DNA from: Psammoneis japonica | Lineage: Eukaryota | Assembly: GCA_008632985.1 (NCBI GenBank) | Contig: QPGO01000014.1 | Span: 248,001 to 312,000, forward strand | Direction of reading: 5' to 3' | DNA: 64,000 bases | Shown here: piece by piece, positions 1 through 64,000 of the stretch | Numbering within the stretch: position 1 is the stretch's first letter | Layout of the letters: each line of letters begins with the position of its first letter | Program-made: the position numbers and the translations under genes | The notes under the pieces: generated by a model | Databases searched by the model: none | Seen by the model: the letters and a program-made list of their open reading frames with translations, nothing else | What the model was told of the DNA's origin: nothing

Positions 1-1550
1 CGTTCCGGTCGTTGTCGAAGGACGGCGAAAAAGGCAGCTGGAACTGGAGAGTTAAAAGAGTCATCATCTGTGCTCAATTTGCATGATGGGATCTGCTTGT
101 GTTGCACATGCTCTTCTCAGACTACAAAAAATGAGTTGTCTGACCTTGTGAAAGACAGTGCAACAATGACAACCATCATTGGATTGAGGGTGAGGAACTT
201 CTGATTGATTTCCTGGGATTCATGCCCAAGAATTGCAGCTTGAGCCATCAAATGTTGAGTCTGTCTTGCAAAGTCAGCTTGCTGGGTGTGGCTTCAATGA
301 ATGCTGGGTTCAGCACAGCCTGACAAGAATCAACAATGAATGCAAAGGTCACTTTTGTTGCAACAATGGCCACATTCATGCTGGTGAGAGCACCCAGCAC
401 ACCTCATGATCTTGTCCCACTTGAGGAAAATTTGTTTTTGTGACAGGTGCAGCACGATTGAACACAAGTCTGTTTTGGCAGGATTGGGGGGGGCAAAGGT
501 CCCCTCTCACTTGGCGGGGAGGAGGAGACTCAACCCGTGGTGCAATGGGTGCAAGAAGACAGCTCTGCCTGCCCAGGGCAACCAGCATGCCAACCATCTA
601 AGAAGCACTTCCACAGTCATCTGCAGTGGCCAACATGGTGAGACCATGCAGACCCCATGAACATGCAATGCGTGGTGCCGCAGCAGTGTGAACACACACA
701 GTGGAAGCACATGGTGTCCCCTGGTGGCTTGACAACTCCAATGCTCAGAAGAGACCAAGCAAGCACCATGCACACAGCACGCACATGTTGAGATTGGCTG
801 TCAATGCATGTGCATCATGGTGACCAATGAGCGACCTGTGATGACAGCACGTTCACAGGCATGTGGCGCGCAACACACAAATGGGTGTCAGAGAAACTTT
901 GATGTGGTTGATTCAATGCAATCCAAAATGCAAACCAATGAGGCAACTCACATGATTTCTGTTGGATTGATTCCATTTTCTCATGGTGACAAACTGGTCT
1001 CACATTTTCCTGCACAATCTTGACTTTTGATGCTCCGCTGTTCTCGTCACCTGACAGCAGCATGCAAGGCACGTTGAGAATCTGCTTGCAGTGCACTGCA
1101 GCAACAATGTGGAAGGAGAAGCAAGAAGCTGACAGCTCTGCTGTGACAGCTTCTGAGGTGGGTGCAGCACTTGTGTCACATGCTGCAAAAAGGGGGCAAG
1201 TCGGGAGGGGGGGGGGCTCGTTTTAAGATTGCCACCCCCCTGCCGGGGCTGAGACTGAACTTGGACAGCAGCTTTTCAGCAGGTGTGACCAGAGGGGGAA
1301 CACAGACTGAAGCCTTGCTTTGAATGAGTCCTGTTGGGGTTGGATCTTGGCTTCAACAGCAGCAGCACCTCGGCAGCTGCCAGAGAGGAGAGAGCAAGTT
1401 GGAAGCTGAGGCAACAAAAGAACAACGTGCTGGTCATTGTCAGCATCCATCATCCAGTCACGCACAATGTGCGTTTCTTCTTTTACACTGGAACACATGG
1501 GAGCCATTGTGTGAACAATGGTGTTCTCTCCCGTCGCCCCTCCCACTTTC
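1..1550. mobile_element. Degenerate TpA-depleted repeat/transposon relic (family not identified; continues beyond window start)
   Basis: Almost no TA dinucleotides up to ~1550 and only short Tyr-free, Cys/His-rich ORFs. Same composition as the identifiable TE relics later in the window. Confidence 0.55.
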
Positions 1551-1643
1551 CGTATGTACAAAAGTGTTCATAATCATAGTGGTGATCGGAAGGGCAGTCT
1601 GATTTCATTACAACCATGCTCCAAACGCAAGAGGAAGATACGC

Positions 1644-4540
1644 ATGTCCACGGCCCATTGTTGGGCGATATTTACCTTGACCGCGATGATTTCTAAGCGT
1701 GTTTCTTCCTTTGCCCCGCCCCTTCCTCGGCATCCACAAAGATCAATGGAGTCACTATCCTTGCACATGGTGTCCAAAAAGGAAAAGCGCCGTCTTCAAG
1801 ACGGTGCAAAGCGGCGAGAAGCCTACGAAGAACCGCAGATTGCACAAGCACAGGCAGCCCTTGTCTTCCAGCTGCAAGAATTACAAGGCAAAAAGAGCCC
1901 AGCCCACGCCACCAACAAGCTCATCAAAAACGCCCAGCACGATGGATTGGATGATATTGGTATGAAAGCACGCTTTTTGGCGCTAGATATTTTCTACGAG
2001 GCAAACCGGCCTTCCGACGTGGTAAGGTATATGCCGAGAAGCGGGAACCAAACACTGAGTATCGTCCGCCAGTTTGGACTGTGGGCGCATTCCAAAATGG
2101 AGGACTGGCCATCCGCCCTGAGTTATGCCGAGCAATTATATGGCCAAGAGATTGAAGATGTTTCATCCTTCGAGAAATCGACTGGCGCATTCTCGAAACC
2201 AACAGAACAACAGCAGCTAGAACAATATGCCATTCAAGCTTTCGCCAATACCGACCAGCACATGGAACGAGCAATGGAACTGTTGACTAAACATTTACGA
2301 CAGGGTGTAAAGCAAAATTCTCCACCCTTAACCGCGTCCATCAATTCGGTGCTCCGCTCTCATGTTCGAAAGGGAAAACTGAATGATTTCAAAAGTCTCT
2401 TCCACAAGGTGCAGGGAACAGAGTTGAACGACGAATCGTATCGAATGGCACTGGACTGTGCCGCACAAGAGGGAGATGTCGAATTAATGGACCAAGTTCT
2501 TGAAAGCGACTCGCAAGTCATGAAAGAATCGAACCTCATCCTGGAGACCCTCGCTAAAAGTACCGCTAAGAAAGACACAAAGCTTTCAAGCCATCATCAG
2601 AGTTTGGCAAAGCACGCTATCCAAAATCTTCTGCAAAGTAAGAAAGGCGATGTTGATCCAGACGTACTATCACTTATCTTGGTGGCATTGAAAAACGATT
2701 CTGACTTGAAAGATGCGATACAACTTTGCCGCCAACAAAAGAAGGGATATTCTGCTTGGTACGCTTCTTGGAGCGCTCCAGCTAAGGTTCGCATTCTTCC
2801 TTGTCTCTTTGAATTTGAGACCGGTTCAGTGGCGGCAAACTGCGCGAGCGGTGGTGATTCGTGGAAAATTTTGTCGTCACTTGTAAGGACAGACATGAAG
2901 AATGGGGATAACCAAGCAGAGTCGTCAGTTTCTTCGAAAACAAAAGAGCGGAGAATTTTGCTTCGCAGCCTTGAATGTAGCTTTGTTGGAAGCAAATCAA
3001 ATGGAAGTTGCTCAAGCAATCCTAGAAGAATGTTGGGAGACTATTCTTTCCGCGCATCTAGATGAAGACCATCCGTTGAAAGAGTGCACTTTCATGATTA
3101 ATTGGCTACGAAAGTTTCCAAACGAATCTGTGAGAAACAAGGTTTTTGTCAGCATCTTGAAATCATTATGTCCCGAAATCGGTGTCGATGAGACTGGAAC
3201 GATGCCTTCGTTTTCCAACGAAAAGCTGACGATCATCGTTCAGAGTACAGTTAGACTGATTCGACGTGTTGCTTCTGTCAACGGCGATGCAAGCAGCGAA
3301 ATGGAACGATTAAGATTGTTGGCGATTCTCGCTTCGCAAACGGCGATGCGTTTAATTGGTGGACTGGAAGAATTTTCTTCTGAGCACTATCATAGGTTCG
3401 GTCCCTCCGACAATGGTGCCAAGGAGGCACTCCGGTGCATTATGAAAGAACTTCTCCAGTCCAATCTACTAGCAAGCGACGAGGAGATGGTCAGCGCAGC
3501 TCAACAATACTATTGTTCACTTGCTTGTGTCTCACAGTCATCATCAGTCATTGGCTACAAGGAATTGCTTTTCCCGCTTACTTCCATACTTTCATTTGCG
3601 ATGGACGACCCATTTGACAGCTTTCGAAAGTGTGTCCTCATGGACGAAAAGAGCGAGCGGAAGAAGGATCGGTCTGAAAAACTCTTTAATGTTGTTACGT
3701 CCGTGCTTGATGCAGATGAACAGAGTGCCGATTTGGCACCTCTACTGAGGTCGGTTGCCTATATGAGTTTCATGCTGGACGAGCCGACTGCGTATAATGA
3801 TTTTTGTTCGGATTACAGATATTTCCTACTTGAATGGCGGAGCGACTTATTTTTCGACAGGGAGCTGTTTCGTAGTCTCTGTTTTGGCTTCATTACTCAA
3901 TCAGCAATGCCCGCAACAGACATTGCTATGTTGTTAACGCAAGAATTTGCATCCGATGTGATCAAGCTACTGCGAGAGAAAGGATATCGCAGAGTATTGG
4001 ATTGTAGAGAGAATGCGCGAAAGCGACTTTGAAGACCTGATAGATGCGTCGGCTCTGTATTTGGTCAATCTCTATGCACAAGCGGGTGCGTTTGGGATGA
4101 TCGACAAGAAGAACAAAATATCGCTCGAAGATGCCTACATCGATGCTTGTGGCGGTGAAACCGCAACCCTCTTGAACGCCGCTTGTTCCGCACGACAGTC
4201 ACGAGCGAAAGCGTTGGGCGGTCGTCGGGGTAGGGGTTCCAGTAAGAAAACGACAGAGTTACATCACTTTCTTGAAGCTATGCAAAAAATGCTCAACGCA
4301 ATATCAATTGCTGTCACTATGGAAGAACTAGATTTCGAGGAAAATCCAAGGTATGATTATCTGGTGAAGCATACCTTGAATTCATTTGCCCATGTCGAAC
4401 CAAGGGACTTGGTTTTGCGCAAAGTCATCGAAGAAGTCCTATCCGTTGAATTTCTCCACCCCGACATTCGAGAACACATCGAAGATTGGCGTGATGCGAA
4501 CATGGATAAAGATAATGAGGATGATTCTGGTAAACCGTAG
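1644..4540 (+). CDS. Plastid-targeted helical-repeat (PPR-like) protein, interrupted by two +1 frameshifts (~2970, ~3980)
   Basis: MSTAHCWAIFTLTAMISKRVSSFAP resembles a signal peptide plus ASAFAP-type motif. PPR-like segments (SINSVLRSHVRKGKLNDFKSLF; SYRMALDCAAQEGDVELM). ORFs 1518-3065, 2902-4032 and 4013-4540 join by single-base shifts (LRS/LNVALL; LLRE/KDIAEYWIVERMRES). Confidence 0.6.
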
Positions 4541-4804
4541 CCAGGTGCGCACTCTCGAGTTCATGGTAGGGTGTCGGGCAAGCACAGAACAGCGAAGTCG
4601 ATCAGCAGACGTCGTAAAACCTAAAGAGTAAGGGCAATGGCTTCGGTCCAGTTCGTTTTATTAACATGGGGTTATCGGGGAGGAAAGACACAATTTGAGG
4701 AACTCTCTTCAAGAGACAGATCAAAACGGTAGCGTTTACTTTTCTGTCTAATTTTGGTTTAGCTCTTTCATGACCTCGCTTCCATAGCTGTGCGCGTAAT
4801 CCAT

Positions 4805-7467
4805 TCATCCCATTGGAACAAGGACTAGCAAGCTTAGAACTCCGCCAGCGGTAGCAAGCAAGACTCGTCCAAAGTCAACTTCGTCTACTTCGTTTCGCGA
4901 CGGAATTTCATTGCCAGTTTGGAAAAATATCAGGAAACTGCAATAAAACAAGAAAAGATCCGACCCGAACAATCCCGAGAAAAACAGCCCAGTCAGGAAA
5001 AGTCCGCCAAATGTCTGCTTGATTCCTCTGCCAAAAAGTGTCATTGCAATTCTTCCTCCATCCGTCGCTGTAGAATGAATGAATGAATACGAAACGGCAC
5101 AATTTGAGAGGAAAGAAATCGAACAGATTGAACGAACAGCTAGGGCCTATGATCAAACGATACTCACTACCAATGGGAAGAAGACTCAAGGCATTTACCA
5201 TCAAACCAATGTATCCAGCAATCGCAATGGGATGCAATGGTATGGTAATGCCCGCAACTGCTTCTGTACCGACCGCGCCATCTGGTATACTGAGCGCACC
5301 AGTGCCCAGAAAGAATTCAATGATTCCACCGCCGAGGGTACTCTGTCTCAAAATCTCTAGTGGTAGAGCCGGAAAGGCAGCATAGCTCTGTGGGTCTGTG
5401 TATACTGTCATTTGTAAGCCAAAATACAAAGCAGCCAGGGATGCTGCGATACCGGTCAATGGACCCGCGATCGAAAAATCAAACATTGCCTTGTGGTTCT
5501 TTGGTGGTTGCCTAAAGGATGTCACGGTGCTCGTCATGCCGGTAATGAGGGATGGGACAAACGTTGGTACCCCCATTTTTGTCTGCAAGAAAGGGAAAAA
5601 ATCAATCGAATATGATGAACACAAGAATCGCCTTTAAACACATCATGGACGAGACGATGCCAAGCAAAGAACACACTAAAACGACACATACCCCGTGAAA
5701 AGCTGCTCCAATCGCGTGACCGAGCTCATGTGCAAGTTGGATCCCAATAAAGGACAGAAAGAGTGGGCTCGCTCCTTGCGTGAGCCAATCGAGGTTGTAT
5801 TCCATTCCCGCATTGGCCAATTGCATTTGTTCGTCCACCTGTTTCATGGTTGCACTATTCAGTAAAAACGGATAGACCGACAAATACCACGACGTTGCCA
5901 GCCCCGCGGCAGACACCAGCGAAAGCGCCAAGGGTCGCTTTTCTCGTGTCACATCAGGCCCCGTCACTAGCAAGACTGGATCGCTTTCGAGGGAGAGGTT
6001 GTCGTCATTGCTGTCTCCGAAGACGGTAAAGTCCTTGACATAAAACACCGAAAGCTTGTCTGCCACCATGGATTTTTCAATGAGTTTGTCGATTTCTTCC
6101 ATGAGATTATCAACGCCCTTTTTGTTCTTATTGACTCCGCGGATTATGAATCCACCCAAGACCGGTTCTGGTTTCGACGATGGCATAAAGTTGGCTTTTG
6201 GCAAGACCTCCGAAGACAAAATCTTGACTTGCGCCTCGGTAGGTGCTTGGCCCTCTTTACGACATGAGTTTGGAAAGAATCCCTGAGCTGCTTGCTGGCC
6301 GGCTGTAAAATCCTTTTGGCCACCAAAGATGCGATCCCACCGTTCGTCCTGCGGAAGCTTGACACCAAAGCTCTTTTCCGTAAATGTTCTCGTCACTTTC
6401 TCGTCATAGTACGCGTCTTCCAGTATCATTATTGCCAGAGCCGTCACATTACCATCTGCAGCATTGACGAGAACGTCACTGTACGCCGCCTTGAGCAAAT
6501 CATCACGTTCAATGGCTCGAATGCTTGCTTCCGTCTCGGCAATGACGGATGCTGAAAAGACCGGCTTTGACACGTTGGCAAGAAAGGAATAATCCTTTCG
6601 TTCCATCTGCTCGATTCGTCTGGCGACTTCCGTGCCATTGATATCCTTGACCGAGTCATAATCGAGCGCCACCATGTTGGCCATGGCACCCTTTAGAAAG
6701 CCCGGTGCTTCATTGAAGGTTTCCAAGTGTGCCTTAAAATCAGTCTCGTTAAACGGCAAGAGCCCCTCCATTTCAGACAAGAGACCCCCAAAGTTTTTCT
6801 CGCCAGTCGCGTCCGTTGTCACTCTGGATGTAGTTACTGCTGGTGTGGAAACAGTCGTTGTTGCGGTTGTTGACGATTTGGCCTGGGTTTTGGCAGGAGT
6901 TGGTGCTATCTCTTCGCCACGCATTCTAGCTTGAAGCATCTCCATTTCCGCCTGCAAGTCTTGTCGCTTATCCTCATCACTCTCCTTGAGGTGTGCCATT
7001 TTCTTTTCCAACTTTTCAATCTTTTCCAACGTAAGTTGAACGTTTGCTTTTTCAGCCTCTAACCTCATTCGTTCTGCTTGCGCCTTGAGTGCTTGCGCCT
7101 GCTCGACGGGTGACAGAGGCTTTGGTGCAGGAGGTGGCGGCGGTGGAGCTTCTACTGTAGCTGTTGCTGTCTTGACTGAGGTTTCCTCGCTTTCTTTCTC
7201 TTCCTTGTCACCCAAGATTCTAGCAAAAAACGGCGTGCTATCTTCTGCTTCTTCTTTTTCGGCTGGTTCGTCGTTGAACTTTTCTGAGGTTTTTTCCTCA
7301 TCGTTGTTCTTGTTTTTCCGAAACAAATCAAACAAACCCAAAGACGTTGTGGATGGAGGGGATGGCTTGTAAAAGGCTGTAGGTTTCAGACAAGGTTGTT
7401 TCAGCCGATTTGTCGGTGGAGCGAAACCCAACGACATGGGTAGCAGGGCAATCAGTAGCGGCCTCAT
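4805..7467 (-). CDS. Plastid-targeted M50 (site-2/EGY-like) membrane zinc metalloprotease; exons 7467-5692, 5582-5168, 5067-4805
   Basis: HELGH zinc motif, FDFSIAGPLTG and NALSLLPIG-TTDGGR (NxxPxxxxDG) after splicing of GT-AG introns 5691-5583 and 5167-5068. N-terminal MRPLLIALLPMSLGFAP presequence. Confidence 0.9.
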
Positions 7468-7974
7468 TTTTGTTCTTAGAAAATGTTCCTTCTTCTGCCT
7501 TCAATTTTCCCAGTCCACTGCGATGCAACAATTTTTTTTAACTCTATAGCGCAAACAAATCGACTCTCTTTCTCTTTCTTTCGCAGTCGACGATTGCCCT
7601 AATGAGCTTCTCTCAAGAAGGGACAGTTGGAAGTTGAAGGATTCGGCAACAATGGAATAATGCATCGAGGAGGAGTCAGCGGCAACGAAAAGCGCGGGAA
7701 CAGACGGACGACGGACGGGGCAAGTTTTGATCTGCTCGTTGGATCAGGGCGTACCGGTAGAATTTGTACCATGCCATACGTAAGCGGGAACCGCAAAATC
7801 CGAAAAGGAAATGAGCTCACAAAAGATCCTCCGTAAAAAGGAAATGAGCTCAAAAAGTATCCTAATTCGCGCGATCAAAGGATTTCACTCGCGAATGCGA
7901 ACCCCATTGAAACTGGCGACACCCAAAAACGAGGCAACGTTGCAAACGCTATCACGAGGCGTAAAACAACAACA

Positions 7975-8766
7975 ATGTGTTCTGTATCCAAAGTGGACGA
8001 GCTGATTGGCGTCAGTGGTGGTAGTAGTGCCGCAGTGTCGGTTGAACAAGTCTCGGCGGTCAAGCTCAAGCACAGCCGCGACGATTTTTATTTGATTGAT
8101 GTTCGCGAACCGGACGAAATCGAGTCTGATCCTATCGATTCTTCCGATGCTCAAGTAACCGTGGGAAAGCTTTTGCACATGAGTGGTTCCGATCAAGGCA
8201 AAGACGAGCTCAAGCAATGGGCTTCCAACAAAAAGCTGGTGTTGCTGTGCAATACGGGCTATCGTTCCTCGATTGCGGCCGAGAATGTGAGCGCAAGAAC
8301 GGGCATGGCTGTGGCGACGCTGTCTCGAGGAATTGTGGGACTCAAGAATCCCGCTGCAACCATTCCCGATTTTGTCGTGTTGTTGGGCACCAAATCCAGT
8401 GGTGAAAAAATTACATTGGCGCTCAATGCGTGTGCGGTTGCCGCCGACAGCGGTGACACCGTAGTTCTGGCCTTGCTTGGAGACGGCGTTTGTACCTTTT
8501 TGCGCAAGGGAAACAACATTGAAGCCGAAACGCCATCGTCTTTGCGTGTCGAAGAAACCTTTATCGGCGAGCCCTTTAAGCCGTGTCATGCCTTGCTCAA
8601 CAAGTTTATTGGGAGTGGCAATGGAGTCGTGTTGGCGTGCACGAGTTGCTGCAAGAATCGAGGCATTGAATTCGGCAGCGATTTGCTGGATTGCGCTCAA
8701 CCGATGCAAATGCCAGATCTTTTACGGATGCTGTCGGAAGCGAAAAAGTCCATGCAATTCATGTAG
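7975..8766 (+). CDS. Rhodanese-domain + DsrE/DsrF-like sulfur-relay domain fusion protein
   Basis: N-half has YLIDVREPDE and LVLLCNTGYRS (rhodanese active-site loop). C-half has ALNACAVAADSGDTVVLALLGDGV and VLACTSCCKNRGI (DsrE-like). Intronless. Confidence 0.8.
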   Translation: MCSVSKVDELIGVSGGSSAAVSVEQVSAVKLKHSRDDFYLIDVREPDEIESDPIDSSDAQVTVGKLLHMSGSDQGKDELKQWASNKKLVLLCNTGYRSSIAAENVSARTGMAVATLSRGIVGLKNPAATIPDFVVLLGTKSSGEKITLALNACAVAADSGDTVVLALLGDGVCTFLRKGNNIEAETPSSLRVEETFIGEPFKPCHALLNKFIGSGNGVVLACTSCCKNRGIEFGSDLLDCAQPMQMPDLLRMLSEAKKSMQFM

Positions 8767-9177
8767 GAAGGAGGGGGTAGAGTAGCACAGCTTTGTTGGT
8801 TCATGTCCGAAGTGTACTTGTTATGCAAAAACGATAAGCGATAAGGTAGGGATCTTTCTATATTTAGGCTGAAGCAGTAAACTCCCTAGAGTACTGCAAG
8901 AAAAGTAATGGCATCGATCTTGCTTTCCTTTTTTTCTAGAGTTCCTACTCTCTAGTAGAGTAGCTAGAGAGTCTACGGTACGAATGACGACTCCTCACTC
9001 AACGTTCAGGTTGAGTCCCCAGTGACGTCACCGTTCGTGACTCGCCTCTGACCGTGAGTTTTGCTCTTTTCGTGTGTTCGCAAAAATCGAAATCCTGTTG
9101 ACACCTTCACAACTCCGACTGCATACCGTAGTTTCAGAACCCATTCTATTCACCGCTATTTGTGTTGTCAAATCACC

Positions 9178-9876
9178 ATGAACTCCCCATCGTACCAGCA
9201 CTCGTATCCTCCTCATATTGTCGTGTACAATGATGATGTACCCGTTGTAGACGAAACGGAAGTGCGGAATCGTCGCCGTCAAAAGGGAGCCGTGATGCTA
9301 CTTGTACTCGGACTCGTGTTGATCGTCGGGCACGCCTCCTTCTACAGCAGCAGCGACAGCAGTGCTGCTGCTGCCGACGCTTACCTACTAGCCAAGCCGC
9401 ACGACGAAAAGCCCGATTGGGATGACCCAGAAGGAAAGTATGATTGGAAGAAATGCAAGGATTCGGATGATCCGGATTGCTGGAAGAAGGAAGGAGAACG
9501 CGTGCATACCTTTTGGCAAGGCTTTGGTCAACGCATGCGCAACTTTTGGTCTGGGCTGTTTGGAAAGAAGGGCGGCGATGAACCTGTTCCCATTTTGCCT
9601 CCTCCTGAAGAACCGGCTCCCGAAGAACCGGCTCCGGAAGAACCGGCTCCTGAAGAACCAGCTCCTGAAGAGCCCAAGAAGGAGAAGAAGAAGAAGAAAG
9701 AGAAGAAGGATGTTGCGCCTGAAGAAGATACCGCGCCTGAGGAGGATGCACCTGAAGAACCAGAGAAGGATGAAGAAGACACTACTGAGGACGAGGAAGA
9801 TGAAGCTCCTGCCGAGGAGCCTGAAGAAAAGAAGAAAAAGCACAAGGAGACCGTGGAAGAAGCGCCCGCTGAGTAA
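9178..9876 (+). CDS. Single-pass membrane protein with acidic/Pro-rich tail (EEPAP repeats)
   Basis: ATG at 9178, hydrophobic segment AVMLLVLGLVLIVG, Trp/Cys-containing segment WKKCKDSDDPDCWKKEG, then E/P/K-rich low complexity. Confidence 0.75.
   Translation: MNSPSYQHSYPPHIVVYNDDVPVVDETEVRNRRRQKGAVMLLVLGLVLIVGHASFYSSSDSSAAAADAYLLAKPHDEKPDWDDPEGKYDWKKCKDSDDPDCWKKEGERVHTFWQGFGQRMRNFWSGLFGKKGGDEPVPILPPPEEPAPEEPAPEEPAPEEPAPEEPKKEKKKKKEKKDVAPEEDTAPEEDAPEEPEKDEEDTTEDEEDEAPAEEPEEKKKKHKETVEEAPAE
9604..9675 (+). repeat. 15-bp coding tandem repeat (PEEPA x4-5)
   Basis: cctgaagaaccggct-like units repeated in frame. Confidence 0.85.
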
Positions 9877-10310
9877 TACTTTGGGAATTCAGTCGCACTC
9901 TCTGTTAAGTGTGGTCCTTCCAACTCCAACAGGGGGGGGAGCAATGTCATCTGCGTGGAAGTTACATGCATGATCTTATATATTCCTTAACTTTAGATCC
10001 ATTATGTTTCAGTTATTGCTTTCTGCAAAGCTTTCGTTCGCGAATCATGTGAAAAGTAGCAAAGGCAAAAGAAATGCCTAGAGTAAAGGCACATAACGCA
10101 CCACCTTTGTTTCAGATTCAAGAAGTTTACTCTTGTTGCCTACTTCAGTTTACAAGCCTTGCGAGACTTTGCCATGTTCAATAAATGTGGATCGCTCGTT
10201 CCTCGTGGATCCCTGATGTGGTGGGACGATCAGACGATTGCCTGTAGAGCTCGTACAAGTTTTACGTGAACTCCCTCCAACGTCAACTTGGACCGTCACA
10301 CGAAAACACC

Positions 10311-13300
10311 ATGGACGGCGAATTGAACTCCTCCCGCTACGACAAGGGCAGTCGACCACACCACCACCATCATCATCACCATCATGAACGACGACCCCAT
10401 CGTGGTGGACGATATCGTGGTGGTGGTGGTGGCCGACATCACCGACAACATCGTCATCATCCGTATGGAGGTGGAGGAGGCAGACGCAACAATCGCTCAT
10501 CACAACAACAACCACGAGGAAATCGTTTTACAGCCACCAAATCCGTCGATCAAAAAACAGCCGTCATGGAACAATTATCTGCCATGGTGAGCCGTGTCGG
10601 TGATGTTGAACCCACCCCAGAAAATTCAAGAGCGGATTTGATTAGCAAAAACATTACCGATCTCGCCAAGGTGTTGTGCAGTCCGAACAATTCGGAATTG
10701 TTTTTGGGATTTGTAAAGACAGAAGAAAGCAGTGCTACTACAACAGTTGATGCCAAGGAACAAGCGGGACATTTGGCACACTTGGTGGTTTCATGTGTCA
10801 TGGCCTTGCCGTTACAAACAAGCACGCACGTGGGTTTGACTCTGGCAGTACATGAATACGCACCGTCTGGCTTTGAAGGATTTGCAGACCGGTGTGTCAC
10901 GTATGCCATGAGGATTTTATCCAAAGAATTGGATTCATTGCATGAGTCGAATTCTGTATTGCGTATTGAGCACTTGTTGCGGTACTTGGTATTGTTGGGA
11001 AAAATCAATGTCGTGGCTAGTGGACAAGACGATGAGGGGAGTGTGTTGAGTTTGTTGCAGAGTTTGGTCACGGCAGCTCGTCAGGCCGTTGACAAGAACA
11101 AGAATGTGGCTTACCTGTTGACCCATGTCATCTTTAGTACCATTCCGTTCTTGATTGATTATATTCCATCCAGTGTCATTCAGGAGCAATTGGTGGAACC
11201 CTTGGAAACGCATGTGTTTGCTCTGTACAAATCCACATATTGGCCGGGGCTCGGCAAGGATGCCATTCTCTTGAAACAAGAACAAAAGGAAGCAACCGAA
11301 GAAGAAGAAGACGAGGAGGAGGATTCTGAAGATGACGAGGACGACGAGGAAGCGGGACAGCGGTGTGATACCTTGCAGGATATGGTGCGCACCGTCAAGA
11401 CTTTGCTCGAGGAAGAACAATCTCCGCCGCCAATGCGTTTCTCGCTCTTGTCGGATGCACCGTGGCTTGGATTGGTTGCTGAAAAAAAGATGGCAAATTC
11501 ACAAGACGGTGAACAAAATGACGAGAATCCACAAGAAGACGAGGCAGAGCCCTTGGTTTATACGGACGAGCCGCTGCGTCTCGCACTTTCTCCGGATTGT
11601 CGTTCCATTCCAGCCCTCTTGAATGGAAGCGAGGAGCTAGACTTGAGTGCATCGTTACAGGGCGTTGTGCATGGCCGTCTTCCCATGTTTGGTGGACCCG
11701 CCAGTGACGACGACGACGAAGAGGAGGGAATGGAAGAGGAGGCTGCAGCTCCGGCAAACGCTCAGTTGCAAGCCTATCAAAAGAACTTTGGTTTGGTGGA
11801 TCGATTCTTTCTTGCGCATGTCGTTCGCGATTGTCTCGCAAGCCACAAGAGCACCGTCTCGGATTCGGGATTGGAGCGTGGCAGTGCCAAGGACACAGCC
11901 AAGCAGCTACTGACTATTCAACAAGTCTTTGCTGAAAAAGATGGCATTGAATACGGAATTATTGAAACCGTTCTTTCCCTTATTGTCCAGTCCAATGACA
12001 AGTTGATGCATTTCTACTACTCGCGCATATTGTTAGAACTTACACGGCTGCAGCCACAAGTCATGGCTCCGGCGTTGGTGGTGGGTGTGACCAATCTAGT
12101 TCAAGACTACCTGCCATCCTTGGTACCGCGGGCTCGTGAGAATTTGAGCACATGGTTTGCCTTTCATTTGGAAAACACCGACTACCAATGGCCTGCTGGA
12201 TACTGGGAACACTGGACACCATACATTGCCCAAGAGGAACGCAACAGTCGCGGAGACTTTTGCCAAATGGCGCTCCAAACCATGGCGTCTCATGTGAGTT
12301 CCATTTCGACCGTTTGTACCAATTGTCTGCCCCAAAAGTGTACAGCGGACGAAGCTCTCGTGCTTTTATCACTGGTAGATAAGACGGACGGTAAACAAGA
12401 ATCGGATCAAGACGTTGGGTCTTCGATTCAACAAGACTTGGAGACTCGATTGTGGGATATGAGTGAAGACGCCGATGCCATTAGGGAATACATGGTTGGA
12501 GACGAGGTTTCTGAAACCTTGGTGAGCCAAGGTCAAGAGAGACCAGGGTGTCGGTCGCGATTGGTATTACGAGCGTTGCTTCGTCCCGCCAAGCAGCAAA
12601 AGGAGCGAATGATTCAATCGATTCGTCAAGTCAAAGAGGAAAACCAAGGAAACGACAACGACGATATCCATATGGTAACGGATACTCCGCAAACCGAGGA
12701 AATCAAACACGATGTATTGACCGAGATTACAGACATGCTGGCCCGATACAAGCCAGTCCTATTGGCTACACTAGCAAAAGACTGCGAAGGGGTAAAAGCA
12801 AGTGGTGGCGACGAATCTAGTTTGCTACAGGCGGGAGAAGCACATCTCTTGATGCAACTCGAAGAAACGACGCATTATTCACCAGTCATCCTTTTGGAGT
12901 CCGTAAAGTGCTTGCTGCAAAACGAAGTCTTGAGTGCCATGGGGGCGCTGCGTTGGGCATTGCGTGACACTGGAGTACAAGGAGGAGAGGGAAGCGACGG
13001 GGCCGCCAAGCAGTGGTGGAAGTTTGTAGAAATGGCTCTTTCAACGTGTCTCGAACTCCGAGCGAAGGATGACGGCGACGACATTGGAATGGAAGTTGAT
13101 GGTGATGATCTCGAGTCACCAAAGCCGAGTGCTTTGTCCAAAATGTTGGACGTTGTCTCGCCTTTGTTGAAATATGTCATTGAACGAGTTTGCAAGATGC
13201 TTTCATCCATGGACAACCAAGACGGTAAACTCAAGCACACTCCCACCGAAGTGGACTTGATTGAAGGCGTAAAGCAGCTAGTCCTTGCAAGTCACAGCAT

Positions 13301-13499
13301 GCTCTTGCTCGAATCTACCAAGGCGGCGCAAGACGAGTCGGGGAAGAAACAAGGCGGCGTTTTCCGAGCGGAGTTAGCGCAATCGGAAATTGAAGGGAGT
13401 AAATTCGCATCCCTCTGCCGCAGCCATGATGACGGTGTGTCGCCCGCAACCGAATTGATGGCACAAATGCTGGACGGGATTGCGCATGGCATACATTAA
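10311..13499 (+). CDS. NCBP1: Nuclear cap-binding protein subunit 1 (CBP80), MIF4G-like domains
   Basis: 1063-aa ORF with YYSRILLELTRLQP and WFAFHLENTDYQWPAGYWEHW (cf. CBP80 WFSHHLSNFxFxWxWxxW), plus a basic N-terminus. Confidence 0.8.
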   Translation: MDGELNSSRYDKGSRPHHHHHHHHHERRPHRGGRYRGGGGGRHHRQHRHHPYGGGGGRRNNRSSQQQPRGNRFTATKSVDQKTAVMEQLSAMVSRVGDVEPTPENSRADLISKNITDLAKVLCSPNNSELFLGFVKTEESSATTTVDAKEQAGHLAHLVVSCVMALPLQTSTHVGLTLAVHEYAPSGFEGFADRCVTYAMRILSKELDSLHESNSVLRIEHLLRYLVLLGKINVVASGQDDEGSVLSLLQSLVTAARQAVDKNKNVAYLLTHVIFSTIPFLIDYIPSSVIQEQLVEPLETHVFALYKSTYWPGLGKDAILLKQEQKEATEEEEDEEEDSEDDEDDEEAGQRCDTLQDMVRTVKTLLEEEQSPPPMRFSLLSDAPWLGLVAEKKMANSQDGEQNDENPQEDEAEPLVYTDEPLRLALSPDCRSIPALLNGSEELDLSASLQGVVHGRLPMFGGPASDDDDEEEGMEEEAAAPANAQLQAYQKNFGLVDRFFLAHVVRDCLASHKSTVSDSGLERGSAKDTAKQLLTIQQVFAEKDGIEYGIIETVLSLIVQSNDKLMHFYYSRILLELTRLQPQVMAPALVVGVTNLVQDYLPSLVPRARENLSTWFAFHLENTDYQWPAGYWEHWTPYIAQEERNSRGDFCQMALQTMASHVSSISTVCTNCLPQKCTADEALVLLSLVDKTDGKQESDQDVGSSIQQDLETRLWDMSEDADAIREYMVGDEVSETLVSQGQERPGCRSRLVLRALLRPAKQQKERMIQSIRQVKEENQGNDNDDIHMVTDTPQTEEIKHDVLTEITDMLARYKPVLLATLAKDCEGVKASGGDESSLLQAGEAHLLMQLEETTHYSPVILLESVKCLLQNEVLSAMGALRWALRDTGVQGGEGSDGAAKQWWKFVEMALSTCLELRAKDDGDDIGMEVDGDDLESPKPSALSKMLDVVSPLLKYVIERVCKMLSSMDNQDGKLKHTPTEVDLIEGVKQLVLASHSMLLLESTKAAQDESGKKQGGVFRAELAQSEIEGSKFASLCRSHDDGVSPATELMAQMLDGIAHGIH

Positions 13500-13637
13500 G
13501 ATCGCCAACGACGAAACATGCTAATACTTTAAACGTAGTAGTCAAGTGTAGATGGGATAGTATTTCTAGGGTAAAATGAAAGCATCTACATTGTAATCGC
13601 ACGCATGTCATGTACAAAAAGCATTGCATCATTGCGC

Positions 13638-15297
13638 TCATGACGACAGGATGGTAAGTGTTTTTCGACACATGAGCACAATGCCAGTCGATGTCACGAG
13701 GACTCCCACGAGAATGAAAAACAGCGTGATAATGCTTGAATAATTGGAAACATAGCCAGACATGATCGGGAATGTAATCCTCGCAATGGATCCTGCAGCC
13801 GCAAACCAACCCATAAAGAGACCCTGCGGTCTTCTTCCGACAACTAAAGAACAAACGTCACAAACCCAGAATCAGCGTAAGTAACGTTTTATAAAGAAGC
13901 GAGAACACTCAATTGCGACAGAGTCGACTTACTCTTGGAAAACATGCCAATCACGGCAGTGTGTCCAATCGGGTACCCAACGGAATAAATGAGAAAAATC
14001 GCAAAGATATATCTCCAATCGCTTGTTCCCGCACCTTGTTCTACGTTTGTTAAACTCAAAATCCCAACACTCATGACTGTCAGCCCACCACAAATGAGTT
14101 GCACATCAGAAAACCACTTTTCCATGTATCCCATACACAGCAGAGATACGACACCCAAGGTTCCACACGACGCGACAATGGTTCCGGCCCGAGCCGAGTA
14201 CATTTCAAAATAGGTTTCGGCATAGGAAATACCCAGCGTTTCAAAGGACGCAATGCTTCCCTTGGAGGCAACATTGAGCAGCATGCATCCCAACACACAC
14301 GTGTCGTAGGTGGTCAGTCCAATCATGGTGGTTGTGTTTGCCAATTCGTCAATGGCGGTTCGTTTCTTTGATTTCCGTGTGGATGCAGGCTTTGGCTGAA
14401 CAATGCGGTGGCGACCCTGAAAAAAGGCCAAGAGCAAGAACATGGTAAAGAGAACCATGGCAGACATAAAGTAGGCGGGAGCCGTATACATGTTTAATCG
14501 AAAGATGCTGTTGGATTCCATAAATGATAGTAAAGCGAGAGGTTGTGAGCACGATCATCATGAACGAGCACTTGATTTAAAAAAAGAAGAATAGCAAACA
14601 CATACCCAGCTTGATAATCCTTCTCGTCGAGTAGTTTTGTGAATAGCGCTCCAAAAAACGGAGTCACAGTAAAGCCTCCATACTGCACAGCCGTAATAAA
14701 TGCCATATAACTGGTCCGTTCCCGTTTGGCCGTCACATCTGCCACAAAGGCTCTCGTGACACCCAACGTTCCGCTGCCGACCCCGAGAACGGTTTGCGCC
14801 AAAATCAAAACACCATTGCTACCCGCATTCGGAACTTGTGCATACGTCAAGGTCCCACAGAGCAAAATGGCTGTGGATAGTAAAAGCGTATTGGTATATC
14901 CGTGTTGTGTACTCCACTTGCCAAAGACGGGAGACGCCACAACGCGTCCAAAGGAAAACGCCGCCACGGCATAGCCGAGTGTGACTGTGGTGCCTCCCAA
15001 ATTTTCCACAAGTGGCCAAAGTGTCGGAAACATGACACCACGAGCCATGTCACCAATTAAAATGACAAAACAAACCACAAAGAAACCGGGTACATCGTGA
15101 ATGCCGGCGGCTGTCAAGACGGAAGAAAATGTTTTCGTGTCGTCGTCATTGTCGTCGTCGTTGTGATGATTGACTTGCTCGACCACGGATATCATTCGAC
15201 CATCTTCAACCTCCATATTGACATATGGAGTAGTGCCTGATTGGGGACTACCGGGGAATCCATCCGGTTGCGATCCGTTGCCAATGTCGTTCATCAT
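13638..15297 (-). CDS. MFS transporter (MFSD8-like); exons 15297-14606, 14507-13933, ~13843-13638
   Basis: Multiple TM helices, GVGSGTLGVTRAFVADVT, NMYTAPAYF and GRRPQGLFMGWFAAAGSIARI. Two GT-AG introns restore the frame. Confidence 0.85.
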
Positions 15298-15807
15298 GGT
15301 ACGTCAGTGTTGTGTTGTGAGAAAAAGAAAAAGTGAAACAACGTTCAACGTGCTCGCCAGATGTGAGGCGGGCTATCTGCGCTTATTTGATAGCTCTTAA
15401 TGAATTAATATGTTGAATGCTATTCATGTGAAAACTGACTGTCAACGGATAATTCATATAAATTATCAATGCACTTAAGTTCCAATGAATGCGTGACGTT
15501 GGACGAACAGAGTTCTCATTTTTCGTCATCAAAGTCAATTTCTACGTGGACTTTCTGGTATTGTCAGACTTTCTCCGTTCAGTCATTGCTCCGTATCATT
15601 GTACGACAGAATGTGTATGTAGCCTTTCAATATCCAGTCTACGAGTCCACGACCACAGCCGCAAAAGCGCAAAGAAACCAGCCGAATAAAAAATCCAAAA
15701 GCGTGACAGCAAAAAGAGACGACCAACCTTTACACAAAAAAGACGACACACTGCATTACCCGTGTCGCTCTCTTATCGAGACGTATATTGAATAAATAGA
15801 GAAAAAA

Positions 15808-18499
15808 ATGCCGGGTAACAATTCCCGTCAAGCCAGCAAACGAAAGGAACTGGCAGAGCAGGTATGTTACGCGTTTCGCGGTTGGCAGCATTTTTTTACA
15901 CGCGGTATGGATTCAGTAGAATCATACGTAGCCGCGCGCGCTTTTTTTCGATCGAGATCTACTGCGGAACTCGTACAAAATCTTTAGCACCATGACGCTC
16001 ACACACACGTTTTTTTTAATGTTTTTCTCTCGTTAGTTTAAAGATGCTTGTCCTCCTCATAAATTGAAGGATCTTGATCAGCTTGTGAAACAATTCAAGG
16101 GCGATGAAGAGAAAATTATGGCAAAGATTGCAGAATGGTGGGAAGAACCGCAAACTGTGGAACCGGAATGGGAGGATGTGAACAAGGCTTCGAAAAAGAA
16201 AAAGCAACAACAGCAAAAAGGACGAGATGGGAATCATCGTCGATCTGGAAGTGGACGTGGCGGTAGTGGAGGACATTATCGAGAGGGGCGTAGTTCTGCT
16301 GGTAGTGGACGCGGCGGTCGTGGAGAAGGTCGCGGAGGACGCCGCTCTCCTTCTGGCAAACAGACGGCTCCTGCACCAAAGAAGGAGAGTGCTCCGGACG
16401 GTCCTGCGCCAGTGACTAGTGTTCCAGCTCCCAAGGGTGCATGGGGACAACAGGCGCCTCCTGCTCCTCCAGCGCCGCAGGCTGCTCCTACTGCTGCGGC
16501 GGCTGCAGCACCTGCTCAGCCACAGGCAAAGCAAGCTGCTGCTGCTCCTCCTCCTCCAGAAAAGCCGCTGGAGAAGTCTGCTCCTCCAGTTGGAGTTGTT
16601 TCATCCAATGACCCTACACCCTCTGGAAGGACGGGTCCTTCCGCAAAGCCTGCCGCCAGCGGTGGTGGAAATGTATGGGCCACAAAGGGATCAGCTCACT
16701 TGATTCGTGCGGAAAAGCCAAAACCACCGGAACAGCCCAAGAAACAGCAGCCGGTTGTTCCGCCTGAACCAGAAAAGGTTGAGTTGCCACCACCACCACA
16801 ACCGGTCGTGGAGGAATCACCCATTGAATCCTTACCACCACCGTCGTCACCGATTCATTCTCCCGGTTGGAAGGCACAGCCATCTCCGGTGGCAACGTCG
16901 CAGCCTTCACCCGTGGTTGCTCCTGTGGTGTTGCCACCGGCGGCGCCGGAAATTCCGCCGGAACCCGTCGTTCCACCGACCCCACCCAAGCCATCCGTAG
17001 CTCCGGTACTCAATATGGGTCATTGGGGAGACACGGGAGACGGAGACGACGATGCGGGTCAGAGCCTCGATTTTGGATTTGGAGCGTTTGGACCCGAAAA
17101 CGATGTGGGGAGTGTGGAAGAAACGACCACGAGCACGTTGCCTCAAGACAATAGTCTGGATCACAGCAAGGAAACGACTACTACTTCTGCCCCTCCGGGC
17201 GTGTCTCCGGCGAGACCACCACCCGGCTTGTCGATTGGAGGCATGCCACCCATGCCTGCCAATGCAGTGTTGGTACATGAACTTGAAAACAAGTTGGAGA
17301 GTGCCACTCTAAAGGAGAAGGAAAAACAACAACAACAAAAGGCTGAGGCATCGCAAGCAGCAACGACGACGACGACAAGTCAGCCTCCGCCTTCGGCGGC
17401 ACAGCCACAGCCGCAGCATCCAGAAGTTCCACCGCCGGGAACCACTCCCCCGAATTTCAATGCTGGATACGGTGGAATGGGCATGTACAATTACAATGCT
17501 GCTGGGGCTAATGCAGGCTTTGCCGGTATGCCTGCGCCACTCTCGGGTGGTCCCCCGCCGCCTCCACAACAAGGCAAACCCGCTCAGCAGCAACAGCAGC
17601 AACAAAGCATTGCCTCGACTGCTGCGGCCCAGCATTTGCAACAAGCGAGTTTGTACGGAGCCGGAGCACCCGCCACAAGCAACACTGCGGCGGCCGACAC
17701 GGCAGCGTCCTCAACCGACGCGGCAGCTGCTGCCGCTCCCAATATGCCACCGGGTATGCATGGAAACATGCAGCCGGCGTACAACCAACCTCCCTTGTAT
17801 TATGGACAACAACCCTACCAGATGGGACAACCCGGTGTTGGATACGGTTATGGCTACCAGCAATTTGGTGGTGCCGTGCAGGGTGGATTTGCCGGTTATG
17901 GACAAGTCATGGGACAGAGTGCCGGTGGATACGGACAGCCCTATGACGACCAGCCACAGCATCACGGCGGCGGTGGCGGTGGCGGAAGTGGATACCAAAA
18001 CAAGAGCGGCAGCGGCGGCGGTGGAGGTGGATTCCGGGGAGGACGCAACTCGCACCACAATAGTAATCAATACCAGAACCAATACAATCCCCAGCAGCAT
18101 GGAGGCGGATACGGACAGCCGTATGGAATGGGTTATGGTGGTGTAGAGCACTTTGGCCAGAGAGGATACGGTGGTCCCGGAAATATGGATCCATATGGTG
18201 GATACGGACACGGCGGCGGTTCTGGATTTCCTCACGACGATGGCGATGGTCATCACGGAAAGGGTAAAAAGGGTGCCCGGAACAATAATAACAACAACAA
18301 TAGTGGATCGAATCCCAACTTGCAGCAGTTCCAGCAACATGCACCTCATCAACAGCAACTCGGTGGTGGTGGTCAGCAACAACCCTTTGGATTGCAAGGT
18401 GGTCCCGGCGGTGCCGACACGACGACGGCTTCGGGTGGCGCAAGCGGTGCTTGGCCCACCAATCCGGGTTGGGGAGGACCCAATTGGCCTAACGCCTAA
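15808..18499 (+). CDS. Low-complexity P/Q/G/Y-rich protein, UBAP2/Lingerer/Def1/GIP1-like; exons 15808-15861, 16037-18499
   Basis: GT-AG intron 15862-16036 joins in frame. Short N-terminal helical domain followed by EWEDVNKASKKKK, RGG tracts, FGFGAFG motif and a prion-like C-terminus. Confidence 0.65.
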
Positions 18500-18905
18500 G
18501 TACGAGAATCGATTTTGGTTTGACGTTATGCTTCTCGAAAAAAAAAAAGAATCGAACTGAGTGATGACGCACATTCAACTGGTGACGGGATGTGTTAAGA
18601 ATTTAACCAATGAATAAAGCTATACTTTTTTACGTGGAATTTGAGCGAGAATTTAAGTGATGTAGCGTAGTAGTTGTGTTTTGTCACCTCTTTTCTCGTG
18701 GGAGTGCTAGTAACATCGACTGGGTTGGGCTTCTGAGTCGAAAACCACACGTACAATTCGCTGTCGTCATGTCCGCGATGAAACGATGCCTTCATTTTTT
18801 TATACTCGTTTTACATTTACCCTCTAGCTAGAAACTATCGCCCAAATATACGTTCTAGCACATGTACGAACAATCCCATGTTACTATCCCATGCACTCGC
18901 ATCGG

Positions 18906-20645
18906 TCATTTTGGTACGCAAGTGATAAAGGGAGGAGACATTTCCTCTGGAAGAAGCGACCCATGAGCACCCCTACATGTTTTGTACTTTGCCTTTTCTC
19001 GGGGGGATACAAGTGTGCAGTTGTTTGTGGATATGGCTACAAAGTCTCCCAATCGAGGCCTTACTGAATCGAGCGGTGGTTCGGGTCCAAACAAGCCCAA
19101 ATCCACAGCTTGTTCAATCGACAATAGAACAAACGAGGCCTTCAACTCTTTGTTTGATCGCCACAATTCCTGTACTCTTGATTGAAGACCTGCACGACAG
19201 TGAAGATAGGCATGACGCCCTGGTCCGTAAACACCAACATTTGCGTATTCCAGGCAGTCCACGATTGCTTGGGGCAACACCACCAAATCATCGGGCTGAA
19301 CTGTAATGTGACCATGATCTGCGCTGACAATGAGAACAGCATCGAGACGATCCGCACCGTCGTCAATGCCTTTTGCTGACACACCACATTTTGACAACAC
19401 GTTGCCACGATTGCCAAGGAGATCCCAAAATCGCTCCAGCTCCTTGTTTATCCCACACACAACTTTCTTTACTTGAGCGTTGCTCGTACCAAGAGTGTGC
19501 ATGTGCTTGTCCGGATGGGCAGTGTAAAGGTATGTAAAGGTGGACTCATTCTTGGATTCGGCAACAGCAATGGCTCGTAGTGCAGCGTCAAGTCCGTCTC
19601 GAAAGTACTGAATCGCCGCTTCTGCTCCTTCTGGTTGTCCCAAGGTCTCGTACGCAGTCTCGCCTATTGTCGCAGCATCAAACAATGTCGATTCTTTCGA
19701 TTTTGTCCGTGTCGATGACTCACCCATTTGCCATGACGAAAAATCAGTAGCGTGATTGTGCTGCTGCTGTTCGGTGTTCCTACTCGGCGTACTTTCACCC
19801 TGATGCCAATCCTGAAAATCGTCTCCATTGTATGCATTAATGTAAATCATTCTTCTACTCGTATGGCCTTTGACATTTTCGTCAGACCTCTCTCGTATTG
19901 TCTTTGCCCACGGTTTCTTCACAAAGACACGTTCTAGACCATCTGACGATTGGTACCAACTTGCGGCAGGTTCATTGATTCGTTCATTGGTAATAACCGG
20001 TGCCAAAACGCGTAATTGATGCAGAATACCATTTGCTTCACCGGGATAGTCACATTCTGTAAAGTCTCTCAAATCCCAACCAGGCATCCCGTGTTGTCCG
20101 GGCCATGCAGCCGTTGCCAAGGTGGTGAGAGCTGCTGGTGTTGTCGAGGGAAAGACCGCTCGCAACTGGATTGACTTGTTTTGGTGCCTGTGCAAAAAGG
20201 AATCTTTTGACAAGTGCTGATCCAAAATGTTATTTCCCATTCCATCGCAAAGGCAAAAGATTATGTGCCTTCGTTCTTGTGCCGATGCCCCGCCTATTAT
20301 TTCATTCGCAAGTTTCTGGACGGCCTCTTGATTGACACACGCTGATTCTTCCGTCGGTGCAACACCACAAAAGGAAGCAAGTGCGGTTGCCAAGTCTGTA
20401 AAGCTGGCGACAAACAGATCGTTCTTTTCTTGAGAGCAATTATCGGAATTCTTTTGAAAATGCTTACAAGACAGCCACGGATGCAAAAATTTCGACGATG
20501 CAAAAAGCTCTGAAACTCGCGCAGCTTCGTCGTCCAGTTCGAAGCAGCGATCTTTTGCTTTTCTTTTCCTTCGAATCGTATTGACTAAAACACAAACACC
20601 GATCAAAATGGAGGTCGTCGTCAGGACTGCGGCGGTTCGAGACAT
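18906..20645 (-). CDS. Alkaline-phosphatase superfamily nucleotide pyrophosphatase/phosphodiesterase
   Basis: LCDGMG, VFPSTTPAALTTLATAAWPGQHG, HPDKHMH, VSADHGH and GAHGSL motifs, with an N-terminal TM anchor. Confidence 0.85.
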   Translation of the reverse strand: MSRTAAVLTTTSILIGVCVLVNTIRRKRKAKDRCFELDDEAARVSELFASSKFLHPWLSCKHFQKNSDNCSQEKNDLFVASFTDLATALASFCGVAPTEESACVNQEAVQKLANEIIGGASAQERRHIIFCLCDGMGNNILDQHLSKDSFLHRHQNKSIQLRAVFPSTTPAALTTLATAAWPGQHGMPGWDLRDFTECDYPGEANGILHQLRVLAPVITNERINEPAASWYQSSDGLERVFVKKPWAKTIRERSDENVKGHTSRRMIYINAYNGDDFQDWHQGESTPSRNTEQQQHNHATDFSSWQMGESSTRTKSKESTLFDAATIGETAYETLGQPEGAEAAIQYFRDGLDAALRAIAVAESKNESTFTYLYTAHPDKHMHTLGTSNAQVKKVVCGINKELERFWDLLGNRGNVLSKCGVSAKGIDDGADRLDAVLIVSADHGHITVQPDDLVVLPQAIVDCLEYANVGVYGPGRHAYLHCRAGLQSRVQELWRSNKELKASFVLLSIEQAVDLGLFGPEPPLDSVRPRLGDFVAISTNNCTLVSPREKAKYKTCRGAHGSLLPEEMSPPFITCVPK

Positions 20646-21379
20646 TTTTTAGAGTAAAAGTCAATGACGTCGTGTGATGTACGAGTAGCACTCTGCCCTG
20701 CCTCGATCCGTGCACAGAATCGGTACTTCTCGCAAGTCTTTTCTCCTTCGTTTCGAGCTCGGATGAGCGATCTTTGACTACTGTTGCTGAATCTCACGAA
20801 TGTAGCATGAGCAACCTAGGCCCTACAGTAACGTTACCTATTCATACCGCAGTTGGGAGTTTGTCAGGACGTCTTTGTCTTCTGATCTCATCGTCATTCA
20901 TCCGATTTCACAAATTCCAAAATTTTCATTCGCTGTTTTAGACTGCGATTAGAGAGTCTATCTATGGGGCTACGACTAGCATAAAATGCAATATGATATA
21001 ATCATTGACATATAAAAAACATTGATATGATTTATTAATGACGTATATACAAGAATGTTGAATGACTGCATATGACTTTTTGTGTAAGATTTGTACTGTT
21101 CTACGCACTTAACGAACAAAATACTGAGGCAATACATAGAATGACTCTTCTTAAGTACGAATTCAAATGAAGGTCATGCCCACGCCCGCCACGCCATTTA
21201 ATCAAACATTCGAGCATAGATGAAGTACTATTCAAAGACGGAGTTGACAAACGGAGTATGGACGGTTGAATGTGTAACATCTACAAAAACATCTAAATAG
21301 TTGAAAAGTATAGACTTTTGTGAGACATTTGTGTATGTAACACATGTAAAACCTGCTATTTGTTTTGGCAAGAACCGTT

Positions 21380-22870
21380 ATCGTTAAATAAAGGGGTACA
21401 TAAAATCCAATACAAAATGTCTGACCGGTATAACAGGTACGTTTATGCTAGTCGTAGCCTCATATGGTGTATTGGAAGGGGCGGTGCGTGGGTCTGAAAT
21501 GTGTGGCGGAAGGGTCGCGCGAAGCGCGATAGGGGATGGGGAGAAAAAGGGTGGACCGAGAGTGCGGACAGACGGTTGACAGGAGGAGTTGGTAAATGAC
21601 AGTGGGGTGGCGGAGGAGAAAAGCTTGATGCGTAGAAAGATGGGTGGAGAGAGCAAAGCCAAAGTTAAGGGTGGTCGGTTGCTGCTTTTTTTAGCTCAAA
21701 TTCGGCTGAGTGGCTCATGTTTTGCAGCATGATTTTTCCTGAATTTCACCGTGCTTCACCATGGTGAAAACAACAAGCCACAAGTCTGTGACGGAGGTGG
21801 TCCGTCTGCCAACTCTCACCCATTTTATGTTTGTGATGTGTCAAAGATTGCACACACATGAAAAGTTGGTAGATGGCAAACTGCGTTTTTGAGAAATGTC
21901 AATGATTGTCATCATCGTCGTGCTTCGATCGTGGTGCTGATGGCTCTCGTTTTCGTGCGCGATCGGGTGTGACTGTGTGAACAATTCTTGCATTCAAAAA
22001 TGAGCACTGTGAAAAACCTCGCTCAAATGCAACAGCAATTTCAGGATGAACGTGGGGATGACCCCCCTCAAGACTGAGGATTTGGGAGGCCCAAAGCGAG
22101 GGTGTTGAAGTGTGGTGTGAAGAGCCAAAGCTGTCTTGAGAGAGTTGTTTCCAGGCCACGTTGGAGTTGGCAAGGAGATCGGAGGGTTCGAGGAGTGAGT
22201 TGGTGCAGGTGGAAAAGGATGGCTGAGAGTTGGAAAAGGAGGCAGGACTTGTCCAGGGTGGTTTGGGAGGAAGGGGTGGCATGGACGAAGAGGAAGTTTT
22301 GGCAGAGGTGCCAAAGAAAAAGGTGCGGAGGTGGCAGTCGATGCCACCAAGGTGGTCGAGGATGAAAGGGAGAAGGAAAAGACCGGCTTGGTTGACAGCT
22401 TCAATGATGTCGGATCTGTGAGCAGATGATGCAGAGCAGCCGAGGAGCTTGTCCCGTGTGCTGCTGAGGTGAGCCTTGTTAAGTGGGTTTTCAGGGGCAG
22501 GCAAACCAGGTGCAGGAAGCGGGGCAGCTGGCGGCACAGTGGCATCTGTGGCCAAAAATTGGTGGGTGGATGGGGCATTGGGTGGTGCAGAGCCAGGGGT
22601 GAGTTGGGCGCCTGCGTCAGCGGGGCGTTTGAGGGGGTGGTCAGATGGGAGGCCGGCAGGGTCAAGGTGTGGTGCTTGTTGTCGAGAAGAGCACAGGCCG
22701 CAGAGGGGGGCCAAAGTTTTGATTGTGGTGCAGACGGTGTCTCAGATGTGGTTCGAGAGATGGCTTTTGTGCATTTTAGAGCAGGCAAAGGCATGGTCTC
22801 CACAAGGGTCAGGGCGGGTGTGGCCGCATGGGCAGTTGTGTTGGAGCAGGTTGAAGATGTTGCAGGGAGG
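21380..22870 (-). mobile_element. 5'-truncated non-LTR retrotransposon 3' end with restriction-like endonuclease domain (degenerate), split by an insertion
   Basis: Minus strand reads CPCGHTRPDPCGDHAFAC (CCHC knuckle), NHI*DT, RPAD, LATDATV, LPFILDHLGG and WASQILSL, which continues LNFGFALSTH beyond the 21669-22067 insert. Confidence 0.7.
21669..22067. mobile_element. 399-bp non-autonomous DNA transposon, TTAA target duplication, GG...CC termini (Kolobok-like)
   Basis: aaag-TTAA|gggtggtc...gacccccc|TCAA-gact. Removal restores the reading frame ILSLNFGFAL of the host retroelement. Confidence 0.65.
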
Positions 22871-23689
22871 CGCAGCTTGCGTAAGAGAAGGAGTGGTGGC
22901 GGGGTCATTCGGGCATTTGCGCGCGACTTACATTGGACTGGCATGCAAACGGACAAGTGCGCATGGTGTTGAATTCAATTTTTTGTTAAAAAAAAATCAT
23001 CACATCATCACAACTGTCATTTTTCTCACAACAAAAATTGAAAATGACTGAAAAATTGCCACATTGCACAATGCGGCAGCGGAACAACCCACGAACAATG
23101 TTGGACGCTGTTGTTGGCAGCTTTGTGTGTCGCTCTGTCATGCGTCATGTGTTTCAGTCTCTTGACATGAGATGGGACAAACAGCATGGAAAATCAACAC
23201 CCCAACATGCACCCGCCCTGTGATCCGCCGTGTGGCTTGCCAGTCAGTGTGGGCAAGCATTGCTGCCTCCGCATTTGCCAATGTTTTCTCACCCTCCAGC
23301 GGGGATGCCCATCACTTCAGTTCCTGTCACTGAGCATTCTTTTGAGCCACCAGTGCCACACCCAACTTGGAACCCCCACCTCAATTGGTTTTGGAGAAAG
23401 ATTGGATCTGCTTTTTTTCAAGGTCGGAACATTTTGAAGCAATCACCATTCTGTCAATCTATTCTCATTCATCCTGATGTAAACGAGGGCTGGTTGCATT
23501 CTCTTTTGCGTCAACTTCTCAATGATGGGCTGTTCAAGGTCACCTCAGATTGTGGCAAGTGTGAGACACATGATCCGTTGACTCTTTGTGCCTGTGCTGA
23601 TCAGTGCAACTGCAAAAAGACTGACCGTGTTTTGAAAACTTCAGCAGACAAACTGCCAGAAATGTGCTGTTCTCCATCCTTTCAATGCA

Positions 23690-25990
23690 CACCTCCCCCA
23701 TTGTCAGTGGGGGCGCCACCGTCACATCCTCCCTTGCCCCAAAATCATCCCATGCATTCAGATCCAGATTGTGGCCCAGTTCTTGAGGCACCAACAAATG
23801 CCTCTGACTCACCTCCTTTGGTGCCAACAAAACATTTGCATTGTTTCTATTTCTTGGGTGATTTGAGGATGTTCAAACAGTCTGTCTTGTGTGAAAAGCT
23901 CTTTGGTCAAGGCATGTGTGATGCCAAGATAGAAGAGATCTGCCAAAGTCCATGCAAGAACCAGATTTTCAATGTGAATCAGAAAGGACTCTGCAGAATT
24001 GGTCAGGAGTCATTGCTTCGTAAGCTTGCAGAATTTGTGGCTCAACTGGAAGAGTTGCCAAAGAAGCAGGCACTGCAGTCAGTTTTCGAAACCGCTTCAG
24101 AACGAAGCGCGCACAAAGCAGCTCATGAAAGGGCACAACGAAAGTCTTGCACGGAACAAACACAGTGCAATGTTGCGAATGACAAACCATCATTGAGTGC
24201 CATGGACACCTCTGGGAAGTCTTCTTGTTTTGACAGCGCACAGGAGAATCTAGAGTGACTGTTGCAAAATGAGTCTCAAGAAAAGGACGACAGAGCAGAA
24301 TCTAGAAAGCAGATTCTAGAAAGCAAGGTGAAAAGTGCATGTTGTCCACAAGGTCTCCCGGGAGCAAAATGGAGCAAGAAGCCGGAGGCAAATCCTCATC
24401 AGGAATCCTCGAATGATCTCGATGTCAGCAAGAATTCTCCTCCATTGTTTTGATGCATGCCTCCTGCATTGTCAGCGGGGGTGCCACCGTTGTGTCCTCC
24501 CTTGCACCAAAATCATCCCATGCACTCAGATCTGGATCGTGGCCCAGTTTTTGAGGCACCAACAAATCTGTCTCACTCATCTCCGTTGGTGCCAACAAAG
24601 TTTCAGAATTGTTTCCACTTCTTGGGCAATTTGAAGACATCCAAACATTCTGTCTTGCATGAAAAGCCTTTTGATCAAGGCATGTGTGATGCTGAGATAG
24701 AAGAGATCTGCCAAAGTCTGTGCAAGAACCAGGTTTTCAATGTGAATCAGAAAGAACTCTGCAGAATTGGTGAGGAAATGTTGCTTCGCAAGCTTGCAGA
24801 ATTTGCAGCTCAACTGGAAGAATTGCCAACGAAGCGGGCATTGCAGTCAGTTTTTGAAACCACTTCAGAATGAAACGTGAACAGCAAAGCAGCTCGTGAA
24901 AGGATGCAACAAAAGTCTCGCATGGAACAAATGCAGTGCAATGTCGTGAACGACAAACCATCATTGAGTGCCATGGACACCTCTGGGAAGTCTTCTGGTT
25001 TTGTCAGTGCACAGAATCTAGAAAAACTGTTGCAAAATGAGTCTTGAGAAAAGGACGACAGAGTGGAATCTAGAAAGCGGAATCTAGAAAGCGAGGCAAA
25101 AAGCACGTGTTGTCATGAACGTCTCCCGGGAGCAAAACAGAGCAAGAAGCCTGAGGCCAATCCTTGTCAGGAATCCTCAAATGATCTCAATGTTGGCAAG
25201 AACTCTCCTCCATTGTTTTGACACATGCCTCTTGCATTGTCAGCAGGGGTGCCACCGTTGTGTCCTCCCTTGCACCAAAATTATCCCACACATTCAGATC
25301 CGGATCGTGGCCCAGTTTTTGAGGTGCCAACAAATCCGTCTGACTTGTCTCCGTTGGTGCCAACAAAGTTTCAGAATTGTTTCTACTTCTTGGGCAATTT
25401 GAGGATGTCCAAACATTCTGTCTTGTGTGAAAAGCCTTTTGATCAAGGCATGTGCAATGCCGAGACAGAAGAGATCTGCCAAAAAGTCTGTGCAAGAACC
25501 AGGTTTTCAACATGAATGAGAAAGGACTGTGCAGAATTGGTGAGGAAATGTTGCTTCACAAGCTTGCAGAATTTGCAGCTCAGCTGGAAAAATTGCCAAC
25601 GAAGTGGGCATTGCAGTCAGTTTTTGAAACCACTTCAGAACAAAATGCAAACAGCAAAGCAGCTTGTGAAAGGACACAATGAAAGTCTCCCACAGAACAA
25701 ATGCAGAGCAATGTCGCTGCCGACAAACCATCATTGAGTGCCGTGGACACATCTGGCAAGTCTTCTGGTTTTGTCAGCACCCACGAAAATCTAGAAAAGC
25801 TTTTGCAAAACAAGTCTCAAGAAAAGGACGCTGGAGCGGACAGAAAGTGGAATCTTGAAAGTGAGGCAAGAAGCAAATGTTGCAATGAAGCTCTTCTGAG
25901 AGTGAGACAGAGCAAGAAGTCTGAGGGGTGATTTCTTGTCAGGAATCCTTGAATGATCTCGATGTCAACAAGATTTCTCCTCCTTGGGTG
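23690..25990 (+). repeat. Three tandem ~768-bp (256-codon) units in a degenerate coding region of an unidentified element
   Basis: ttgtcag...gccaccgt...cctcccttgc recurs at 23701, 24469 and 25237 (spacing 768). More diverged partial modules lie at ~26150-26800. Confidence 0.9.
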
Positions 25991-28028
25991 GGGCATGCAC
26001 CTTGCTCTCCAACTGCAGGCACATTGCATCAGCATCTCATTTGCAACCATTTGCAACCCTTTGCAACCCTTTGCTTTCATCACCAATGAAGTCCACACCC
26101 GCAGTCCTCAATGCTCCAACAAAGTCCCCTCACCAAGTTTCCTCAGCTTCAACAAGGTCCTTGGACCCAAAAGCTGTGTGCTTCTCGAGACATTTGTGGA
26201 CATCCAGCAAATGTTTGTTGATCAGAAAATTTAAACATCAAGGCATCGGTGCAACGGAGACTAAGAAGATGTGCCAGACACTGCACGAACACAATTTTTT
26301 CAAGGTCAATGATGAAGGCCTTTGCAGGATTGTCCAAGATTCTGTTCAAGAAATGTGCGACCAAATTGAAAGATTTGCCAATGAAGTGGGTGTTGCACTC
26401 ATGTGTGAAACCGTTGCAGGCTTGACTGACTTTTTGCAGTTCTCAGGACATTGTTGTGTGTCGAAAGGGTGCATGTTGCATCAAAAATGCATCAGCCAAG
26501 GGATCCGGGAGAACGAGATCAGAAAGATGTGCTGAACGCTCTGCAAGAACAAGCTTTTTGTGGCCAATGCCAAAGGCCTTTGCATGATCACCCGAAGGCC
26601 ACAGAACAAACTCAAGAAACTTGTGACTCAGTTGAAAGAATTGCCAACAAAGCGGGTTCTACAATTGCTTTTCGAAACCTCTTCAGAATGAAAGGACTTG
26701 AATGTGGCTTGTGAAAGGCCCGGGCAGTCATTCAAAGAGCATGAGAACAATGTCAAGCGGCCAAGTTTTCTGAACAAATGCAGAGCCCTTGTTGGAGAAC
26801 AGCAGATGATGGTTGCATCAGAGCAAACACACTCCCGGAAAAGGATGTGCCAAGCTCTAGTCTGCAGCAGATGATGAGAACTGATCAAAAGATGACAGTG
26901 TGGGATCTCCAAATCGAGGGCATCAGCAGCAAAGATTGTCAGAAGTCTCTGCACGAAGCAGAAATGCGCCAAACACACGACAACGCGGCGACAAGGGGAT
27001 CGACCAGTCGGCATCACAAGGGGGGCACGATTGCAATGATTTGCAAAACCACAACCTGCAGAGACTGATGAACATTGCCAAGAAGCTGAGTGCAGAGACA
27101 GACTGGGGGGCAGCTGACGAGCTGGAAACCGCTGGTGAAAGCTGCGGCTGTCCAACGGCGCATTTGCAGCATGCAGTGCATGTGGTGGACGGTGCCTTCA
27201 GCCTGCTGGCAGAGTGAAAATGATGACTTGCCGTGTCGACCCTGGTTTGTCAGGCTGGGCCTTCTCGTCATCAACCCAGCTTGCTGGGCTCTGTGTGAGG
27301 GAGGCAGGTGCCTGGCATGGTGCATTTGCAATCACTTCTGCTCTAGAGAGAAAGTGCAGGGTGCAGCACCAGCGCTGCACATCACACGAAAGATGATGAC
27401 AACAACTGAGCCTCGCGCCTCTGTCTTTTCGAAACTTTGCGCAGCACAGTCTTCTGAGGCAAGGCACAAAGATGACCGACTTTTCCTCCCTTGAAACAAT
27501 TTGTTCGAAGGACATGCCGGCACACCATGTTCACGCACACGACACGAAGAGCATGCACACCGCACCGACCGGCATTGGACAGGGCCCTCCACTCCATCCA
27601 AGGATAGAGGGCCCCACTGCTGCCGGTAGAGAGCAGTACAGTAGCTAGCCACTAAGTAGCACCTTAGCGAGTACACACTGTACTGACGACGACTCTGACC
27701 CGTCGTACTCGTGGCGGAGGGGTGTAATTCGGGGTGTAATTTTGGGGTGTAAAAACGCGCGACGCGCGTTTTTACACCTCCAAAAGAAAATTACAGCAAA
27801 CAAATAGGCCTCCAGAGGCTTGTACTATTTTTTTCCTGTAATTTTCGTGCGAGAGCAGACCGCATTGGCGGCAGAAAACGCAAAACACCTTGCGCCGCGA
27901 TCCGTTTGTCATTTAGTATCCATCTAAAGACAACACGAAACGACTTGTAAGACAACGATAGACTACGTTGTCTGTAGATACAACGCTTCTGTAGATACAA
28001 CGCTTGACTACAACGTCTATTAAGCATC

Positions 28029-29435
28029 ATGAGTGCTGCGGCCTCTATGGAAGATTTTGATCTCTGTATGATCATTCTGCTTCTACAGTTTCTTCTTCTT
28101 GAAATCAATACTTTGATATTGAATGCAAAGCAAGCCCTTGACGAGTTGATTAAGGAAGAGCTACGAAGAAACCGAACCCCTGAACGAGAGAAAGATCGTC
28201 CATCATGGAAATCTCTTTTCGAATCGACGAGCAACAGGGTGTTCCGTCGCATGTTTCGCATGAAAAAGAAATCATTCGTGAAACTGTGCAATAAAGTTTG
28301 CGACAAAGTGGGAAAAGACACTTTCTTACCAGAAGATTACATCAACAGCACGGAATACAAGAAGAAGACAGATGCTGCGACAGGATTCAGGGGTGGTGCC
28401 ATTCCTGGAGAGATGAAAATGGCCATTGGTATCAGGTTGTTAGCTGGCGCGAGTTACTTGGATTTGTTGTGGTCGTTCAGCGTGTCGGACAGAACGGTTT
28501 ACAAGACTTTTCATCTTTTTGTGGCATGGGTTCTTCTTACATTTGATTTTCCGCTAGTGCCAGCGCTCCGAAGGAAAGATTGGGCATTTCTGAATCACAT
28601 AAGTCAAGAATTTTCGCAATCGTCCTCCGGCGTTTTCCTCGGCGTTATTGGTGCAATAGATGGTTTGTGCATTCGTATCCGCTGTCCATTCTTATCAGAA
28701 GCTGATGACCCCGGAAACTACTACTCTAGGAAAGGATTCTTTGCCCTGAACGTGCAGGCAATCTGTGACAGTAAGAAAAGAATTTTGTGGGTTAGTCCAT
28801 GGCACAAAGGATCCTCTCATGACTCTACTGCTTTCGATGAAACCGGATTGTCAAGCTTGCTGCAAGAGTTGGCAGACGAGCTAGAACGACTCGGACTTTT
28901 TCTTGTTGGTGATTCGGCGTACAACTTGGTGAAGACGCTCTTGATACCCTATGCCGATGCTCGCCCTGGCTCTGACGAGGATGCATTCAACTTCTGGCTG
29001 AGCAATAGCAGAATTACGATCGAGTGCGCGTTTGGTGAAATCATCATGCGCTGGGGAATATTTTGGCGCACGATGAGATTTTCCCTGCCACTTACCAAGG
29101 ATGTTGTCAAAGCTGCAATGCTTCTTCATAACTTCCTAATTGATGAAAGGGAAGAGGAGAGCGACCCAGAAGATGTAGAATACTTCAGGGACTTCTCTCT
29201 TAACAGCATGTCGGACGAGGCGGCAGTGTCGAGCGAGGTCCCGGAGGCGCTTGTCACTGACAACAATGAACCACGACCTCGCGGCCGCCGAAGCAACGAC
29301 GAGATGGAGTCCAAAAGGACGGCGGAGAAGATTCGAGACAATCTTCTCCTGTCCTTGAGTTTGGCCGGCAAAGGAAGACCGGAAAGAAACGGGACAAAGT
29401 ACAATAAGTATGGTCATGTCTACATGGATTACTAG
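28029..29435 (+). CDS. Intact PIF/Harbinger DDE transposase (DDE_Tnp_4/HARBI1-like)
   Basis: GAIDG, YYSRKGFFALNVQAICD, GSSHDS, LVGDSAY, FNFWLSNSRITIECAFG and LLHNF motifs. Confidence 0.93.
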   Translation: MSAAASMEDFDLCMIILLLQFLLLEINTLILNAKQALDELIKEELRRNRTPEREKDRPSWKSLFESTSNRVFRRMFRMKKKSFVKLCNKVCDKVGKDTFLPEDYINSTEYKKKTDAATGFRGGAIPGEMKMAIGIRLLAGASYLDLLWSFSVSDRTVYKTFHLFVAWVLLTFDFPLVPALRRKDWAFLNHISQEFSQSSSGVFLGVIGAIDGLCIRIRCPFLSEADDPGNYYSRKGFFALNVQAICDSKKRILWVSPWHKGSSHDSTAFDETGLSSLLQELADELERLGLFLVGDSAYNLVKTLLIPYADARPGSDEDAFNFWLSNSRITIECAFGEIIMRWGIFWRTMRFSLPLTKDVVKAAMLLHNFLIDEREEESDPEDVEYFRDFSLNSMSDEAAVSSEVPEALVTDNNEPRPRGRRSNDEMESKRTAEKIRDNLLLSLSLAGKGRPERNGTKYNKYGHVYMDY

Positions 29436-29443
29436 CTAGACAT

Positions 29444-29531
29444 GCGGGCTCTCAATAAATGTTACTGTAGCAACTTTTTTAGAAACGGCGGGCTCTCAAT
29501 AAATGTTGCTGTAGCAACTTTTTTAGAAACG
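29444..29531 (+). repeat. 44-bp direct tandem duplication
   Basis: gcgggctctcaataaatgtt(a/g)ctgtagcaacttttttagaaacg x2 with one mismatch. Confidence 0.9.
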
Positions 29532-29806
29532 TCCCATCTTTTTGATTTGTTTAAGACGGGTTCTTGCAACTATCAAAACAGGAACTGCCTAAGACGTCTC
29601 ATCCTTGCGGTCTCTCCAACACTTATCAGAGTTATCACTACCAAGACGTTACTGATCATTACCAAATGTCCCACAACTAACATGCACTATAGCATCATTT
29701 TTTCTCCTGCTGATTCGTCTCAAAGTCATTACGACTAGCTCTCTACAGTACTCTAGAGAGAGGGCTGGCTACTCTCAGGCCCTACTCGCTCTCATCACTC
29801 GCAGCC

Positions 29807-31180
29807 TCATTGCCTACCTGCCGCAGGGCTATCTTGTAGCGACAGCTTCTTCACTTCATGGGCAATCTCTGTACGTCGTTTCTTGATTACGCGAAGCATC
29901 GCTGCCTTGCTGTCAGGGCTAATGTCCTCCGACATCGCTGCTCGATCGCGACGTTCGCCTTGTTTTTCAAAAGAGTCAAACAATGAATCAACCTTCGTCG
30001 ATTCAGCTTCCTTCTCCTTTCGGGCAAGAATGTCAGAAGCCTTTTGTGTCAAACCGCCGACGCGCTCCTGTTGACTCTCGAGCTTTGCCAGGTTCTGTTG
30101 GTGCTGGTCTTTCACCGTCACTTTCTTGGGAGGTGTGGAATCATCTTGGGCTCCCTCAAAACCGGATTCATTCTTCACCCAGTCTTTCACTTGTCCACCA
30201 CTGCCACTGGCCAGCAGAAATCCTTCTTTCCGGTCAAGCAAGCAAACCCAGAGCAACCACCTGTTGCCGCCGCAATGGTCTGGGAAATCTTCGATCCTCT
30301 TGGGGCCATTGCCAGTCTCTTTGCCCCATTTGCGTGAGGCTTTTTTGCATTTTGGCCTCAAGTGTGAGAGCCAAACTTCTTTCATGAAATCAGACTCGTG
30401 TTTCTTGGTGATGATTGCGACGGCATTGGGATCGGTCATCAGTCGCATCTTCCGGCACATCCTTGACAATGCACCTAATTCCCTCCGGACGAGAGACAAC
30501 AAACTCGGCATTTTCAAAGTCCTCCTCTTGAATCTGTGCGAAGAATGCATCCGTCGGATCGTTGGACAGGTTTTGTTTGGCACGGCCCTTTTTGCCAGTC
30601 ATTGTTCCCTGCACACTGCCACGGCACTTTTGTTGAAGCATGGCGGCGGCCGCACGAATCGCATCTTCGGGAGTGCGATTTTCCTGGTGCTTGCTCGTGG
30701 TGGAGTGCCAACAATTCTCAAGGTTCGAAATCACCATTGGGATCCCACCGTGCTCGTCGTCGTTCTGGAGCATGAAGACCTTGTCATTCTTTCCACACTT
30801 CTGAAGGCTTGGGTGCACCTCCGTGCAGTCTACATGTTTCCAGTGCGAACCAAAACCTTGGCAATGGCATCCTTGCTTCTTGTTTGGTTTGTTGGAAGGT
30901 TGGGAAACCTGTTGGCCCTCCATTGCTTGTAAAGGGCAGTCGAAAACTCACCCATTACAGGGCACTTTAAAGTTTTTGCTTTGCTCTTTGCATCTTGAAC
31001 GCCTTCATCTTGAAGACTTGTCATCAGTGAGTGCAAAGCAGGGTGCAGCTTCTTGTCTTCAGCTGCCTGGTGTGGCTCGGCCATGGCTGGAGCACTTTGA
31101 GTTGAACGGAAGCGTTGCAACAGTCTTACAACAGATAACTCTCCACCTTAGCGTAATGTCCCCGTCAGGTGTATGTTGCA
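29807..31180 (-). pseudogene. Harbinger accessory (putative DNA-binding) ORF, frameshifted and TpA-depleted
   Basis: Overlapping minus ORFs 30830-31120, 30390-30923 and 29807-30583. Trp-rich segment VWLSHLRPKCKKASRKWGKETG...CGGNRWLLWVCLLD. No Tyr. Confidence 0.6.
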
Positions 31181-31513
31181 GTAACGAATAATCGTAGAGG
31201 ACATTGTTGGCTGACGTGATTTCCCGCCAGCTGCTTTTTGGGGTCGGAGGGAGGTGGATTTTTACAGAGGGGTAGTTTCACACTCTCGTACTCGTGCGAA
31301 AATCGGCTGTAATTTTGGGGTGTAAAATTAGTTCGTTTGGGGCAATAATCTAAAGAGGCATCGTACAATTCAAAATGACCAACAAAATGTCCGTCATCTT
31401 CTGCAAAGAGACTCTAGTACTTTTTTAGAGACGCGTTCTCACAATACACGGTTGTGTTGCTTCAACGCATTGATTTGTTTTGGGTTTTATCATCTTTAGT
31501 AGGATGGTCTGTA

Positions 31514-34500
31514 ATGAATTCCATCTGTAGATCCTATTTCAGGGCTGCAACTCTGTTGCTAGCAATGTCATCGTGCGTGGTTCATGCGGGTTGGTCATCG
31601 GCAGTGAGCAGAAAGGAAGAAGCGATGCTCGATCAACTCATTGTTGAGGCACAATCAATTCCAGCGATGATGAAGTTTTTCGTAAAATACAAGAACCGCA
31701 AGGGCATGAAATTCGCAAGGAGGCAAGCAAAAGGTAATGAACTCCTAAACCACGTGAAGAAGCTAAAGGTTGTAGCTCTTTATCCGCGCAACAAGAGCGC
31801 ACTGAAAAGGTTGACGACAAGCGAAAACATTGATTACGTAGAGCTTGTCCACGAAGTGCATGCACTACCTTTTCAGCGAAACAATAACTCGGAGGTAGGT
31901 AGAGGTCGGCGCCATCTTGAGGAGGGGTCAACGAACTATGCACTGGACATGGTTGAGGCGTCTGATTTGTGGGACATACCAGCTGCCGAAAAGATTTCAA
32001 TATGTGTCGTCGATAGTGGGTATGGACTAGGACACCCTGATCTACCCCAAAACGTCACTGGCACATCAACTGGGGGTATGTGGTACGATGATGAAAACGG
32101 CCACGGCTCGCACACCGCTGGAATCATCAGCGCCATAGGCACCAACAATATTGGAATTGTGGGAGTCATGAAGGACCCAAGCCGATTCAATTTACATATT
32201 GCAAGGTCACTGGATGGCAACGGTGAAGGCAACGAAGCTGACCTATTGGAAGCATTCGAAGGTTGCGTTTCAGCTGGTGCGAAAGTGATAAGTATGAGCT
32301 TGGGCCTCAGAAGCGAAAGCGAAAGCCTTCGGACCGCTCTAAAAGACGCCTACGATGATGGTGCTCTGATAATCGCATCTTCCGGAAACGATGGCGCGTC
32401 AGACTATCTTTATCCTGCGTCCTACCCGTACGCCATGTCGGTCGCTGCGATCGATAGAGAAATGAATGTAGCCGGATTCTCGCAATTCAATGACCAAGTC
32501 GAAATCGCAGCTCCAGGGGTTGATATTCTCTCAACCGTCACATTCGACGGAGGGGCAACCTTTGGATATGATGCCTGGAGTGGAACTTCTATGGCGGCTC
32601 CATTTGTTTCAGGAGTTGCTGCTCTTGTATGGAGTCACTTCCCGGAGTGCACAAATCATCAAATCAGAGCTGTTCTCATTCGAACGGCACTAAGTGATGG
32701 TGGTAGATGCAACCACGATACTGGGTTTGGTCTTGTACAAGCAAAAGCTGCATATGAAATGCTAATTAGGGATGGGTGCGTTGCTGGTGATGTCTCTCCG
32801 AATCCGCTGTCCACTGGCGCTCAAGGTGGTTGCAATCAAGATCCAAAATACATACCGCAACCGACGGCCGCACCATCTCAGTTCACCTGTGGAGACAGCG
32901 CATTTCGCTTAGAGCTAACTACCGACAAATGGGGAGCTGAGACGTCATGGGAAGTCTTGAACTCGAAGGGTGACAAGGTTGGCTCAGGGAGCGGCTATCG
33001 CAGCTCTACATCCTACGTTGAAAGTTTATGTCTTGTCCCGGATGCTTATTCATTTACAATCAGGGATTCGGAGAAAGATGGGATTTGTTGCGGGTTTGGA
33101 AGAGGCTCGTATTCGATTTACTACGAAGATGTTCTAATTCATTCTGGCGGGAACTTTATGGAACTTGAAACATTTTCCTTTGGTCACCATCTCTCAACAC
33201 CTGCTCCAACCTTCTCACCAGCCGCAAATTGCAAAGATGACGACAGTTGGATCCACACAAATTCGGCAGGGAAAAAGAAGAAATGTAAATATCTCAAGGA
33301 CAAGCCATCGTCACGATGCCAAAAGATAGGAGTCAACAGCGACGGAGACGCTGTGTCGGGTTACACCGGTTGTCCCGTTTCTTGCGAATCATGTCCGAAT
33401 GAACTACTAAGGAACGAAGATCCTAGCTCGCCTCCTACTGCTGCTTCGACTCCAAGGCCTACACTTGCTCCCACTTTGCCTACAATGTCGCCTACTATGC
33501 TTCCAACAAAATTGCCTACTGAAAGACCGTCACGAACACCTACCACGTCACCCACAAAGGCGCCTACTGCAGACCCTACACTTGCTCCCACTTTGTCTAC
33601 AATGTCGCCTACTATGCTTCCAACAAAAGCACCAACTGAAAGACCGTCACGAACACCTACCACGTCACCCACAAAGAAAACCCCAAGGCCTACTATCACG
33701 CCATCACGAGCACCAACGCATGCTCCTACCCAACTTCCGACCTCGCAGCCGATGGGAATTCTTGACGGGGTACTCGCTCCTCCCAAAACTGCCGAACCGT
33801 TCCCTTCACCAAGCGGCAAGCCAACGCCGTCTCCAACTCCTGAACCAACGCTTACACCAACGGTCTCGCCCACGACGCCTCCATACACAAATACCCCCGT
33901 GTGCGATAATGATCTCTGCGGCGTTTGCGAATCAGTGTGTTCCAGGAATTCCGGTTCAAGACCATACACCGAGCACGCGCCAAATGGAGACCGTTTCTTA
34001 TGCTGCAAAGGCAAGGAGGCTTGCATGAACAAAAGTCCGGTTGATGCGAGCACGTATGACTACCTCTGTTGCCAAGGACAAAAGGCCTGTTCGGAATCGT
34101 CTGTCAAGCTGCCCAAGAAGGGAATGTGTTGCTCCGGTGTTGAGTCATGTTTGCTTGCAAGATTCTCGCGAGCTCGTGAGAATCCAGAGGAGCCAAATAT
34201 CGGCGTACGTTGCGAGGGAACTAAAACCTGCGCAAGTACCAATTTCAAAGGTGCTGGTCCCGTTGATTTATGCTGCACTGGTGGTGATCAGACTTGTGAA
34301 AAGTTTGGAGAAAGTGGTGCGTCGGGGCCAGAAGATGGAAGTCGGGTCGAGTGCTCCAACGGTGATCAGGTTTGTTTAGAGGGGGGCTTGGCAGAAGCGA
34401 GTGGGTCGGTTGAAGTTTGTTGTAGGACAGGGAGTGTATGCAACTCTCTTTGTAAAGAGGGTTGCAAATGCAGGCCACCGTCCGAAGACGATGCCGCGTT

Positions 34501-34549
34501 TACATGCAAAGACAAATACACGGCTCGGATTTGCGGTCGCAAACCCTGA
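31514..34549 (+). CDS. Secreted subtilisin-like serine protease (S8) with P/T-rich stalk and Cys-rich C-terminal module
   Basis: Signal peptide and catalytic motifs VVDSG, GHGSHTAG, GTSMAAP. LTTDKWGAETSWEV...DGICCGFGRGSY domain. A 117-bp in-frame duplication lies at 33458/33575. Confidence 0.92.
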   Translation: MNSICRSYFRAATLLLAMSSCVVHAGWSSAVSRKEEAMLDQLIVEAQSIPAMMKFFVKYKNRKGMKFARRQAKGNELLNHVKKLKVVALYPRNKSALKRLTTSENIDYVELVHEVHALPFQRNNNSEVGRGRRHLEEGSTNYALDMVEASDLWDIPAAEKISICVVDSGYGLGHPDLPQNVTGTSTGGMWYDDENGHGSHTAGIISAIGTNNIGIVGVMKDPSRFNLHIARSLDGNGEGNEADLLEAFEGCVSAGAKVISMSLGLRSESESLRTALKDAYDDGALIIASSGNDGASDYLYPASYPYAMSVAAIDREMNVAGFSQFNDQVEIAAPGVDILSTVTFDGGATFGYDAWSGTSMAAPFVSGVAALVWSHFPECTNHQIRAVLIRTALSDGGRCNHDTGFGLVQAKAAYEMLIRDGCVAGDVSPNPLSTGAQGGCNQDPKYIPQPTAAPSQFTCGDSAFRLELTTDKWGAETSWEVLNSKGDKVGSGSGYRSSTSYVESLCLVPDAYSFTIRDSEKDGICCGFGRGSYSIYYEDVLIHSGGNFMELETFSFGHHLSTPAPTFSPAANCKDDDSWIHTNSAGKKKKCKYLKDKPSSRCQKIGVNSDGDAVSGYTGCPVSCESCPNELLRNEDPSSPPTAASTPRPTLAPTLPTMSPTMLPTKLPTERPSRTPTTSPTKAPTADPTLAPTLSTMSPTMLPTKAPTERPSRTPTTSPTKKTPRPTITPSRAPTHAPTQLPTSQPMGILDGVLAPPKTAEPFPSPSGKPTPSPTPEPTLTPTVSPTTPPYTNTPVCDNDLCGVCESVCSRNSGSRPYTEHAPNGDRFLCCKGKEACMNKSPVDASTYDYLCCQGQKACSESSVKLPKKGMCCSGVESCLLARFSRARENPEEPNIGVRCEGTKTCASTNFKGAGPVDLCCTGGDQTCEKFGESGASGPEDGSRVECSNGDQVCLEGGLAEASGSVEVCCRTGSVCNSLCKEGCKCRPPSEDDAAFTCKDKYTARICGRKP

Positions 34550-34665
34550 TACCATCTCAGCATGTTGCTTGTTCATTGCTTATGGGGCGAATTTGAATGC
34601 TTCTTGCTGGTTGATGGACTTCTACATATTAAACTAGTGCCGTATGTGTTCATCCCGATCCATTC

Positions 34666-35440
34666 TCAGCGCACGCGCCCTCCACACTCGGCGTAAACTT
34701 CTTTTGTTTTGGCGGCCGTAACTTTTTGTGTCGCTACAAGGGCCGCTATGAGATCACGCTCGTTCCAACCACTCATGACTGCAATGTTGATTCTCATGTG
34801 TTCAGCATCGGATGGAGTGCTGTAACCGCCAGACGTCAACAAACAACAGTCAAAATTAACCAATTGATCGAACTCCTTTTCTTTGGGTCCATCGAGGAAA
34901 TATCCCCATTCTTCGCTACCGTTTTCGTAGCCAAAATCCAGAGCAGAACGAGCAATGTCTTCAAGAGAATACCGTATCCGAAGAAAGGTGCGTGAGCCTA
35001 ATCTGTACGGTAGAGTGCTTCCATTCTGTCCTGGGAGGATGAGAAAACTTCCCTTTCATAGCGGACGGGTACAGCGCGGCCAGAAAACATGATGCTGATT
35101 TGTCAACCCCGGCGCTGCCAATGAGCACATGCTTCCTTCCTACAGGTTTCCCCACCAGTTCTCGAAAGACAACTTGTGTTTCCTCGGGCACACACAACGT
35201 TTTCGGTAAAAAGTTGCTTATTCCGCACTCCGCACACACCGTGTTCAACTCGGAAAGAGAGCCTCTGTCCTTCGCCAGCCTCTCATCATCAGCTTCGAAT
35301 GGTGATCCAACAGCAGTGGCTTCAAGTGTGATCGAAGTAAATTCGAAAGGGTTGGCACGGTGGCGAATTCGGTTCAACGTGCTGTGGTCTGTTGTTGGTT
35401 CAGTTCTTGTGTCGCGTATGAGTGCGTCGCGTCGTGGTGC
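34666..35440 (-). pseudogene. Fragmented P-loop NTPase of Crinkler/RHS-like type
   Basis: LCVPEETQVVFRELV...VLIGSAGVDKS (degenerate Walker A) and downstream LLTSGG...SGW...YAECGGRVR in another frame. Confidence 0.5.
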
Positions 35441-35860
35441 TTATGGGGCCACACTTCTTGAAGAACGGATCAAACAGAGCGTCACCATGTTCCGATGGCA
35501 TCAACAATTGTGATGGATTCAATACAGTGTATTCAATAACTGCTGGACTTAGAATGAGTCGCCATGACATGGCCATGGCCAAGCGATCTGTTGCTCTGCG
35601 GACAATGCGATTGAAATTTCCAGTGCGCTGCATTTTCTGTTTCACATGGATGGATGGACGGACGGGACATTCTAGAATGACTACCGCCCGTTACATCATA
35701 CTTAAGCCCTTCGGCCCTAAAGCTTTTTGCTTTGTACTTCTACTGTACAGTAAATGGGCTGAAACAACTTGTAAAGGGAGGACATTTTGGGAGTTTCCAC
35801 AAGTCACAATATTCCATTCCATGGCTAGCAGTTAGTAATGGACGTTGATTGACAACCACC

Positions 35861-37079
35861 ATGGGACTCTCTCTAACCAGCATCCTCGGTTCAGTGTCAG
35901 TGCTGTCAGCATTCTCTTGCGGGACCACCAATGCTTCTTTACGTGCCGCCCTGCTGAATGTGAAAGAAAGGGATCTTGGCATCTCTGACGATGTGATGTA
36001 CCATTACAGCATCGACATGGACGAAGATGTAGATGTAGGAGGACCGGACGACAACGACAATGGGCCTTCGGAAGGAGTTGTCGTGTGCATTGAAAAATCA
36101 ATGGCATCAAACATGAATAACTTTGCACAAAAGTATTATGCTGAGTACGCTCAGTATAAAGAAAACCACGACTCCAATGGCATTGGGCAGTTGTTGCGCG
36201 ACGCTGAAGACGAGTGGGCGATAAGCAGAATCTTATTCAACCAAGGGGAGGATAAAGTCTCAATGACCGTTGTCAATGATGCTACTGCACGATTAAGGGT
36301 GTTTGTTGGTGACGAACTCGTTACCAAGGAGAAGGTTGTATTAGAAGACCGTCCAGTCGATGAGATCGCGGATCAGCTCGTCAAAGCGGCTTTCTCTCAA
36401 GGAAAAATAAGGGAGAAAAAACGGGAAAAGTAGGAAAAGACGCAAGTTCACCCTCCACGTTAAGGCTAACTGTAACTTATGTCTCAACGACCACGAGGCG
36501 CCCGAACCAAGTTTTGAAAGCTGGATGAATGAGTTCCTCAGACAAGTTATAACGATAGACTGTGAGGAGGTAATGTTTACAAGAACAGTTTTCTCTAAAG
36601 AAGTGAATGGGGTTGTGATATCCGCAAGTGCTCCAAATTATCACTACAGTGCGGTCCTTTCAAGGGAGAAAAGAGAAGAAAAGCCAACGGTTGTGAAAGA
36701 CAACAAGCTCACGAGTAGCCCAACAGGATATTCTTCTACACTCAGTCCAACTCCATCACCGACATTGCCTGTGAAGATTCTCAAAGAAGTCCATAAAGCA
36801 AAGGCAAAGTCAACAAGCCCTTCCACTTCTTCCATCATCAATGGCCATGACTGTTTGACGAAGTATGGTAGCCGTCGTGCCAGAATATGTGGCGCAAACG
36901 ATTCGCAGTGCACATTTCACATTGTTTTGGGCGGTGGGAAATGCCAAAGTTACTGCAAGAAACGCGGTGGTGAATGTCTTTCAGCCGAGAAAGCGGTCAA
37001 TGAGAGCTGCACCTATGGGGGAGAATCGCACGGTTGCAAGAGGAAAGAATTATCTGCTATCTGTACCTGCACATTGTAG
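35861..37079 (+). CDS. Secreted protein with C-terminal Cys-rich domain; one frameshift in an A-run at ~36420
   Basis: Signal-like MGLSLTSILGSVSVLSAFS. Removing one A from gagaaaaaacggg joins ORF 35849-36433 to the open frame GKSRKRRKFTLHV...MNEFLRQ. Confidence 0.6.
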
Positions 37080-37939
37080 CTTGTCAAGAACGAAGATTGA
37101 GGAACATTCTTTGAAGGCAGCCTACTCTAGCTCAAACGAACAACATGATTATCTTCAATACCCAAGGAGTCGAGATCGTAGTCAAATATGTAACACCATA
37201 GCGCCAGACGAGATCGAAGGCGGTTAGCGCTATATCTATGATTTGGTGAATACCTATACAGCATGCTAATGACGGCACACAAATTGTGAATAGCTGCAGC
37301 GCGGCCATAAAAATGTATCGTTTTGCACCGCTGGCAGGCACTCCAGCCGCATTCGTCTCTGCAGAGACATTGTGTTCCTGAGATCACCAGCAGCTTTTTT
37401 TTCTTCCCAACCTGTGTGAGTTGGGTCAAAACTGCCTGAGGTTTTGTGCTTTCTCCTGTCAAAGCACGCGCCATTTCCTCTCTCTCTCTCTCGAACGAAC
37501 TCTCTCTGCTTTTTCCAGAGGCCTCAGAACAATGACTCAACTTGGCCCCAAAAGCAAAGCAAAAAAAAAAGTTCAATCGGGGGGGGGGGGGGGGGGCAAG
37601 AACTCAATCAATCAATCAACTCAACGATTGCCAGTTAATGCTGGCACCCTCTACGGACTTTTGGCCGGCTGGTTACAGGACTCTGCAGAGAAATGCTCCA
37701 GACTGGCATCTAAAGAAGCCTGTTTGAACAAGGCACACTTGATGTGCAATCAAGGAGCATCTCCGTCAGTTGACCTGCCTGAGCAGGGCCCCAGTGCAGG
37801 ATGCTGCACGGCTGAAATGGAGCCATTGGTTTTTCAGATTTGATGGAACAGGTCCCCGGCACAGCTGATGACTTTTAAACAAACCAAACTTGAAATCTGC
37901 AGCATGAGGTCCAAGTCAAAGGTGCAACAGTTGGGCATG

Positions 37940-40900
37940 CTCGTCTCATCCTCCTGTTGTTGTGCACAACAAAGTGGGCAAGGGTGAGTTGTCGTCATCA
38001 CTTTTTTTCCATGGGTTCATTGATTCAAGGCAGTGCTGCAACCCATTTGCACAGCACAGCCCTTTCCGCTTGTGGTTGCATGTCGACTCCCAGAGTCCTT
38101 GATTGACGTTTGTGGGTGGCAGCGACATTGGCAAGCTGCGACCATTTGAAGGTGTGGTCCCCAGACAGGAGTGTGACAAGTGTCCCTGAAAATGGCAGGC
38201 AAATTCCTGAGACAGTTGTTCTCTGCTGCAGTGAAAGTGATGACTTGCATGAGCATCCAGTTCTTGCACAGCTTGTTTGCTCAGTTGCAGGTGGGCAGCA
38301 TTGTTGCGGTGCTTCCAGAGGCATTGTGGCATTTCCACAAGTTGCTTGATCCATCTCTGCACCCAGTTTGCAACAGTTTTCCTGGATGCTCAAAGGCGGA
38401 AGTGTTTGTTCTGTGCAGTTGCCCATTCTTTGGTCATGCACCCTTCCAGGAGTCTGTCCCAGCCAATGACATGTTGCGCTGCAGTGGCCCTGTGCAAGGT
38501 TGGCCTGGTGAAGGGATTGGCAGTGGCTGGGAGATGTCTGTCATTGCACCATGCCTGAAGGTGATCTTGTGTGGCTTCAGCAAGTCCAACAGCAGTGTCG
38601 TTCTTGTCAATCCACTTGATGTGTTTTTGCAGGAGTTTGTTCCACTTGGCCATGGCCTCCAGGCAAACTGCTGTGTGGTTGGTGTTTTCATTCTCCTTGC
38701 AACATCTTGGACATCTGGAATGGTCCTGTGTCTTCCATTGCTGAAGCCATTTGCCAACACCGCAGATTCCAGTGGTGTGCTTGGCTGGCCATTGCCTGCA
38801 TCCTGTGCTGAGTTGGTTGGCTGCATTGTCTGTGGCACCCCAGTGTTGATGCAATGAAAGCTCTCTGGCATGAAGAGGTGTTTCTGATGGACCAAGCATT
38901 GCATCAGCTTGGTTCTGCAGATGTGATTGAACAGTTGTTTGGGCAATTTTGTGGAGAGCTTGCATCCCCCCATGCAAACCAGCCACATTTTGCCTTTGAC
39001 ATTGCACTGGCTGGCATGGTGATGCTCTGTTCCTTGTTGTGTGTTGCCACTTGGCTTTTGCAAGATTGTCCATCTCAATGTTGAGTCTGGTCCATCCACC
39101 CAGCTTGCATCTGGGTCACGAGTCTTGGTGTCCTTTGAACCACCAAAACTTCCACTTGACAGGGCTTTTTGTGAGCTTGTTTTTTGCTGCGCTTGGTGCA
39201 TCAAACTTGTTTGATCTTGGCATGACTCTCCTGCAAGGGCAAGAGGTCTTAAGGAGTGCTTGTTTGCCATTGCACGCTGTTTCTGCCATGCCGTCCTGGA
39301 TGCCTTGGTGTGCACAGATGTCTTTGACGGTGCAGATGATGGTGCGCAGGCCAGCAATTTCTGCTCAGCAAGATTCAACATTGCCTGGGTGCCCCGGGAT
39401 CACATTCGTTCCTGTGACATGATTGTTGTCCAAAGGTCCTCGCACAGTGAATGCAGATGTTCCGAGTGTGTCTTTTGCCAAGCCATTGCTTGCTGCAATG
39501 GCAGCTCTGTTGCATGTGGCATTGGCAATGCAGGCTGGGCTGTTGTCCAGGGCGATGCTGGAGTTGCACCATTGCTTTTCTGGTGGGTGTTGGAGTGTCT
39601 CCTTTCCTGGAGTGTGGCAGGTGTGGCAGCCTCATGAGTTGTTGGCAGGCATGGGGAGGAGCCCGTGTGGCAGATCCTCCATGTGTTGTTTCCTCTGTTG
39701 CAAATCCCAGTGCATTGCATGTCCTGGGGCGGGCGTGTTGCTTCTGCAGGGACAAATCACCTGTGATCTCCACAAGTGCATCTCCCACTTGCTGGGTGGT
39801 GTGAGCTGCCTCCAGCAGTCAGTCACCAGATGTTGACAGATGTGGTCTTCCATTGGCAAGCAGAGCCAGACCCATGACTGTTCTGTCACTTCCTTGTTGG
39901 ATGCTCTCATGCATGTGGCATGGAGAGCCATCCTCCACAGGCTCTAATTGGAGGAGGAGGGTGTGCCTTGGATGGGCCAGCGACATGGTGATTGAAAGGA
40001 GGGGTCAGATTTTTCACCCCAGGCTGACTCTAGAATGCTCTTCCCACCTCCTGATGTGATGTCCGCTGGGGTGGTGGCCCACAGGCAAGAGCAGCACCTG
40101 TTGAGTGCGGCCAGTTTTGCACCATGGAGCCCTTCATTGGCAAACCTTTCCATCAGGAAGGAGTTGGTTGCTTGTCTTTTCCGGAGTTGTGCAGTGTCTT
40201 CCTGGATGATGATGTTGTGCTGGGACATGAATTTCCACAGATGCTCAATCCAGGATGGAGTGGCTAGAATGCCGCACTTTGAGCATGGTGCATCAAGAAA
40301 CCTTCCGCTGACTCCAATTTCAAGCCTGTGTTTCTCAAGCAGCACTCTTGTCAGCTCTCCAGTGATCAAGTCTTGTTTCCTGTGCTTCACAAATGCTTTG
40401 ATGTGTTTCTTGAACATGGTGAACTTGATCGATTCAAATCTGAGACCTTGAAACTGTTTTGGGCCATGCAGGACTGCTCTCAGAAAGGAGCAGCGCAGGC
40501 CAGCTCTTGGCAGGCCTTGCCAAAGAATCGGAGCTTCGATGTGCTTGCATTCTTTGGAGGTCAGGGTGAGAGCTAGAAGGGGGCAATCTGGGGCTTTCCA
40601 GATTCACTGTGTGTCAGGGACAACCAGGCATCTGATTTCGAGAGGTGTCCAGAGAAGACCCGATCTGCCCAACTTTCTGCTTGCTTCTGGAGAGTCTCCA
40701 CCACTTTGTTGCAGTTCCTGTCAGGAGCTGGCCACACTCTGAGAGTGCTTTTGGCTTCGCTTGGGTCCAGCCAGGGTGTCATTTTCTTGTTTCTTTGTTG
40801 ATCCTGGATGCACATGTGTGGGTTGGTTTCATCGGCTGGATCGACAGTCTCTTCTGCACAGCCCCATTTCCCATTCTTCCACTCAAACTCAATCAAGTGC

Positions 40901-43900
40901 CACCAGCATTTGTCTGGTTGGAAATCACCTCAAGCGACTCTCGTGCCACCTGCAAAGCAATCCAGACCTTGCTGGGGCCTTCTTTCTTGGGAATGAGCAG
41001 GTCCACACCTTCTTGTCTCCATCTCTTTGGGGCCTGTTCCAGCTCCAGGTGCTCCGAGCGGGTTCGATTCCCATCATTTGGTAATTAACTTTTTCCAAAT
41101 CCGTTTTTTGCCAAATCGAAGGGCAAGTGTGCACTTTACATGCATTTTCGGGTGTACACTCACCTTTCGATTTTCGAAACGATCAAAATTGAAGGAGTTA
41201 ATTGCGCTAAACTGCGCAGAAAATCGGCCTCTCGCGTGATGAAAAGCAGATCACCTGGAGCTGGAACAGGCCTTGGAGCACAGCCCACGATGCAGAGGAA
41301 GTTGGCCATCGAGGTGTTCATTTGTGCAAGCAGTGGATCATCATTGCATGACGCTTGGAAGGGGGTGGGACAGAGGGCTGATGGACCTGCACAAATTTTC
41401 TCCTTGGCATGCTTCCATGAAGCTGTGTGTTCATCCGCAATGCAGGGAGGAGGTGGAGGGGTGCAGTTGTCTGGGTTTTGGAGTTGCAACACGTGTTCTT
41501 TGATGCACCCATTGGCACCATCTGGAACTTGGCAATTGCCCTCCAGAATGGCATTGGTGTGTTGTCTGATGCCCAGGAATTGAAGGTTGTTGATCACAGG
41601 TTTGGTCATGAGGTGGGTCTCTTTGGTCTGATGCAGTCTGTTCTTGCACTCCAGAAGGGGGGGGGGGGGGCACACTCGATTTCTTCTTTTTCCATGACTT
41701 CTCTGTCATCTTCCCCTTTGTGTTTCTCCAACAGCTGTGTGAGTGCTGCCCTGGTTGGCTTGCCTGATGCTCTGTTGACCCTGTGGTTCTGGTCCCATTG
41801 CTCTTCTTTCTGCTGCAGGACTCTCAGTTGTCTTTCTTCTGTGGAGTTGTTGGCCTTGGCCAATTGCTCTGCTTGTTTCTCTGAGAATGTCTTCCTGTGC
41901 TTGCTTGCTTCTTGGGTGACTTTGTGGCGCTCTTTGCACCTGAACGTGAGCCCTTGTTTCAGTTGTTTGAGGGTGAGGTTGTGAGCTTTGAAAAGTCCTT
42001 GCATTTCTTTTCCAGTTTTCTGATTTTGCCAAAGCTGGTCTTGAGTTTTTTCCTGCACTGTGTCAGGGCCAGGTGCAGCTCCATCTGATTGGACACCCAC
42101 TTCAGCTTTGGTGGCCAGGGCACTCTGCCTCATCTAAGTTTCCTGCATTTTCTGTTGGCCAGCCAGCAGAACCCTTCAGTCCTGAGATCATTGGTGCATT
42201 CCCATTCATCTGTTTGATTGGGCAGTGGGAGACAGGCCTCATTCTTGGCATGTGTTTCAGGTGTGCCTGTTGCTGGATGACTCCTTTGTCCACCAGATTG
42301 GATTTGGTGGAGACAATGAATTGGGAGTGATCAGGCATCAGCCTTGCTGAGGCTTTCAAGGGTTGGCACTCTTGTTGGACTTGGCAAACATCTTCTGCAG
42401 AAGGGGTCCCCAGCTGCATCTGCGTCTTTGGAGTCAATGTTGATGTGGTGCGCTTTTGGCTGGGGATGTCCATCCAGCATGGCATCGGCTGGTTTCATGA
42501 CTTTTTTTGCCCTCAGTTCAACCGGCTTGCCAAGAAGTTCTCTGATCCTGTTCTCCATCTTACTCAAGTCAATCTGATTTGACATCATCACAAGTCACCT
42601 GCAGCACTTGGCATGTTTGGCTCCTTGCGGGGTCTCAGGATTCATGTGTCCATCAAACAAGTCCTTGAGAGTGAACTTGACAGTGTCCACCAGTTTGTTT
42701 GTGTCCATGTTGGTGCTGAGCCAGATGTCAAGCCAGCCATCCTTCTCAACATTTGGCTTGAGTTGGCAAAGGTGTGTCTTCATCCAGGCGAACGGCATCT
42801 TTTGGAGCTGATTCTTGAAGGCACCATCCTTCTGAGTGATGGGTTTGTTCTTGACACCACCAGTCTACATTGCCGCCACTGTGCTGCTGTCACCTGTGAG
42901 TTCACACATTCTGTCAATCATGGACCCAAATTTCCTGCCCAGTGTGACCTCTGCATTTTCTGCCTTGTTCTTCTTTTGCAGTTTTTGCCTGCTTGAGGGT
43001 GAATCTGATGAAGCAATTCCATTGGATCTTCTCTTTGGTTCCTTTCTTGTTTGTGTTGAAGATCGGGGCTGTCTTGGTGTTTTTCTTGCTTGTTGCATCA
43101 TCCTTTTGTTTTTGTGTTTCTGCTGTCATTGTTTCAGCTTTCTCCTTTGCCTTGGTTGAGTTTGCTTTGGTGTTCTTCTCATTTTCTTTGGGTGGCAGTG
43201 CTTCTTTTCTGTTCTTTTGTTTGTCTTTCTTGCTTGATTTTTTGTCATTGTTCTTGAGTGTGCTCTTGGTGTCACCTGGTTTTGTTCCAAGAGCGACACA
43301 TGGTGGGGTCATCTGGCACAGTTCAGCGGCCTTTGGCTTTGTTGTCTTGTGTCCATCTTCAGGTTGTTTCTTCTCTGGTTCTTGTTGCTTGATTTCCTTG
43401 TTGTTCTCTTTGGGATTGTTGTTTCTGGTGTGGTTGTTGAGCATGTCCTTTGGTTCCATGGCATCAATTTCCATGTCTTTGGTGGGATTGGGGTCACTGG
43501 CATCTTCATCTTGATCAGATTCCAAGTCGCCATCTTTCTTCATGTCCACCTTGTGAGGCTCCTTCTCTGGTGCTGCCACTTTGACTGCTTTGCATGAGTC
43601 CATGTCCTCAGGTTCATCTGAAGATTTGGGCCCCAGATCAGGGTCACTCTCATCTGGAAGGAAAGGAACTGGGTCCTTCTTTGGCAGTGGCTTCACTCCA
43701 AGAACTTTGCATGAGTTGTGTTGCTGGCATCATTGTCATCTGCCTGGCTGCTCTCCTGCTCTGAGTGGCAAAGGAGCTCATCATCATTGCCCACTTTGAC
43801 TTCACTGATGGAGTCACTGGAGCTCAATGATTTGTCAGAGGAGGAGTCCAAGGATGATGAACTGGAAGAGGATGAAGAGGAAGAGGAAGCAGAGCTGGAA

Positions 43901-44350
43901 GCAGAGACCATGAAGGAGTTGTCTTGGCTGATTTTTCCCTTCCTTTCTTCTGCTTGCTGCTCTTCTTTTTCTTCAGGGTTTTGTCTGCAACCTTGTTGCC
44001 TGTGCTGTCAAGGTTGTTGAGGACAAGCTTGTCAATGGGTGCTTCATCGGTGGTGTGCCAACTTTCACACACCTGGGTGTCTTTGTCTTTTTCATCATTG
44101 TTGAGAGATTTGAAGTGGCTCAACTTGGTCATTCCTTTGGGGGGTGATTGCATGAAGCTGTCATCGTCTGAGTCCACCTCCTGTGTGACAGCAAGTGTTT
44201 TTGCTTGATGGTGTTTTTTAGGGTCTTGAATCCATCACAGTCTTTGTTTTTTGTGATTGCATCTTTGGCTCCGCTGTCTTTGGTGGAGGAATCAAAGAAC
44301 TTGATGATGAGAGGTTGTTTCATTTTCATTGTTTTTGCTTGCTTTTCTGG
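37940..44350 (-). mobile_element. Degenerate Ambal-like LINE (ORF1 ~44330-42330; ORF2 with partial RT, RNase H, zinc knuckle)
   Basis: Fragments GCAP/KRWRQEGVDLLIPKKEG, IEFEWKNGKW, LRVWPAPDRN, WFKGHQD, CPRCCKENENTNHTAVC, IGWDRLLEG and LWKHRN. Many stops and frameshifts. Confidence 0.8.
41031..41272. mobile_element. 242-bp MITE with perfect 21-bp TIRs inserted in the LINE RT
   Basis: ggcctgttccagctccaggtg (41031-41051) and cacctggagctggaacaggcc (41252-41272), flanked by ttgg on both sides. Removal restores A-P-K-R-W. Confidence 0.9.
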
Positions 44351-45849
44351 GGAGAGTTCATTTCATCTTTGCTGGCTGATTTCTTGCAAGGAGAAAGAGT
44401 GCCCTTGTGTTTGGTGCAACCGCTGGGGGTCATCATCATGGTGCTGAGACAAGGAAGGACATTCCTGGGCAAGAATCAGTGCTGGATCTGCGTGAAGAGG
44501 TTGGCAACTTTGTGCACTGATGCACACTGGAAAAGCGGGGGTGGTGAGAACTCAGAAGAGACACCGTTTTGCACATTGCCAAGCTCAGCTCCTTGGGCAT
44601 CTCCCAGCATCCAGCAGCCTTTGCATCAAATGCAGGATGCAAAGACAATGTCAGCTGGGTGCACAACAAGTGCAAAAGTGCCTCAAAAGGCACTTCCCCT
44701 CAGAAGATGTTCAAATGTTGGAGCTGACAAGACTGACAGAAAGACTTCTGGTTTTGAATCTTGTCCATGTCCTCATGGTTTGATCATTGAGAACCAGGTG
44801 CTGTGCCACTCCCATCAACTCCTGCACACTGACACCTTTGCATGGCACACCTCCCCATCCAAGAGCAACCTCTGCCATTCTTGAGTCCATCTTGCACCCC
44901 AGCTCTGTTGCCCACCCGCTTGCCCACAGAAACACCATCATGTCTGCCCAAGGCACATCCAATGGTCACACCAGTGGCAAATCCAACAAGAAGCATGCAA
45001 ACAACTCCACCCCAAATGGCAGCATCTGCCCCACTGCCAAGGTTGTCACCAAGAAGTGTCGACGTTCCCACAGAGGAACACATGTGAAAGCAACCAGCAC
45101 GACTTTTGCAGTGTGGTTTGTGCGCTGTGGAAAGAGGGATCTCCTCATCCTGGCAAAGCTGTCAATGGCAGAAGCTTTCTTTCTTGTGCAAGCAGGAGTT
45201 GTGGCTTGTGCAGGAGAAACCTCTTTTAGCTGAGGCAAGTTGCACTGTGGTCACTCCTGTTGTCATGGTGTGAGCCCATGCAAGCAACAAAGAGTGCTTG
45301 GCTGAGTTGCCTGGCATGAGAGCTTGCAGTGCAATGTTCAGGCCTGTGCTCACAAGCACACTTTGTGAGAAATGACAAAGCTCCAATTGTGGGTGTCAGA
45401 TCACAATGTGACAGAATGCAAGCTTGCGCAAAAACAGGCTTTGAAGATGCTTTTTTCCTTGACATGTGTGCTGCACTGACATCAAACTCAGACCTGCCCT
45501 GCAAGTTTAGACCTGGGAGTTGAACTCAGAGGTTGAGCAAAGGAAAAGACAGTCTCTGTGGGGTGGGTCCTGAAGATGGCAGTGGGGAAGAGTGCTGTGG
45601 GTGAGTCTGGGGTTTGCAACAGAGAATTTTTTGCCCTTGCTGGCGGCATGTTGAAGTGTGCTGTGAAGGTCCATTGTGCTGCTTGCCTTGCAGCAGGCAG
45701 GGCTGCAGCTGTGCACCATGCTCCACCCCCAATTTTGGTGCCTGTGTGTGCATTGCAGAACAATCTCTGCCTGTCAGTCTGTCAGCACCAACCCCAATCT
45801 CAGAAGACCTTGGTGGGTCAACAAAGGCCACCATCACCCACTTCCAAAA

Positions 45850-46100
45850 TTGCAAATCTGCTCATCTTTTTCAACAAACATGTCATTGATGAAAGGCTGC
45901 AAGGTCTCCACATGCTGTGCATCCTCAAGGGTGGAAGCATCAAAGAACCCAAAGAATGCTCAGGCACCCAGGTCAGAAAGCGCCAGCTTTTCAGCTCCGA
46001 TGGAAAGATGCAAAGCATGCCATGTCCTGTGATTTGCACATTGAGAGGGCCATTGTGGATGTTTGTTTTGAGCTCTTGTTGTCTTCCAGCAAGGCTTGTC
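45850..46100 (+). mobile_element. Probable Copia RT fragment
   Basis: LKGGSIKEPKECSGTQVRK and AMSCDLHIERAI resemble Copia LKxxSIKEPxxYLG / MSSxxYVxxAI with Tyr replaced by Cys/His. Confidence 0.45.
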
Positions 46101-46720
46101 AAGAAAACCCCTTGATGCCAACAAGCTCAGGATGGCAAAACTCAGCTGCGCTGACATTGTGGCACCAGCTTTGACTCTGTCATCCCACATTTGAGAAATT
46201 TTCATCCTTCACAGAAAGGAAATTGATTTGCAACTCAAACTCCCCACCAGTGTTGGGCACCTTTGCTGTGCAAATGGGTCCAGACTTTGTTGCTTCTCCT
46301 CAGCGCAGGTTGCAAAAGTGGCGCTTGGCCGCTTGCTCTTGCTCGCTCCTCTTGCACTTGCTCAAGAGACTGCCCACCTTTGTTCTTGATTTGTTGGACC
46401 AGGAATTTGCCACACACAGTCACATGTGTGGTTGCACAGAACTTGCACTTCCAGCCATGCAGTCACAAGCTTGTTTCAACATTGCATGAAAGAACAGTCA
46501 GCAGCACACCCACACATGGACGCTGCTGCGCTCTTGCGTCTGTTGTTGCGTGCGGTGCGGTCATCATAGTTCAACTAGTGCGGCATGACGGTCCATCCGT
46601 CTGACGGATGTTAGGTGTGGTTTGCTCTGGGTCGTGTGTGGTGTGTGGGGCAATATTTTTTAGAAAAAAGACCCGTACATAAAGGGCTTGTTCTACCGGT
46701 ATGCTGTATGTATGTACTGA

Positions 46721-47511
46721 GACCCTGTCCAAACTGGACCATACCTCCTATGTACATACCTGACGTCATAGAGCCGAAAATGAGCCTCTTCCAAAAAATT
46801 AGTGGTTATTAGCCCTATGCATGACGTAATTTTAGGCCATACGTACTTTGGTGAGGAACCTTGTTCTGGTCAGAACAGGGTTCCTCGGAAATAGCATACG
46901 GTACCCCAAACACCATACCCCCGAGTCGACACACGAGACGACCCAGAAGTAGCGTTTTTGATGCAACGAAAGTGCGTACATATGGCTGTATCTTTTCCAA
47001 GAACAACCCACAACCTTCTCATATATGAGGCACTTGCTCTGTTTGGGTCGCTTTACGTGCCGTTCTTGTCTCATCACGACGCAACATTTTTCCTGAACAT
47101 TCTCTCAATCAATCCGCGGCAGATACTCATACAGTGAAGTTGTTTATACATAAGTCATACATAATTTTAATATTATGATCGATTTTTATCCTTTACTTGG
47201 CTTGTTGTCGCCTTATGGCTGCGTTCTCGTCGTCATGGAGGCATCTCTCTCGTCGTGTGTTTTTGTTCTGTTTAATTCCAACTTCATCGATGTAGTTAGT
47301 TTAATACCCTGGTTAAATGATCAACCTCCATCACTGATAAAATATGTAGAATCAGGGTTGTAACATATTCGTGTATGGATGAAGTGGGGGTATGCATAAA
47401 AGTATGATGCAGTTTGGAAAGCACTGCATAGGTATGACTCTGTGACGTCCGCAAAAAGGCTTCGTGACGTCAGGTATGTACATAGGTGTATGGTCCAGTT
47501 TGGACAGAGTC
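46721..47511. mobile_element. 791-bp non-autonomous DNA transposon, ~50-bp TIRs, 3-bp TGA TSD (Harbinger-like)
   Basis: TGA|gaccctgtccaaactggaccatacctcctatgtacatacctgacgtca ... tgacgtcaggtatgtacataggtgtatggtccagtttggacagagtc|TGA. Confidence 0.9.
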
Positions 47512-47723
47512 TGAAGAAATCGGCAATGACCAGACAATGACTGGTTCCTCGACCATCACAAAATTAACCCTTGATCGTAAATCTTGTGGCGTAATTTTTC
47601 AGGGAGTCAGGAGGGAGTAACGCAATTCCTCCTTTTGCAACGCTACTACAAAGCTGTCGAATCTATGCATTGCAGCAAAACACGTGTACACGACATACTT
47701 GAGTGTTCCTCGCGAAGCTGACC

Positions 47724-50700
47724 ATGCATTCTTTGAAGCTCCTCTACCTTTTGGCGGGTGCGGCGTCTTTGTTGTCGCTCATACCATGCGCCAACGCCGG
47801 TTGGTCAACGGTCATGAGAAAAAAGACAAGGTGATGCTTGATCAGATCTACATGGGTCAACTTCAGTTGCCCGCGATTATTAAGTTTTTCGTGAAATATA
47901 AAAACCGACGGGGCCTGAACTTTGCCAAAAGACACGCACGAAACAGAACGTTCGAACAACACCTACGAAAGCAAAACGTCGTGGCCCTCTACCCAAAGAA
48001 CAAAAAGGCGTTGAAGAAATTGGTTAAAAGCGTTAACATTGACTACTTAGAGCCGGTGCATGCATTACCTTTCCAGCGAAACAATAACTCGGAAGTGGGG
48101 AGAGGAGGGAGGCATCTTGCAGAGTCGATTGCATACGGTGTGCAAATGGTTCAAGCAAATGAACTATGGAGTATTCCACCAGCAGCAAAGGTTACAATAT
48201 GTGTTGTCGAAAGCGGGTATGGACTAGGACACCCTGATTTGGCCGACTTGGGTAACAATGTGACTGGGACATCAACCGGAGCTGGATTCTGGTATGAGGA
48301 CCCGTACGCACATGGCTCGCATTGTTGGTGAGTGAACTTGATTGATGGCAGCTACAACAACAAAAACAACAAGCTTTGTCTTATTCCTTTTGTGTTTTTT
48401 CGTCGTTCTTGACAAAATGTGTCGCGGTTACTTTTTATCTATTTCATTATAAGTGGTATCATTGGTGCAATAGGCGATAACAACTTGGGCATTGCGGGTG
48501 TCATGAAGGATCCAAGCCGATTCAACTTACATATTGCAAAGTCACTGGATAGAAGAGGAGAAGGCAACGAGGCTGAGTTGACGGAAGCATTTGAAGGGTG
48601 CATCAAAGCCGGTGCCAGAGTCATAAGCATGAGTTTGGGTGTAGAAGATCACAGCGAAACGTTTCAGGCGATCCTAAAGGATGCCTACGATCATGGTGCT
48701 TTAATAATCTCATCTGCCGGAAACAGTGGAGACTCGGCCTACTCATATCCTGCGTCCTACCCATACGTCATGTCGGTAGCAGCCGTTGACAAGGACATGA
48801 ACGTGGCGGGGTTCTCGCAATTCAACAACCAAGTCGAAATCGCTGCTCCAGGTGTTGACATAGTCTCCACTGTAACGCTGAACAACGGGAGAGCTTTTGG
48901 ATATGACAGCTGGAGTGGTACCTCAATGGCAGCACCTTTTGTTTCGGGGGTTGCTGCGGTACTATTCTCACACTTTCCGGAATGCTCTTATCATCAAATA
49001 AGGGCTGTTCTCATTCGAACGGTATTAAACGAGGATCTCGTCGAGTGTAGTGACGAGGTTGGGTTTGGCGTTGTACAAGCCAAGGCGGCCTATGATTTGT
49101 TGAAGAAGAATGGATGCATTGCTGGAGATGTCTCTCCGAGGCCGCTATCTGACGGTGCGTATGGAGGATGTGATCAAGATCCAAACTACGTTCCACCGCC
49201 AACAGGCGCACCAACCACATTCGCCTGCGGAGACATTATATTTCGTCTCGAGCTCACAACGGACGAATGGGGAGAGGAAACTTCATGGACGGTGAAAAAC
49301 TCAAATGGCAATGTTGTTGGCTCAGGGAGTGGTTATCGCAGCTCTACCTCCTACACCGAAAATCTATGCCTTGCTCCCGATGTGTATACCTTCACTATCC
49401 GAGACTCGGGGGGTGACGGGATTTGTTGCACGTACGGCCAAGGGTCTTATTCTGTGTATTTTGATGGCACTCTGGTTCAATCAGGAGAAACATTCGAGGA
49501 ATCAGAAGTGGTTTCTATCGGTCAATCACTGAACTCAGTCCCCGTGGCATCTCCAGACGACATTTCGCATCCAATCTCTGTACCGAATGCCAGCTGCAAA
49601 GATGATGCAAACTGGGCGTACCGCAACAAAAGTGGGAAACAGAAAAAGTGTAATTACCTCGGGACCAATCCATCGGCAAGATGCAACTTGTTGGGACTTA
49701 ATCAGATGGGAGAAAAGAAGTATGGCTATGAGTCTTGTCCGCATTCGTGCGGTCTGTGTCCAAATGTGGAGAATGAGGAAGTATCAACCAAGAACAAGGT
49801 GATCTCAAACACTTTGACGCCTTCAACAGGCCAACCCTCAAGAACACCCTCATTCCAACCAACAGGTACCAAAACTTTAGCACCAACCCAATCACCCACT
49901 GAACCACCAACAGTTCAACCTTCAACAAAACCCACGCTGAATCCAAGTGTTACCCCAACTCCACCACCCACAGGGCCGCCGACCGCGCGGCCGACGGCTA
50001 CACCAACACTGAATCCAACGAGTTTACCAACCTCTTCCCCTTCTAGGCCACCAACAGTTTCGCCATCTTCTCAACCTACAATGCGTCCAACGACAACTCC
50101 CACCCGAGGTTCAACTTCCTCCCCCACTAATCGGCTGACATCAAGGCCGTCACCTGAACCCCCTGTTGGGATTTGCGAAACTGATCAGTGTGATTTGTGT
50201 GATGCTGCATGTACCACCGAGAGCGAGACTCCCTACCTCGGCGACACCGTTGATGGTAAAAGCTTTCTTTGTTGCAAGGGTAACTCAGCTTGCGCAGACG
50301 AAATCTTTCGGAGTTCGGACTTCCGATTTGACGCGAGTAGCTACGATTACTTGTGCTGTCAGGGCGTGAAGGCCTGTAGTCGATTATTGATCGAATTGCC
50401 AAGTACTAGTGCTTGCTGTAGGGGTGTTAGCGGCTGCTCGCAATCACGGTTTGAGAGAGATGACGATGCTCCACCCCAAATAAACATTGGACTGAGATGC
50501 GAGGGAAGACAAGCGTGTAAGAATGCCGACTTTGAAGGTGCTGGTCCTGTTGATTTGTGCTTCACCAATGAAGCTCAGACCTGTATTGAGCTTGGACGTG
50601 GGAATCAAGACCAGAAGTTGGATGAAGGCAAAAGTAGCCGCGATAGGATGGGCCCTGAAGATGGCAGTCGAGTGGAGTGTACGAAAGGCAAGCTAGGAAG

Positions 50701-51692
50701 ACAAGTCTGTATGAGAGCAAATTTTGCCAAAGCTGGTGGCTCGGCTGAAGTATGTTGTGAAGATGAATTTTGTGACAATCTTTGTAGAGAAGGTTGCGAA
50801 TGTATGGAATATACCAATCAATTCACGTCGAGGTGTAGCGGAGACGCTAATCGTGCGTTTATCTGTGGTGCTCTCCGTTGACTCTGTAAGCCCTGCGCCC
50901 TCTCACTGCTACCCACACTCCAGAACCCACCAAGTCATTGAGGCTTCCGCCTGCTCCAAAAGCTGGCTCGGGCAACAGAATATGTGATGCTGACATGTGT
51001 GATGTGTGTGATATCGCGTGTACCATTGAAAGCTCAGCCCCGTACATTGGTGAAACCGTGAACGGCAACAGAGTTTTATGCTGCTCCGGGGCTAAAGCCT
51101 GCGAGTCGGAAGACTTCAAGGACTCGGTCTTCCCGTTTGATACGAGCAGCTATGATTACCTCTGCTGTCGGGGCGATTCCGCATGCGCAGAATCTTATAT
51201 CGAGTTACCCACGACCGGGACGTGTTGCTCCGGGACGGATTCATGCTCGCATTCAAGATTTGCACGGGATGACAGTCACTTGTACCCTTCAGAGTACAAT
51301 CCTGGTATAAGGTGCGAGGGAACTCAAGCTTGTAAGATGACTGATTTTGAGGGCGCTGAATCTGTTGATGTGTGCTGCATTGGTGATGCTCGTACGTGCG
51401 AATCATTCGGCAAAGGGAATCCGGCGGATTCGTATCTCAGTCGAGGCAAGGAAGAAACAACTAGAATGGGTCCAGAAGATGGCAGTCGGGCGGAGTGCGC
51501 AATTGGCGATGATGGAGTTCAAGTTTGCAAAGAAGCTAATTTTGCTCTTGCGGTGGATCGGTTGAAGTATGTTGTGAAGATTCGCTGTGCGGCTCGCTCT
51601 GCAAGAGGGGTTGCATTTGCACGCCGTCCTCCAATCCAAGTTTCCCGTGCGACGGCGATTTCAGTTCCTACATTTGCGGCGCAGACCAATAA
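47724..51692 (+). CDS. Second subtilase paralogue (possibly pseudogene): intron 48328-48453, two Cys-rich modules, several frameshifts
   Basis: Signal peptide MHSLKLLYLLAGAASLL and collinear similarity to 31514-34549. Motifs read VVESG, HGSH, GTSMAAP. Shifts at ~47820 (A-run), ~50870-50910 and ~51550. Confidence 0.75.
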
Positions 51693-51976
51693 ACCGTTCC
51701 TTTCCGTGGGAACTTCCATTCCTTCTTCAACCGTTGCTCTCGCGATAAATAGAGACGATCCGAAGCATACTCTGTATTTCAATTTCCAGCTTTTGCACCG
51801 TGTAACCAACAGGCGATTGACAACTATGAGCGTTGCCTGTGACTGTCTTTTTTTTTCTGAAACGCCACCATAATGAATTCCTCTATTCGGCTCCTATGTT
51901 TCTTTACTTCATCACTCAGTGATTCAAGCTTTCGAGCAAGACCAACGTCCGCTCTTTTCCACCAATGGGATCATGG

Positions 51977-53178
51977 TTACAGTTCCGATGATGATTCAAC
52001 ATTCTCTAGTGACGACGACGAGTCCAACGCTTGATCATTCTCGGGTGCCAAGGATTGTTTGAACCAATTCCATAGGCCAGCATGGGGGTACTTGCGTCGT
52101 AATCTTCTAAATTTGGGGCCCAAATAAACTAAAAAGTTGGGCAATCCCTGCATGGGAGTCGAAATGGTCGCAAGCAACAACAGAGCAAAAGCCGGTGTCC
52201 CGCCATGTATGCTTTGTTGAATACGAACAATCTGTTGCGTTTTGCAGCTACGAGTGAGATTGAATGAAACGATCAGCAAATAAACCAACAAAGAGGAAGA
52301 ATAATACTCACGGTTAGAGCAATCCAATTGAAGTAAAAGGCCCCAGCATACATGAAACACCGCATCGCCACCTTTTTCGCATGACGATTCGATTCTTCAG
52401 ACAGCGCTCTTGGCACAGACGAAGAAACGTAAGGCGTTTTATTCTCCTGAAACTGATCCCTTGTCTCTATTTGCTCTTCGTCTTCTTCCCTTGTTGTTCT
52501 ATTTACGGATGATTTGAATCGGTATCGATTCGACGAACGCTCGACTCTCCACACATGCAGAAAGATTAGAATGACATTGATCGTGACAATAAGAATCATA
52601 CACCACAACGGCCCATAAAAAAAGACCCATCTAAAGATATCAGCATACCGACCCCGAGTGCATTCGCCATCTTTGCACCCAGAAGGGAGTGAAGCAATCC
52701 AGCACCACAGATTAGCATTGTTGTAGAGCGTCAAGGGCAAGCCCGCAATGGCTGTGGATAACCCCCAAAAGAGTGGAATACCGTGAAGATGCTTTTCCAT
52801 TCGCATTATTTTTGCTTCCTTCCATCCATGACAAATCACCACCAGATAGTAAATCGATAAACTGGCATTGTAAAAGGAACTTGCAATTCCGAATTGCGTG
52901 AAGAATCCCTGGGCACTGCACGTTCCAGTTGTTCCCGAGGCCCACAGCGTGGCTTCATTTTTGGGTATCGGCCACGTGGAAAGACCCAACCAAAAGGAAC
53001 TCGACATGTCCACAAGAGAAATTCCACAGAGCAATCGATGAAAGACTTTAGATCGCTTTCGCCCATCCCGAAGAACCGTAAACACAATGAGAGAACTGAA
53101 AATCAGTGACGCAAAACCCGTCACCTTGGGAACAATCGCCAGAGCTCGCTGCTGCGTCAGTGAGAAACTGCTGCTCAT
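51977..53178 (-). CDS. 7-TM GPCR-like protein (cAMP-receptor-like); exons 53178-52312, 52231-51977
   Basis: FHRLLCGISLVD, CSAQGFFTQFG, YNASLSIYY, LWCWIA and PMQGLPNFLVY motifs, with GT-AG intron 52311-52232. Confidence 0.85.
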
Positions 53179-53563
53179 ATCTCACAAACGGAAAAACACC
53201 AGCTGCCCATATCGTATGAAAGGCAATAAGCTCTATAGTTCATCAACGATAATAACCCACAACTTAACTCCGCCATCGGCTCATGGCTGGCGACACGAAT
53301 AACGAATAATTGCACAGTCATTCCGTTGGCGTGAATGAAAAGTGACTCGGGACTCGGAGAAACTTCTTGTATCGCACTTTGCTCGTGCTCAAATTTCCGT
53401 TGGCCGGTCGTGTCAAAATGTACGTCTCTTCATACTGATTCCTGCGTGGATGAGACACCACGTCATTCACCCGCCACCACAACTTTTTTCATCGTTTTTG
53501 GATTTTTTTGTTGACAAATTCCCACTCATTCTTGCGGCTTCACGGTATCTTTTGTCGTCAACC

Positions 53564-54298
53564 ATGGTGAACGGCTTCCAGAAACTCGCGCTGGTGGCAT
53601 CATTGGTCGTATCCCAATGCATGGCACAAGATGCCGTTCCATTTGATGATTCCGTTCCAAACTGTGTTGGAATCATGACTCCTGGATTCACTGGAGATAT
53701 TGTCGATCAACAGACATGTGCTCAAGCGTGCCAAGTCAACGGCGGTGTTGTCGGCTACTTTGATCGAGTGGACGGCCGCTTGACCAATGGCACCGATTTC
53801 GAGGCGTGGAGATGTGGTTGTGAAACAAGCAATATTACAGCGGTCTGCACCTCTATTGTCGTGGGTGGTGGAGACCCTCAGCCGCCTCCGACCGAGCCCT
53901 TTGATTGCTTTGTGGTGGGAGTGCTCAACACGGGACTGTGCGGTTTCTCCTGCGAAGTCGTTTATCCCTTTCGTTGGAAGGACGTGACGTACACGTCTGA
54001 TATTAATTCAGATGGATCGGTGTCGCGCAAATGCGACTGCAACTTGAACGATCCCGAAGAAACACAGACCTTTTGTGTAAGCACTACAGCAGCAACCGCG
54101 AGTCCCACCGAAAGCCCCACGCTTTCCATGGCGCCGAGTGTTTCCATGGCACCGACTCCTGGTTTGATTTTTAATTTCCCTACGGTGACACCCAATGGAC
54201 CCTTGGATTCCACCGATCCGCCTTCTGCTGCACCCTTGGTGACCGCCGCCGTTGCTGTCGTTGCAGCATGCATGACTGTTGCTGTTGGGTTCATGTAA
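53564..54298 (+). CDS. Cys-rich cell-surface protein, probable GPI anchor
   Basis: Signal peptide, two Cys-spaced modules, S/T/P stalk and hydrophobic C-terminus after PSAA. Confidence 0.75.
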   Translation: MVNGFQKLALVASLVVSQCMAQDAVPFDDSVPNCVGIMTPGFTGDIVDQQTCAQACQVNGGVVGYFDRVDGRLTNGTDFEAWRCGCETSNITAVCTSIVVGGGDPQPPPTEPFDCFVVGVLNTGLCGFSCEVVYPFRWKDVTYTSDINSDGSVSRKCDCNLNDPEETQTFCVSTTAATASPTESPTLSMAPSVSMAPTPGLIFNFPTVTPNGPLDSTDPPSAAPLVTAAVAVVAACMTVAVGFM

Positions 54299-55674
54299 AC
54301 AACAAAATGTGTCATTGAGTTGGTCGATGTGATTAAGGTAAAGACGCATATAGGAACGGGTTAAAGTTCAATTTTCAATGCCTAGTTAACACGAACGTGC
54401 AACTGATTCAATCCGACTCAAACGTCGTTGCGTAAACTTTCAGGTCCTCCAATCTCTTTAGCAGTAGTGTCCTCCAACGCAATCAATCTACTCTCTCGTG
54501 AACCTTGATCCTGAGCTGGCTGTCTAGCTCCTTATGAATACACCAATCGATGCCGCACAATGCCTTAGCTGCATGATGGCCAATTCGTCGATTGCCAAGT
54601 CAAAGCAAGAGTCTGTTCGGAACGCACTGTGGCTTTTTCTAAACAAGCATCTCTGCGGTCACCATCTCAATCTCGCAGTGTGCCTGTGCCAGTGCCAGCA
54701 CCAGGTTTCAGAGAAAGTGAAAATGCTCAGTGAGGCACAGCTCCTTCTGTGACCCATTTAAATCATCTGCTGGTCAGCATGCAAACTTTGCCTGCGAGCA
54801 AGATGCAGGCCACAGAGAAAGAAACCTCAGCTCTGGTTGCGGATGATGCCAGCAACAATTCTTTTTCTGAAGGCAAGTGCTGGCTCCCATGCCATGGTTC
54901 AGTGGTGGCAAATGGCGCCCATTTGCTGGAGCAATGTTGGGTTGGTCATGTGCTCACATTCCTTGAGAAACTCAATGAATGATGAATGATTGGAGATGGC
55001 TTCAAGCTCTCGAGGCAAACTCTGGCAAAAAGGCATGCTTGAGATCAAGTTCCAACTTCAGGGGGGCATCAAAGCATTGAAGCATGACTCTCGGGTTCTG
55101 ACCTGCTGCTTTGTCAGCACTGCATTGTCTTTGAGATGCCCTCATTTTCAGCAAACTGCAGCGCTTTGCTGTGTCACCAAAAACCAAATTCAGAGAGAGC
55201 AACAAAGAAGTTTCTGTCATCCTTCCCCCTTGCTGAGTGGGACGATGTGCACCTCAACTCAGATGGGCCATTTGCAGCTGGCAGCAGCACTCTGCTCCCT
55301 GAATCATTGAGGTTGTTGTCTTTTTCACATGACAGATTCTGAAGAAGATGGGCCAGCACCTTGCTTTCAACAACACCGTGCTTTGCAAGCCGAGCTTTCA
55401 AGACAACACAGCACCATCCAAAGCCCCACAAAACCAGCCATTCCTTGCATGTCAAGTTGCTCTTCCAGTGCACATCACTCTGTTGCTTTTGTGACAAGAT
55501 CCATGTTGTTGGTTTGTGGGTGTCTGCAGCTGCGTGCATTGCCAATGAGTTGCACAAGATGCTGGGGGCACAGCAGCCACAAAAGTGTTGCACAAGCAAA
55601 GCTCCATTTTCTGCACATGCTCCAGATTGCTCTTTTTCACATCTTTTGCAATGTGCAGCTGCCAATGAGAGTTG

Positions 55675-56100
55675 GTGCATCACGGCGACATGTTGCAGCC
55701 TTTAAATCTCACAAAGGGCGTGACAAAAATGACCTTTTGTCTGCATGCACACTGCATTGTGAATTCACAGCGGAGTGGTTCATCGCAACCATTGGGCAGG
55801 AGGCCAGGGGTTCGAAACCCTGAGTGGGAGTTGTCTGCAGCAACGTTGATCACTGTCGAACGCGCAAAACTCTGTGCAGTTCTGCACGTTCCTTCGTGCG
55901 TGCCCACACTGTTCCGCCAAAACCATGCAGTGTCAGCACACGTTAGCAAAGAGCCGTGTGGATGCGTGACACATGGGGAGGAGTGCAGTGCACAGCTGCT
56001 GACAAGAGCCAGTGCATCACGGCGACGTGTTGCAGCCTTTAAATGTCACAAAGGGCGTGACAAAAATGACCTTTTGTCTGCATGCACGCTGCACTTTGAA
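55675..56100 (+). repeat. Pair of ~89-bp direct repeats 337 bp apart
   Basis: gtgcatcacggcgac(a/g)tgttgcagcctttaaat...gaccttttgtctgcatgcac at 55675 and 56012. Confidence 0.9.
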
Positions 56101-59100
56101 GTGCTGAGCAGGCAGCATGAGCCCCTGGTTGTGAATGAACAAGCACAATTTCAGGAGCTCTGAGGGGCAACAATGATGGCAGCATCTGTGGCAGCAGCAG
56201 CCAGCCAAACTGCAAAGCCTCCACTGCAACAAGAAAAGAAGAGAGGGGCACATCCCAGGTGCTTCTGTCTGCAGTCTGGTCACTTTCAACACGCATGATG
56301 AGGGCGCCTTTTTTGTCTCACTTTGTCACAAAAACATGGCACTTTGAAGGTGTCTTTGTTTTGTGCTGCTGTTTGCACACTGTCACAGCTGCTCCAGCAG
56401 TGATGTTCTTGCAAGAGTGGCAATGAGAAGGAGGGGAGCATCGAGCATCTTGGTTGCCCCTTTTTGCAGGTTGTGCCCCTGGCAGCTTGGTTGAATTTCA
56501 GACTGTGGCCCAAATGTCAAAGAAGGCAGCAGCAGTGCACTGTGACTTTTGCACTGTTTTTGTGAGGACACTGCAAAAAAAAATGTGAGTGGGGGGTGGT
56601 TGGCTGGAAAAAGTCACAACTTTTTTTCAGCCCCTCTGCCCACCAGCTCTCCATGGCATCTGCTGACATTGTTGTCATCAAAAGAATCTGCTCCCTTTTT
56701 GACTCTGTTTCTTTTTGTTCAACCATCACTCGGACAGTGGCAGACATTGTTGCACTGGGAGTTGTTGCCAACATTGACTTGATTTCCATCAACTGCCAGC
56801 AGCACACATCAGGACCAATTCATCTGCTCAAACAATCCAAAGCTCCAGCGCTGCATTCTTTCTTGAAAGCACTCACCATGTGTTCTTGAGCTTTTCCACA
56901 GAGCTCCTGAAAGTGCTCAATTTCACACTGTGTTGGCTGGACTTGTTGAGGATCTGCACTGCTGTCGTTGATGTTGACCAACCCAGGTGCTCTGGATTCT
57001 TTGGTCTTTGGCAGCAAACAAGTTGTGCTGGCTTCTCCATCTTTTCTGAAACCTCTGCATTGGCTGCAAACCCTTGAGCAGCTGTTGTCTCTTTGGCTGT
57101 TGTCCTGGTCATTCTTTGGATGTTTTCAAGAGCCTCAGCACCCACTTGCACCCAAGAACTTGCACCTGATTTGCGCCAGCAACATTCTGAAGTCATCCAT
57201 TTCTTTCACATGTGAAGCCATGGATTTGAACTCTGCTGGTGCTTTTTCTTGGTGTCTGTTGCTGCTTGTTGCTTTCCATCTCTGTCATTTTCAAAAGTGT
57301 TGGTTTGAGCTCTGCCTGGGTGGAAAGAATTTCTGTGTTTTTTGCACAATTTCTGTTGTTGCAAATTGAAACAACTGACCCAGAGTTGTCCTCATTTTGG
57401 CATCACTGTCCTCCAATGCTTTTTGCTGCAAGTCTTTCTGTTGTTCCTCCCATCTTTGCCCTCCTGCACTCTCTTTGTTGTTGGCTGCTGAGCTGTCAAG
57501 AACCTGCAAGGCAAGAAGCCCAAGCAATGAGATCTCACACACTGGCAAATGGTCCAAACTGATGGTGGGGCCTGCGCAGATTCAGTCAGCAGACCACAGC
57601 AGGAAACTCAAATGTGCCCAGCAACCTGTGTCTCATTTCCTCTTTCTTGTCCAACTCACAGTGTTGCATTTTGTGTGTCATGGCTTGTGCTAAAGAAAAT
57701 GGCATGCACAAGTTCAAAGGGGGCAGTTGCTGTTTCTTGTGCTCCCCACAGGTGGCCACCTGTCATCAGATGTCTTGGGTCTTTCCCTGTAACCTGAGCC
57801 ATGCAACTCCAGTCCCTTCCATGCCCACCTTCTGCAAGGTGGCAGCTGGCACAACAGATGCTTGCTGTGGATGGATGAACAGAACAGCCCCACAGGCCAA
57901 TCGTGAAGGCCGCCACATCACCAACCAAATCAAGGCAATTGATGTGTGCCAACCACTGGCTTCAGATCCCTGCCAAGGCATGCATCTGCCATGCACACCA
58001 AGCTTCGCGCATTCCACAAGATCAAAGGCAAATCACTGCCAGCTCATGCAGTGGAGCTTGTGAGGAAACAACACTCGAAGGACATCCTGAGAACCACAAT
58101 GGGAGAAATGAGCTTTGATCATCTCCTTCCAAACTGCCTTTTCCTTTCATTGACAGCAGTGCTTGGCATTTCAAGAGGTCACTCAAGAGACAAGTGGTGG
58201 TGGCCAAAATGCAATTCAATGGTTTTGCCTTTGAGCAGAAGGGCAAAATTTGCAATGCAACAAGCGTTGCTGTGAGGCACTGAGACAATGTGTGACTTGG
58301 TCAGTTGTGTGCTGCTGCTGATGAAAGACCATGTGGCATTGCAGTTCAAGAGGTGAGCTGTGGCTTTCAGTCTAGACTCAGCTGGATGTGAACATTGACA
58401 GTTTGATCTCCTAAAAATTCTGTCCTTTGTGGCTTCACCAACCCGTCATTTGCTCCTTGGTTTTTTGCTGAGCCTGCAATGGATGCTGTGTCTTCATCAA
58501 ACAGACCCAAATCATTGTTGCAAATTGTTGCAGACCAGTTGCAAGCTGTCTTCTTTGCTTCCCCATCTTTGGGATGCATTCCTTCAGGGGCAACATGCCC
58601 GGAGTCTGACTTCAGTGCTGCCGCACACTGGACCAGGAGACAAAGACATGTGGACATTTTTCAGACATGAAATCATCCTTGACATGCTTCCACTGGTTGG
58701 CAAGCTCATCTTTCAGCATGAGTTTCCCCTTTTGTGGATCCAGGTGATTTGGTGGCACAACCAGTCTAGAGCCAAAGTTTCAATGTGGCCACAACCTTTT
58801 TTGCATTTCTTTCAAACTTGGATTGGACAAGGAGGCATGCCCAGAAGACACTGCAGCTCTGGCCCCACATCAAGCACATGACATTGGGGCCAGCACTGGT
58901 GTCAGAATGACAAAACAGCGGAACTTGGCCTTCAACTGTGCCATTTGTTGCTTCGTGCATCCAGTCAATGGCTTTCTTGCATGCCACATTTCCCTCCCCC
59001 CCCCCCCCCCCACACACACACACACACACACACATCCACAGAAATGACACCACAAGATGACTTTGTTGAAACACAAAATCACCAGAGCTGCTGTGAAAAG

Positions 59101-60249
59101 CTGTCCTTTGGTTGTTTTTTAAGGCAATTTTCCAGGCTCTTGCAACAGCCTTGCATCAAGACTGGTGGCAACACCCTCTCAAAAGCCTCCCCTGACCCCT
59201 GGCTTTCCTGTTTGAGTGGGCAGTCCTGAAGACAATTGGACAGACAGAAGTGATGGAGTCCCACATGGACAATGATGGGTTCATCCAGGACAGCCTCAAT
59301 GCATTGTCTGTTGCTGTCCTTCACCACCACAGCAGCAACAGCTTCTTTGATCAGCTTCTTTGAAGGTTCTCACCTGAGCACACCATGTGCCTTTTGCCAA
59401 CAGCAAAACAAAGCACTGCAGTTTCAAAATCCTTCCATGCTTCCTCATGGTCAACCAACATCATCAGCCAATCAACAGAGGCACAAGCAGAAGCAGAGCC
59501 CATGCTCCAACCAGCTCAATGCTTGGCTGTTGTGGAGTTGAGTGTCATCACAGCTGGGAAGTGATCCAAAGCTTCCAGTGTTCTCAGATTCCCAGTGGAA
59601 AAATCCCCCTGACACAAGTTCTGCACTCCCACGCTTTGGCAGCCAATTTGCACAAGTTTAAAAAAGGTGGCAGTTCACTGCTGTTGTCCCCAAAGCCAAC
59701 AAGCTACACGTGTTCCTTGACGTCCTGACAAAAGCACAGAAAAATCCAGGAACTTGTTCAGATGGTCTTCCTCATTGGCAGGTGTCAGCAACTCAAAACT
59801 GCTGAAGAAGCAGACCCATTTCTCCATGGCTGCAGGTTGTTTTGCCAATGCTCAATGCCCTTCATTCTCCAACTCATCAATGGAAAACCCTGTCCCCAAA
59901 AACATGAGGAAGTGCGGCTCAGAGTTGGAAATGAGTTCATTGTCTTTGTGGGCTGCCTTGGTCACTGCTGAGAAATTGGAGTGTGCTTGTTCTCTGTTTT
60001 TGCTCAAGAAGCAACCTGGTTTCTCCAGAAGATGCTGCAACTCATCAATGAAAACAGACCATTTCCCTTGGATTGCTTCCCGGGCATCCTCGGCTGTTGA
60101 TTCCATGATCAATCCTTCTTCTTCAACACAAGTCTGGAGCACATCCCAAAACAGATCCTTGCCCAAAACGTCCTCTGGAAAGAGCTGATGCAAGAGCCAT
60201 TCCTTTGAACTTTGAACCAAACCCATCCAATTTCTGCTCTAGAAGGTCA

Positions 60250-61750
60250 GTGCCGGATGTGCGGCAGAATGATGCACCTCCAGAATGCCATCCTGAGATT
60301 CACAACACTGTTGATGTCTCCCTCTGTTGTGATTGTTTGTGCCATGTTTCCCACTTTGCATGACATCCTCACAAGGTCTTGGGAACCAGGATTCCCAGCA
60401 AAGTTGCCCCCTGACAGGCAGCGGCATTGACTGCAATTGGCGCTCATGCTTCCAGTTGCAGAAAACCTGTGGAGGCACTTTGCACACAGAATCATGGCAG
60501 CTGCATTGTCAACTCCTGCAAGTTCAAAGTTCAGCCTCTGTGCTGCTCCAGGTGTTGAGCTTTTTAACTTTGACACAGCAGCCTGCACTGCTCCATCACC
60601 CATGGTCACAAGTGGTGCTCAAAGTCAGGATGTGCCGTGCTGTGACAATGATGTGTCCACACAACATTTGATTGCTTGGAGCTCTTTTTCACTCAGTGTG
60701 GCAACTTTGTTTTGCACTGGGTTCAAGCACTTGACACAACAGACTGACTTTCTCTGTGACAGTTGGGTGCACATCCACATGGCCTTGCTTGGACACAAAC
60801 AGCCCCTTGGCCACCCACATGTGAGACATCTCAGTTGGTGGTCTTGTGCCACCAGCGTCAAATGGGTTCTCTCCAGCTGGCATCATGGCAGCACCCACAC
60901 TCTTGATCTCTTCAGCAAACTTGTCAATCATCTTGTGAATGCAGTTGGCCATGTTGACCTTTGCCTGGCCCTTGTGAGTGAAGTCCAGGGTCATCCCAAG
61001 GTTTTTCATTGTGCTTCTTTTTTCATGTTGCAACAACTTTGCCATGGCTTGTCTGTGCATTTTGTCAAGCCAGCTCAGAACTTGTCATTTGCCTTTAGAT
61101 TGATGTGGCCTGACAGCAGATCATGCATCCACACAGAAGTGCAGAGTGTGCTGCTTGCTGTTGACCAATTGACTGGCAATGCATGGGCTGTGTGGGTCAA
61201 TTTTGAACCAAATTTTCTCCAAATCTTCACAAAATTGTTTGTGCCACAGAAGAGTTGTGACCAACATGCAGTGCATGGCGCTGATGACTTGGACACAGAG
61301 GACTCTCTTTCCCTTCATTGCCACACATGGTCCACACAGGTTGGGATCAATGCTTGCTGGCACATCAACCAACACTCCTGAGGTCTTTGTCATGATCCAG
61401 TCTTTGCTTTCCTTGGGTTCTGGGATCAAAGTCTGGATGAATGTGTTTGGCACATCAGTGCTCATCACATCACACTCTTCCATGGCATGAACAATGGCTG
61501 TCATCAGCACTCCTTCCAACAATGACGTTGGGCTGGCTGACTCATTCTTGTCCAGCCATTCTCTTGATTGTTTTCTGTTGTGAGCCATTTGCCCTTTTGT
61601 GCAACCATGTTGCTTCTCCACTGGGAACACCAAGGCAACCATGGCCTTGGCCCTCTCACTCAGAGTCATGTCTTTGACAAATGTGGGGGTGCAAAGCACA
61701 CTCTGTTGCAGAGTTGTTCAATCTCCTTTTCTGAGCCATTGTGCCCTTTC
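60250..61750 (-). mobile_element. Degenerate Ty1/Copia (CoDi-like) RT-RNase H
   Basis: SASPTSLLEGVLMTAIVHAMEECDVMSTDVPNTFIQT, LLWHKQFCEDLEKIWFKIDPHSPCIA, HTLHFCVD, and RNase H MTMGDGA...ELAGVDNA. Confidence 0.9.
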
Positions 61751-63774
61751 TGGCCAAATGCTTTCAGCCCTTTGCACAACAAATGTTGTTGGGCAAAGGA
61801 GGTGCCCTTTCCTGATTCGAGTTGATCATCAACATCACACATCTTGTGCTTTGCCTCATGTCTTCCAAAGATCTTGCCAAATGCATGCTCTGTTCATGCT
61901 CACTCTTTGTGAAATGGGTGATTTTCTCTTTGAGATCTTTGCACACAGCATTGCAAGCATTGCTTTTTGGTGACAAAGGATGAAACTTCATCTCAGGCTG
62001 AAAGCTTTTCTCACTGCAGGTCTTCTTCTCTTTTGGTTGCAAGATTTGTTGCTCTTGTCACCTCTGCCACACAACCACAACTTTGGCCTTGGTCTCTTCT
62101 GCTTCTTGTTTTGCCCCCTCCTTTGCCACTCATTGTGCAGATGTTCACTGCAGGTTGGCATTTTGCAAGCACTCAATGTGCTGGTGCCAGCAACTCTTTG
62201 GAGCACATGTTGAACTGGCAAGTCAATGTTGCCAAAAGGGAGTCCCACCAGGCTTCCTGTGATTCTCACTTCACTTGTCTTGGCAGTCTGTGTTGTCTGT
62301 GGGTTGGCGCCAAAAGGTGCCTGGATGAACTGCAAACTCATGCAGTGACAGGTGCCTGCTGATGCCAAATGACAGGCCAAATGATTCACTCCAAAGAGTG
62401 AGACAAGCCAAAAGCCAAAGGCAAATGATCAATGATGGTGAGGAGGTCCTCCACCACACAGAGAATCATTCTTTGAGCCACATCAGGGGACAAAACATCT
62501 TTTCTTCAACGCACCCATGGGTCTGTTGCAACTGGCACCCATTTTCTGAAGCAGTGCAAGGTTGGTTGCTTGCTCACTGACAATGCTTGAAAAAACTCAT
62601 CAAGCAACAAGTGGGGGGTGAGAACCTTGAAAATCTTGGCTTGAGCCCTCACAACAACAAAAACTGGCAAGGTGCACTCAAAAACAAGTTCCAACTTGAA
62701 GGCATCAACACATTGAAGCAAGACCATGGGTTTGTGACCTGCCACTTTTGTCAGCATCACATTGTCTCCAAGACACCTTTCTTCAGCATGCACTGCAGCT
62801 GGGCCATGCAGCCAGATTTGTGACAGGATGGAGAAGTCTTGCTTGCCTTCTCCCCTTCTTGTGTGTGTGGGATGATGCACAGTTCAGCTCAGGTGGGTCA
62901 TTTGCAGCTGATGGCAATGCTGCTCCTCCAGATTGTTGACTTCCTTGCAAGAAACATTTTCAAAATGATGAGCCAGCATCTTCTTTTCAACCATGTGCTG
63001 GGGGGTGGCTGCAGCAGGTTGAGCTTTCAAAGCACACCACCACACATCACCATCTCAAGCACTCTGCTGCAAAACTGTGTCTTGTGCGTCAAGTCACTCT
63101 CCCCACACATGTCAGGCACTGCTTTCATGACAAGATCCATGTTGTCATTTTTGAAGTCTGTGACTGCATGCCTGTTGAATGAGCTCCAATGGACAGATGC
63201 TGGGGGCACAGCAGCAACCAAATGAGCTCAGTGTGTGCAAAGTTTTTGTCCTGCACACACCAAACACATTGCTCTCTCTTCAATTTTGAAAGCTGGTGGC
63301 AAGAGCTCCTCCTGGTTGTCAAGCTGCAAGCACAACTTTGGCAGCTCACATGGGGCAGCAACAATGGCGTGGCAGTGGCATGGCCAAGCTGTGCACAAAA
63401 AGCTGACAGAACACCAAAGGTCGACAATGACAGAGGTGTGAAAGACTCCCTAAAGTGCCAGGACTGTGACAACACGAGCACTGGCAGATGAGAAAGTGAG
63501 AAGCAGATCTCAGAGAGATCTGCTCGTCCATCTAAATGGTCCAGCCATCATCCGCATCCAGTCTGTCCATCCTGTGGTGGGTGCAGATGGGCTGACACCC
63601 TCCCCTGATCTGCAACATCTCAAGATGGAGAACAGTGCAGATCAAACCAAAGAACATGGATGATGTGAGGAAAAAACAGAGAGACTGGACATGGGACATG
63701 ACAAGTGTCCATGCCCAATGCGCAATCAAGCAAGGGGGCAATTCACAGCAGGGAGGCCACCGCGGAAAAAAATG

Positions 63775-64000
63775 TCAACAGCAGTGTCCCATCATGCGTC
63801 GAGCGTGGCGAGCGTGTGGCACCCAGCCAAGAGCCTTGGCAAGGTCATCGCTGGGGTTGACAATGCCAGGGACATGTCTTGTGACAATCTTGCCCACTTC
63901 CTTCCATTCTTGGATCGCAAAAAACTGGATCTCAATGTGACAGGAGCGCTCGGTCGGAATCGAGTGATTGATGATCTTGATTGCCGATTCGTTGTCAACA
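63775..64000 (-). mobile_element. 3' end of a second Copia pol (RNase H C-terminus); continues beyond window
   Basis: VDNESAIKIINHSIPTERSCHIEIQFFAIQEW...HVPGIVNPSDDLAKALGWVPHARHARRMMGH. Confidence 0.85.

Follow-up and report, generated by a model that had tools for sequence, protein, structure and literature searches.

Near-complete TpA loss from blocks of old mobile-element DNA in a diatom-like alga

Introduction

Hypermutation directed at TpA dinucleotides has been described in the rhizarian Bigelowiella natans, and a preprint on this chlorarachniophyte is the only report that our literature search for TpA-directed hypermutation found (bioRxiv 10.64898/2026.01.13.699255, 2026). The accessible text of the preprint describes mutation-accumulation lines that gained 231 mutations across two viral regions integrated in the genome; of these, 230 were A-to-G or T-to-C changes, and all 230 fell at TpA (Mettrop et al., bioRxiv 10.64898/2026.01.13.699255). 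The same text gives a de novo rate, in certain lines only, of roughly 1e-7 to 1e-6 for each site and generation. It also counts 124 TpA-poor clusters in the genome and finds DDE endonuclease and reverse-transcriptase domains over-represented among TpA-poor coding sequences. The candidate named by its authors is a homologue of ADAT2, with no enzyme proven (bioRxiv 10.64898/2026.01.13.699255). An earlier note on the DNA studied here, prepared from the letters alone, had presented TpA erasure as possibly novel, and that claim has been overtaken by the preprint. In the diatom literature that we searched, we found no report of TpA erasure and none on diatom deaminases and transposons.

Several better known processes invite comparison. 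As accessible accounts describe it, fungal RIP is a form of hypermutation that makes irreversible transitions in inserted, non-genic DNA, favours a particular dinucleotide and leaves degenerate products that similarity searches miss, and the locus described here resembles it in these respects. Deamination of 5mC in silenced transposons turns CG into TG or CA. The editing of retroelements by ADAR or APOBEC is likewise a deaminase-driven hypermutation of mobile elements. ADAR acts on double-stranded RNA with other neighbour preferences, and APOBEC gives C-to-T or G-to-A changes.

Here we analyse a 64,000-bp stretch of Psammoneis japonica DNA (hereafter, the window) in which blocks of old mobile-element DNA have had nearly all of their TA steps turned into TG or CA. 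The erasure appears to be the same kind of process as that of B. natans. In both cases the changes are A:T to G:C only, at TpA, giving TpG or CpA by strand, and they are confined to particular inserted regions whose neighbouring genes are spared, leaving lasting clusters that are poor in TpA and rich in CpA and TpG, as far as the accessible text of the preprint describes them (bioRxiv 10.64898/2026.01.13.699255). There are also differences. The host, to judge from the homologies of its genes, is a diatom-like stramenopile rather than a rhizarian, and the targets identified, instead of being viral inserts, comprise one LINE, one Copia element, tandem repeats and a fragment of a host gene. TA makes up only 0.27% of dinucleotides across the erased multi-kb blocks, which is near saturation, whereas an NCLDV region of B. 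natans still has 3.3% in the accessible text (bioRxiv 10.64898/2026.01.13.699255). De novo events have been demonstrated in B. natans, whereas here we infer them, the hints being four pyrimidine-purine differences between the assembly and read contigs in D3 and the TpA variants of a TIR element (both described below).

The signature at saturation in a diatom-like alga means that TpA hypermutation is not confined to a single species. It also adds three mechanistic constraints: a TadA-like flank rule in which TAY is favoured over TAR, independence from present copy number, and separability from CpG decay. Diatoms are dominant ecologically, and genetic work is feasible in several of their species.

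Five TA-erased domains

Per-kb dinucleotide counts and mapping of the gaps between TA steps define five TA-erased domains that together occupy 26,626 of the 64,000 bp. The first (D1, 1 to 1484) has 4 TA, 26 CG and 338 TG plus CA in 1484 bp, and its ORFs lack a Pfam match. The second (D2, 21870 to 27605) has 26 TA and 162 CG in 5736 bp, with per-kb o/e values of 0.06-0.10 for TA and 0.33-0.57 for CpG, and a tandem repeat is the only feature recognised in it. A short domain for which no family was found (D2b, 29920 to 30831) has 2 TA in 912 bp. D3 (37316 to 46567) carries 23 TA, including 6 inside a nested MITE, and 119 CG in 9252 bp, and D4 (54759 to 64000) carries 17 TA and 91 CG in 9242 bp and continues past the end of the window. 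The borders, including those of D3, are sharp, and flanking ORFs keep a TA o/e of 0.3-0.8. Four multi-kb domains of this kind had been proposed in the earlier note. All four were found again, with borders off by at most about 200 bp, and D2b is an addition.

Pooled, the 26,626 erased bases contain 72 TA (o/e 0.04) where the window's normal frequency (0.0374) would predict about 996, together with 449 CG (0.28), 2959 TG (1.62) and 2717 CA (1.80). TA is thus depleted more fully than CG. The remaining 37,374 bases contain 1399 TA (0.56), 2089 CG (0.96), 2807 TG (1.22) and 2742 CA (1.16). Individual 1-kb windows within the erased runs have a TA o/e of 0.00-0.11 and a mean TG/CA o/e of 1.53-1.98. 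The four dinucleotides sum to 0.233 of the total in erased DNA versus 0.242 in the rest, so that the pyrimidine-purine total is unchanged, and the deficit of TA plus CG (0.074) is largely balanced by the gain of TG plus CA (0.065). AA is also unchanged (o/e 1.28 versus 1.20), as is GC content (0.494 versus 0.482). This pattern differs from that of RIP, which makes C-to-T changes, mainly CpA to TpA, and so creates TpA and lowers GC, whereas here TpA is destroyed and GC is maintained.

Translations in six frames reflect the same change. Tyr falls to 0.04% in erased DNA versus 2.14% in the rest, whereas Cys rises (5.83 versus 3.77) and so does His (4.67 versus 3.48), which bears out the earlier description of these translations as poor in Tyr and rich in Cys and His. 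The stop triplets in erased DNA comprise 59 TAA, 58 TAG and 1280 TGA, and because stops other than TGA are few, long ORFs occur in every frame.

The erased sequence of D3 is reproduced by contigs of a publicly available DNA run, in which two records, 1496 and 3567 letters long, differ from it at 2 and 1 letters, although this run might be the assembly's own sample and so is not an independent source. All four differences between the assembly and read contigs within D3 are TA/TG, CA/TA or TG/CG. We regard the chance that the erasure is an assembly or base-calling artefact as negligible. We found nothing in its favour, although the only DNA run containing the stretch might derive from the assembly's source sample. 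Against it, contigs built from reads alone match the erased sequence except at 1-2 letters in every 1.5-3.6 kb, the loss ends abruptly at the domain borders and leaves the nested MITE intact, and the LINE and Copia remnants described below carry coherent protein-level changes. No RNA run is listed as containing the stretch. In a second run of the sample, the genes at 48.4-53 kb are covered by contigs that are spliced and end in poly-T, and 37670-47674 has no cover; we use it as evidence in neither direction.

The LINE and Copia remnants

D3 contains a degenerate APE-type LINE (non-LTR retrotransposon) on the minus strand, whose extent by tblastn is 37900 to 42299. Its coding frame (38393-40603, minus strand, 737 codons, with 4 stops read as X) gives 3537 protein matches with a best E value of 3.7e-81, and the homologues are about 1900 aa long and bear Exo_endo_phos and RVT_1; a cluster look-up of 7 of them returned no organism names. 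Tyr is present in at least 30% of 33 aligned homologues at 18 columns, and there the window copy has Cys at 7, His at 2 and Tyr at none. The homologues themselves, over 574 cells at these columns, have 46% Tyr, 1.4% Cys and 7% His. A run of T at about 37393-37401, recognised by eye and taken as the LINE poly(A) on the minus strand, lies at most about 80 bp from the left border of D3 at 37316.

D4 includes a degenerate Ty1/Copia reverse-transcriptase remnant (60527 to 61717, minus strand) with 17 homologues at E<=1e-5, all of which have PF07727. At 12 Tyr-conserved columns this remnant has 4 Cys, 4 His and no Tyr, compared with 67% Tyr and 2.4% His in the homologue controls. For the two elements combined, Cys or His stands at 17 of 30 Tyr-conserved columns and Tyr at 0 of 30. 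Columns for Arg are now Cys, His, Gln, Trp or stop. Two ORFs put forward as examples in the earlier note (38434-39381 on the minus strand and 60437-61381 on the plus strand) are not the coding frames of these elements. The same note had listed two LINE types, Copia and DNA transposons as erased; one LINE and one Copia element, in two domains, are confirmed, whereas a second LINE type and erased DNA transposons were not found, and none of 283 ORFs from erased DNA had a TE domain in Pfam.

Two direct-repeat arms on the plus strand of D4, at 54908-55621 and 62528-63261, might be LTRs. They are 82% identical in a purine/pyrimidine alphabet and 64% identical in nucleotides, and they differ by 161 transitions and 87 transversions, with 33 CA/TG sites.

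Tyr content is normal in the 33 LINE and 17 Copia homologues, and no Tyr-free relative was present among the homologues fetched for either element, the lowest value being 1.0% Tyr. At 80 metagenome loci of Copia relatives the TA o/e is 0.45-1.09, and Copia-related loci elsewhere have normal TA while being poor in CpG (o/e 0.09-0.14). With relatives normal in both Tyr and TA, the loss is not a trait of the element families. These observations bear on the idea that the blocks come from a TA-avoiding source, or that selection acts against TA, with no special mutator, which draws some encouragement from the mildly low TA across the window (o/e 0.56 even outside the erased domains). We find this idea exceedingly improbable. 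The coding remnants are dead, with 4 in-frame stops apiece and their Tyr and Arg residues replaced as described, relatives keep normal TA and Tyr, the deficit of TA and CG is matched by the gain of TG and CA, and unrelated sequence classes share the same erased state.

The tandem repeat and the subtilase-module copy

D2 contains three tandem copies of about 768 bp each (23672 to 25983, plus strand) that have diverged mainly by TG/CA/CG/TA swaps, with 80-85% identity in nucleotides versus 94-96% in the purine/pyrimidine alphabet. There are 57 variable pyrimidine-purine sites, which divide into CA/TG (27), CA/CG/TG (14), CG/TG (7), CA/CG (4), CA/TA (5) and CG/TA (0). Thus, 25 are clearly CpG-derived, 5 are clearly TA-derived and 27 are ambiguous. 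The TG/CA divergence between these copies is change in place at the DNA level.

The neighbouring subtilase genes end in a Cys-rich C-terminal module, of which D3 holds a hypermutated copy (45083 to 45736, plus strand), identified by BLAST in the purine/pyrimidine alphabet followed by alignment. It has 2 TA versus 26 and 22 in two gene modules, and 4 CG versus 33 and 44. Seven sites are TA in both gene modules, and the copy has TG at 4 of these, CA at 2, CG at 1 and TA at none.

Together, the tandem repeat and the gene fragment largely refute an ADAR-like route, in which retroelement RNA undergoes A-to-I editing before reverse transcription, such that elements are hypermutated on arrival and hence have sharp borders. 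Both identified elements, the LINE and the Copia element, are indeed retrotransposons, and the left border of D3 falls within about 80 bp of the presumed LINE poly(A) run. However, the D2 copies diverged in place, a host gene module has been erased, and a DNA-type element with terminal inverted repeats (see below) has variants at TpA only. Erasure is about 97% and strictly at TpA, with AA unaffected, and neither ADAR nor APOBEC would strip TpA so strictly and to saturation from DNA-type elements and fragments of genes, as seen here. ADARs favour a 3' G, whereas the sites that survive are TAG and TAA. Moreover, the B. natans mutations arose in integrated DNA during culture, as stated in the accessible text (bioRxiv 10.64898/2026.01.13.699255). 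We therefore judge editing before integration to be highly unlikely.

DNA-type elements and copy number

A 243-bp high-copy TIR element (MITE), delimited by depth and by loose ends at both borders, is nested in the LINE at 41031 to 41273. Its bin depth of 12,940 versus about 65 corresponds to about 200 copies, and it keeps 6 TA and many CpG inside erased D3. A second TIR element, of about 790 bp (46720 to 47512), has 49-bp inverted ends that are 94% identical, a depth of 330-470, and normal TA in this copy. All 8 of its listed variants, which represent other copies or alleles, are A>G or T>C at TpA and read as TAY on one strand, with the direction of change taken from context without an outgroup. 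By comparison, 2 of 23 variants fall at TpA in a control stretch of a subtilase paralogue.

Between two erased domains lies an open PIF/Harbinger-type transposase ORF (28008 to 29435, plus strand; DDE_Tnp_4, Pfam 9.4e-23) with normal TA at 35-47 per kb; terminal inverted repeats were looked for around it and not found. Contig depth over D3 (63-85) is at the single-copy level, as judged from the flanking genes (61-77).

Erasure is not tied to present copy number. This sets the locus apart from RIP, which is triggered by duplication, and weighs against the earlier proposal of a repeat-targeted system, given that D3 is at single-copy depth, the nested MITE of about 200 copies is unmutated, the intact Harbinger-type ORF has normal TA, and a fragment of a host gene family has been erased.

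Flank preference and CpG decay

Strand-symmetrised survival of TA depends on the neighbouring bases. None of 597 expected sites survive at RTAY, 36 of 1064 survive at YTAY/RTAR (3.4%) and 88 of 313 survive at YTAR (28%), an order that points to 5'-TAY-3' as the target. Consistent with this, all 6 Tyr-to-His sites follow a purine, and all 7 Tyr codons that follow a pyrimidine now encode Cys. The flank rule is a difference in rate and not an absolute requirement. One of the 5 CA/TA sites in the D2 tandem repeat is a YTAY that went to CA against the rule, and in the asymmetric flank classes of the subtilase-module copy 8 outcomes fit and 4 do not (RTAR: CA 6, TG 2; YTAY: TG 2, CA 2).

The preference for TA followed by C or T is new relative to known TpA hypermutation. 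Neither it nor separable CpG decay has an evident counterpart in the main text of the B. natans preprint, in which the words 'flanking', 'trinucleotide' and 'CpG' do not occur.

CpG decay accompanies TA loss in four of the five domains (per-kb CpG o/e 0.04-0.57). With its conversion of CG to TG or CA and its replacement of Arg columns, it resembles 5mC deamination of silenced transposons. The exception is D2b, which has lost TA but kept CpG (51 CG in 912 bp). TA loss is therefore separable from CpG decay, and the methylation-coupled repair bias offered in the earlier note is weakened. Since 5mC deamination cannot remove TA, it also fails as the sole cause, given both the loss of TA beyond that of CG and the intact CpG of D2b.

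Candidate agents

Locus-confined, TAY-preferring hypermutation of TpA at the DNA level, carried nearly to saturation, is in our view likely the best explanation for these data, which show the pattern itself, its direction, its flank preference and its independence from present copy number. The earlier proposal of strand-symmetric A:T-to-G:C mutation on resident DNA is upheld by the Tyr columns now bearing Cys or His, by the module copy, where 6 of the 7 shared TA sites have become TG or CA, and by the TIR-element variants, 8 of 8 at TpA. On this reading the process changes the A:T pair of TpA to G:C, giving TG or CA, within blocks of old inserted DNA and irrespective of coding content; the LINE and the Copia element, the tandem repeats and the stray host gene module are all affected. 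It acts on either strand and prefers 5'-TAY-3', proceeding about four times faster there than at TAR, such that only YTAR sites linger. It comes close to saturation and outruns the ordinary decay of CpG to TpG or CpA that also marks most blocks.

The agent might be an adenine deaminase related to TadA or ADAT2 that is directed to silenced chromatin and converts A to inosine, which is read as G. TadA-derived editors have a YAC preference or a YAY>YAR hierarchy, according to the accessible text (PMC12528748), and this, together with the 5' pyrimidine at which TadA/ADAT2 and adenine base editors act, resembles the T-A-Y rule found here. The likeness is one of motif: the natural substrate of TadA/ADAT2 is tRNA, and such enzymes are not known to act on chromatin-targeted DNA in nature.

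The same process and targets could instead involve the thymine of R-T-A, for example through a TET/JBP-type dioxygenase that forms 5-hydroxymethyl- or 5-formyl-uracil, which would mispair with G and lead to T-to-C changes. TpA is a palindrome with a strand-symmetric outcome, so every TAY lies opposite an RTA, and sequence alone cannot separate the A of TAY from its partner T. Oxidised thymines are mutagenic toward T-to-C changes, and 5hmU in dinoflagellates favours TpA. However, the TAY>TAR order matches the preference published for TadA-type adenine deaminases (PMC12528748, accessible text), and we found neither a thymine oxidase with such a flank preference nor a gene of this type in the 64-kb window. 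We consider thymine as the altered base unlikely.

TpA hypermutation could serve as genome defence. A broader and distinctly tentative proposal is that stramenopiles and rhizarians share a mutational defence in which 5'-TAY-3' is recognised by a heterochromatin-directed, TadA/ADAT-derived DNA adenine deaminase, or else by an enzyme that modifies the thymine of that base pair. Such a system would date back to the ancestor of much of the SAR clade, would mirror fungal RIP and would outpace 5mC decay. Its enzyme would be a DNA A-to-G editor found in nature, and one able to edit A to G in genomic double-stranded DNA would be of interest to the base-editing field.

Domain searches of the 64-kb window found no candidate enzyme, in agreement with the earlier note, which saw no causal gene there. 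In the Protein Atlas, the ORF at 10266-13499 matched only a nuclear cap-binding family, and the ORF at 29810-30598 had no match.

Recovery of erased elements

The erased blocks escape ordinary repeat and domain annotation. Pfam detected no TE domain in 283 stop-to-stop ORFs of erased DNA. These comprised every ORF of 95 aa or longer (133) and, among the 178 between 55 and 94 aa, all but the last 28, which lie in 59788-64000 (150 scanned). Six weak matches under the curated cut-offs (HTH_32, Agro_virD5, Zn_ribbon_2, AAA_35, CagD and RavA_C) were treated as chance. Ordinary self-BLAST of the window gave no LTRs and no kinship between domains, and comparison in the purine/pyrimidine alphabet was needed to show the direct repeat and the subtilase-module copy. 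Erased blocks are thus recoverable by comparison in this alphabet, or by profile searches that read through stops.

Erased domains and base composition

Dinucleotide counts per kilobase and the gaps between successive TA dinucleotides across the 64-kb window define five TA-erased domains at positions 1-1484, 21870-27605, 29920-30831 (0.9 kb), 37316-46567 and 54759-64000. Borders are sharp on sequence inspection, including those of 37316-46567. An earlier note, made from the sequence alone, had reported a near-absence of TA in multi-kb domains, and this is confirmed, with the borders of its four domains good to approximately 200 bp and the 0.9-kb domain now added.

The pooled erased DNA (26,626 bases) retains 72 TA (observed/expected, o/e, 0.04), compared with approximately 996 predicted from the rest of the window, where TA makes up 0.0374 of dinucleotides. 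CG is also depleted (449, o/e 0.28), whereas TG and CA are raised to o/e 1.62 and 1.80, versus 1.22 and 1.16 outside. Conversion of TA and CG into TG and CA predicts such an increase with near-constant GC content and total of pyrimidine-purine (YR) steps, as seen: the four YR steps sum to 0.233 in erased DNA versus 0.242 elsewhere, with a GC content of 0.494 versus 0.482. The translations described earlier as nearly free of Tyr and enriched in Cys and His are likewise found, with Tyr at 0.04% of six-frame residues versus 2.14%, and with both Cys and His increased. Among stop codons in the six frames, TAA and TAG together number 117 versus 1280 for TGA, and this scarcity of TAA and TAG accounts for the long ORFs found in all six frames of the erased DNA.

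The 0.9-kb domain has 2 TA left, but its 51 CG in 912 bp represent a normal frequency and its excess of TG and CA is modest. This block may be either the youngest of those erased or an unmethylated one. The domains might form an age series, in which CpG o/e declines from approximately 0.85 through 0.33-0.57 to 0.04-0.38 while TA is near zero throughout. If read in this manner, TpA loss would be much faster than CpG decay. This same domain contains protein-like ORFs at 29810-30598 (minus strand) and 30078-30932 (plus strand), for which no family was found in Pfam or Atlas. Homopolymers are present within erased domains (G18 at 37579-37596, G14 at 41657-41670, and C16 followed by (CA)11 at 58996-59034), and a (CT)7 run is located at 37478-37491.

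Contents of the erased DNA

Pfam revealed no transposon domains in 283 ORFs from the erased domains. A single minus-strand frame at 38393-40603 has just four stops in 737 codons. With X substituted for these stops, the frame matches 3537 proteins, the best at E 3.7e-81 against proteins of approximately 1900 amino acids. Five of these homologues were scanned with Pfam. RVT_1 was detected in three (one, P0128, at 30.6 bits against a cut-off of 29.6, and two below the cut-off) and Exo_endo_phos in two (P0130 at 27.8 bits against a cut-off of 24.5, and P0128 below it). The sequence is an APE-type LINE that extends over 37900-42299 on the minus strand as judged by tblastn. In the last domain, six-frame reading reveals a reverse transcriptase of Copia type on the minus strand (60527-61717), and 17 of 17 database relatives carry PF07727. 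The earlier note had listed two LINE types, Copia and DNA transposons; the LINE and Copia classes are supported by homologues, but neither a second LINE type nor an erased DNA transposon was found. By eye, the minus-strand translation of 63780-64000 (...DN.SAI...H..I...QEW...) resembles what we take to be the C-terminal RNase H/integrase-side part of a Copia polyprotein. In that case, the window would end within a second Copia fragment.

Self-comparison in a purine/pyrimidine alphabet, which is blind to transitions, exposes three further features: tandem copies at 23672-25983 that are 94-96% alike in this alphabet, a diverged pair of direct repeats at 54908-55621 and 62528-63261, and, at 45083-45736, a copy of the C-terminal, Cys-rich module that the neighbouring subtilase genes encode.

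Direction of change

For the LINE, 33 of 150 listed homologues, each matched in one stretch over most of the query, were aligned. In 18 columns, Tyr is present in 30% or more of these homologues. The copy in the window reads Cys at 7 of these columns, Leu at 3, His and Lys at 2 each, and Ala, Arg, Gln and Phe at 1 each, with Tyr at none. When each homologue is used as query in turn (574 cells), Tyr is kept in 46%, with Cys at 1.4% and His at 7%. The Copia sequence similarly has no Tyr in 12 Tyr columns (Cys 4, His 4, others 4), against 67% Tyr and 2.4% His in controls. Arg columns show the CpG counterpart of Tyr loss: the LINE keeps Arg in 6 of 35 (Cys 5, His 5, Trp 4, Gln 3, stop 1), and Copia in 2 of 15 (Gln 4, Cys 2, Trp 1, His 1).

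The subtilase-module copy has 2 TA and 4 CG, compared with 26 and 22 TA, and 33 and 44 CG, in two gene modules. Seven sites that are TA in both gene modules are TG (4), CA (2) or CG (1) in the copy, and eight that are CG in both have become TG (5), CA (1) or others (2). Among 80 metagenome loci of related Copia elements, TA o/e ranges from 0.45 to 1.09 (median 0.63). Two of these loci from other organisms, L071 and L063, have CpG o/e of only 0.09 and 0.14 but normal TA (0.51 and 0.83), and therefore represent CpG decay without TpA erasure. The ancestors therefore carried TA; its lack is no family trait and goes beyond what CpG decay alone would cause.

Change on DNA in place and read support

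The three tandem copies differ in 183 of 759 ungapped columns, 98 of which fall in all-YR dinucleotide sites. These sites vary as CA/TG (27), CA/CG/TG (14), CG/TG (7), CA/TA (5), CA/CG (4) and CG/TA (0), such that 25 are clearly CpG-derived, 5 clearly TA-derived and 27 ambiguous. Because TA has been lost far more completely than CG, most of the 27 ambiguous CA/TG sites probably came from TA. The copy of a TIR element of approximately 790 bp at 46720-47512 (depth 330-470) is normal in TA. Of the variants listed for it from other contigs, each of the 8 is an A>G or T>C change located precisely at a TpA. By comparison, 2 of the 23 variants listed are at TpA in a control stretch that cross-matches a subtilase paralogue. 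Differences listed between the assembly and read contigs inside 37316-46567 are TA/TG (1), CA/TA (1) and TG/CG (2); a further 83 variant rows fall outside these lists.

One public DNA run contains 91% of sampled words of 36801-46800. Contigs from its reads match the erased sequence with 2 other letters in 1496 and 1 in 3567, although this run is possibly the assembly's own sample, so that the agreement is not independent. As far as can be told, the erasure is not an artefact. Five lines of sequence evidence, each either polarised or in place, give the mutational reading good support. The enzyme, targeting signal and biological role are inferred.

Flank preference

The 72 surviving TA occur most commonly as TTAA (16), CTAG (15), CTAA (12) and TTAG (6), and of all NTAN words these four occur least often in normal DNA. 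With both strands counted, the nested MITE excluded and the expectation scaled from normal DNA, RTAY has 0 survivors where 597 are expected, YTAY/RTAR has 36 where 1064 are expected (3.4%) and YTAR has 88 where 313 are expected (28%). By trinucleotide, survival is 2.1% for TAC, 1.2% for TAT, 11.9% for TAA and 14.0% for TAG. A model wherein the A of TAY mutates approximately four times faster than that of TAR, on either strand, fits the three flank classes. This model predicts that a Tyr codon gives Cys after a pyrimidine and either residue after a purine; the outcomes are Cys 7 and His 0 after a pyrimidine, and Cys 4 and His 6 after a purine (hypergeometric ~0.02). All 9 TpA variants listed from read contigs are in TAY on one strand. 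Outcomes in the gene-module copy (RTAR: CA 6, TG 2; YTAY: TG 2, CA 2; RTAY: TG 5, CA 2) are a poorer fit, from an alignment that is just ~65% identical.

What is targeted

The suggestion that repeats are targeted is not supported. The largest domain examined for depth, 37316-46567, is at single-copy depth (63-85, versus 61-77 for flanking genes) except for a single bin at 12,940. This bin holds a 243-bp TIR element (41031-41273), a MITE lying within the erased LINE. Its inverted ends are 21 bp long, it carries a tRNA-like GGTTCGATTCC box, and its depth against a single-copy value of ~65 indicates approximately 200 copies. The element nevertheless keeps 6 TA and many CpG, both at normal levels, and is either younger than the erasure or too short for targeting. 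Between two erased domains, a Harbinger-type transposase ORF is open and normal in TA, and the subtilase module, a host gene fragment, is erased. Thus, present copy number is not decisive.

Relationship to known systems

A process of this kind has already been described in a different alga, and the present case belongs with it. In mutation-accumulation lines of Bigelowiella natans, as described in the main text of a preprint (bioRxiv 10.64898/2026.01.13.699255), 231 of 302 nuclear mutations lie in two integrated viral regions, and 230 of these 231 are A->G or T->C, all on TpA. The rate is ~6e-7 per site per generation, in some lines only. The genome has 124 clusters that are TpA-poor and rich in CpA and TpG, DDE endonuclease and reverse-transcriptase domains are enriched in TpA-poor coding sequences, and an ADAT2 homologue is the proposed agent. 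The words 'flanking', 'trinucleotide', 'CpG' and 'diatom' are absent from that main text. Relative to this account, the present example differs in its major lineage, its saturation, its targets (transposons and a gene fragment) and its newly seen flank preference. No further relevant report was found in the literature on diatoms and on adenine deamination as genome defence. Early TadA-derived editors are described as preferring YAC, and an engineered editor YAY over YAR (PMC12528748). This resembles the TAY rule of the erased DNA, and is a lead rather than a test.

Host genes and transcripts

The TA-normal part carries long host ORFs, including a DsrE/DsrF-like domain ORF (7840-8766), a nuclear cap-binding (MIF4G_like) ORF (10266-13499), an MFS transporter fragment (14497-15303, minus strand) and a type I phosphodiesterase (18906-20645). 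Two paralogous subtilase (Peptidase_S8) genes at 31418-34549 and 47621-51873 have repeated Cys-rich C-terminal modules; those at 50167-50798 and 50976-51615 are alike, and 45083-45736 is a third, hypermutated copy. The best named relatives of the subtilase and phosphodiesterase are all diatoms (Skeletonema, Thalassiosira, Odontella, Minutocellus, Ditylum, Cyclotella and Leptocylindrus) at 38-50% identity, none near identity. The organism is accordingly placed with the diatoms or their close relatives, and not with Bigelowiella.

A contig from the sample's second run skips 80 bases (52232-52311) as a GT..AG intron on the minus strand, inside a rhodopsin-family 7TM ORF (52273-53178), and another contig from this run ends in a T-run at 48420. 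The spliced contig and the T-run end make this run, which is recorded as 'DNA?', look RNA-derived.

What the first reader, a model, noticed from the sequence alone, without database searches (positions are those of the whole stretch)
23690..25990. 768-bp tandem triplicate records TA->CA and CG->TG/CA changes site by site
Homologous sites in the three copies: gcttcgTAagctt (24015) / gcttcgCAagctt / gcttcaCAagctt; gccaagaTAgaa / gctgagaTAgaa / gccgagaCAgaa; ttcTAttt / ttcCActt / ttcTActt; aatCAtccc / aatCAtccc / aatTAtccc. Different copies retain different TA sites. Each unit therefore mutated independently after an in-situ duplication, which implies a DNA-level process rather than RNA editing during retrotransposition.
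Basis: seen in the sequence. Interest (0 to 1): 0.8.

Follow-up and report, generated by a model that had tools for sequence, protein, structure and literature searches.

The report
TA- and CG-erasing mutation in algal DNA
Three tandem copies of a dead gene segment in a diatom-like alga have each lost their CG and TA dinucleotides independently, and they lie in one of several sharply bounded blocks where both dinucleotides are almost erased, a pattern so far reported only in one 2026 preprint on an unrelated alga.

Summary
The 768-bp tandem triplicate is real (23672-25985; copies 80-87% identical) and all four quoted site sets are there. Differences concentrate at pyrimidine-purine steps (odds ratio 6.5). 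Of 57 variable such steps, 25 still hold CG in some copy, 5 hold TA, and 27 are CA in one copy and TG in another, so their ancestor was CG or TA. Changes to CA (66) and to TG (65) are balanced, which means DNA-level decay on both strands after duplication in place. Putting CG back gives an open 257-codon frame.

The TA-to-CA claim rests on only 5 sites inside the triplicate. The stronger evidence is wider. Five sharply bounded blocks (26 kb of 64 kb) have TA at 0.04 and CG at 0.27 of expectation. Neighbouring genes and their non-coding spacers are normal. Surviving TAs are mostly YTAR, so the target is RTA (TAY on the other strand).

Best reading: methyl-CpG decay plus TpA-targeted hypermutation in silenced, single-copy DNA of a diatom-like alga. 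The closest known case is TpA hypermutation in Bigelowiella natans (2026 preprint). The enzyme is unknown, and so is what the blocks once were. This is a new member of that kind.

The parts
23672..24439 (+). Tandem unit 1 (768 nt = 256 codons). 1 stop in the ORF frame, against 7 and 12 in the other frames.
24440..25207 (+). Tandem unit 2 (768 nt). 3 stops in the ORF frame. One is the TGA at 24451, where unit 1 has CAA.
   Evidence: sequence
25208..25985 (+). Tandem unit 3 (778 nt, with small indels). 7 stops in the ORF frame.
23224..24258 (+). 344-codon open frame running from unique upstream sequence through unit 1. It is a relic of the coding frame shared by all three units. No Pfam family and no detectable relatives.
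26618..26718 (+). Older, 70%-identical fourth copy of the unit's central 101 nt. The dead gene already had internal repeats before the triplication.
   Evidence: family D4; ORF translations
21800..27600 (.). TA/CG-depleted block that holds the triplicate (27 TA, TA o/e 0.07; CG o/e 0.48). The unique flanks 21800-23671 and 25986-27600 are as depleted as the copies (TA o/e 0.08 and 0.05). The right edge is abrupt at about 27605.
1..1400 (.). Depleted block at the window's start (TA o/e 0.05, CG o/e 0.26). It ends at about 1480.
30000..30800 (.). Block with TA gone (1 TA, o/e 0.02) but CG nearly normal (41 CG, o/e 0.77). By TA positions it spans about 29925-31120.
37800..46600 (.). Depleted block (20 TA, o/e 0.04; CG o/e 0.20). 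By TA positions it spans about 37320-46560, and its right edge is abrupt.
54600..64000 (.). Depleted block running to the window's end (18 TA, o/e 0.03; CG o/e 0.17).

Best explanation
The triplicate is an in-frame tandem triplication of a 256-codon unit of a gene of unknown family, in a diatom-like (stramenopile) alga. The gene lies in one of several discrete, sharply bounded chromosomal blocks that undergo two dinucleotide-specific transition processes on the DNA, on both strands.

(1) CpG -> TpG/CpA. This shows no flank preference and is most simply deamination of 5-methylcytosine in silenced DNA.

(2) TpA -> CpA/TpG. This removes TA even more completely than CG is removed. It is fast when the T follows a purine (RTA -> RCA, which reads TAY -> TGY on the other strand) and slow at YTAR.

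After the triplication each copy decayed independently and without coding constraint, so homologous sites now read CG, TA, CA or TG in different copies.

Shown here: the duplication in place, the direction and context of the CpG changes, the strand symmetry, the block structure and the flank rule. Inferred: that the blocks are methylated or silenced chromatin, and that process (2) is the same kind of targeted TpA hypermutation measured in Bigelowiella natans mutation-accumulation lines. Its chemistry is open. Adenine deamination by an ADAT/TadA-like enzyme is the published guess, which I put at about 0.3.
For: Triplicate: variable transitions fall in YR steps at 98 columns against 31 outside, while invariant columns split 190 against 388 (OR 6.5). 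There are 25 CG-retaining, 5 TA-retaining and 27 CA/TG-mixed variable sites. Inferred events to CA and to TG number 66 and 65. The 84 polarised changes outside these sites are spread 27/29/28 over codon positions, which is neutral. The ancestor with CG restored has 0/6/11 stops per frame, against 1/6/13 for the plain majority consensus.

Blocks: 70 TA occur in 26.2 kb where normal-block density predicts about 974, and 430 CG where about 1460 are predicted. Per kb, with strands pooled, TA falls by 34.5 and CG by 39.3 while CA rises by 33.0 and TG by 33.0. Edges are abrupt, within about 50-300 bp.

This is not the genome's neutral drift. The 10.4 kb of non-ORF DNA inside the normal blocks keeps TA o/e 0.69 and CG o/e 0.98.

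Flank rule: 48 of 70 surviving TAs are YTAR, against 223 of 1405 in normal blocks (p=3e-21), and RTAY accounts for 1 of 70 against 424 of 1405. On the product side, RCAR/YTGY gains 24.4 per kb and YCAY/RTGR gains 8.2. The rule predicts 30.9 and 11.6. Without the rule the prediction is 21.3 and 21.3. The ratio holds in 4 of 5 blocks.

In the triplicate, CA/TG mixes have R_Y flanks in 10 of 27 cases, against 3 of 25 for CG-retaining sites (p=0.055).

Recent activity: among the 22 low-copy differences that I classified between the window and contigs of run X1, 8 are CpG-type and 7 are TpA-type, and 6 of those 7 obey the rule.

Depth of 69-100 over the triplicate, against about 60-65 for single-copy DNA, shows the target is not a dispersed repeat.

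Precedent: bioRxiv 10.64898/2026.01.13.699255 (Results and Discussion read) reports TpA-only A->G/T->C hypermutation in two single-copy integrated viral regions, and 124 TpA-poor, CpA+TpG-rich clusters.
Against: Within the triplicate only 5 sites show TA directly. Two of them (flank Y_Y with product CA) break the flank rule, and one is as well explained by a C->T gain. The 27 CA/TG mixes cannot be assigned to CG or TA one by one, and the R_Y enrichment is only p=0.055. TA loss before the triplication is therefore not excluded for most sites.

The mass balance assumes the blocks began with the composition of today's gene blocks. No methylation, chromatin or mutation-rate data exist for this organism. 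What the blocks once were is unknown: 0 of 112 ORFs of at least 100 aa reach a Pfam cut-off.

An intact Harbinger element with normal TA and CG sits between two depleted blocks. So the process is either not continuous across a domain, or the insertion is very young.

Run X1 comes from the same sample as the assembly and its library type is not on record, so it is not fully independent. 297 further differences were not shown.

The B. natans case involves no CpG component, and its flank context was not visible to me because supplements are closed.
Confidence: 0.72

Rival explanations
1. Only CpG decay has acted since the triplication. The TA poverty is older than the duplication, or native to the sequence, so the triplicate records methyl-CpG deamination and a few ordinary transitions, not TA->CA.
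For: 43 identifiable CG events occur at 25 sites, against 7 TA events at 5 sites. One TA site is most simply a C->T gain. All 27 CA/TG mixes could formally come from CG. Restoring CG alone already gives 0 stops.
Against: A capture-recapture estimate made by hand from the counts gives about 26-50 ancestral CG sites. That predicts about 8-12 CA/TG mixes, and 27 are seen. The mixes are enriched in R_Y flanks, the one TA class that can give both products (10 of 27 against 3 of 25). Under the flank rule most TA losses give the same product in every copy, so they leave no difference between copies. Differences from X1 contigs include 7 TA-type changes among the 22 I classified. The block at 30000-30800 has lost TA but not CG.
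Confidence: 0.15
2. A RIP-like, homology-triggered defence. The tandem duplication itself was recognised, and the repeats were mutated in bursts, perhaps through the RID-related DNMT4 enzymes of diatoms.
For: Duplicated DNA is hit, the changes are transitions in a dinucleotide context, and the coding frame was destroyed. Diatoms encode DNMT4 enzymes related to fungal RID, whose function is unknown (PMC9998398, passages read).
Against: The unique flanks of the triplicate are as depleted as the copies (TA o/e 0.08 and 0.05, against 0.08 in the copies). The depleted stretches laid (22.7-27.3 kb and 37.3-40 kb) are at about single-copy depth, and the blocks do not match each other in the window apart from one 65% pair. 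A stretch with summed depth of 794 to 6772 at 20.7-22.0 kb keeps normal TA and CG up to about 21.5 kb. Two paralogous subtilase genes are untouched. The direction is the opposite of RIP: TA is lost here, not gained.
Confidence: 0.07
3. RNA-level A-to-I editing (ADAR-like) of a transcript, followed by retrotransposition of the edited copies.
For: ADAR prefers a U 5' of the edited A, as stated in the preprint's Discussion. That matches the TA context.
Against: The copies are head-to-tail and in frame at one locus. Products are strand-symmetric (66 CA against 65 TG). Unique flanks and whole multi-kb blocks are equally affected. The CpG changes are C->T, not A->G.
Confidence: 0.02
4. A sequencing or base-calling artefact at modified bases (5mC, 6mA, 5hmU), or a foreign insert that never contained TA or CG.
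For: The depletion is domain-specific, as base modification would be. The only read set found is from the same sample, and its library is not on record.
Against: X1's k-mer contigs reach 315 kb at about 60x depth and reproduce the depleted stretches with 2 differing letters per 1.4-2.1 kb. I take this to imply accurate reads whose base calls do not depend on modification, which is an inference. Copies of the same unit keep CG or TA at different homologous sites, and they also carry about 4% non-YR changes per branch, as expected of old real duplicates. A sequence with 0 TA per kb could never have encoded the open 257-codon frame without Tyr, and without many Ile, Leu and Val codons.
Confidence: 0.04

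Closest known systems
TpA-targeted hypermutation of integrated viral DNA in the chlorarachniophyte Bigelowiella natans (Mettrop et al., bioRxiv 10.64898/2026.01.13.699255; abstract, Results and Discussion read)
   Same: TpA -> TpG/CpA on either strand. The process is confined to discrete regions while the rest of the genome is ordinary. Its targets are single-copy, not repeats. The long-term signature is TpA-poor, CpA+TpG-rich clusters, many of them without annotation.
   Different: The organism here is a stramenopile (best protein hits are diatoms), not a rhizarian. Depletion is near saturation (TA o/e 0.02-0.07, against 0.45 for their NCLDV region). CpG is depleted in the same blocks, while the preprint's main text never mentions CpG (0 occurrences). 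An RTA/TAY flank preference is seen here, and the preprint's main text gives none (its tables were not visible). No viral or transposon origin could be shown here, and no mutation rate was measured.
Repeat-induced point mutation (RIP) of ascomycete fungi
   Same: A DNA-level, dinucleotide-specific burst of transitions that ruins the reading frames of unwanted DNA and leaves blocks of skewed composition.
   Different: RIP turns CpA into TpA, so TA rises; here TA is erased. RIP needs duplicated sequence. Here the unique flanks and single-copy blocks are hit, and a high-copy stretch is spared. Features of RIP are recalled, and quoted from abstracts listed.
Decay of methylated CpG in silenced transposons (vertebrates, plants; CpG methylation of diatom transposons by DNMT5a, PMC9998398 abstract)
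   Same: CpG o/e falls to 0.17-0.48 with a matching TpG/CpA excess, without flank preference and on both strands.
   Different: It cannot explain the loss of about 93% of TA. It also cannot explain the block where TA is gone but CG remains.
ADAR hyperediting or APOBEC editing of retroelements
   Same: Deamination-type transitions clustered in unwanted sequence. ADAR prefers a 5' U.
   Different: Those act on one strand of RNA or cDNA before integration. Here both strands of resident tandem DNA are affected equally.

Membership tests
TpA-targeted hypermutation (B. natans type) | Changes are A->G/T->C at TpA, giving TpG or CpA | tested here: met
   TA falls to 7% of normal-block density, with balancing CA and TG gains. 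There are 7 TA->CA events in the triplicate. 7 of the 22 differences from X1 contigs that I classified are TA-type. This is inferred from composition and copy comparison, not from observed new mutations.
TpA-targeted hypermutation (B. natans type) | Confined to discrete regions while the rest of the genome mutates normally | tested here: met
   Five blocks with edges sharp to about 50-300 bp. Adjacent genes have TA o/e 0.49 and their non-ORF spacers 0.69.
TpA-targeted hypermutation (B. natans type) | Mutation rate about 1000-fold above background, measured in mutation-accumulation lines | not testable with these tools
   There is only one assembly and one sample. From the triplicate, YR-site decay is roughly 30-fold the rate at other sites (hand estimate counts).
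TpA-targeted hypermutation (B. natans type) | Targets are of foreign (viral or transposon) origin | tested here: inconclusive
   0 of 112 ORFs of at least 100 aa in the blocks pass a Pfam cut-off. The unit's ORF has no relatives. ORF excess over shuffles is modest.
TpA-targeted hypermutation (B. natans type) | Targets are single-copy, so the process does not depend on homology | tested here: met
   Depth is 69-100 over the triplicate and 78-89 at 37.3-40 kb, against about 60-65 baseline. Unique flanks are equally depleted.
Fungal RIP | C->T at CpA, so that TpA increases | tested here: not met
   TA is lost, not gained (TA o/e 0.04 in the blocks).
Fungal RIP | Restricted to duplicated sequence | tested here: not met
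   single-copy blocks and unique flanks are depleted. The high-depth stretch at 20.7-21.5 kb and the paralogous subtilase genes are not.
Fungal RIP | Depends on a RID/DNMT4-type enzyme during the sexual phase | not testable with these tools
   No genome is held for this window.
Methyl-CpG decay | CpG deficit with TpG/CpA excess, on both strands | tested here: met
   CG o/e is 0.17-0.48 in four blocks. CG->CA 20 and CG->TG 23 in the triplicate.
Methyl-CpG decay | 5-methylcytosine present in the affected DNA | not testable with these tools
   No methylation data.
ADAR-edited retrocopies | A->G on the transcribed strand only, in dispersed retrocopies | tested here: not met
   66 changes to CA against 65 to TG, in head-to-tail in-frame copies.

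The most novel reading that the evidence does not exclude
A single chromatin- or RNA-guided defence system in a diatom-lineage alga erases both self-complementary pyrimidine-purine steps (TA first, then CG) from silenced or foreign single-copy DNA. One example would be a DNA deaminase acting on both A and C (ADAT2/TadA-like, reading T-A-Y). On this reading, TpA hypermutation is an ancient genome-immunity mechanism shared across the SAR supergroup rather than a peculiarity of Bigelowiella.
Probability: 0.2. Interest if true: 0.85.

Novelty: new member of a known kind. Interest (0 to 1): 0.66.

Why it matters
Targeted TpA hypermutation has so far been reported once, in a 2026 preprint on a rhizarian alga, and its enzyme is unknown. 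In six full-text searches I found no other report, and none for diatoms or other stramenopiles.

This window shows the same signature carried almost to completion in a second, distant lineage. It adds three handles that make the mechanism testable. First, there is a three-base target (RTA/TAY). Second, the signature shares the same blocks with CpG decay, in an apparent order of TA before CG. Third, the edges are sharp next to untouched genes, and an untouched young transposon sits between two blocks.

If the process is general, it would be a second route of genome defence by mutation, besides fungal RIP. It would also explain why such regions yield no recognisable genes.

Tried and rejected
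- No whole genome is held for this window, so no genome-wide scan or enzyme search was possible.
- The unit's 344-aa ORF gave no Pfam family, 0 hits in the word-indexed protein search, 0 hits in the full HMMER search of 1.84 billion representatives, and no usable Atlas hit.
- 0 of 112 ORFs in the depleted blocks passed a Pfam cut-off. Three sub-threshold matches (Zn_ribbon_2, HTH_32, Agro_virD5) were ignored.
- Rfam and tRNA scans of the window found nothing.
- A possible LTR pair (55046-55584 and 62685-63222, 65% identical) was aligned as a second natural experiment but is too diverged to score.
- Sequencing runs: no RNA holder is listed. The only holders are three runs of one sample, so expression could not be addressed.
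- Relatives in metagenomes: of 38 loci fetched with the phosphodiesterase profile, I examined the 17 of at least 3.5 kb. None has a 1-kb bin with TA o/e below 0.2, and the only bins below 0.3 lie in GC-rich loci with CG o/e above 1.2. These are gene-centred contigs, several of them bacterial, so this says little about whether relatives share the process.
- Earlier scan notes hold nothing on this genome or sequence. One word hit concerns phage islands and has no bearing here.
- General neutral drift of the genome was considered and rejected.
- gBGC was considered and rejected. It would favour TA->CA/TG but oppose CG->CA/TG.
- UV TA-photoproducts (recalled) were considered and rejected, because nothing would confine them to blocks.
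Full report
**1. The observation**

A three-copy direct repeat lies at 23672-24439, 24440-25207 and 25208-25985, with spacing of 768 and 768-770. TRF missed it only because its period limit is 500. A MAFFT alignment gives identities of 650/765, 611/765 and 666/765.

**2. Where the copies differ**

- Of 762 ungapped columns, 183 vary: 141 by transitions only and 42 with a transversion.
- Of the 141 transition columns, 98 sit in a pyrimidine-purine (YR) step, 12 are mixed and 31 are not. Among invariant columns the split is 190 against 388 (odds ratio 6.5, p=3e-19).
- Of 144 YR column pairs, 84 are uniformly CA or TG, 2 are uniformly CG and 1 is uniformly TA.
- The 57 variable pairs comprise 25 that keep CG in at least one copy, 5 that keep TA, and 27 where one copy reads CA and another TG.

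A CA/TG pair differs at two adjacent bases. Each member is one transition away from CG, and also one from TA. These sites are therefore the footprint of an ancestral CG or TA that was resolved independently in each copy.

Inferred events are as follows:

| Class | Events |
|---|---|
| (CG or TA) -> CA | 39 |
| (CG or TA) -> TG | 42 |
| CG -> CA | 20 |
| CG -> TG | 23 |
| TA -> CA | 7 |
| TA -> TG | 0 |
| Other transitions | 43 |
| Transversions | 41 |
| Unresolved | 3 |

The totals are 66 changes to CA and 65 to TG, so both strands are hit equally.

**3.

768 nt is 256 codons, and all units share the frame of the open frame 23224-24258. Stops in that frame and in the two other frames are:

| Sequence | ORF frame | +1 | +2 |
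|---|---|---|---|
| u1 | 1 | 7 | 12 |
| u2 | 3 | 8 | 13 |
| u3 | 7 | 9 | 7 |
| Plain majority consensus | 1 | 6 | 13 |
| Ancestor, retained CG/TA restored, 27 ambiguous sites set to CG | 0 | 6 | 11 |
| Ancestor, ambiguous sites set to TA | 3 | 9 | 16 |

The unit was therefore coding when it was triplicated. Several stops are CGA -> TGA, for example at 24451, where u1 has CAA.

The 84 polarised non-YR changes fall 27/29/28 on codon positions 1, 2 and 3. The copies have evolved neutrally since the duplication.

The protein has no Pfam family and no detectable relative. An older, 70%-identical partial copy at 26618-26718 shows that the gene already had internal repeats.

**4. How much of this is TA -> CA**

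Inside the triplicate, little can be shown directly.

- There are only 5 variable TA sites. At one of them (CA/CA/TA) parsimony favours a C->T gain.
- Two of the five give CA in a flank where the window-wide rule predicts TG.
- From the CG retention counts, a capture-recapture estimate made by hand gives about 26-50 ancestral CG sites. That predicts about 8-12 CA/TG mixes, and 27 are seen.
- The mixes are enriched in purine_pyrimidine flanks (10 of 27, against 3 of 25 CG-retaining sites; p=0.055).

This is suggestive, not proof.

**5. The larger picture**

The window is a mosaic. Five blocks are depleted:

| Block | TA o/e | CG o/e | CA and TG o/e |
|---|---|---|---|
| 1-1400 | 0.05 | 0.26 | 1.88, 1.79 |
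| 21800-27600 | 0.07 | 0.48 | 1.60, 1.58 |
| 30000-30800 | 0.02 | 0.77 | 1.56, 1.18 |
| 37800-46600 | 0.04 | 0.20 | 1.97, 1.55 |
| 54600-64000 | 0.03 | 0.17 | 1.85, 1.78 |

Together they make up 26.2 kb. The rest of the window has TA o/e 0.53-0.66 and CG o/e 0.86-1.01.

- The blocks hold 70 TA where normal-block density predicts about 974, and 430 CG where about 1460 are predicted.
- With strands pooled, TA falls by 34.5 and CG by 39.3 per kb, while CA and TG each rise by 33.0.
- Edges are abrupt. No TA occurs from at least 45700 (the limit of the listing) to 46566, and after that one occurs every 10-30 bp.
- The normal blocks carry long intronless genes: subtilases, a phosphodiesterase, an NCBP1-like MIF4G protein, a GPCR and a Harbinger transposase.
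- The 10.4 kb of non-ORF DNA in the normal blocks still has TA o/e 0.69 and CG o/e 0.98. The depletion is therefore not this genome's general neutral equilibrium.
- Within block 21800-27600 the unique flanks are as depleted as the three copies (TA o/e 0.08, 0.08 and 0.05).

**6. A three-base target**

- Of the 70 surviving TAs, 48 are YTAR (CTAG 16, TTAA 15, CTAA 11, TTAG 6), against 223 of 1405 in normal blocks (p=3e-21).
- RTAY accounts for 1 of 70, against 424 of 1405.
- This fits a rule in which T->C needs a purine 5' of the T (RTA -> RCA), which reads TAY -> TGY on the other strand.
- The products agree. RCAR/YTGY gains 24.4 per kb and YCAY/RTGR gains only 8.2. The rule predicts 30.9 and 11.6. 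Without it the prediction is 21.3 and 21.3.
- The favoured-to-disfavoured ratio is 1.47-1.60 in 4 of 5 depleted blocks. It is 1.05-1.21 in the three large normal blocks and 1.66 in the small Harbinger block.
- CG survivors show no comparable context.

One consequence follows. Most TA losses give the same product in every copy, so they leave no difference between copies. This explains why the triplicate shows so few TA sites.

In the triplicate, 7 of the 13 remaining TAs are CTAG, in the short AATCTAGAA repeats.

**7. Copy number, reality and recency**

One sample's runs hold the stretch. Laid on 20000-39999, X1 contigs give a baseline depth of about 60-65, 69-100 over the triplicate, and 78-89 over 37.3-40 kb. 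The depleted blocks that were examined are therefore about single-copy. In contrast, 20.7-22.7 kb reaches a summed depth of 794 to 6772.

The contigs reproduce the depleted sequence with 2 differing letters per 1.4-2.1 kb. I classified 22 listed differences outside the high-copy stretch (297 more were not shown). Of these, 8 are CG<->TG/CA, 7 are TA<->TG/CA and 7 are other. Six of the 7 TA-type differences obey the flank rule. They may be allelic or paralogous, and they come from the same sample.

**8. Organism**

The phosphodiesterase ORF and the NCBP1-like ORF find their best named hits in diatoms (Odontella, Thalassiosira, Ditylum, Cyclotella, Minutocellus), but at no more than 50% and 44% identity. 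No identical protein is in the database. I call it a stramenopile alga, probably of the diatom lineage, and nothing closer was sought.

It is not Bigelowiella. The genes here are intronless. TA makes up 3.7% of dinucleotides in the normal blocks, against the 6.0% reported for that genome outside its viral regions.

**9. Comparison with what is known**

Six full-text searches found one relevant work, bioRxiv 10.64898/2026.01.13.699255. I read its abstract, Results and Discussion. Its supplements were not visible.

- In B. natans mutation-accumulation lines, 231 of 302 new substitutions fall in two single-copy integrated viral regions.
- Nearly all of those are A->G or T->C at TpA.
- The rate there is about 6e-7 per site per generation.
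- The genome holds 124 TpA-poor, CpA+TpG-rich clusters.
- The authors propose an ADAT2-like adenine deaminase.
- Their main text does not mention CpG, diatoms or flanking bases.

The present window shows the same kind of signature in a different supergroup lineage. Here it is carried almost to saturation, combined with CpG decay, and has a flank preference.

Fungal RIP is the functional analogue but fails on both features I could test. Its direction raises TpA, and it needs duplicated sequence. Diatoms do encode RID-related DNMT4 enzymes of unknown function (PMC9998398, passages read). Nothing here links them to the process.

**10. Mechanism**

What is shown: two context-specific transition processes act on resident DNA, on both strands, within bounded domains.

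What is inferred:
- The CpG part is 5mC deamination in silenced DNA. In Phaeodactylum, loss of DNMT5a correlates with global loss of DNA methylation and over-expression of young transposons (abstract of PMC9998398).
- The TpA part is an enzymatic attack, either on A in T-A-Y or on T in R-T-A.
- T-A-Y recalls the U33-A34-C35 context of bacterial TadA. This is recalled, not tested.
- An oxidised-thymine route (5hmU/5fU, also recalled) cannot be excluded.

The block at 30000-30800 has TA gone but CG at 0.77. Across the other blocks, TA o/e is 0.07 where CG is 0.48, and 0.03-0.04 where CG is about 0.2. This ordering suggests that TA is removed faster than CG. It could reflect two separate processes, or one enzyme with a preference.

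An intact Harbinger element of normal composition lies between two depleted blocks. Either it inserted very recently, or targeting does not simply spread over a domain.

**11. Verdict**

The independent DNA-level decay in place is right. The TA -> CA component is real at the scale of the window but thinly documented within the triplicate, where CpG decay dominates what can be identified.
- The finding is best filed as a new member of the recently described TpA-hypermutation kind, with added features.

Noticed in passing
window 27600-29800 (ORF 28008-29435 +): An apparently intact Harbinger/PIF transposase gene (DDE_Tnp_4, 475-aa ORF) with normal TA (o/e 0.66) and CG (1.01) sits between two depleted blocks. 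X1 depth of 114 at 28.0-28.7 kb suggests about two copies. It is a young insertion, or an element exempt from the hypermutation.
   Followed up: partly
window 29925-31120: A block where TA is almost gone (1 TA in 800 bp) but CG is nearly normal (o/e 0.77). It overlaps ORFs 29810-30598 (-) and 30075-30929 (+), which have no Pfam family. X1 contigs at about 3x depth differ from the window here by several TA<->TG/CA and CG<->TG/CA changes. This may be the most recently attacked stretch.
   Followed up: partly
window 20700-22700: A high-copy dispersed repeat, with summed contig depth of 794 to 6772 against about 62 baseline. Other copies lack about 405-425 bp at 21660-22080. The left part (to about 21470) is TA-rich and CG-normal, and the right part is G-rich and depleted.
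   Followed up: no
window 31418-34549 and 47621-50881: Two paralogous subtilase (Peptidase_S8) genes are 69-73% identical at the DNA level. Both have normal composition, so duplicated genes at this divergence are not attacked.
   Followed up: no
window 37800-46600: Strong strand asymmetry inside a depleted block: AT skew of -0.24 to -0.38 over 38-44 kb, and TG 1077 against CA 789. TA loss alone cannot account for this by a hand estimate, and it remains unexplained.
   Followed up: no
window 55046-55584 and 62685-63222: A direct repeat pair of about 540 bp at 65% identity, 7.6 kb apart, inside a depleted block. It could be the decayed LTRs of a retrotransposon, but no RT or integrase domain was detectable between them.
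   Followed up: partly
window 24294-24325, 25065-25093: A 14-nt tandem duplication (GGAATCTAGAAAGC-like) inside units 1 and 2 carries most of the surviving TAs, all of them as CTAG.
   Followed up: partly
window 7837-8766: An ORF with a DsrE/DsrF-like domain (E=5e-07), which I recall as an uncommon family in eukaryotic nuclear genomes.
   Followed up: no

Follow-up and report, generated by a model that had tools for sequence, protein, structure and literature searches.

A TA-free patch in the accessory gene of a PIF/Harbinger-like transposon as the probable footprint of TpA-directed hypermutation

In a 64-kb stretch of DNA from a probable diatom (the window), the accessory gene of a PIF/Harbinger-like transposon contains almost no TA dinucleotides, its CG dinucleotides are still frequent, and the transposase gene beside it has a normal composition. 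This patch probably, with a chance that we put at about 80%, records a transition hypermutation specific to TA (TpA to TpG or CpA), which covered ~1.2 kb and spared the transposase.

The TA depletion as such is confirmed. A single TA (30476) is found within the 909 nt of 29922-30830, where base composition predicts 50.8 (observed over expected, o/e, 0.02) and where the rate of the window's TA-normal DNA (0.0378 TA per base over 36,553 nt) predicts 34.3 (Poisson P(<=1) = 4.3e-14). CG amounts to 51 in the same interval against 60.2 expected (o/e 0.85). The counts bear out the first-pass annotation, which had pointed to one TA at 30476 in ~900 bp with CG still frequent. The TA-free core extends over 29921-30830 (1 TA in 910 nt) and holds 73 TG and 74 CA; these two outcomes form no strand-wise stretches (runs test, P 0.68). 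It continues into a partly depleted edge at 30831-31126 (4 TA in 296 nt, o/e 0.21), made up of the 5' end of the accessory gene, ORF2, and ~40 nt upstream. The whole TA-poor tract is then 29921-31126, with normal TA density back at 29920 and 31127, and it starts 37 codons inside the ORF2 reading frame, the last 37 codons of which are TA-normal. The tract is slightly wider than previously annotated.

The element that carries the patch is bounded by short terminal inverted repeats. The left one (27770-27797, plus strand) emerged when 31306-31327 was reverse-complemented and aligned locally: each of the 22 bases on the right is matched, and gaps of 1 and 5 nt fall in the left arm; the right one (31306-31327, minus strand) is followed by TTA at 31328-31330. 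A contig joint between opposite strands connects 27768 and 31328. An extra partial copy of the right end (27703-27754, plus strand, in direct alignment to 31286-31327) abuts the left end, and the two make up a palindrome at 27740-27784 (inverted repeat I1, 22 nt, 91% complementary). The left flank is the end of another element, which leaves the TTA on the right as the one readable half of a possible 3-nt TWA target duplication. Plain BLASTN found no other copy of the element within the window.

The transposase gene (28029-29435, plus strand) is an open reading frame of 468 aa with a match to Pfam DDE_Tnp_4 (PF13359; E 9.7e-23, cut-off 24.8 bits). It has 317 relatives, the best with 70% identity across 99% of the query, and the named ones are from Thalassiosira at 42-45% identity. 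The alignment-invariant residues D211, D295, and E332 are all present. With a DDE_Tnp_4 transposase, a second gene inside the terminal inverted repeats, the shortness of these repeats, and the TTA by the right end, the element is, by its sequence features, a PIF/Harbinger DNA transposon. The transposase was said to be intact, ~0.5 kb from the patch, and normal in TA and Tyr, and so it is: its frame is open, it contains 47 TA (o/e 0.47, compared with 0.53-0.59 for host DNA), its Tyr content is 2.8%, and its CG o/e is 0.97. At 11 control columns where Tyr is the majority residue it has nine Tyr and two Phe, with no Cys or His. Between its stop and the patch lie 486 nt. The intergenic segment 29436-29806 is TA-normal (o/e 0.88) and includes, between the two convergent genes, two tandem 44-nt repeats of family D1 that are 98% identical (29444-29531).

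ORF2 (29807-31084, minus strand) is readable as a hypermutated pseudogene in three frame pieces, delimited by alignment to its relatives (31084 to ~30840, ~30840 to ~30458, and ~30458 to 29807), which align in order to 35 full-length relatives of 380-608 aa. Searched exhaustively by phmmer, piece C has 129 relatives at E<=1e-3, of which 46 reach E<=1e-10; word-indexed protein searches with pieces C and B returned none. The frame is shifted near 30840, where other copies of the element have an extra C after position 30839, and again near 30455-30460. An intron of 26 nt at ~30925-30960 was also considered and ruled out, as the family alignment shows a simple frameshift.

Is the scarcity of TA a native trait of this gene family? 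In ORF2 no Tyr was counted in either of two stretches, one of 185 aa and one of 263 aa, against a pooled 2.7% in the 129 relatives, just six of which are devoid of it. ORF2 relatives occur at 36 of 80 related metagenome loci, always downstream of the transposase and convergent with it, and the median TA o/e of this region is 0.53. At the nine columns where at least 40% of the 35 full-length relatives have Tyr, the residues of the window copy are H, C, Y, C, F, H, C, H, C; the His and Cys at seven of them are the products of TAY to CAY or TGY. Because the relatives average 2.7% Tyr and the conserved columns now hold His or Cys, the ancestor of ORF2 had Tyr and TA as its relatives do, a polarity that in the window rests on protein relatives of 26-52% identity. 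The first-pass annotation had named native poverty in Tyr and TA among homologous accessory genes as the observation that would overturn its reading, and the relatives display the opposite. Judged against these homologues, the loss of TA in ORF2 is mutational and not native.

As for the protein itself, the structure is predicted with confidence (mean pLDDT 82.7). In fold searches of the whole model the C-terminal helical hairpin alone was matched (best E with Foldseek 0.31; best Z with VIA 8.7, across 65 residues), and a sequence search of the PDB gave coiled coils and nothing else. No Pfam family was found in 14 relatives of ORF2, and neither this search nor the whole-model fold searches matched a Myb/SANT-like DNA-binding domain. 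What sets ORF2 apart from known PIF/Harbinger elements is that its family is undescribed and has no Pfam match in the 14 relatives.

Pairs of near-identical copies offer a more direct view of the process; these are related elements on unassigned metagenome contigs and not from the organism of the window. Loci L018 and L053 are 93.2% identical over 1625 nt, and of 68 TA in L018, 35 are TG and 23 are CA in L053 (58 of 68 in all), with 8 kept; CG is kept at 75 of 82 sites. A further 17 A>G or T>C differences in this pair, in CA or TG context, are unpolarised. In a second pair, L043 and L013 (98.1% identity, 2115 nt), TA sites hold 22 of the 34 substitutions. All 14 TA lost in L043 fall within 2609-3263, and seven of the eight lost in L013 within 3553-3735, a clustering (P<5e-5) in which each copy has its own patch. 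Near-identical copies differ mainly at TA sites, then, and the patches measure ~180-650 bp. The earlier proposal that targeting operates below the scale of one element is well founded: in the window the patch hits nearly all of ORF2 and spares the transposase, and the metagenome copies display sub-kilobase patches directly. The same data reveal a flank preference. Among 84 polarised events, the strand on which TA is followed by C was hit 28 times versus 10 (p 0.005), and that on which TA is followed by A 10 times versus 29 (p 0.003).

When did the window copy lose its TA? Contigs assembled from one sequencing run (X1, depth ~60), which may derive from the same sample as the assembly, match the window in the patch and in other TA-free blocks with 0-5 differences per 1-2.5 kb, for instance five other letters over 28191-30656 (record 3) and two over 37579-39066 (record 7). 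Contigs of a second run (X2) cover the transposase and host genes, with none on 22335-27670, 29672-31672, and 37676-41000, gaps that, for want of a joining contig, are not evidence of absence. A comparison with other genomic copies, which the first-pass annotation had recommended, was possible for part of the patch. Two contigs at a depth of 178, versus ~60 for single copy, represent other copies that overlap 30617-30960, about a quarter of the patch, and are likewise TA-poor there; 29672-30338 is single copy in X1 (depth 62.7). These copies differ from that of the window at 11 sites or more over 30668-30957. Among the 11 differences listed, none sets TG against CA at adjacent bases, and five are TA in one copy versus TG or CA in the other, in both directions. 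In the edge (30831-31126), three of the TA sites are TG or CA in the other copies, and two TA of the other copies are CA here. Since the other copies, by the differences listed, share the TG and CA outcomes over 30617-30960, the loss there predates the window copy and was inherited from a common ancestor; with the flank bias, independent events could converge on one outcome somewhat oftener than 50:50. The differences in both directions imply that the loss goes on at leftover TA sites. Where the element is most repeated (27671-28337, at a depth of 335 vs ~60), it is TA-normal, and a deletion derivative of the element is recognizable from a joint 28420>30617.

The window contains five TA-free blocks, the patch among them. 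The others span 1-1609 (TA o/e 0.09, CG o/e 0.30), 21531-27646 (0.088 and 0.48), 37501-46566 (0.04 and 0.20), and 54551-64000 (0.031 and 0.17). The block at 21531-27646 contains a 768-nt tandem repeat (23670-25983) whose copies are 20-29 CA-versus-TG sites apart per pair; from these sequences, the tandem repeats were evidently hypermutated in place. The one at 54551-64000 contains an LTR-like pair of direct repeats (54908-55621 and 62528-63261) with 30 CA-versus-TG sites. Within 37501-46566, a BLAST search in a purine/pyrimidine alphabet identified 45083-45736 as a mutated partial duplicate of the TA-normal 50174-51644, and where the normal copy has 25 TA, the duplicate has CA at 10 of them and TG at seven. 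This duplicate is a fragment of a host gene. Pooled, the TA-free blocks have o/e values of 0.05 for TA, 1.81 for CA, and 1.63 for TG, against 0.56, 1.15, and 1.22 in TA-normal DNA, and their G+C stays near 50%. No transposable-element domain was detected in them, as none of 142 ORFs of at least 90 aa matched a Pfam family above cut-off, and a smaller set of 82 ORFs had likewise given none there.

These blocks bear on the order of events. In 500-nt windows, CG o/e is below 0.6 in none of 73 TA-normal cases, and of 55 TA-poor ones it is below 0.6 in 49 and 0.6 or more in six. CG loss never appears without TA loss, and six TA-poor windows keep their CG, which agrees with the earlier suggestion that TpA loss is decoupled from CpG decay and precedes it; the sequence of TA loss first and CpG decay later is supported. 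The end of the last block, 63780-64000, is also TA-absent with CG retained (0 TA, CG o/e 0.84), as had been noticed; its label as the end of a Copia element finds no confirmation, with no Copia or other transposable-element domain in the Pfam search of the 142 ORFs. The older blocks, with their CG o/e of 0.17-0.48 and their gain of TG and CA, resemble the CpG decay of methylated transposons. Such decay lowers G+C, whereas the window's blocks stay near 50%, and here it never stands alone but is found only where TA is gone.

The closest known parallel comes from the alga Bigelowiella natans, and the preprint describing it was the one relevant item on TpA hypermutation that a literature search returned, with no report of the process in diatoms. 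In mutation-accumulation lines of B. natans, 230 of 231 mutations were A>G or T>C; these all fell on TpA within two viral regions integrated in the genome, at ~6e-7 per site per generation; TpA-depleted coding sequences were enriched for DDE endonuclease and reverse transcriptase, and a deaminase is the preprint's own putative candidate (bioRxiv 10.64898/2026.01.13.699255). The likeness extends to the exclusive change of TpA into TpG or CpA, the depletion of TA with gain of CA and TG, the foreign or selfish nature of the targets, the regional rather than genome-wide distribution, and the many TpA-depleted ORFs without a recognisable domain (Mettrop et al., 2026). The differences are equally instructive. 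In B. natans, de novo mutations were measured in viral inserts of 186 kb and 25 kb, and the 1-kb scan required at least three adjacent windows; here the process is deduced from sequence, and it hits a DNA transposon, a duplicate from a host gene, and repeats of unidentified type. The window shows saturation (TA o/e 0-0.07, against 0.45 in the NCLDV region of B. natans) and patches of ~0.2-1.2 kb inside single elements, followed by CpG decay, in place of large inserts. The preprint's main text mentions neither CpG nor Harbinger (bioRxiv 10.64898/2026.01.13.699255). The organism is probably a different one as well: ORFs of 516-1083 aa run through the window without a break, the genes of B. natans have 8 introns on average (PMC13746701), and the named relatives of the transposase are from Thalassiosira.

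In Neurospora and further fungi, repeat-induced point mutation (RIP) changes C to T at CpA and raises TpA (RIPCAL, PMC2621366). It shares with the window a transition hypermutation in dinucleotide context that ruins transposons and duplicated genes and leaves the base order intact. Its polarity is the opposite, with TpA at o/e 0.05 and CpA and TpG at 1.6-1.8 in the affected blocks of the window, and a trigger by duplication does not fit either: the multi-copy left end (depth 335) is TA-normal and the single-copy 29672-30338 (depth 62.7) is TA-free. Deaminases of the ADAT2/3, TadA, ADAR, and APOBEC types are similar in producing A>G (or C>T) transitions, in preferring a 5' U/T, and in being used against selfish nucleic acids, but they act mainly on RNA or reverse-transcription intermediates, and the window's targets are chromosomal DNA.

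A mechanism can be sketched on these grounds. Nearly all of ORF2 would have been hit, its TA steps turning into TG or CA on either strand through deamination of adenine in DNA to inosine, which is read as G. The putative enzyme would be like a tRNA adenosine deaminase, whose natural context is U-A; the preference for a 3' C also resembles the anticodon-loop context of ADAT2/3 and TadA, and U33-A34-C35 is that of the bacterial tRNA adenosine deaminase. Because a cut-and-paste DNA transposon is among the targets, as are tandem repeats mutated in place, the substrate must be chromosomal DNA. Silenced chromatin or the domain of a transcription unit may set where the process acts. After the inherited loss at 30617-30960, the few leftover TA sites would have gone on mutating, and the CpG decay of the older blocks may be a separate, slower outcome of cytosine methylation. 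A change of TA to TG or CA cannot make a new stop codon, and therefore the frames of mutated genes remain open even as the proteins they encode are ruined (Tyr to Cys or His).

Several other explanations deserve consideration. The first-pass annotation saw a young element caught mid-process, and one can imagine the accessory gene being hypermutated now, with the transposase next. The CG o/e of 0.85 in its core, against 0.17-0.48 in the other blocks, makes the patch younger than all of them; the transposase frame is undamaged, and the leftover TA sites that still differ between copies, in both directions, speak for this part of the claim. The rest fits poorly, for the loss over 30617-30960 is shared with other copies without TG/CA discordance among the 11 differences listed, when events in situ in the tandem repeats yield 20-29 such sites per pair; ORF2 has two frameshifts, one absent from other copies; and the most repeated part of the element is TA-normal. 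An ongoing attack on a young copy is unlikely in our view. Slightly less likely still is a chimera, in which recombination or gene conversion joined the ORF2 part of a fully hypermutated copy to the transposase part of an unmutated one, so that the process itself need not be patchy. The patch boundaries (29921 and ~31127) do not coincide with those of ORF2, and the deletion derivative shows that the family rearranges, but near-identical metagenome copies directly exhibit patchy loss, each with a patch of its own, and the purine/pyrimidine-alphabet BLAST search found no fully hypermutated relative of the element in the window.

The chemistry could also differ from that proposed. TA is its own complement, and for this reason T>C and A>G on opposite strands are indistinguishable; the T of TpA might be oxidised to 5-hydroxymethyl- or 5-formyluracil by a TET/JBP-type dioxygenase and mispair with G, giving T>C without an adenine deaminase. 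Thymine-oxidation base chemistry exists in protists, and TG and CA outcomes are roughly balanced (73 and 74 in the patch, 35 and 23 between L018 and L053). The favoured TA-C and disfavoured TA-A match a known deaminase context and would have to be re-read as a favoured G-TA, so this route is about as improbable as the young-copy reading. Far less credible is a native composition or a selection against TA in ORF2: some host coding DNA is locally TA-poor (16501-17000, o/e 0.19 at 59% GC), but the normal Tyr and TA of the relatives, the conserved Tyr columns turned to His and Cys, the two frameshifts, and a tract that begins inside the reading frame all contradict it. A sequencing or base-calling artefact at modified bases is just as hard to believe. 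The DNA of the TA-free blocks is probably modified, and the sequence is present in the runs of one study only, no RNA run being listed with it; yet independent X1 contigs reproduce the patch and the blocks, unrelated metagenome assemblies carry the same signature, and the amino-acid outcomes are exactly those of TA to TG or CA. TA-specific hypermutation of chromosomal DNA is the reading to be preferred.

A mutational process that strips one dinucleotide from selected DNA, up to a thousand times faster than background, was first described in 2026, from one alga (bioRxiv 10.64898/2026.01.13.699255). The window adds the same signature, carried through to the end in a lineage that appears to be a different one, together with new targets (a cut-and-paste transposon, a duplicated host-gene fragment, and tandem repeats), an order of events in which TA loss is followed by CpG decay, and a spatial grain below one element, for which any model of targeting must account. 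There are practical consequences as well. TA-free DNA is open in all frames and gives no domain matches (0 of 142 ORFs), and such blocks would therefore be mis-annotated as long novel genes; a look at conserved columns for Tyr turned to Cys or His offers an easy check for the process, and the TA-C flank preference is a concrete clue to the candidate enzyme.

On a broader scale, and with a likelihood that we place a little short of even, TpA-directed DNA hypermutation may be a widespread genome defence of protists, present also in a probable diatom and in environmental relatives. It would act in saturating tracts of sub-kilobase to kilobase size, follow a local mark (a transcription unit or chromatin domain) rather than the identity or copy number of the element, favour TA-C over TA-A in the manner of an enzyme derived from a tRNA deaminase, and precede the decay of methylated CpG independently of it. 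If this is true, these organisms would possess the AT-to-GC mirror image of fungal RIP.

The accessory gene of the Harbinger element is as poor in TA as the first-pass annotation had claimed: the only TA in the 909 nt of 29922-30830 is at 30476, against 50.8 TA expected from base composition, with CG still frequent (51 against 60.2). At the TA-normal rate of 0.0378 TA per base, taken from 36,553 nt of the window itself, 34.3 TA would be expected (P(≤1) = 4.3e-14); the deficit is genuine and much too strong for chance. The TA-poor tract, or patch, consists of a core (29921-30830, 1 TA) and a partly depleted edge (30831-31126, 4 TA), and ordinary TA density resumes at 29920 and at 31127. The composition of the window is bimodal, and the patch is one of several TA-poor tracts: four TA-free blocks (1-1609, 21531-27646, 37501-46566 and 54551-64000) have TA observed/expected (o/e) ratios of 0.03-0.09, CA and TG of 1.6-1.8, a graded CG of 0.17-0.48 and an unchanged G+C near 50%, and the remainder has TA of ~0.56 and CG of ~1. 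Contigs of X1, a public run possibly from the same sample, reproduce the patch and the blocks nearly letter for letter at a depth of ~60, which argues against an assembly artefact.

The blocks differ in their edges: those at 54566 and 46567 are very sharp, with 1059 nt free of TA giving way to TA about every 15 nt at 46567, and others (21530-21870 and 37316-37876) fade over 200-500 nt. In 38501-44500, TG exceeds CA (e.g., 151 vs 90 and 136 vs 73 per kb), and the + strand is scarce in A and abundant in T, unlike the other blocks and the patch, where TG and CA are balanced; one strand may have been preferentially deaminated there, at both A and C. Because TA>TG/CA makes no new stop (TAA>TGA is still a stop, and a stop is lost when TAA/TAG becomes CAA/CAG), the blocks are open in six frames without domain match, none of their 142 ORFs having a Pfam match above the cut-off.

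The patch sits within a 3.56-kb PIF/Harbinger element with a left TIR at 27770-27797 and a right TIR at 31306-31327, directly followed by TTA. A partial second copy of the right end adjoins the left TIR (27703-27784) and forms a palindrome there, with 22-nt arms around CGCGCG-A-CGCGCG, so that the target-site duplication is unreadable on that side. The + strand transposase (28029-29435; DDE_Tnp_4, Pfam E 9.7e-23) is an intact ORF of 468 aa that retains the alignment-invariant D211, D295 and E332; the best of its 317 relatives is 70% identical, and the named ones come from Thalassiosira only (42-45% identity). The second gene, ORF2, runs convergently on the - strand (31084-29807); two frameshifts, one close to 30840 and one close to 30455-30460, split it into three frame pieces. 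Word-indexed searches found no ORF2 relatives; exhaustive phmmer found 129, 46 of them at E≤1e-10 and 35 full-length (380-608 aa). By tblastn, this family lies on the downstream side of the transposase, in convergent orientation, at 36 of 80 related metagenome loci, and ORF2 is therefore the regular second gene of this Harbinger lineage. The family (29807-31084 and P0121-P0249) has no Pfam match and is undescribed. Its structure is predicted with confidence (mean pLDDT 82.7) as a mixed alpha/beta N-terminal domain of ~290 residues (pLDDT >90) and then a long helical hairpin; besides this C-terminal hairpin, a search with the whole model, N-terminal domain included, matched no solved fold.

Two sets of joints concern the same element. 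In one X1 contig 28420 runs straight into 30617, with 2196 nt missing; this looks like a non-autonomous deletion derivative with both element ends kept, and its depth suggests a few copies. In X2, a second run, the joints 28403>28540 and 28762>29096 skip parts that end in CT..AC (GT..AG on the minus strand) and resemble splicing of an antisense transcript that spans the transposase, a weak lead with flanks of 29 letters from a run guessed to be DNA.

Could ORF2 simply be native in its poverty of Tyr and TA? Only 6 of the 129 relatives have zero Tyr, the family holds 2.7%, and the median TA o/e over the ORF2 regions of the 36 metagenome loci is 0.53. In the window, Tyr is absent from the 185 residues of piece B and the 263 of piece C, two of the three frame pieces, and piece B is enriched in Cys (4.9%, against 1.7%) and His (4.9%, against 2.1%). 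At the nine alignment columns where Tyr stands in 40% or more of the 35 full-length relatives, the window's ORF2 has H, C, Y, C, F, H, C, H, C, of which seven are products of TAY>CAY or TAY>TGY; the sole surviving Tyr falls in the partly depleted edge. The native reading is thus rejected, and the loss of TA is mutational. The transposase, described from the outset as intact and untouched, bears this description out, with Tyr at 9 of 11 equivalent control columns, Phe at 2 and Cys/His at none. Within the patch, outcomes are balanced (His 3 vs Cys 4 at the Tyr columns; TG 73 vs CA 74 in the core), so both strands were hit.

The process can be followed between related copies at unassigned metagenome loci. 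Over 1625 nt, the TA-normal L018 and the TA-poor L053 (TA o/e 0.08, CG o/e 0.92) are 93.2% identical; 68 TA of L018 read in L053 as TG (35), CA (23), unchanged (8) or other (2), and 75 of 82 CG are unchanged. Within the 128 windows of 500 nt, CG o/e is below 0.6 in 0 of 73 TA-normal and 49 of 55 TA-poor ones; both windows of the patch are among the six at 0.6 or above. These counts and L053 support an earlier and faster loss of TA, uncoupled from CpG decay, as had been proposed; the loss of CpG is probably a separate, methylation-driven decay. A second pair, L043 and L013 (98.1% identity over 2115 nt), differs by 34 substitutions: 22 TA vs TG/CA, 4 CpG and 8 other. The 14 TA sites lost in L043 are all confined to 2609-3263, 7 of the 8 lost in L013 fall within 3553-3735, and none of 20,000 shuffles over the 75 TA sites was as clustered. 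The process therefore acts on stretches a few hundred bases long, placed differently in each sister copy, and its sub-element scale is thereby demonstrated outside the window as well. Further loci have TA o/e of 0.02 (L051) and 0.16 (L049); TA-poor patches also occur at ~2000-3000 within the ORF2 of L010 and over the start of the L043 transposase. Of the 107 ORF2 relatives covering at least four of the nine Tyr columns, 4 have Cys/His in at least half of those covered.

Duplicated sequence in the window tells of the same process. One TA-free block carries a 768-nt unit present three times in tandem (23670-25983); the copies are 94-96% identical in purine/pyrimidine code, with 20-29 CA-versus-TG sites per pair; these are independent resolutions of one ancestral palindromic step, and the mutation therefore took place in situ, after duplication. 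TA-free 45083-45736 proved, only once the DNA had been recoded as purine/pyrimidine, to be a mutated partial duplicate of a TA-normal host region, the Cys-rich 50174-51644, which takes in the end of the second subtilase gene and the sequence directly downstream. Normal-copy sites read CA or TG in the duplicate at 17 of 25 TA and 16 of 27 CG, so duplicated host sequence is also affected. The two paralogous secreted subtilase (Peptidase_S8) genes, 31514-34549 and 47621-50878, are themselves TA-normal, have Pro/Thr-rich and Cys-rich tails, and flank the 37.5-46.6 kb TA-free block. In the last block, LTR-like direct repeats (54908-55621 and 62528-63261) lie 7.6 kb apart; their arms differ at 30 CA-versus-TG sites, and the stretch they enclose shows no detectable reverse transcriptase or integrase domain. 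The earlier label of Copia for the window's end is unconfirmed.

Is this, then, a young copy caught mid-process? X1 depth is 335 at 27671-28337, ~150-160 at 30339-31672 and 62.7 (single copy) at 29005-30338. The most repeated element end is TA-normal and a single-copy stretch TA-free, so the trigger is not tied to copy number, unlike that of RIP, which follows it. Other copies, seen as two X1 contigs of depth 178, cover roughly a quarter of the patch (30617-30960) and have an additional C after 30839, which removes the window copy's first frameshift. They differ from it at 11 sites or more; the 11 listed comprise 5 TA vs TG/CA (TA at 30796 and 30949 in the other copies, at 30831, 30930 and 30956 in the window copy), 3 CpG and 3 other. 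Across this overlap they are equally TA-poor (~2-3 TA vs ~13 expected). About 10 independent losses with a 35:23 split would leave adjacent TG-versus-CA discordance at roughly half, and none occurs among the 11 listed differences; the loss was thus inherited by several copies, at least in 30617-30960, although flank bias could favour convergent outcomes. Only leftover TA sites kept mutating afterwards in this overlap. These changes fit the idea of an unfinished process, but the two frameshifts and the outcomes shared over 30617-30960 weaken that of a young copy.

As for the agent, 84 polarised events from three copy pairs show a flank bias: the strand with TA then C was hit 28 vs 10 times (p 0.005), the strand with TA then A 10 vs 29 (p 0.003). 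TG and CA outcomes are intermixed (P 0.68 in a runs test), a poor fit to a single processive pass along one strand; the pattern suggests instead that sites in a permissive domain were hit singly and independently. A T-A-C preference is expected of an adenosine deaminase of the tRNA anticodon loop, and by this preference a tRNA-type adenosine deaminase would be the candidate agent. Its rival is oxidation of T in TpA, chemically distinct from deamination; sequence cannot tell the two apart.

The TpA process itself is already published for one alga. In 15 mutation-accumulation lines of Bigelowiella natans, as reported in 2026, two integrated viral regions received 231 of the 302 nuclear mutations, 230 of them A>G or T>C changes, each on TpA, at ~6e-7 per site per generation (bioRxiv 10.64898/2026.01.13.699255). 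According to the same preprint, that genome contains 124 clusters low in TpA and high in CpA+TpG, and DDE endonuclease and reverse transcriptase are over-represented among its TpA-depleted CDS; the authors' untested candidate is an ADAT2-like DNA adenine deaminase. A term search of the main text finds neither CpG nor Harbinger. The loss of TA in the window bears the same signature. B. natans genes average 8 introns (PMC13746701, Table 1), whereas the TA-normal part of the window has uninterrupted ORFs of 516-1083 aa; with the Thalassiosira relatives of the transposase, this makes B. natans an improbable source and a diatom a possible one. We found no report of TpA hypermutation in diatoms in the literature. 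The core of the first-pass annotation stands: a mutational loss, uncoupled from CpG decay, at sub-element scale, with the transposase untouched. The window is a new and more extreme instance, probably from another lineage, and what it adds is the patch grain of the process, its order relative to CpG decay and its flank preference.

Follow-up and report, generated by a model that had tools for sequence, protein, structure and literature searches.

Tyrosine and TpA loss in a dead copia-type reverse transcriptase from a repeat-bounded transposon block

A dead Ty1/copia-type reverse transcriptase (RT) in a repeat-bounded transposon block retains none of its tyrosines and almost none of its TpA dinucleotides. 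The probable explanation is hypermutation at TpA after integration, as a targeted process acting on silenced repeats. The window, i.e. the whole 64,000-nt stretch of DNA analysed, bears host genes with best matches in diatoms (41-50% identity) and long, intron-poor ORFs. ARAGORN found no tRNA genes in the whole window, and a search around its DDE transposase island turned up no terminal inverted repeats.

A copia-type relic without tyrosine

The relic and its altered tyrosine codons are as follows.

60527..61822, minus strand: dead Ty1/copia-type RT and start of RNase H (phmmer, tblastn, frame reading)
61334-61336 TGT, 61325-61327 TGT, 61295-61297 TGT and 60941-60943 TGC, minus strand: Tyr-to-Cys codons (column table)
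61271-61273, 61241-61243, 61190-61192 and 61055-61057, all CAC, minus strand: Tyr-to-His codons (column table)
61001-61003 AAC, minus strand: Tyr-to-Asn codon (column table)

A single frame of 432 codons holds five in-frame stops (all TGA), no frameshifts and no Tyr; by k-mer depth, the relic is single-copy. A sequence-only reading had placed it at 61121-61699, a span that lies inside the relic but falls short of its true extent. With the relic as query, phmmer returns 1997 homologs at E<=1e-3 (best 5.7e-53, 38% identity), and full-length polyproteins give single-frame HSPs over 61813-60527 by tblastn. Only the RT/RNase H part is represented; tblastn with 24 long copia polyproteins found no gag, protease or integrase in the window. 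The catalytic core is not intact, the consensus WHVDDL having become FCVDA followed by a stop.

Against Pfam, the relic matches no family at E<=0.01, and at E<=10 only DUF6547 (E 0.19) and not RVT_2; the six frames of 54699-64000 give no family at E<=0.1. The alignment to RVT_2 proposed as a check thus had a divided outcome: the profile fails to recognise the relic itself, but its homologs do carry the domain. All eight homologs scanned match RVT_2, five of them above the 31.6-bit cut-off, and the relatives are RVT_2 polyproteins in which RT is followed by RNase H. The assignment to Ty1/copia (RVT_2, PF07727) rests on homology to RVT_2-bearing polyproteins, the relic's own profile match being absent. 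In diatoms, Ty1/copia (RVT_2) retrotransposons are reportedly the 'CoDi' lineages.

The earlier reading had drawn attention to five peptide strings in which tyrosines of a Copia consensus appeared as Cys or His. All five are found on the minus strand at 61181-61342, in one frame, and the consensus given there agrees with that of real relatives (..LYg.yV, VLYV, KALYGmL, LLfYkKfr, NPYDPCV). The replacement is real: none of eight consensus tyrosines is kept, and six or seven of the eight are Cys or His. In a first count, based on 59 of the best 150 homologs (at least 220 residues covered) and on columns with Tyr in at least 50%, the relic has no Tyr at eight columns but three Cys, four His and one Asn. 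It retains 68 of 145 non-Tyr consensus columns vs 0 of 8 Tyr columns (Fisher p=0.009). A second count drew on all of the best 150 homologs and scored the eight columns in which at least 60% of the 124 normal-Tyr ones have Tyr; there the relic has F C C H H H H N. Tyr occupies at least 60-92% of relatives at the RT-core columns where the relic has lost it. The condition that would have refuted the earlier reading, active relatives with Cys or His at these positions, is not borne out: of 755 cells in normal relatives, 655 hold Tyr, 14 His and 8 Cys.

A TAY codon always contains TpA, and TpA loss accordingly wipes out Tyr: TAY to TGY gives Cys, and TAY to CAY gives His. Over the homologous RT segment of ~960 nt, 73 metagenomic relatives have 45.6 TA/kb at the median and never below 10.7, with a median Tyr count of 11 that never drops below 4; the relic has 1.0 TA/kb and no Tyr. 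The proposed change, TA to TG or CA on both strands, is borne out: Tyr in relatives corresponds to Cys or His in the relic, and action on both strands is indicated by nearly equal numbers of Cys and His (3-4 : 4) and by equal TG (121.8/kb) and CA (122.8/kb). As an account of the change it is incomplete, however: TA is lost, but so is CpG (R to C, R to Q), and part of the TG/CA excess hence derives from CG rather than TA. At 116 conserved columns, 57 residues are replaced; a single TA- or CG-type reversion accounts for 20 of them (12 TA, 8 CG), vs 8 and 1 under two mock dinucleotide schemes, and the other 37 are not YpR-type.

The same state occurs in database relatives. Sixteen of the best 150 homologs are Tyr-poor, with Cys or His in 85 of 95 Tyr-column cells (Cys:His 42:43), and they belong to separate assemblies from ENA, Logan and JGI. 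One locus, L035, is intermediate (TA 10.7/kb, 4 Tyr).

Depleted blocks and the sequence context of the change

The loss had been described for tyrosine codons; its scope is wider, since the whole block, including non-coding repeats, has lost TA. Three further blocks share this composition.

54759..~63400: block holding the relic; TA 1.7/kb, CG 8.2/kb, TG 112.5/kb, CA 115.8/kb
37316..46567: second large depleted block, content unrecognisable; TA 2.5/kb, CG 12.9/kb, TG 121.2/kb, CA 91.5/kb
21870..27605: third depleted block, including the DPCGDH string; TA 4.5/kb, CG 28.2/kb
23672-25983: three tandem 768-nt units within the third depleted block
1..1484: fourth depleted block, truncated by the window start; TA 2.7/kb, CG 17.5/kb

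In the gene-bearing background (37.4 kb), TA stands at 37.4/kb, CG at 55.9/kb, TG at 75.1/kb and CA at 73.4/kb. In the blocks, TG reaches 99-121/kb and CA 92-116/kb; this rise matches the loss of TA and CG, so that the YpR total (TA+CG+TG+CA) is unchanged, at 228-248/kb vs 241.8/kb in the background. Across 26.6 kb of blocks, 72 TAs are observed vs ~1000 expected (93% gone), and the longest TA-free run measures 2355 nt (P~4e-39). The observed/expected ratio (o/e) of TA is 0.00-0.11 in 23001-27000, 38001-46000 and 55001-64000, and 0.00-0.05 in most 1-kb bins. In these three runs, TG and CA o/e average at least 1.52 in every bin (1.525-1.965), with single values down to 1.29. The GC content of block bins is 0.46-0.53, except for 0.55 at 22001-23000. 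The loss of CG is looser than that of TA, the blocks retaining 8-28 CG/kb.

The depletion is confined to repeat regions and adjoins normal sequence; the copia relic, direct repeats, a nested element and the tandem units all lie inside it. The left edge of the relic's block at 54759 is sharp, with 17 TAs in the preceding 463 nt and the next TA 944 nt further on.

TA-free blocks lack TAA and TAG stops, and consequently contain many long spurious ORFs: 269 of at least 60 aa in the 26.6 kb. These are predicted as proteins, yet profile libraries do not recognise them. Pfam searches of 89 ORFs of at least 90 aa from the blocks other than the relic's gave just two sub-threshold matches, HTH_32 and Agro_virD5; these were also the only ones among the 54 such ORFs of the 37316-46567 block. 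The sequence-only reading had extended the tyrosine pattern to LINE relics with two examples. DPCGDH is present (22793-22810, minus strand), but GCAPKRW is absent from all six frames. No Pfam family matches the ORF with DPCGDH (21997-22974, minus strand) at E<=0.01, near-length proteins include no homolog of it at E<=1e-3, and the Atlas gives no usable match; its LINE identity is at most putative.

The few surviving TAs are not a random sample. YTAR accounts for 49 of 72, vs 222 of 1403 in a background that represents host genes rather than the ancestral element (p=2e-21), and RTAY for 2 of 72 vs 423 of 1403. Survival depends on the 3' base: 13% for TAA and 14% for TAG, vs 2.9% for TAC and 1.2% for TAT. 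Where copies of a repeat differ by TA vs TG or CA, 13 of 14 differences are TAY on the changed strand. The target looks to be 5'-TAY on the strand whose A changes; YTAR is TAR on both strands, and hence survives ~10 times better. TGC is enriched in keeping with a TAY rule; contrary to it, TGT is not.

An A-to-G change on one strand is indistinguishable from T to C on the other, and TAY is RTA when read opposite. The same pattern could thus arise from thymine chemistry, in which a TET/JBP-type oxidase would form 5-hydroxymethyl- or 5-formyl-uracil at TpA in silenced repeats; the modified base would mispair with G or be repaired faultily, giving T to C in a 5'-RTA context. Dinoflagellates hydroxylate thymine and trypanosome telomeres carry base J, in both cases with a preference for the T of TpA; the telomeric sites of base J, however, are YTA (TTA, CTA), whereas the preference here is the reverse, RTA. 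In its available text, the sole paper on this signature proposes adenine deamination (bioRxiv 10.64898/2026.01.13.699255). On balance, the thymine route appears unlikely.

Repeats, a nested element and probable conversion in place

Whether the block was changed before or after insertion is addressed by its repeats.

54905-55638 and 56111-56200: left long direct repeat (LTR-like), split in two by the small element at 55639-56110
55639..56110: small element of high copy number, lying within the left repeat and converted along with the block
62525..63387: right long direct repeat
63401-64000: high-copy TA-poor family; summed depth ~6271 vs ~62, 2 TA in 600 nt, CG 33/kb

The long direct repeats (~0.8 kb) bracket the block, with six seed families at a spacing of 7629-7638. 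By blastn, 55046-55584 and 62685-63222 are 64.5% identical; beyond the nested element, tblastx similarity picks up again at 56111 <-> 63298. Only ~560 nt lie between the right repeat and the start of the RT, but ~4.3 kb between RNase H and the left repeat. The bracketing repeats may not be the LTRs of the copia relic, so that their identity at insertion is an assumption.

Over 604 reliably aligned positions, the repeats differ by 131 transitions and 68 transversions (11%). With so many transversions, the block is old; together with the 37 of 57 residue changes that are not YpR-type, this means that hypermutation was not the sole decay. The same 604 nt contain 25 double sites with TG in one repeat and CA in the other, the next commonest double difference occurring six times. 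From this number, ~50 sites would have been converted (83/kb), nearly as many as the TA and CG sites that intact relatives have (88/kb), although TG<->CA sites alone cannot separate TA from CG ancestry.

The nested element has 117-nt terminal direct repeats (55647-55763 and 55984-56100) and ~450 copies, judged from a summed k-mer depth of ~28,000-29,000 vs ~62 for single copy; a search of 55500-56300 against Rfam gave no match at E<=1. At 55794, 55865, 55885, 55898, 55902 and 55947 the window reads TG or CA where 35-67% of the depth of the other copies reads TA, and the nine listed sites at which the window copy departs from the others are all YpR-type (6 TA, 3 CG). Taken together, two repeat families have six sites with TA elsewhere and TG or CA in the window, and eight sites with the reverse. 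The family at 46.6-47.5 kb is an example of repeat copies that still have TA. The TG<->CA differences between the repeats and the converted nested element suggest that the conversion took place in situ and affected both strands. The tandem triplet has 42 mixed sites; 14 of these are still CG in the third copy, and TA remains at only six sites. A binomial estimate that ~11-12 of the 27 mixed sites with only TG or CA came from CpG is not relied on, as the copies share ancestry.

The family at 63401-64000 is of another kind. None of its six listed differences from other copies is TA-type, which indicates that a TA-poor sequence can also be inherited and not only acquired in place; it suggests that this family was amplified in the TA-poor state. 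Such a family, high in copy number, TA-poor and still with 33 CG/kb, lends some support to the notion that whole families are TA- and CG-poor by selection (escape from a TA-directed defence, or UpA/CpG avoidance in RNA) and that the relic was already TA-free when it inserted. For the relic this is very unlikely. It is single-copy by depth, with five stops and Tyr lost at RT-core columns; all 78 sampled metagenomic relatives are ordinary in TA content (whole-locus TA o/e 0.30-1.09). Furthermore, the bracketing repeats are non-coding and differ by TG<->CA, and other copies of the nested element read TA.

Editing before integration, either by ADAR-like A-to-I conversion of element RNA or by a deaminase on cDNA, would be fixed by reverse transcription, and in animals RNA editing is known to hypermutate retroelements from A to G. 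ADAR prefers a 3' G, the opposite of the 3' preference for Y over R found here. RNA editing also predicts A to G on the sense strand only, i.e. Cys without His, whereas both are equal here and TG equals CA. Outcomes differ between the two direct repeats, and a separately inserted element within the block is converted too. The preference of ADAR for a 5' U does fit TpA, as noted in the available discussion of the Bigelowiella natans preprint; according to the same source, however, the B. natans changes occur in chromosomal single-copy viral DNA during culture (bioRxiv 10.64898/2026.01.13.699255). An origin before integration is therefore highly improbable.

It is conceivable in principle that modified bases in silenced repeats were misread as the other purine or pyrimidine during base calling or assembly, and modified bases do cause systematic nanopore errors. 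Logan contigs of sequencing run X1 match 54759-~63400 with 0-1 differences and a unit depth of ~62-68, equal to that of flanking genes; this read support comes from one sample, whose library type is not on record and which is possibly the source of the assembly. As the contigs reproduce the block at the same word depth as genes, reads in the blocks are not error-rich. The long X1 contigs show two differences from the window, 46186 TA/CA and 55163 CA/CG, both in blocks and both YpR-type. The same read set has TA at homologous positions of other copies, and the 16 Tyr-poor relatives stem from separate assemblies. Besides, a conflict between forward and reverse reads at palindromic TA would not yield clean TG or CA without CG. 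A technical artefact is scarcely credible.

Another reading is that an old, CpG-methylated relic simply decayed neutrally and that nothing specific to TA was at work; the 11% transversions between the repeats accord with this. CpG decay is standard in methylated transposons, and the available part of PMC9998398 reports that diatoms methylate transposons. However, neutral decay makes TA from TG and CA and by transversions, and cannot explain a 93% loss; nor does it account for the sharp borders, the YTAR-specific residue or the unchanged YpR total. Neutral decay can be given hardly any weight as the sole cause.

Proposed mechanism and known systems

Under TpA hypermutation after integration, the transposon block would have inserted in the chromosome, after which practically every TpA would have undergone an A:T to G:C transition to TpG or CpA, the outcome being set by which strand's adenine (or thymine) was hit. 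The signature is regional, stops at element edges and is present on both DNA strands, and the small element inserted in the block is converted too; these features, like the polarity, the context bias and the occurrence in database relatives, are shown by the data. Most CpG would have been converted to TpG or CpA separately, probably by deamination of 5mC in methylated transposons. We infer that the process is enzymatic and a defence, and the enzyme is proposed on the same footing: the favoured chemistry would be deamination of adenine to hypoxanthine, catalysed at TpA by an enzyme of TadA/ADAT2 type. TadA/ADAT2 natively act on U33-A34-C35 in the anticodon loop of tRNA-Arg.

A broader proposal, put forward tentatively and held at somewhat below even chances, is that diatoms, and perhaps the whole of SAR, run a repeat defence resembling repeat-induced point mutation (RIP) with opposite polarity, by means of a DNA-directed adenine deaminase preferring 5'-TAY, which recalls the anticodon-loop target of TadA/ADAT2. 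If so, silenced repeats would lose every TpA, and all Tyr codons and all TAA and TAG stops would vanish as a result. Some families would have responded by multiplying in a form already free of TA (63401-64000), and the 16 Tyr-free copia 'proteins' among the best 150 homologs would be the environmental footprint of the defence.

Targeted hypermutation against repeats is textbook knowledge only for fungi, in the form of RIP, which needs a sexual cycle and RID/DIM-2. Like the process described here, RIP of ascomycete fungi is an in-place, transition-only, dinucleotide-specific and regionally bounded hypermutation of repeated or foreign DNA that destroys coding capacity and litters elements with stops and missense changes. 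It changes C to T mostly at CpA, however, thereby creating TpA and raising AT, whereas here TpA is destroyed and GC kept; fungal RIP does not fit on these grounds. In diatoms, transposons are methylated by DNMT5a, and the RID-related DNMT4 is widespread, according to the available part of PMC9998398. CpG decay of methylated transposons explains the CG to TG/CA half of the pattern, namely R to C and R to Q in the relic, and the presence of CG at sites of some copies where other copies have lost it. It cannot give TA loss or Tyr to Cys/His, and the family at 63401-64000 keeps its 33 CG/kb with almost no TA. Animal ADAR and APOBEC are similar in that deaminases drive hypermutation against selfish nucleic acids, and ADAR favours a 5' U; their substrates are RNA or single-stranded cDNA and only one strand bears their mark, whereas the signature here is symmetric and arose after integration.

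The closest counterpart is B. natans, the subject of the one report of TpA-specific hypermutation; no second description of the phenomenon came up in full-text searches. As given in the accessible parts of that preprint, mutation-accumulation lines show A to G/T to C hypermutation at TpA only, the targets being integrated NCLDV and virophage DNA, and clusters depleted in TpA and enriched in CpA and TpG, the footprint over the long term, are enriched for RT and DDE domains (Mettrop et al., 2026 preprint, bioRxiv 10.64898/2026.01.13.699255). To the same extent, the two cases have in common A to G/T to C at TpA giving TpG or CpA, on both strands and in foreign or repeat regions only. They differ in the host, B. 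natans being a rhizarian and the genes here diatom-like. In B. natans, mainly viral insertions are affected and, in the text available, still have 3.3% TpA, whereas the transposon relics here are essentially TA-free. The rate in B. natans was measured directly, while the process here is known from its footprint alone. The main text of the preprint, as far as available, does not contain the words 'CpG', 'context' or 'diatom'; here, CpG co-depletion and a TAY/YTAR context effect are found. The detail added here lies in the TAY-sensitive and YTAR-resistant context, the independence from CpG loss and the sharp, element-limited borders. The same signature, run to completion in diatom-like relics and in 16 of the best 150 relatives, suggests that the process is widespread in marine protists.

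Depleted blocks and their surroundings

The window is a patchwork. Some 37 kb of it is ordinary DNA that carries genes, in long ORFs with few introns; among the products are a phosphodiesterase, an MFS transporter, a 7TM receptor, a MIF4G-like protein and two subtilases. For one of these genes, every top named match is from a diatom (Odontella, Minutocellus, Thalassiosira, Ditylum, Cyclotella and Leptocylindrus; 41–50% identity), which places the host among the diatoms or their close kin, with no closely related entry in the database. Set into this background are sharply bounded blocks, recognised by dinucleotide composition:

1–1484: depleted block
21870–27605: depleted block
37316–46567: depleted block
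54759–~63400: depleted block with the reverse transcriptase relic

TpA falls from 37.4 per kb in the background to 1.7–4.5 in the blocks, and CpG from 55.9 to 8.2–28.2, while TpG and CpA rise from ~75 and ~73 to 99–121 and 92–116. The sum of the four dinucleotides is constant (228–248/kb in blocks, 241.8/kb in background). The blocks hold 72 TAs against ~1000 expected, with a longest TA-free run of 2355 nt. At the border at 46567, 1059 nt without TA are followed by 36 TAs in 500 nt; at 54759, 17 TAs in the preceding 463 nt give way to none in the next 944 nt. CpG loss is looser than TpA loss; 63401–64000, for example, has 33 CG/kb but only 2 TAs in 600 nt.

It is very improbable that the blocks are an artefact. 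K-mer contigs from read set X1 (one sample, possibly the source of the assembly) reproduce them with 0–1 differences, at a depth equal to that of flanking genes. In the same reads, other copies have TA at homologous positions, and Tyr-poor relatives of the relic are spread over separate assemblies from ENA, Logan and JGI. Over 20 kb, long X1 contigs and the window differ at just two positions, 46186 (window CA, contig TA) and 55163 (window CG, contig CA), both in depleted blocks and both exchanges among TA, CG, TG and CA; these two sites are only a hint that the conversion processes are recent or ongoing.

Block 37316–46567 is strand-asymmetric (TG 121.2 and CA 91.5 per kb; T 30%, A 20%), a feature of this block only. 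Across the depleted blocks (26.6 kb) TAA and TAG are gone and stops are TGA only; there are 269 stop-to-stop ORFs of at least 60 aa in six frames, and relics in such blocks are likely to be annotated as genes.

Several background features also deserve mention. The two subtilases (Peptidase_S8), at 31418–34546 (+) and 48413–50878 (+), are paralogs separated by 16 kb and are 73% identical in DNA over 1 kb (32119–33114 and 48454–49452). An open 475-aa ORF at 28008–29432 (+) encodes a PIF/Harbinger-type DDE_Tnp_4 domain (E 9.7e-23); its TA and CG content is normal, and TA-depleted stretches lie on either side of it. Terminal inverted repeats were looked for around it and none were found; it is either a young, unconverted insertion or a domesticated gene. 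The 912 nt at 29920–30831 contain only 2 TAs, with CG at background level (55.9/kb), TG and CA at 80 and 81 per kb and thus without excess, and no Pfam match. This stretch may be natively TA-poor instead of converted, and was excluded from the block statistics on context survival.

A copia-type relic without tyrosine

The minus-strand frame 61822→60527 comprises 432 codons with five stops, all TGA, no frameshifts and no Tyr. A Pfam search did not recognise it. With phmmer, 1997 homologs were found (best 5.7e-53, 38% identity), and all eight homologs scanned match RVT_2, five of them above the curated cut-off. On the strength of these homologs, the relic is a dead copia-type reverse transcriptase (RT) with the beginning of RNase H.

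The sequence-only reading had seen conserved Copia tyrosines replaced by Cys or His; its five peptide strings all fall within this frame on the minus strand, at 61181–61342, and two column counts confirm the replacement. In the first, the relic was aligned with 59 of the 150 best homologs, those covering at least 220 residues. Where at least half of the 59 have Tyr (eight columns), the relic has three Cys, four His, one Asn and no Tyr, whereas of the 145 remaining consensus columns it retains 68 (p=0.009 against Tyr columns). In the second, the 150 homologs were split by their own Tyr content into 124 normal and 16 with <0.8%, and 10 intermediate ones were dropped. At the eight columns with at least 60% Tyr among the normal homologs, the relic reads F C C H H H H N; in the normal homologs, 655 of 755 cells are Tyr, 14 His and 8 Cys. 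The possibility that active relatives themselves carry Cys or His is therefore not supported, and the claim stands. Relic codons at Tyr columns are TGT/TGC and CAC, as TAY→TGY and TAY→CAY changes require.

Changes extend to other residues. Of the 116 conserved columns compared, 57 are changed in the relic, and a single reversion accounts for 20 of these (12 TG/CA-to-TA, 8 TG/CA-to-CG), including R→C, R→Q, I→V after a T, V/L→A/P and I→T; two mock dinucleotide schemes account for 8 and 1. Since 37 changes are unexplained by TA/CG reversion, the relic is also simply old.

At the DNA level, composition was compared over the homologous ~960 nt with 73 measurable members of a set of 78 metagenomic relatives, which scored highest among 572 confirmed matches and so lean toward intact copies. 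Their medians are TA 45.6/kb (minimum 10.7), CG 42.6, TG 78.7 and CA 77.2, with 11 Tyr, 5 Cys and 8 His; the relic has TA 1.0/kb, CG 3.1, TG 121.8 and CA 122.8, with 0 Tyr, 11 Cys and 16 His. Over the whole loci of the 78, TA observed/expected is 0.30–1.09. One metagenomic locus is intermediate (TA 10.7/kb, TG+CA 194.7/kb, 4 Tyr). The loss of Tyr reflects the state of the DNA block and is not specific to Tyr codons. The same signature recurs in databases: 11 of the 150 best relic homologs are Tyr-free and five more have <1% Tyr (median 3.4%), and in these 16 the cells at Tyr columns hold His (43), Cys (42), other residues (6) or Tyr (4). These 16 'proteins' are Tyr-poor relics of the same kind.

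Conversion in repeats and copies

Repeats in and near the relic block allow copies to be compared:

54905–55638 and 56111–56200: long direct repeat, left copy, spaced ~7636 nt from the right copy
62525–63387: long direct repeat, right copy
55639–56110: small element of ~470 nt interrupting the left repeat, with 117-nt terminal direct repeats at 55647–55763 and 55984–56100

The long direct repeats bracket the relic block and differ by 131 transitions and 68 transversions over 604 reliably aligned positions. TG opposite CA is the commonest double difference (25 sites; the next commonest, 6), which shows that each copy underwent conversion on its own, on both strands. Given a random outcome, TG or CA, at each site, the 25 mixed sites imply ~50 converted sites, or 83/kb, nearly all that an intact relative has in TA plus CG (88/kb). 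If the repeats are LTRs, which is an assumption, they were identical at insertion and conversion followed integration. Just ~560 nt separate the right repeat from the start of the relic RT, and RNase H lies ~4.3 kb from the left one; thus the copia fragment may be nested or rearranged.

The small element provides an argument for conversion in place that is independent of the LTR assumption. Its summed k-mer depth in X1 (~28,000–29,000, against ~62 for single-copy DNA) corresponds to hundreds of copies. The window copy differs from the others at nine listed sites, all of the TA/CG/TG/CA type, and at six the window has TG or CA where 35–67% of other-copy depth has TA; the element therefore landed in the block and was converted there. 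It contains a B-box-like GGTTCGAAACC, gave no match with ARAGORN or Rfam, and may be a SINE-, TRIM- or satellite-like repeat.

Among three tandem 768-nt units (23672–25983), TG and CA both occur at 42 sites; the third copy is still CG at 14 of these, and TA is still seen at six sites, so that both the CG and the TA process are visible. A ~10-copy repeat just beyond a block (46669–47500 and 49023) retains its TAs, at a density of 72 TA/kb over its first 500 nt. At eight listed TA sites of the window in this repeat (46.8–47.5 kb and 49023), all of RTA type, other copies in X1 have TG or CA. Not all copies of a repeat family are converted.

The nearly TA-free 63401–64000 is the terminal part of another copia-like element, with a minus-strand polyprotein C-terminus VDNESAIKI...HIEIQFFAIQEW, and is high-copy (summed depth ~6271). 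It differs from other copies at six listed sites, none of them TA-type; the family may already have been TA-poor when it amplified, possibly as an escape from the TA-directed process.

Context, chemistry and known systems

The conversion is TpA-directed, transition-only, strand-symmetric and element-limited, and is accompanied by a separate, less complete CpG decay. The proposal that TA became TG or CA on both strands is supported for relic and blocks, with the correction that CpG loss also contributes; its LINE examples lie outside the confirmed part.

Surviving TAs are mostly YTAR (49/72 against 222/1403 in background, p=2e-21: CTAA/TTAG 18, TTAA 16, CTAG 15), and rarely RTAY (2/72 against 423/1403). 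With strands pooled, survival relative to background is 13% for TAA, 14% for TAG, 2.9% for TAC and 1.2% for TAT. Among TA↔TG/CA differences between repeat copies, 13 of 14 are TAY, mostly TAC, on the strand whose A changes, and the relic's four Tyr→His codons are all preceded by a purine, that is, TAY on the opposite strand. These patterns suggest a TAY context rule, which is provisional because the expectation is taken from host genes rather than from the ancestral element, and because TGC is over-enriched as the rule predicts and TGT is not.

The conversion is probably enzymatic and defensive. Adenine deamination in 5'-TAY is the favoured chemistry; the main alternative, oxidative modification of thymine at RTA, is indistinguishable from it by sequence alone. 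The TadA/ADAT2 substrate is U33-A34-C35, of which a 5'-TAY target for adenine deamination would be reminiscent.

Fungal RIP creates TpA; the present case is its mirror image, with TpA erased. The CpG loss in blocks fits the methylation of diatom transposons described in PMC9998398. Full-text literature searches found the signature described only by Mettrop et al. (bioRxiv 10.64898/2026.01.13.699255). That preprint reports that, in Bigelowiella natans mutation-accumulation lines, two integrated viral regions gathered 231 mutations, of which 230 were A→G/T→C, each of these at TpA; it also describes 124 TpA-depleted, CpA+TpG-enriched clusters, TpA-depleted coding sequences are enriched for RT and DDE domains, and an ADAT2-like deaminase was proposed. 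The signature is the same, whereas the present case concerns a different supergroup, transposon relics and saturation, and adds CpG co-depletion and a context rule ('CpG', 'context' and 'diatom' do not occur in the main text on B. natans). It belongs to this very recently described kind of hypermutation.
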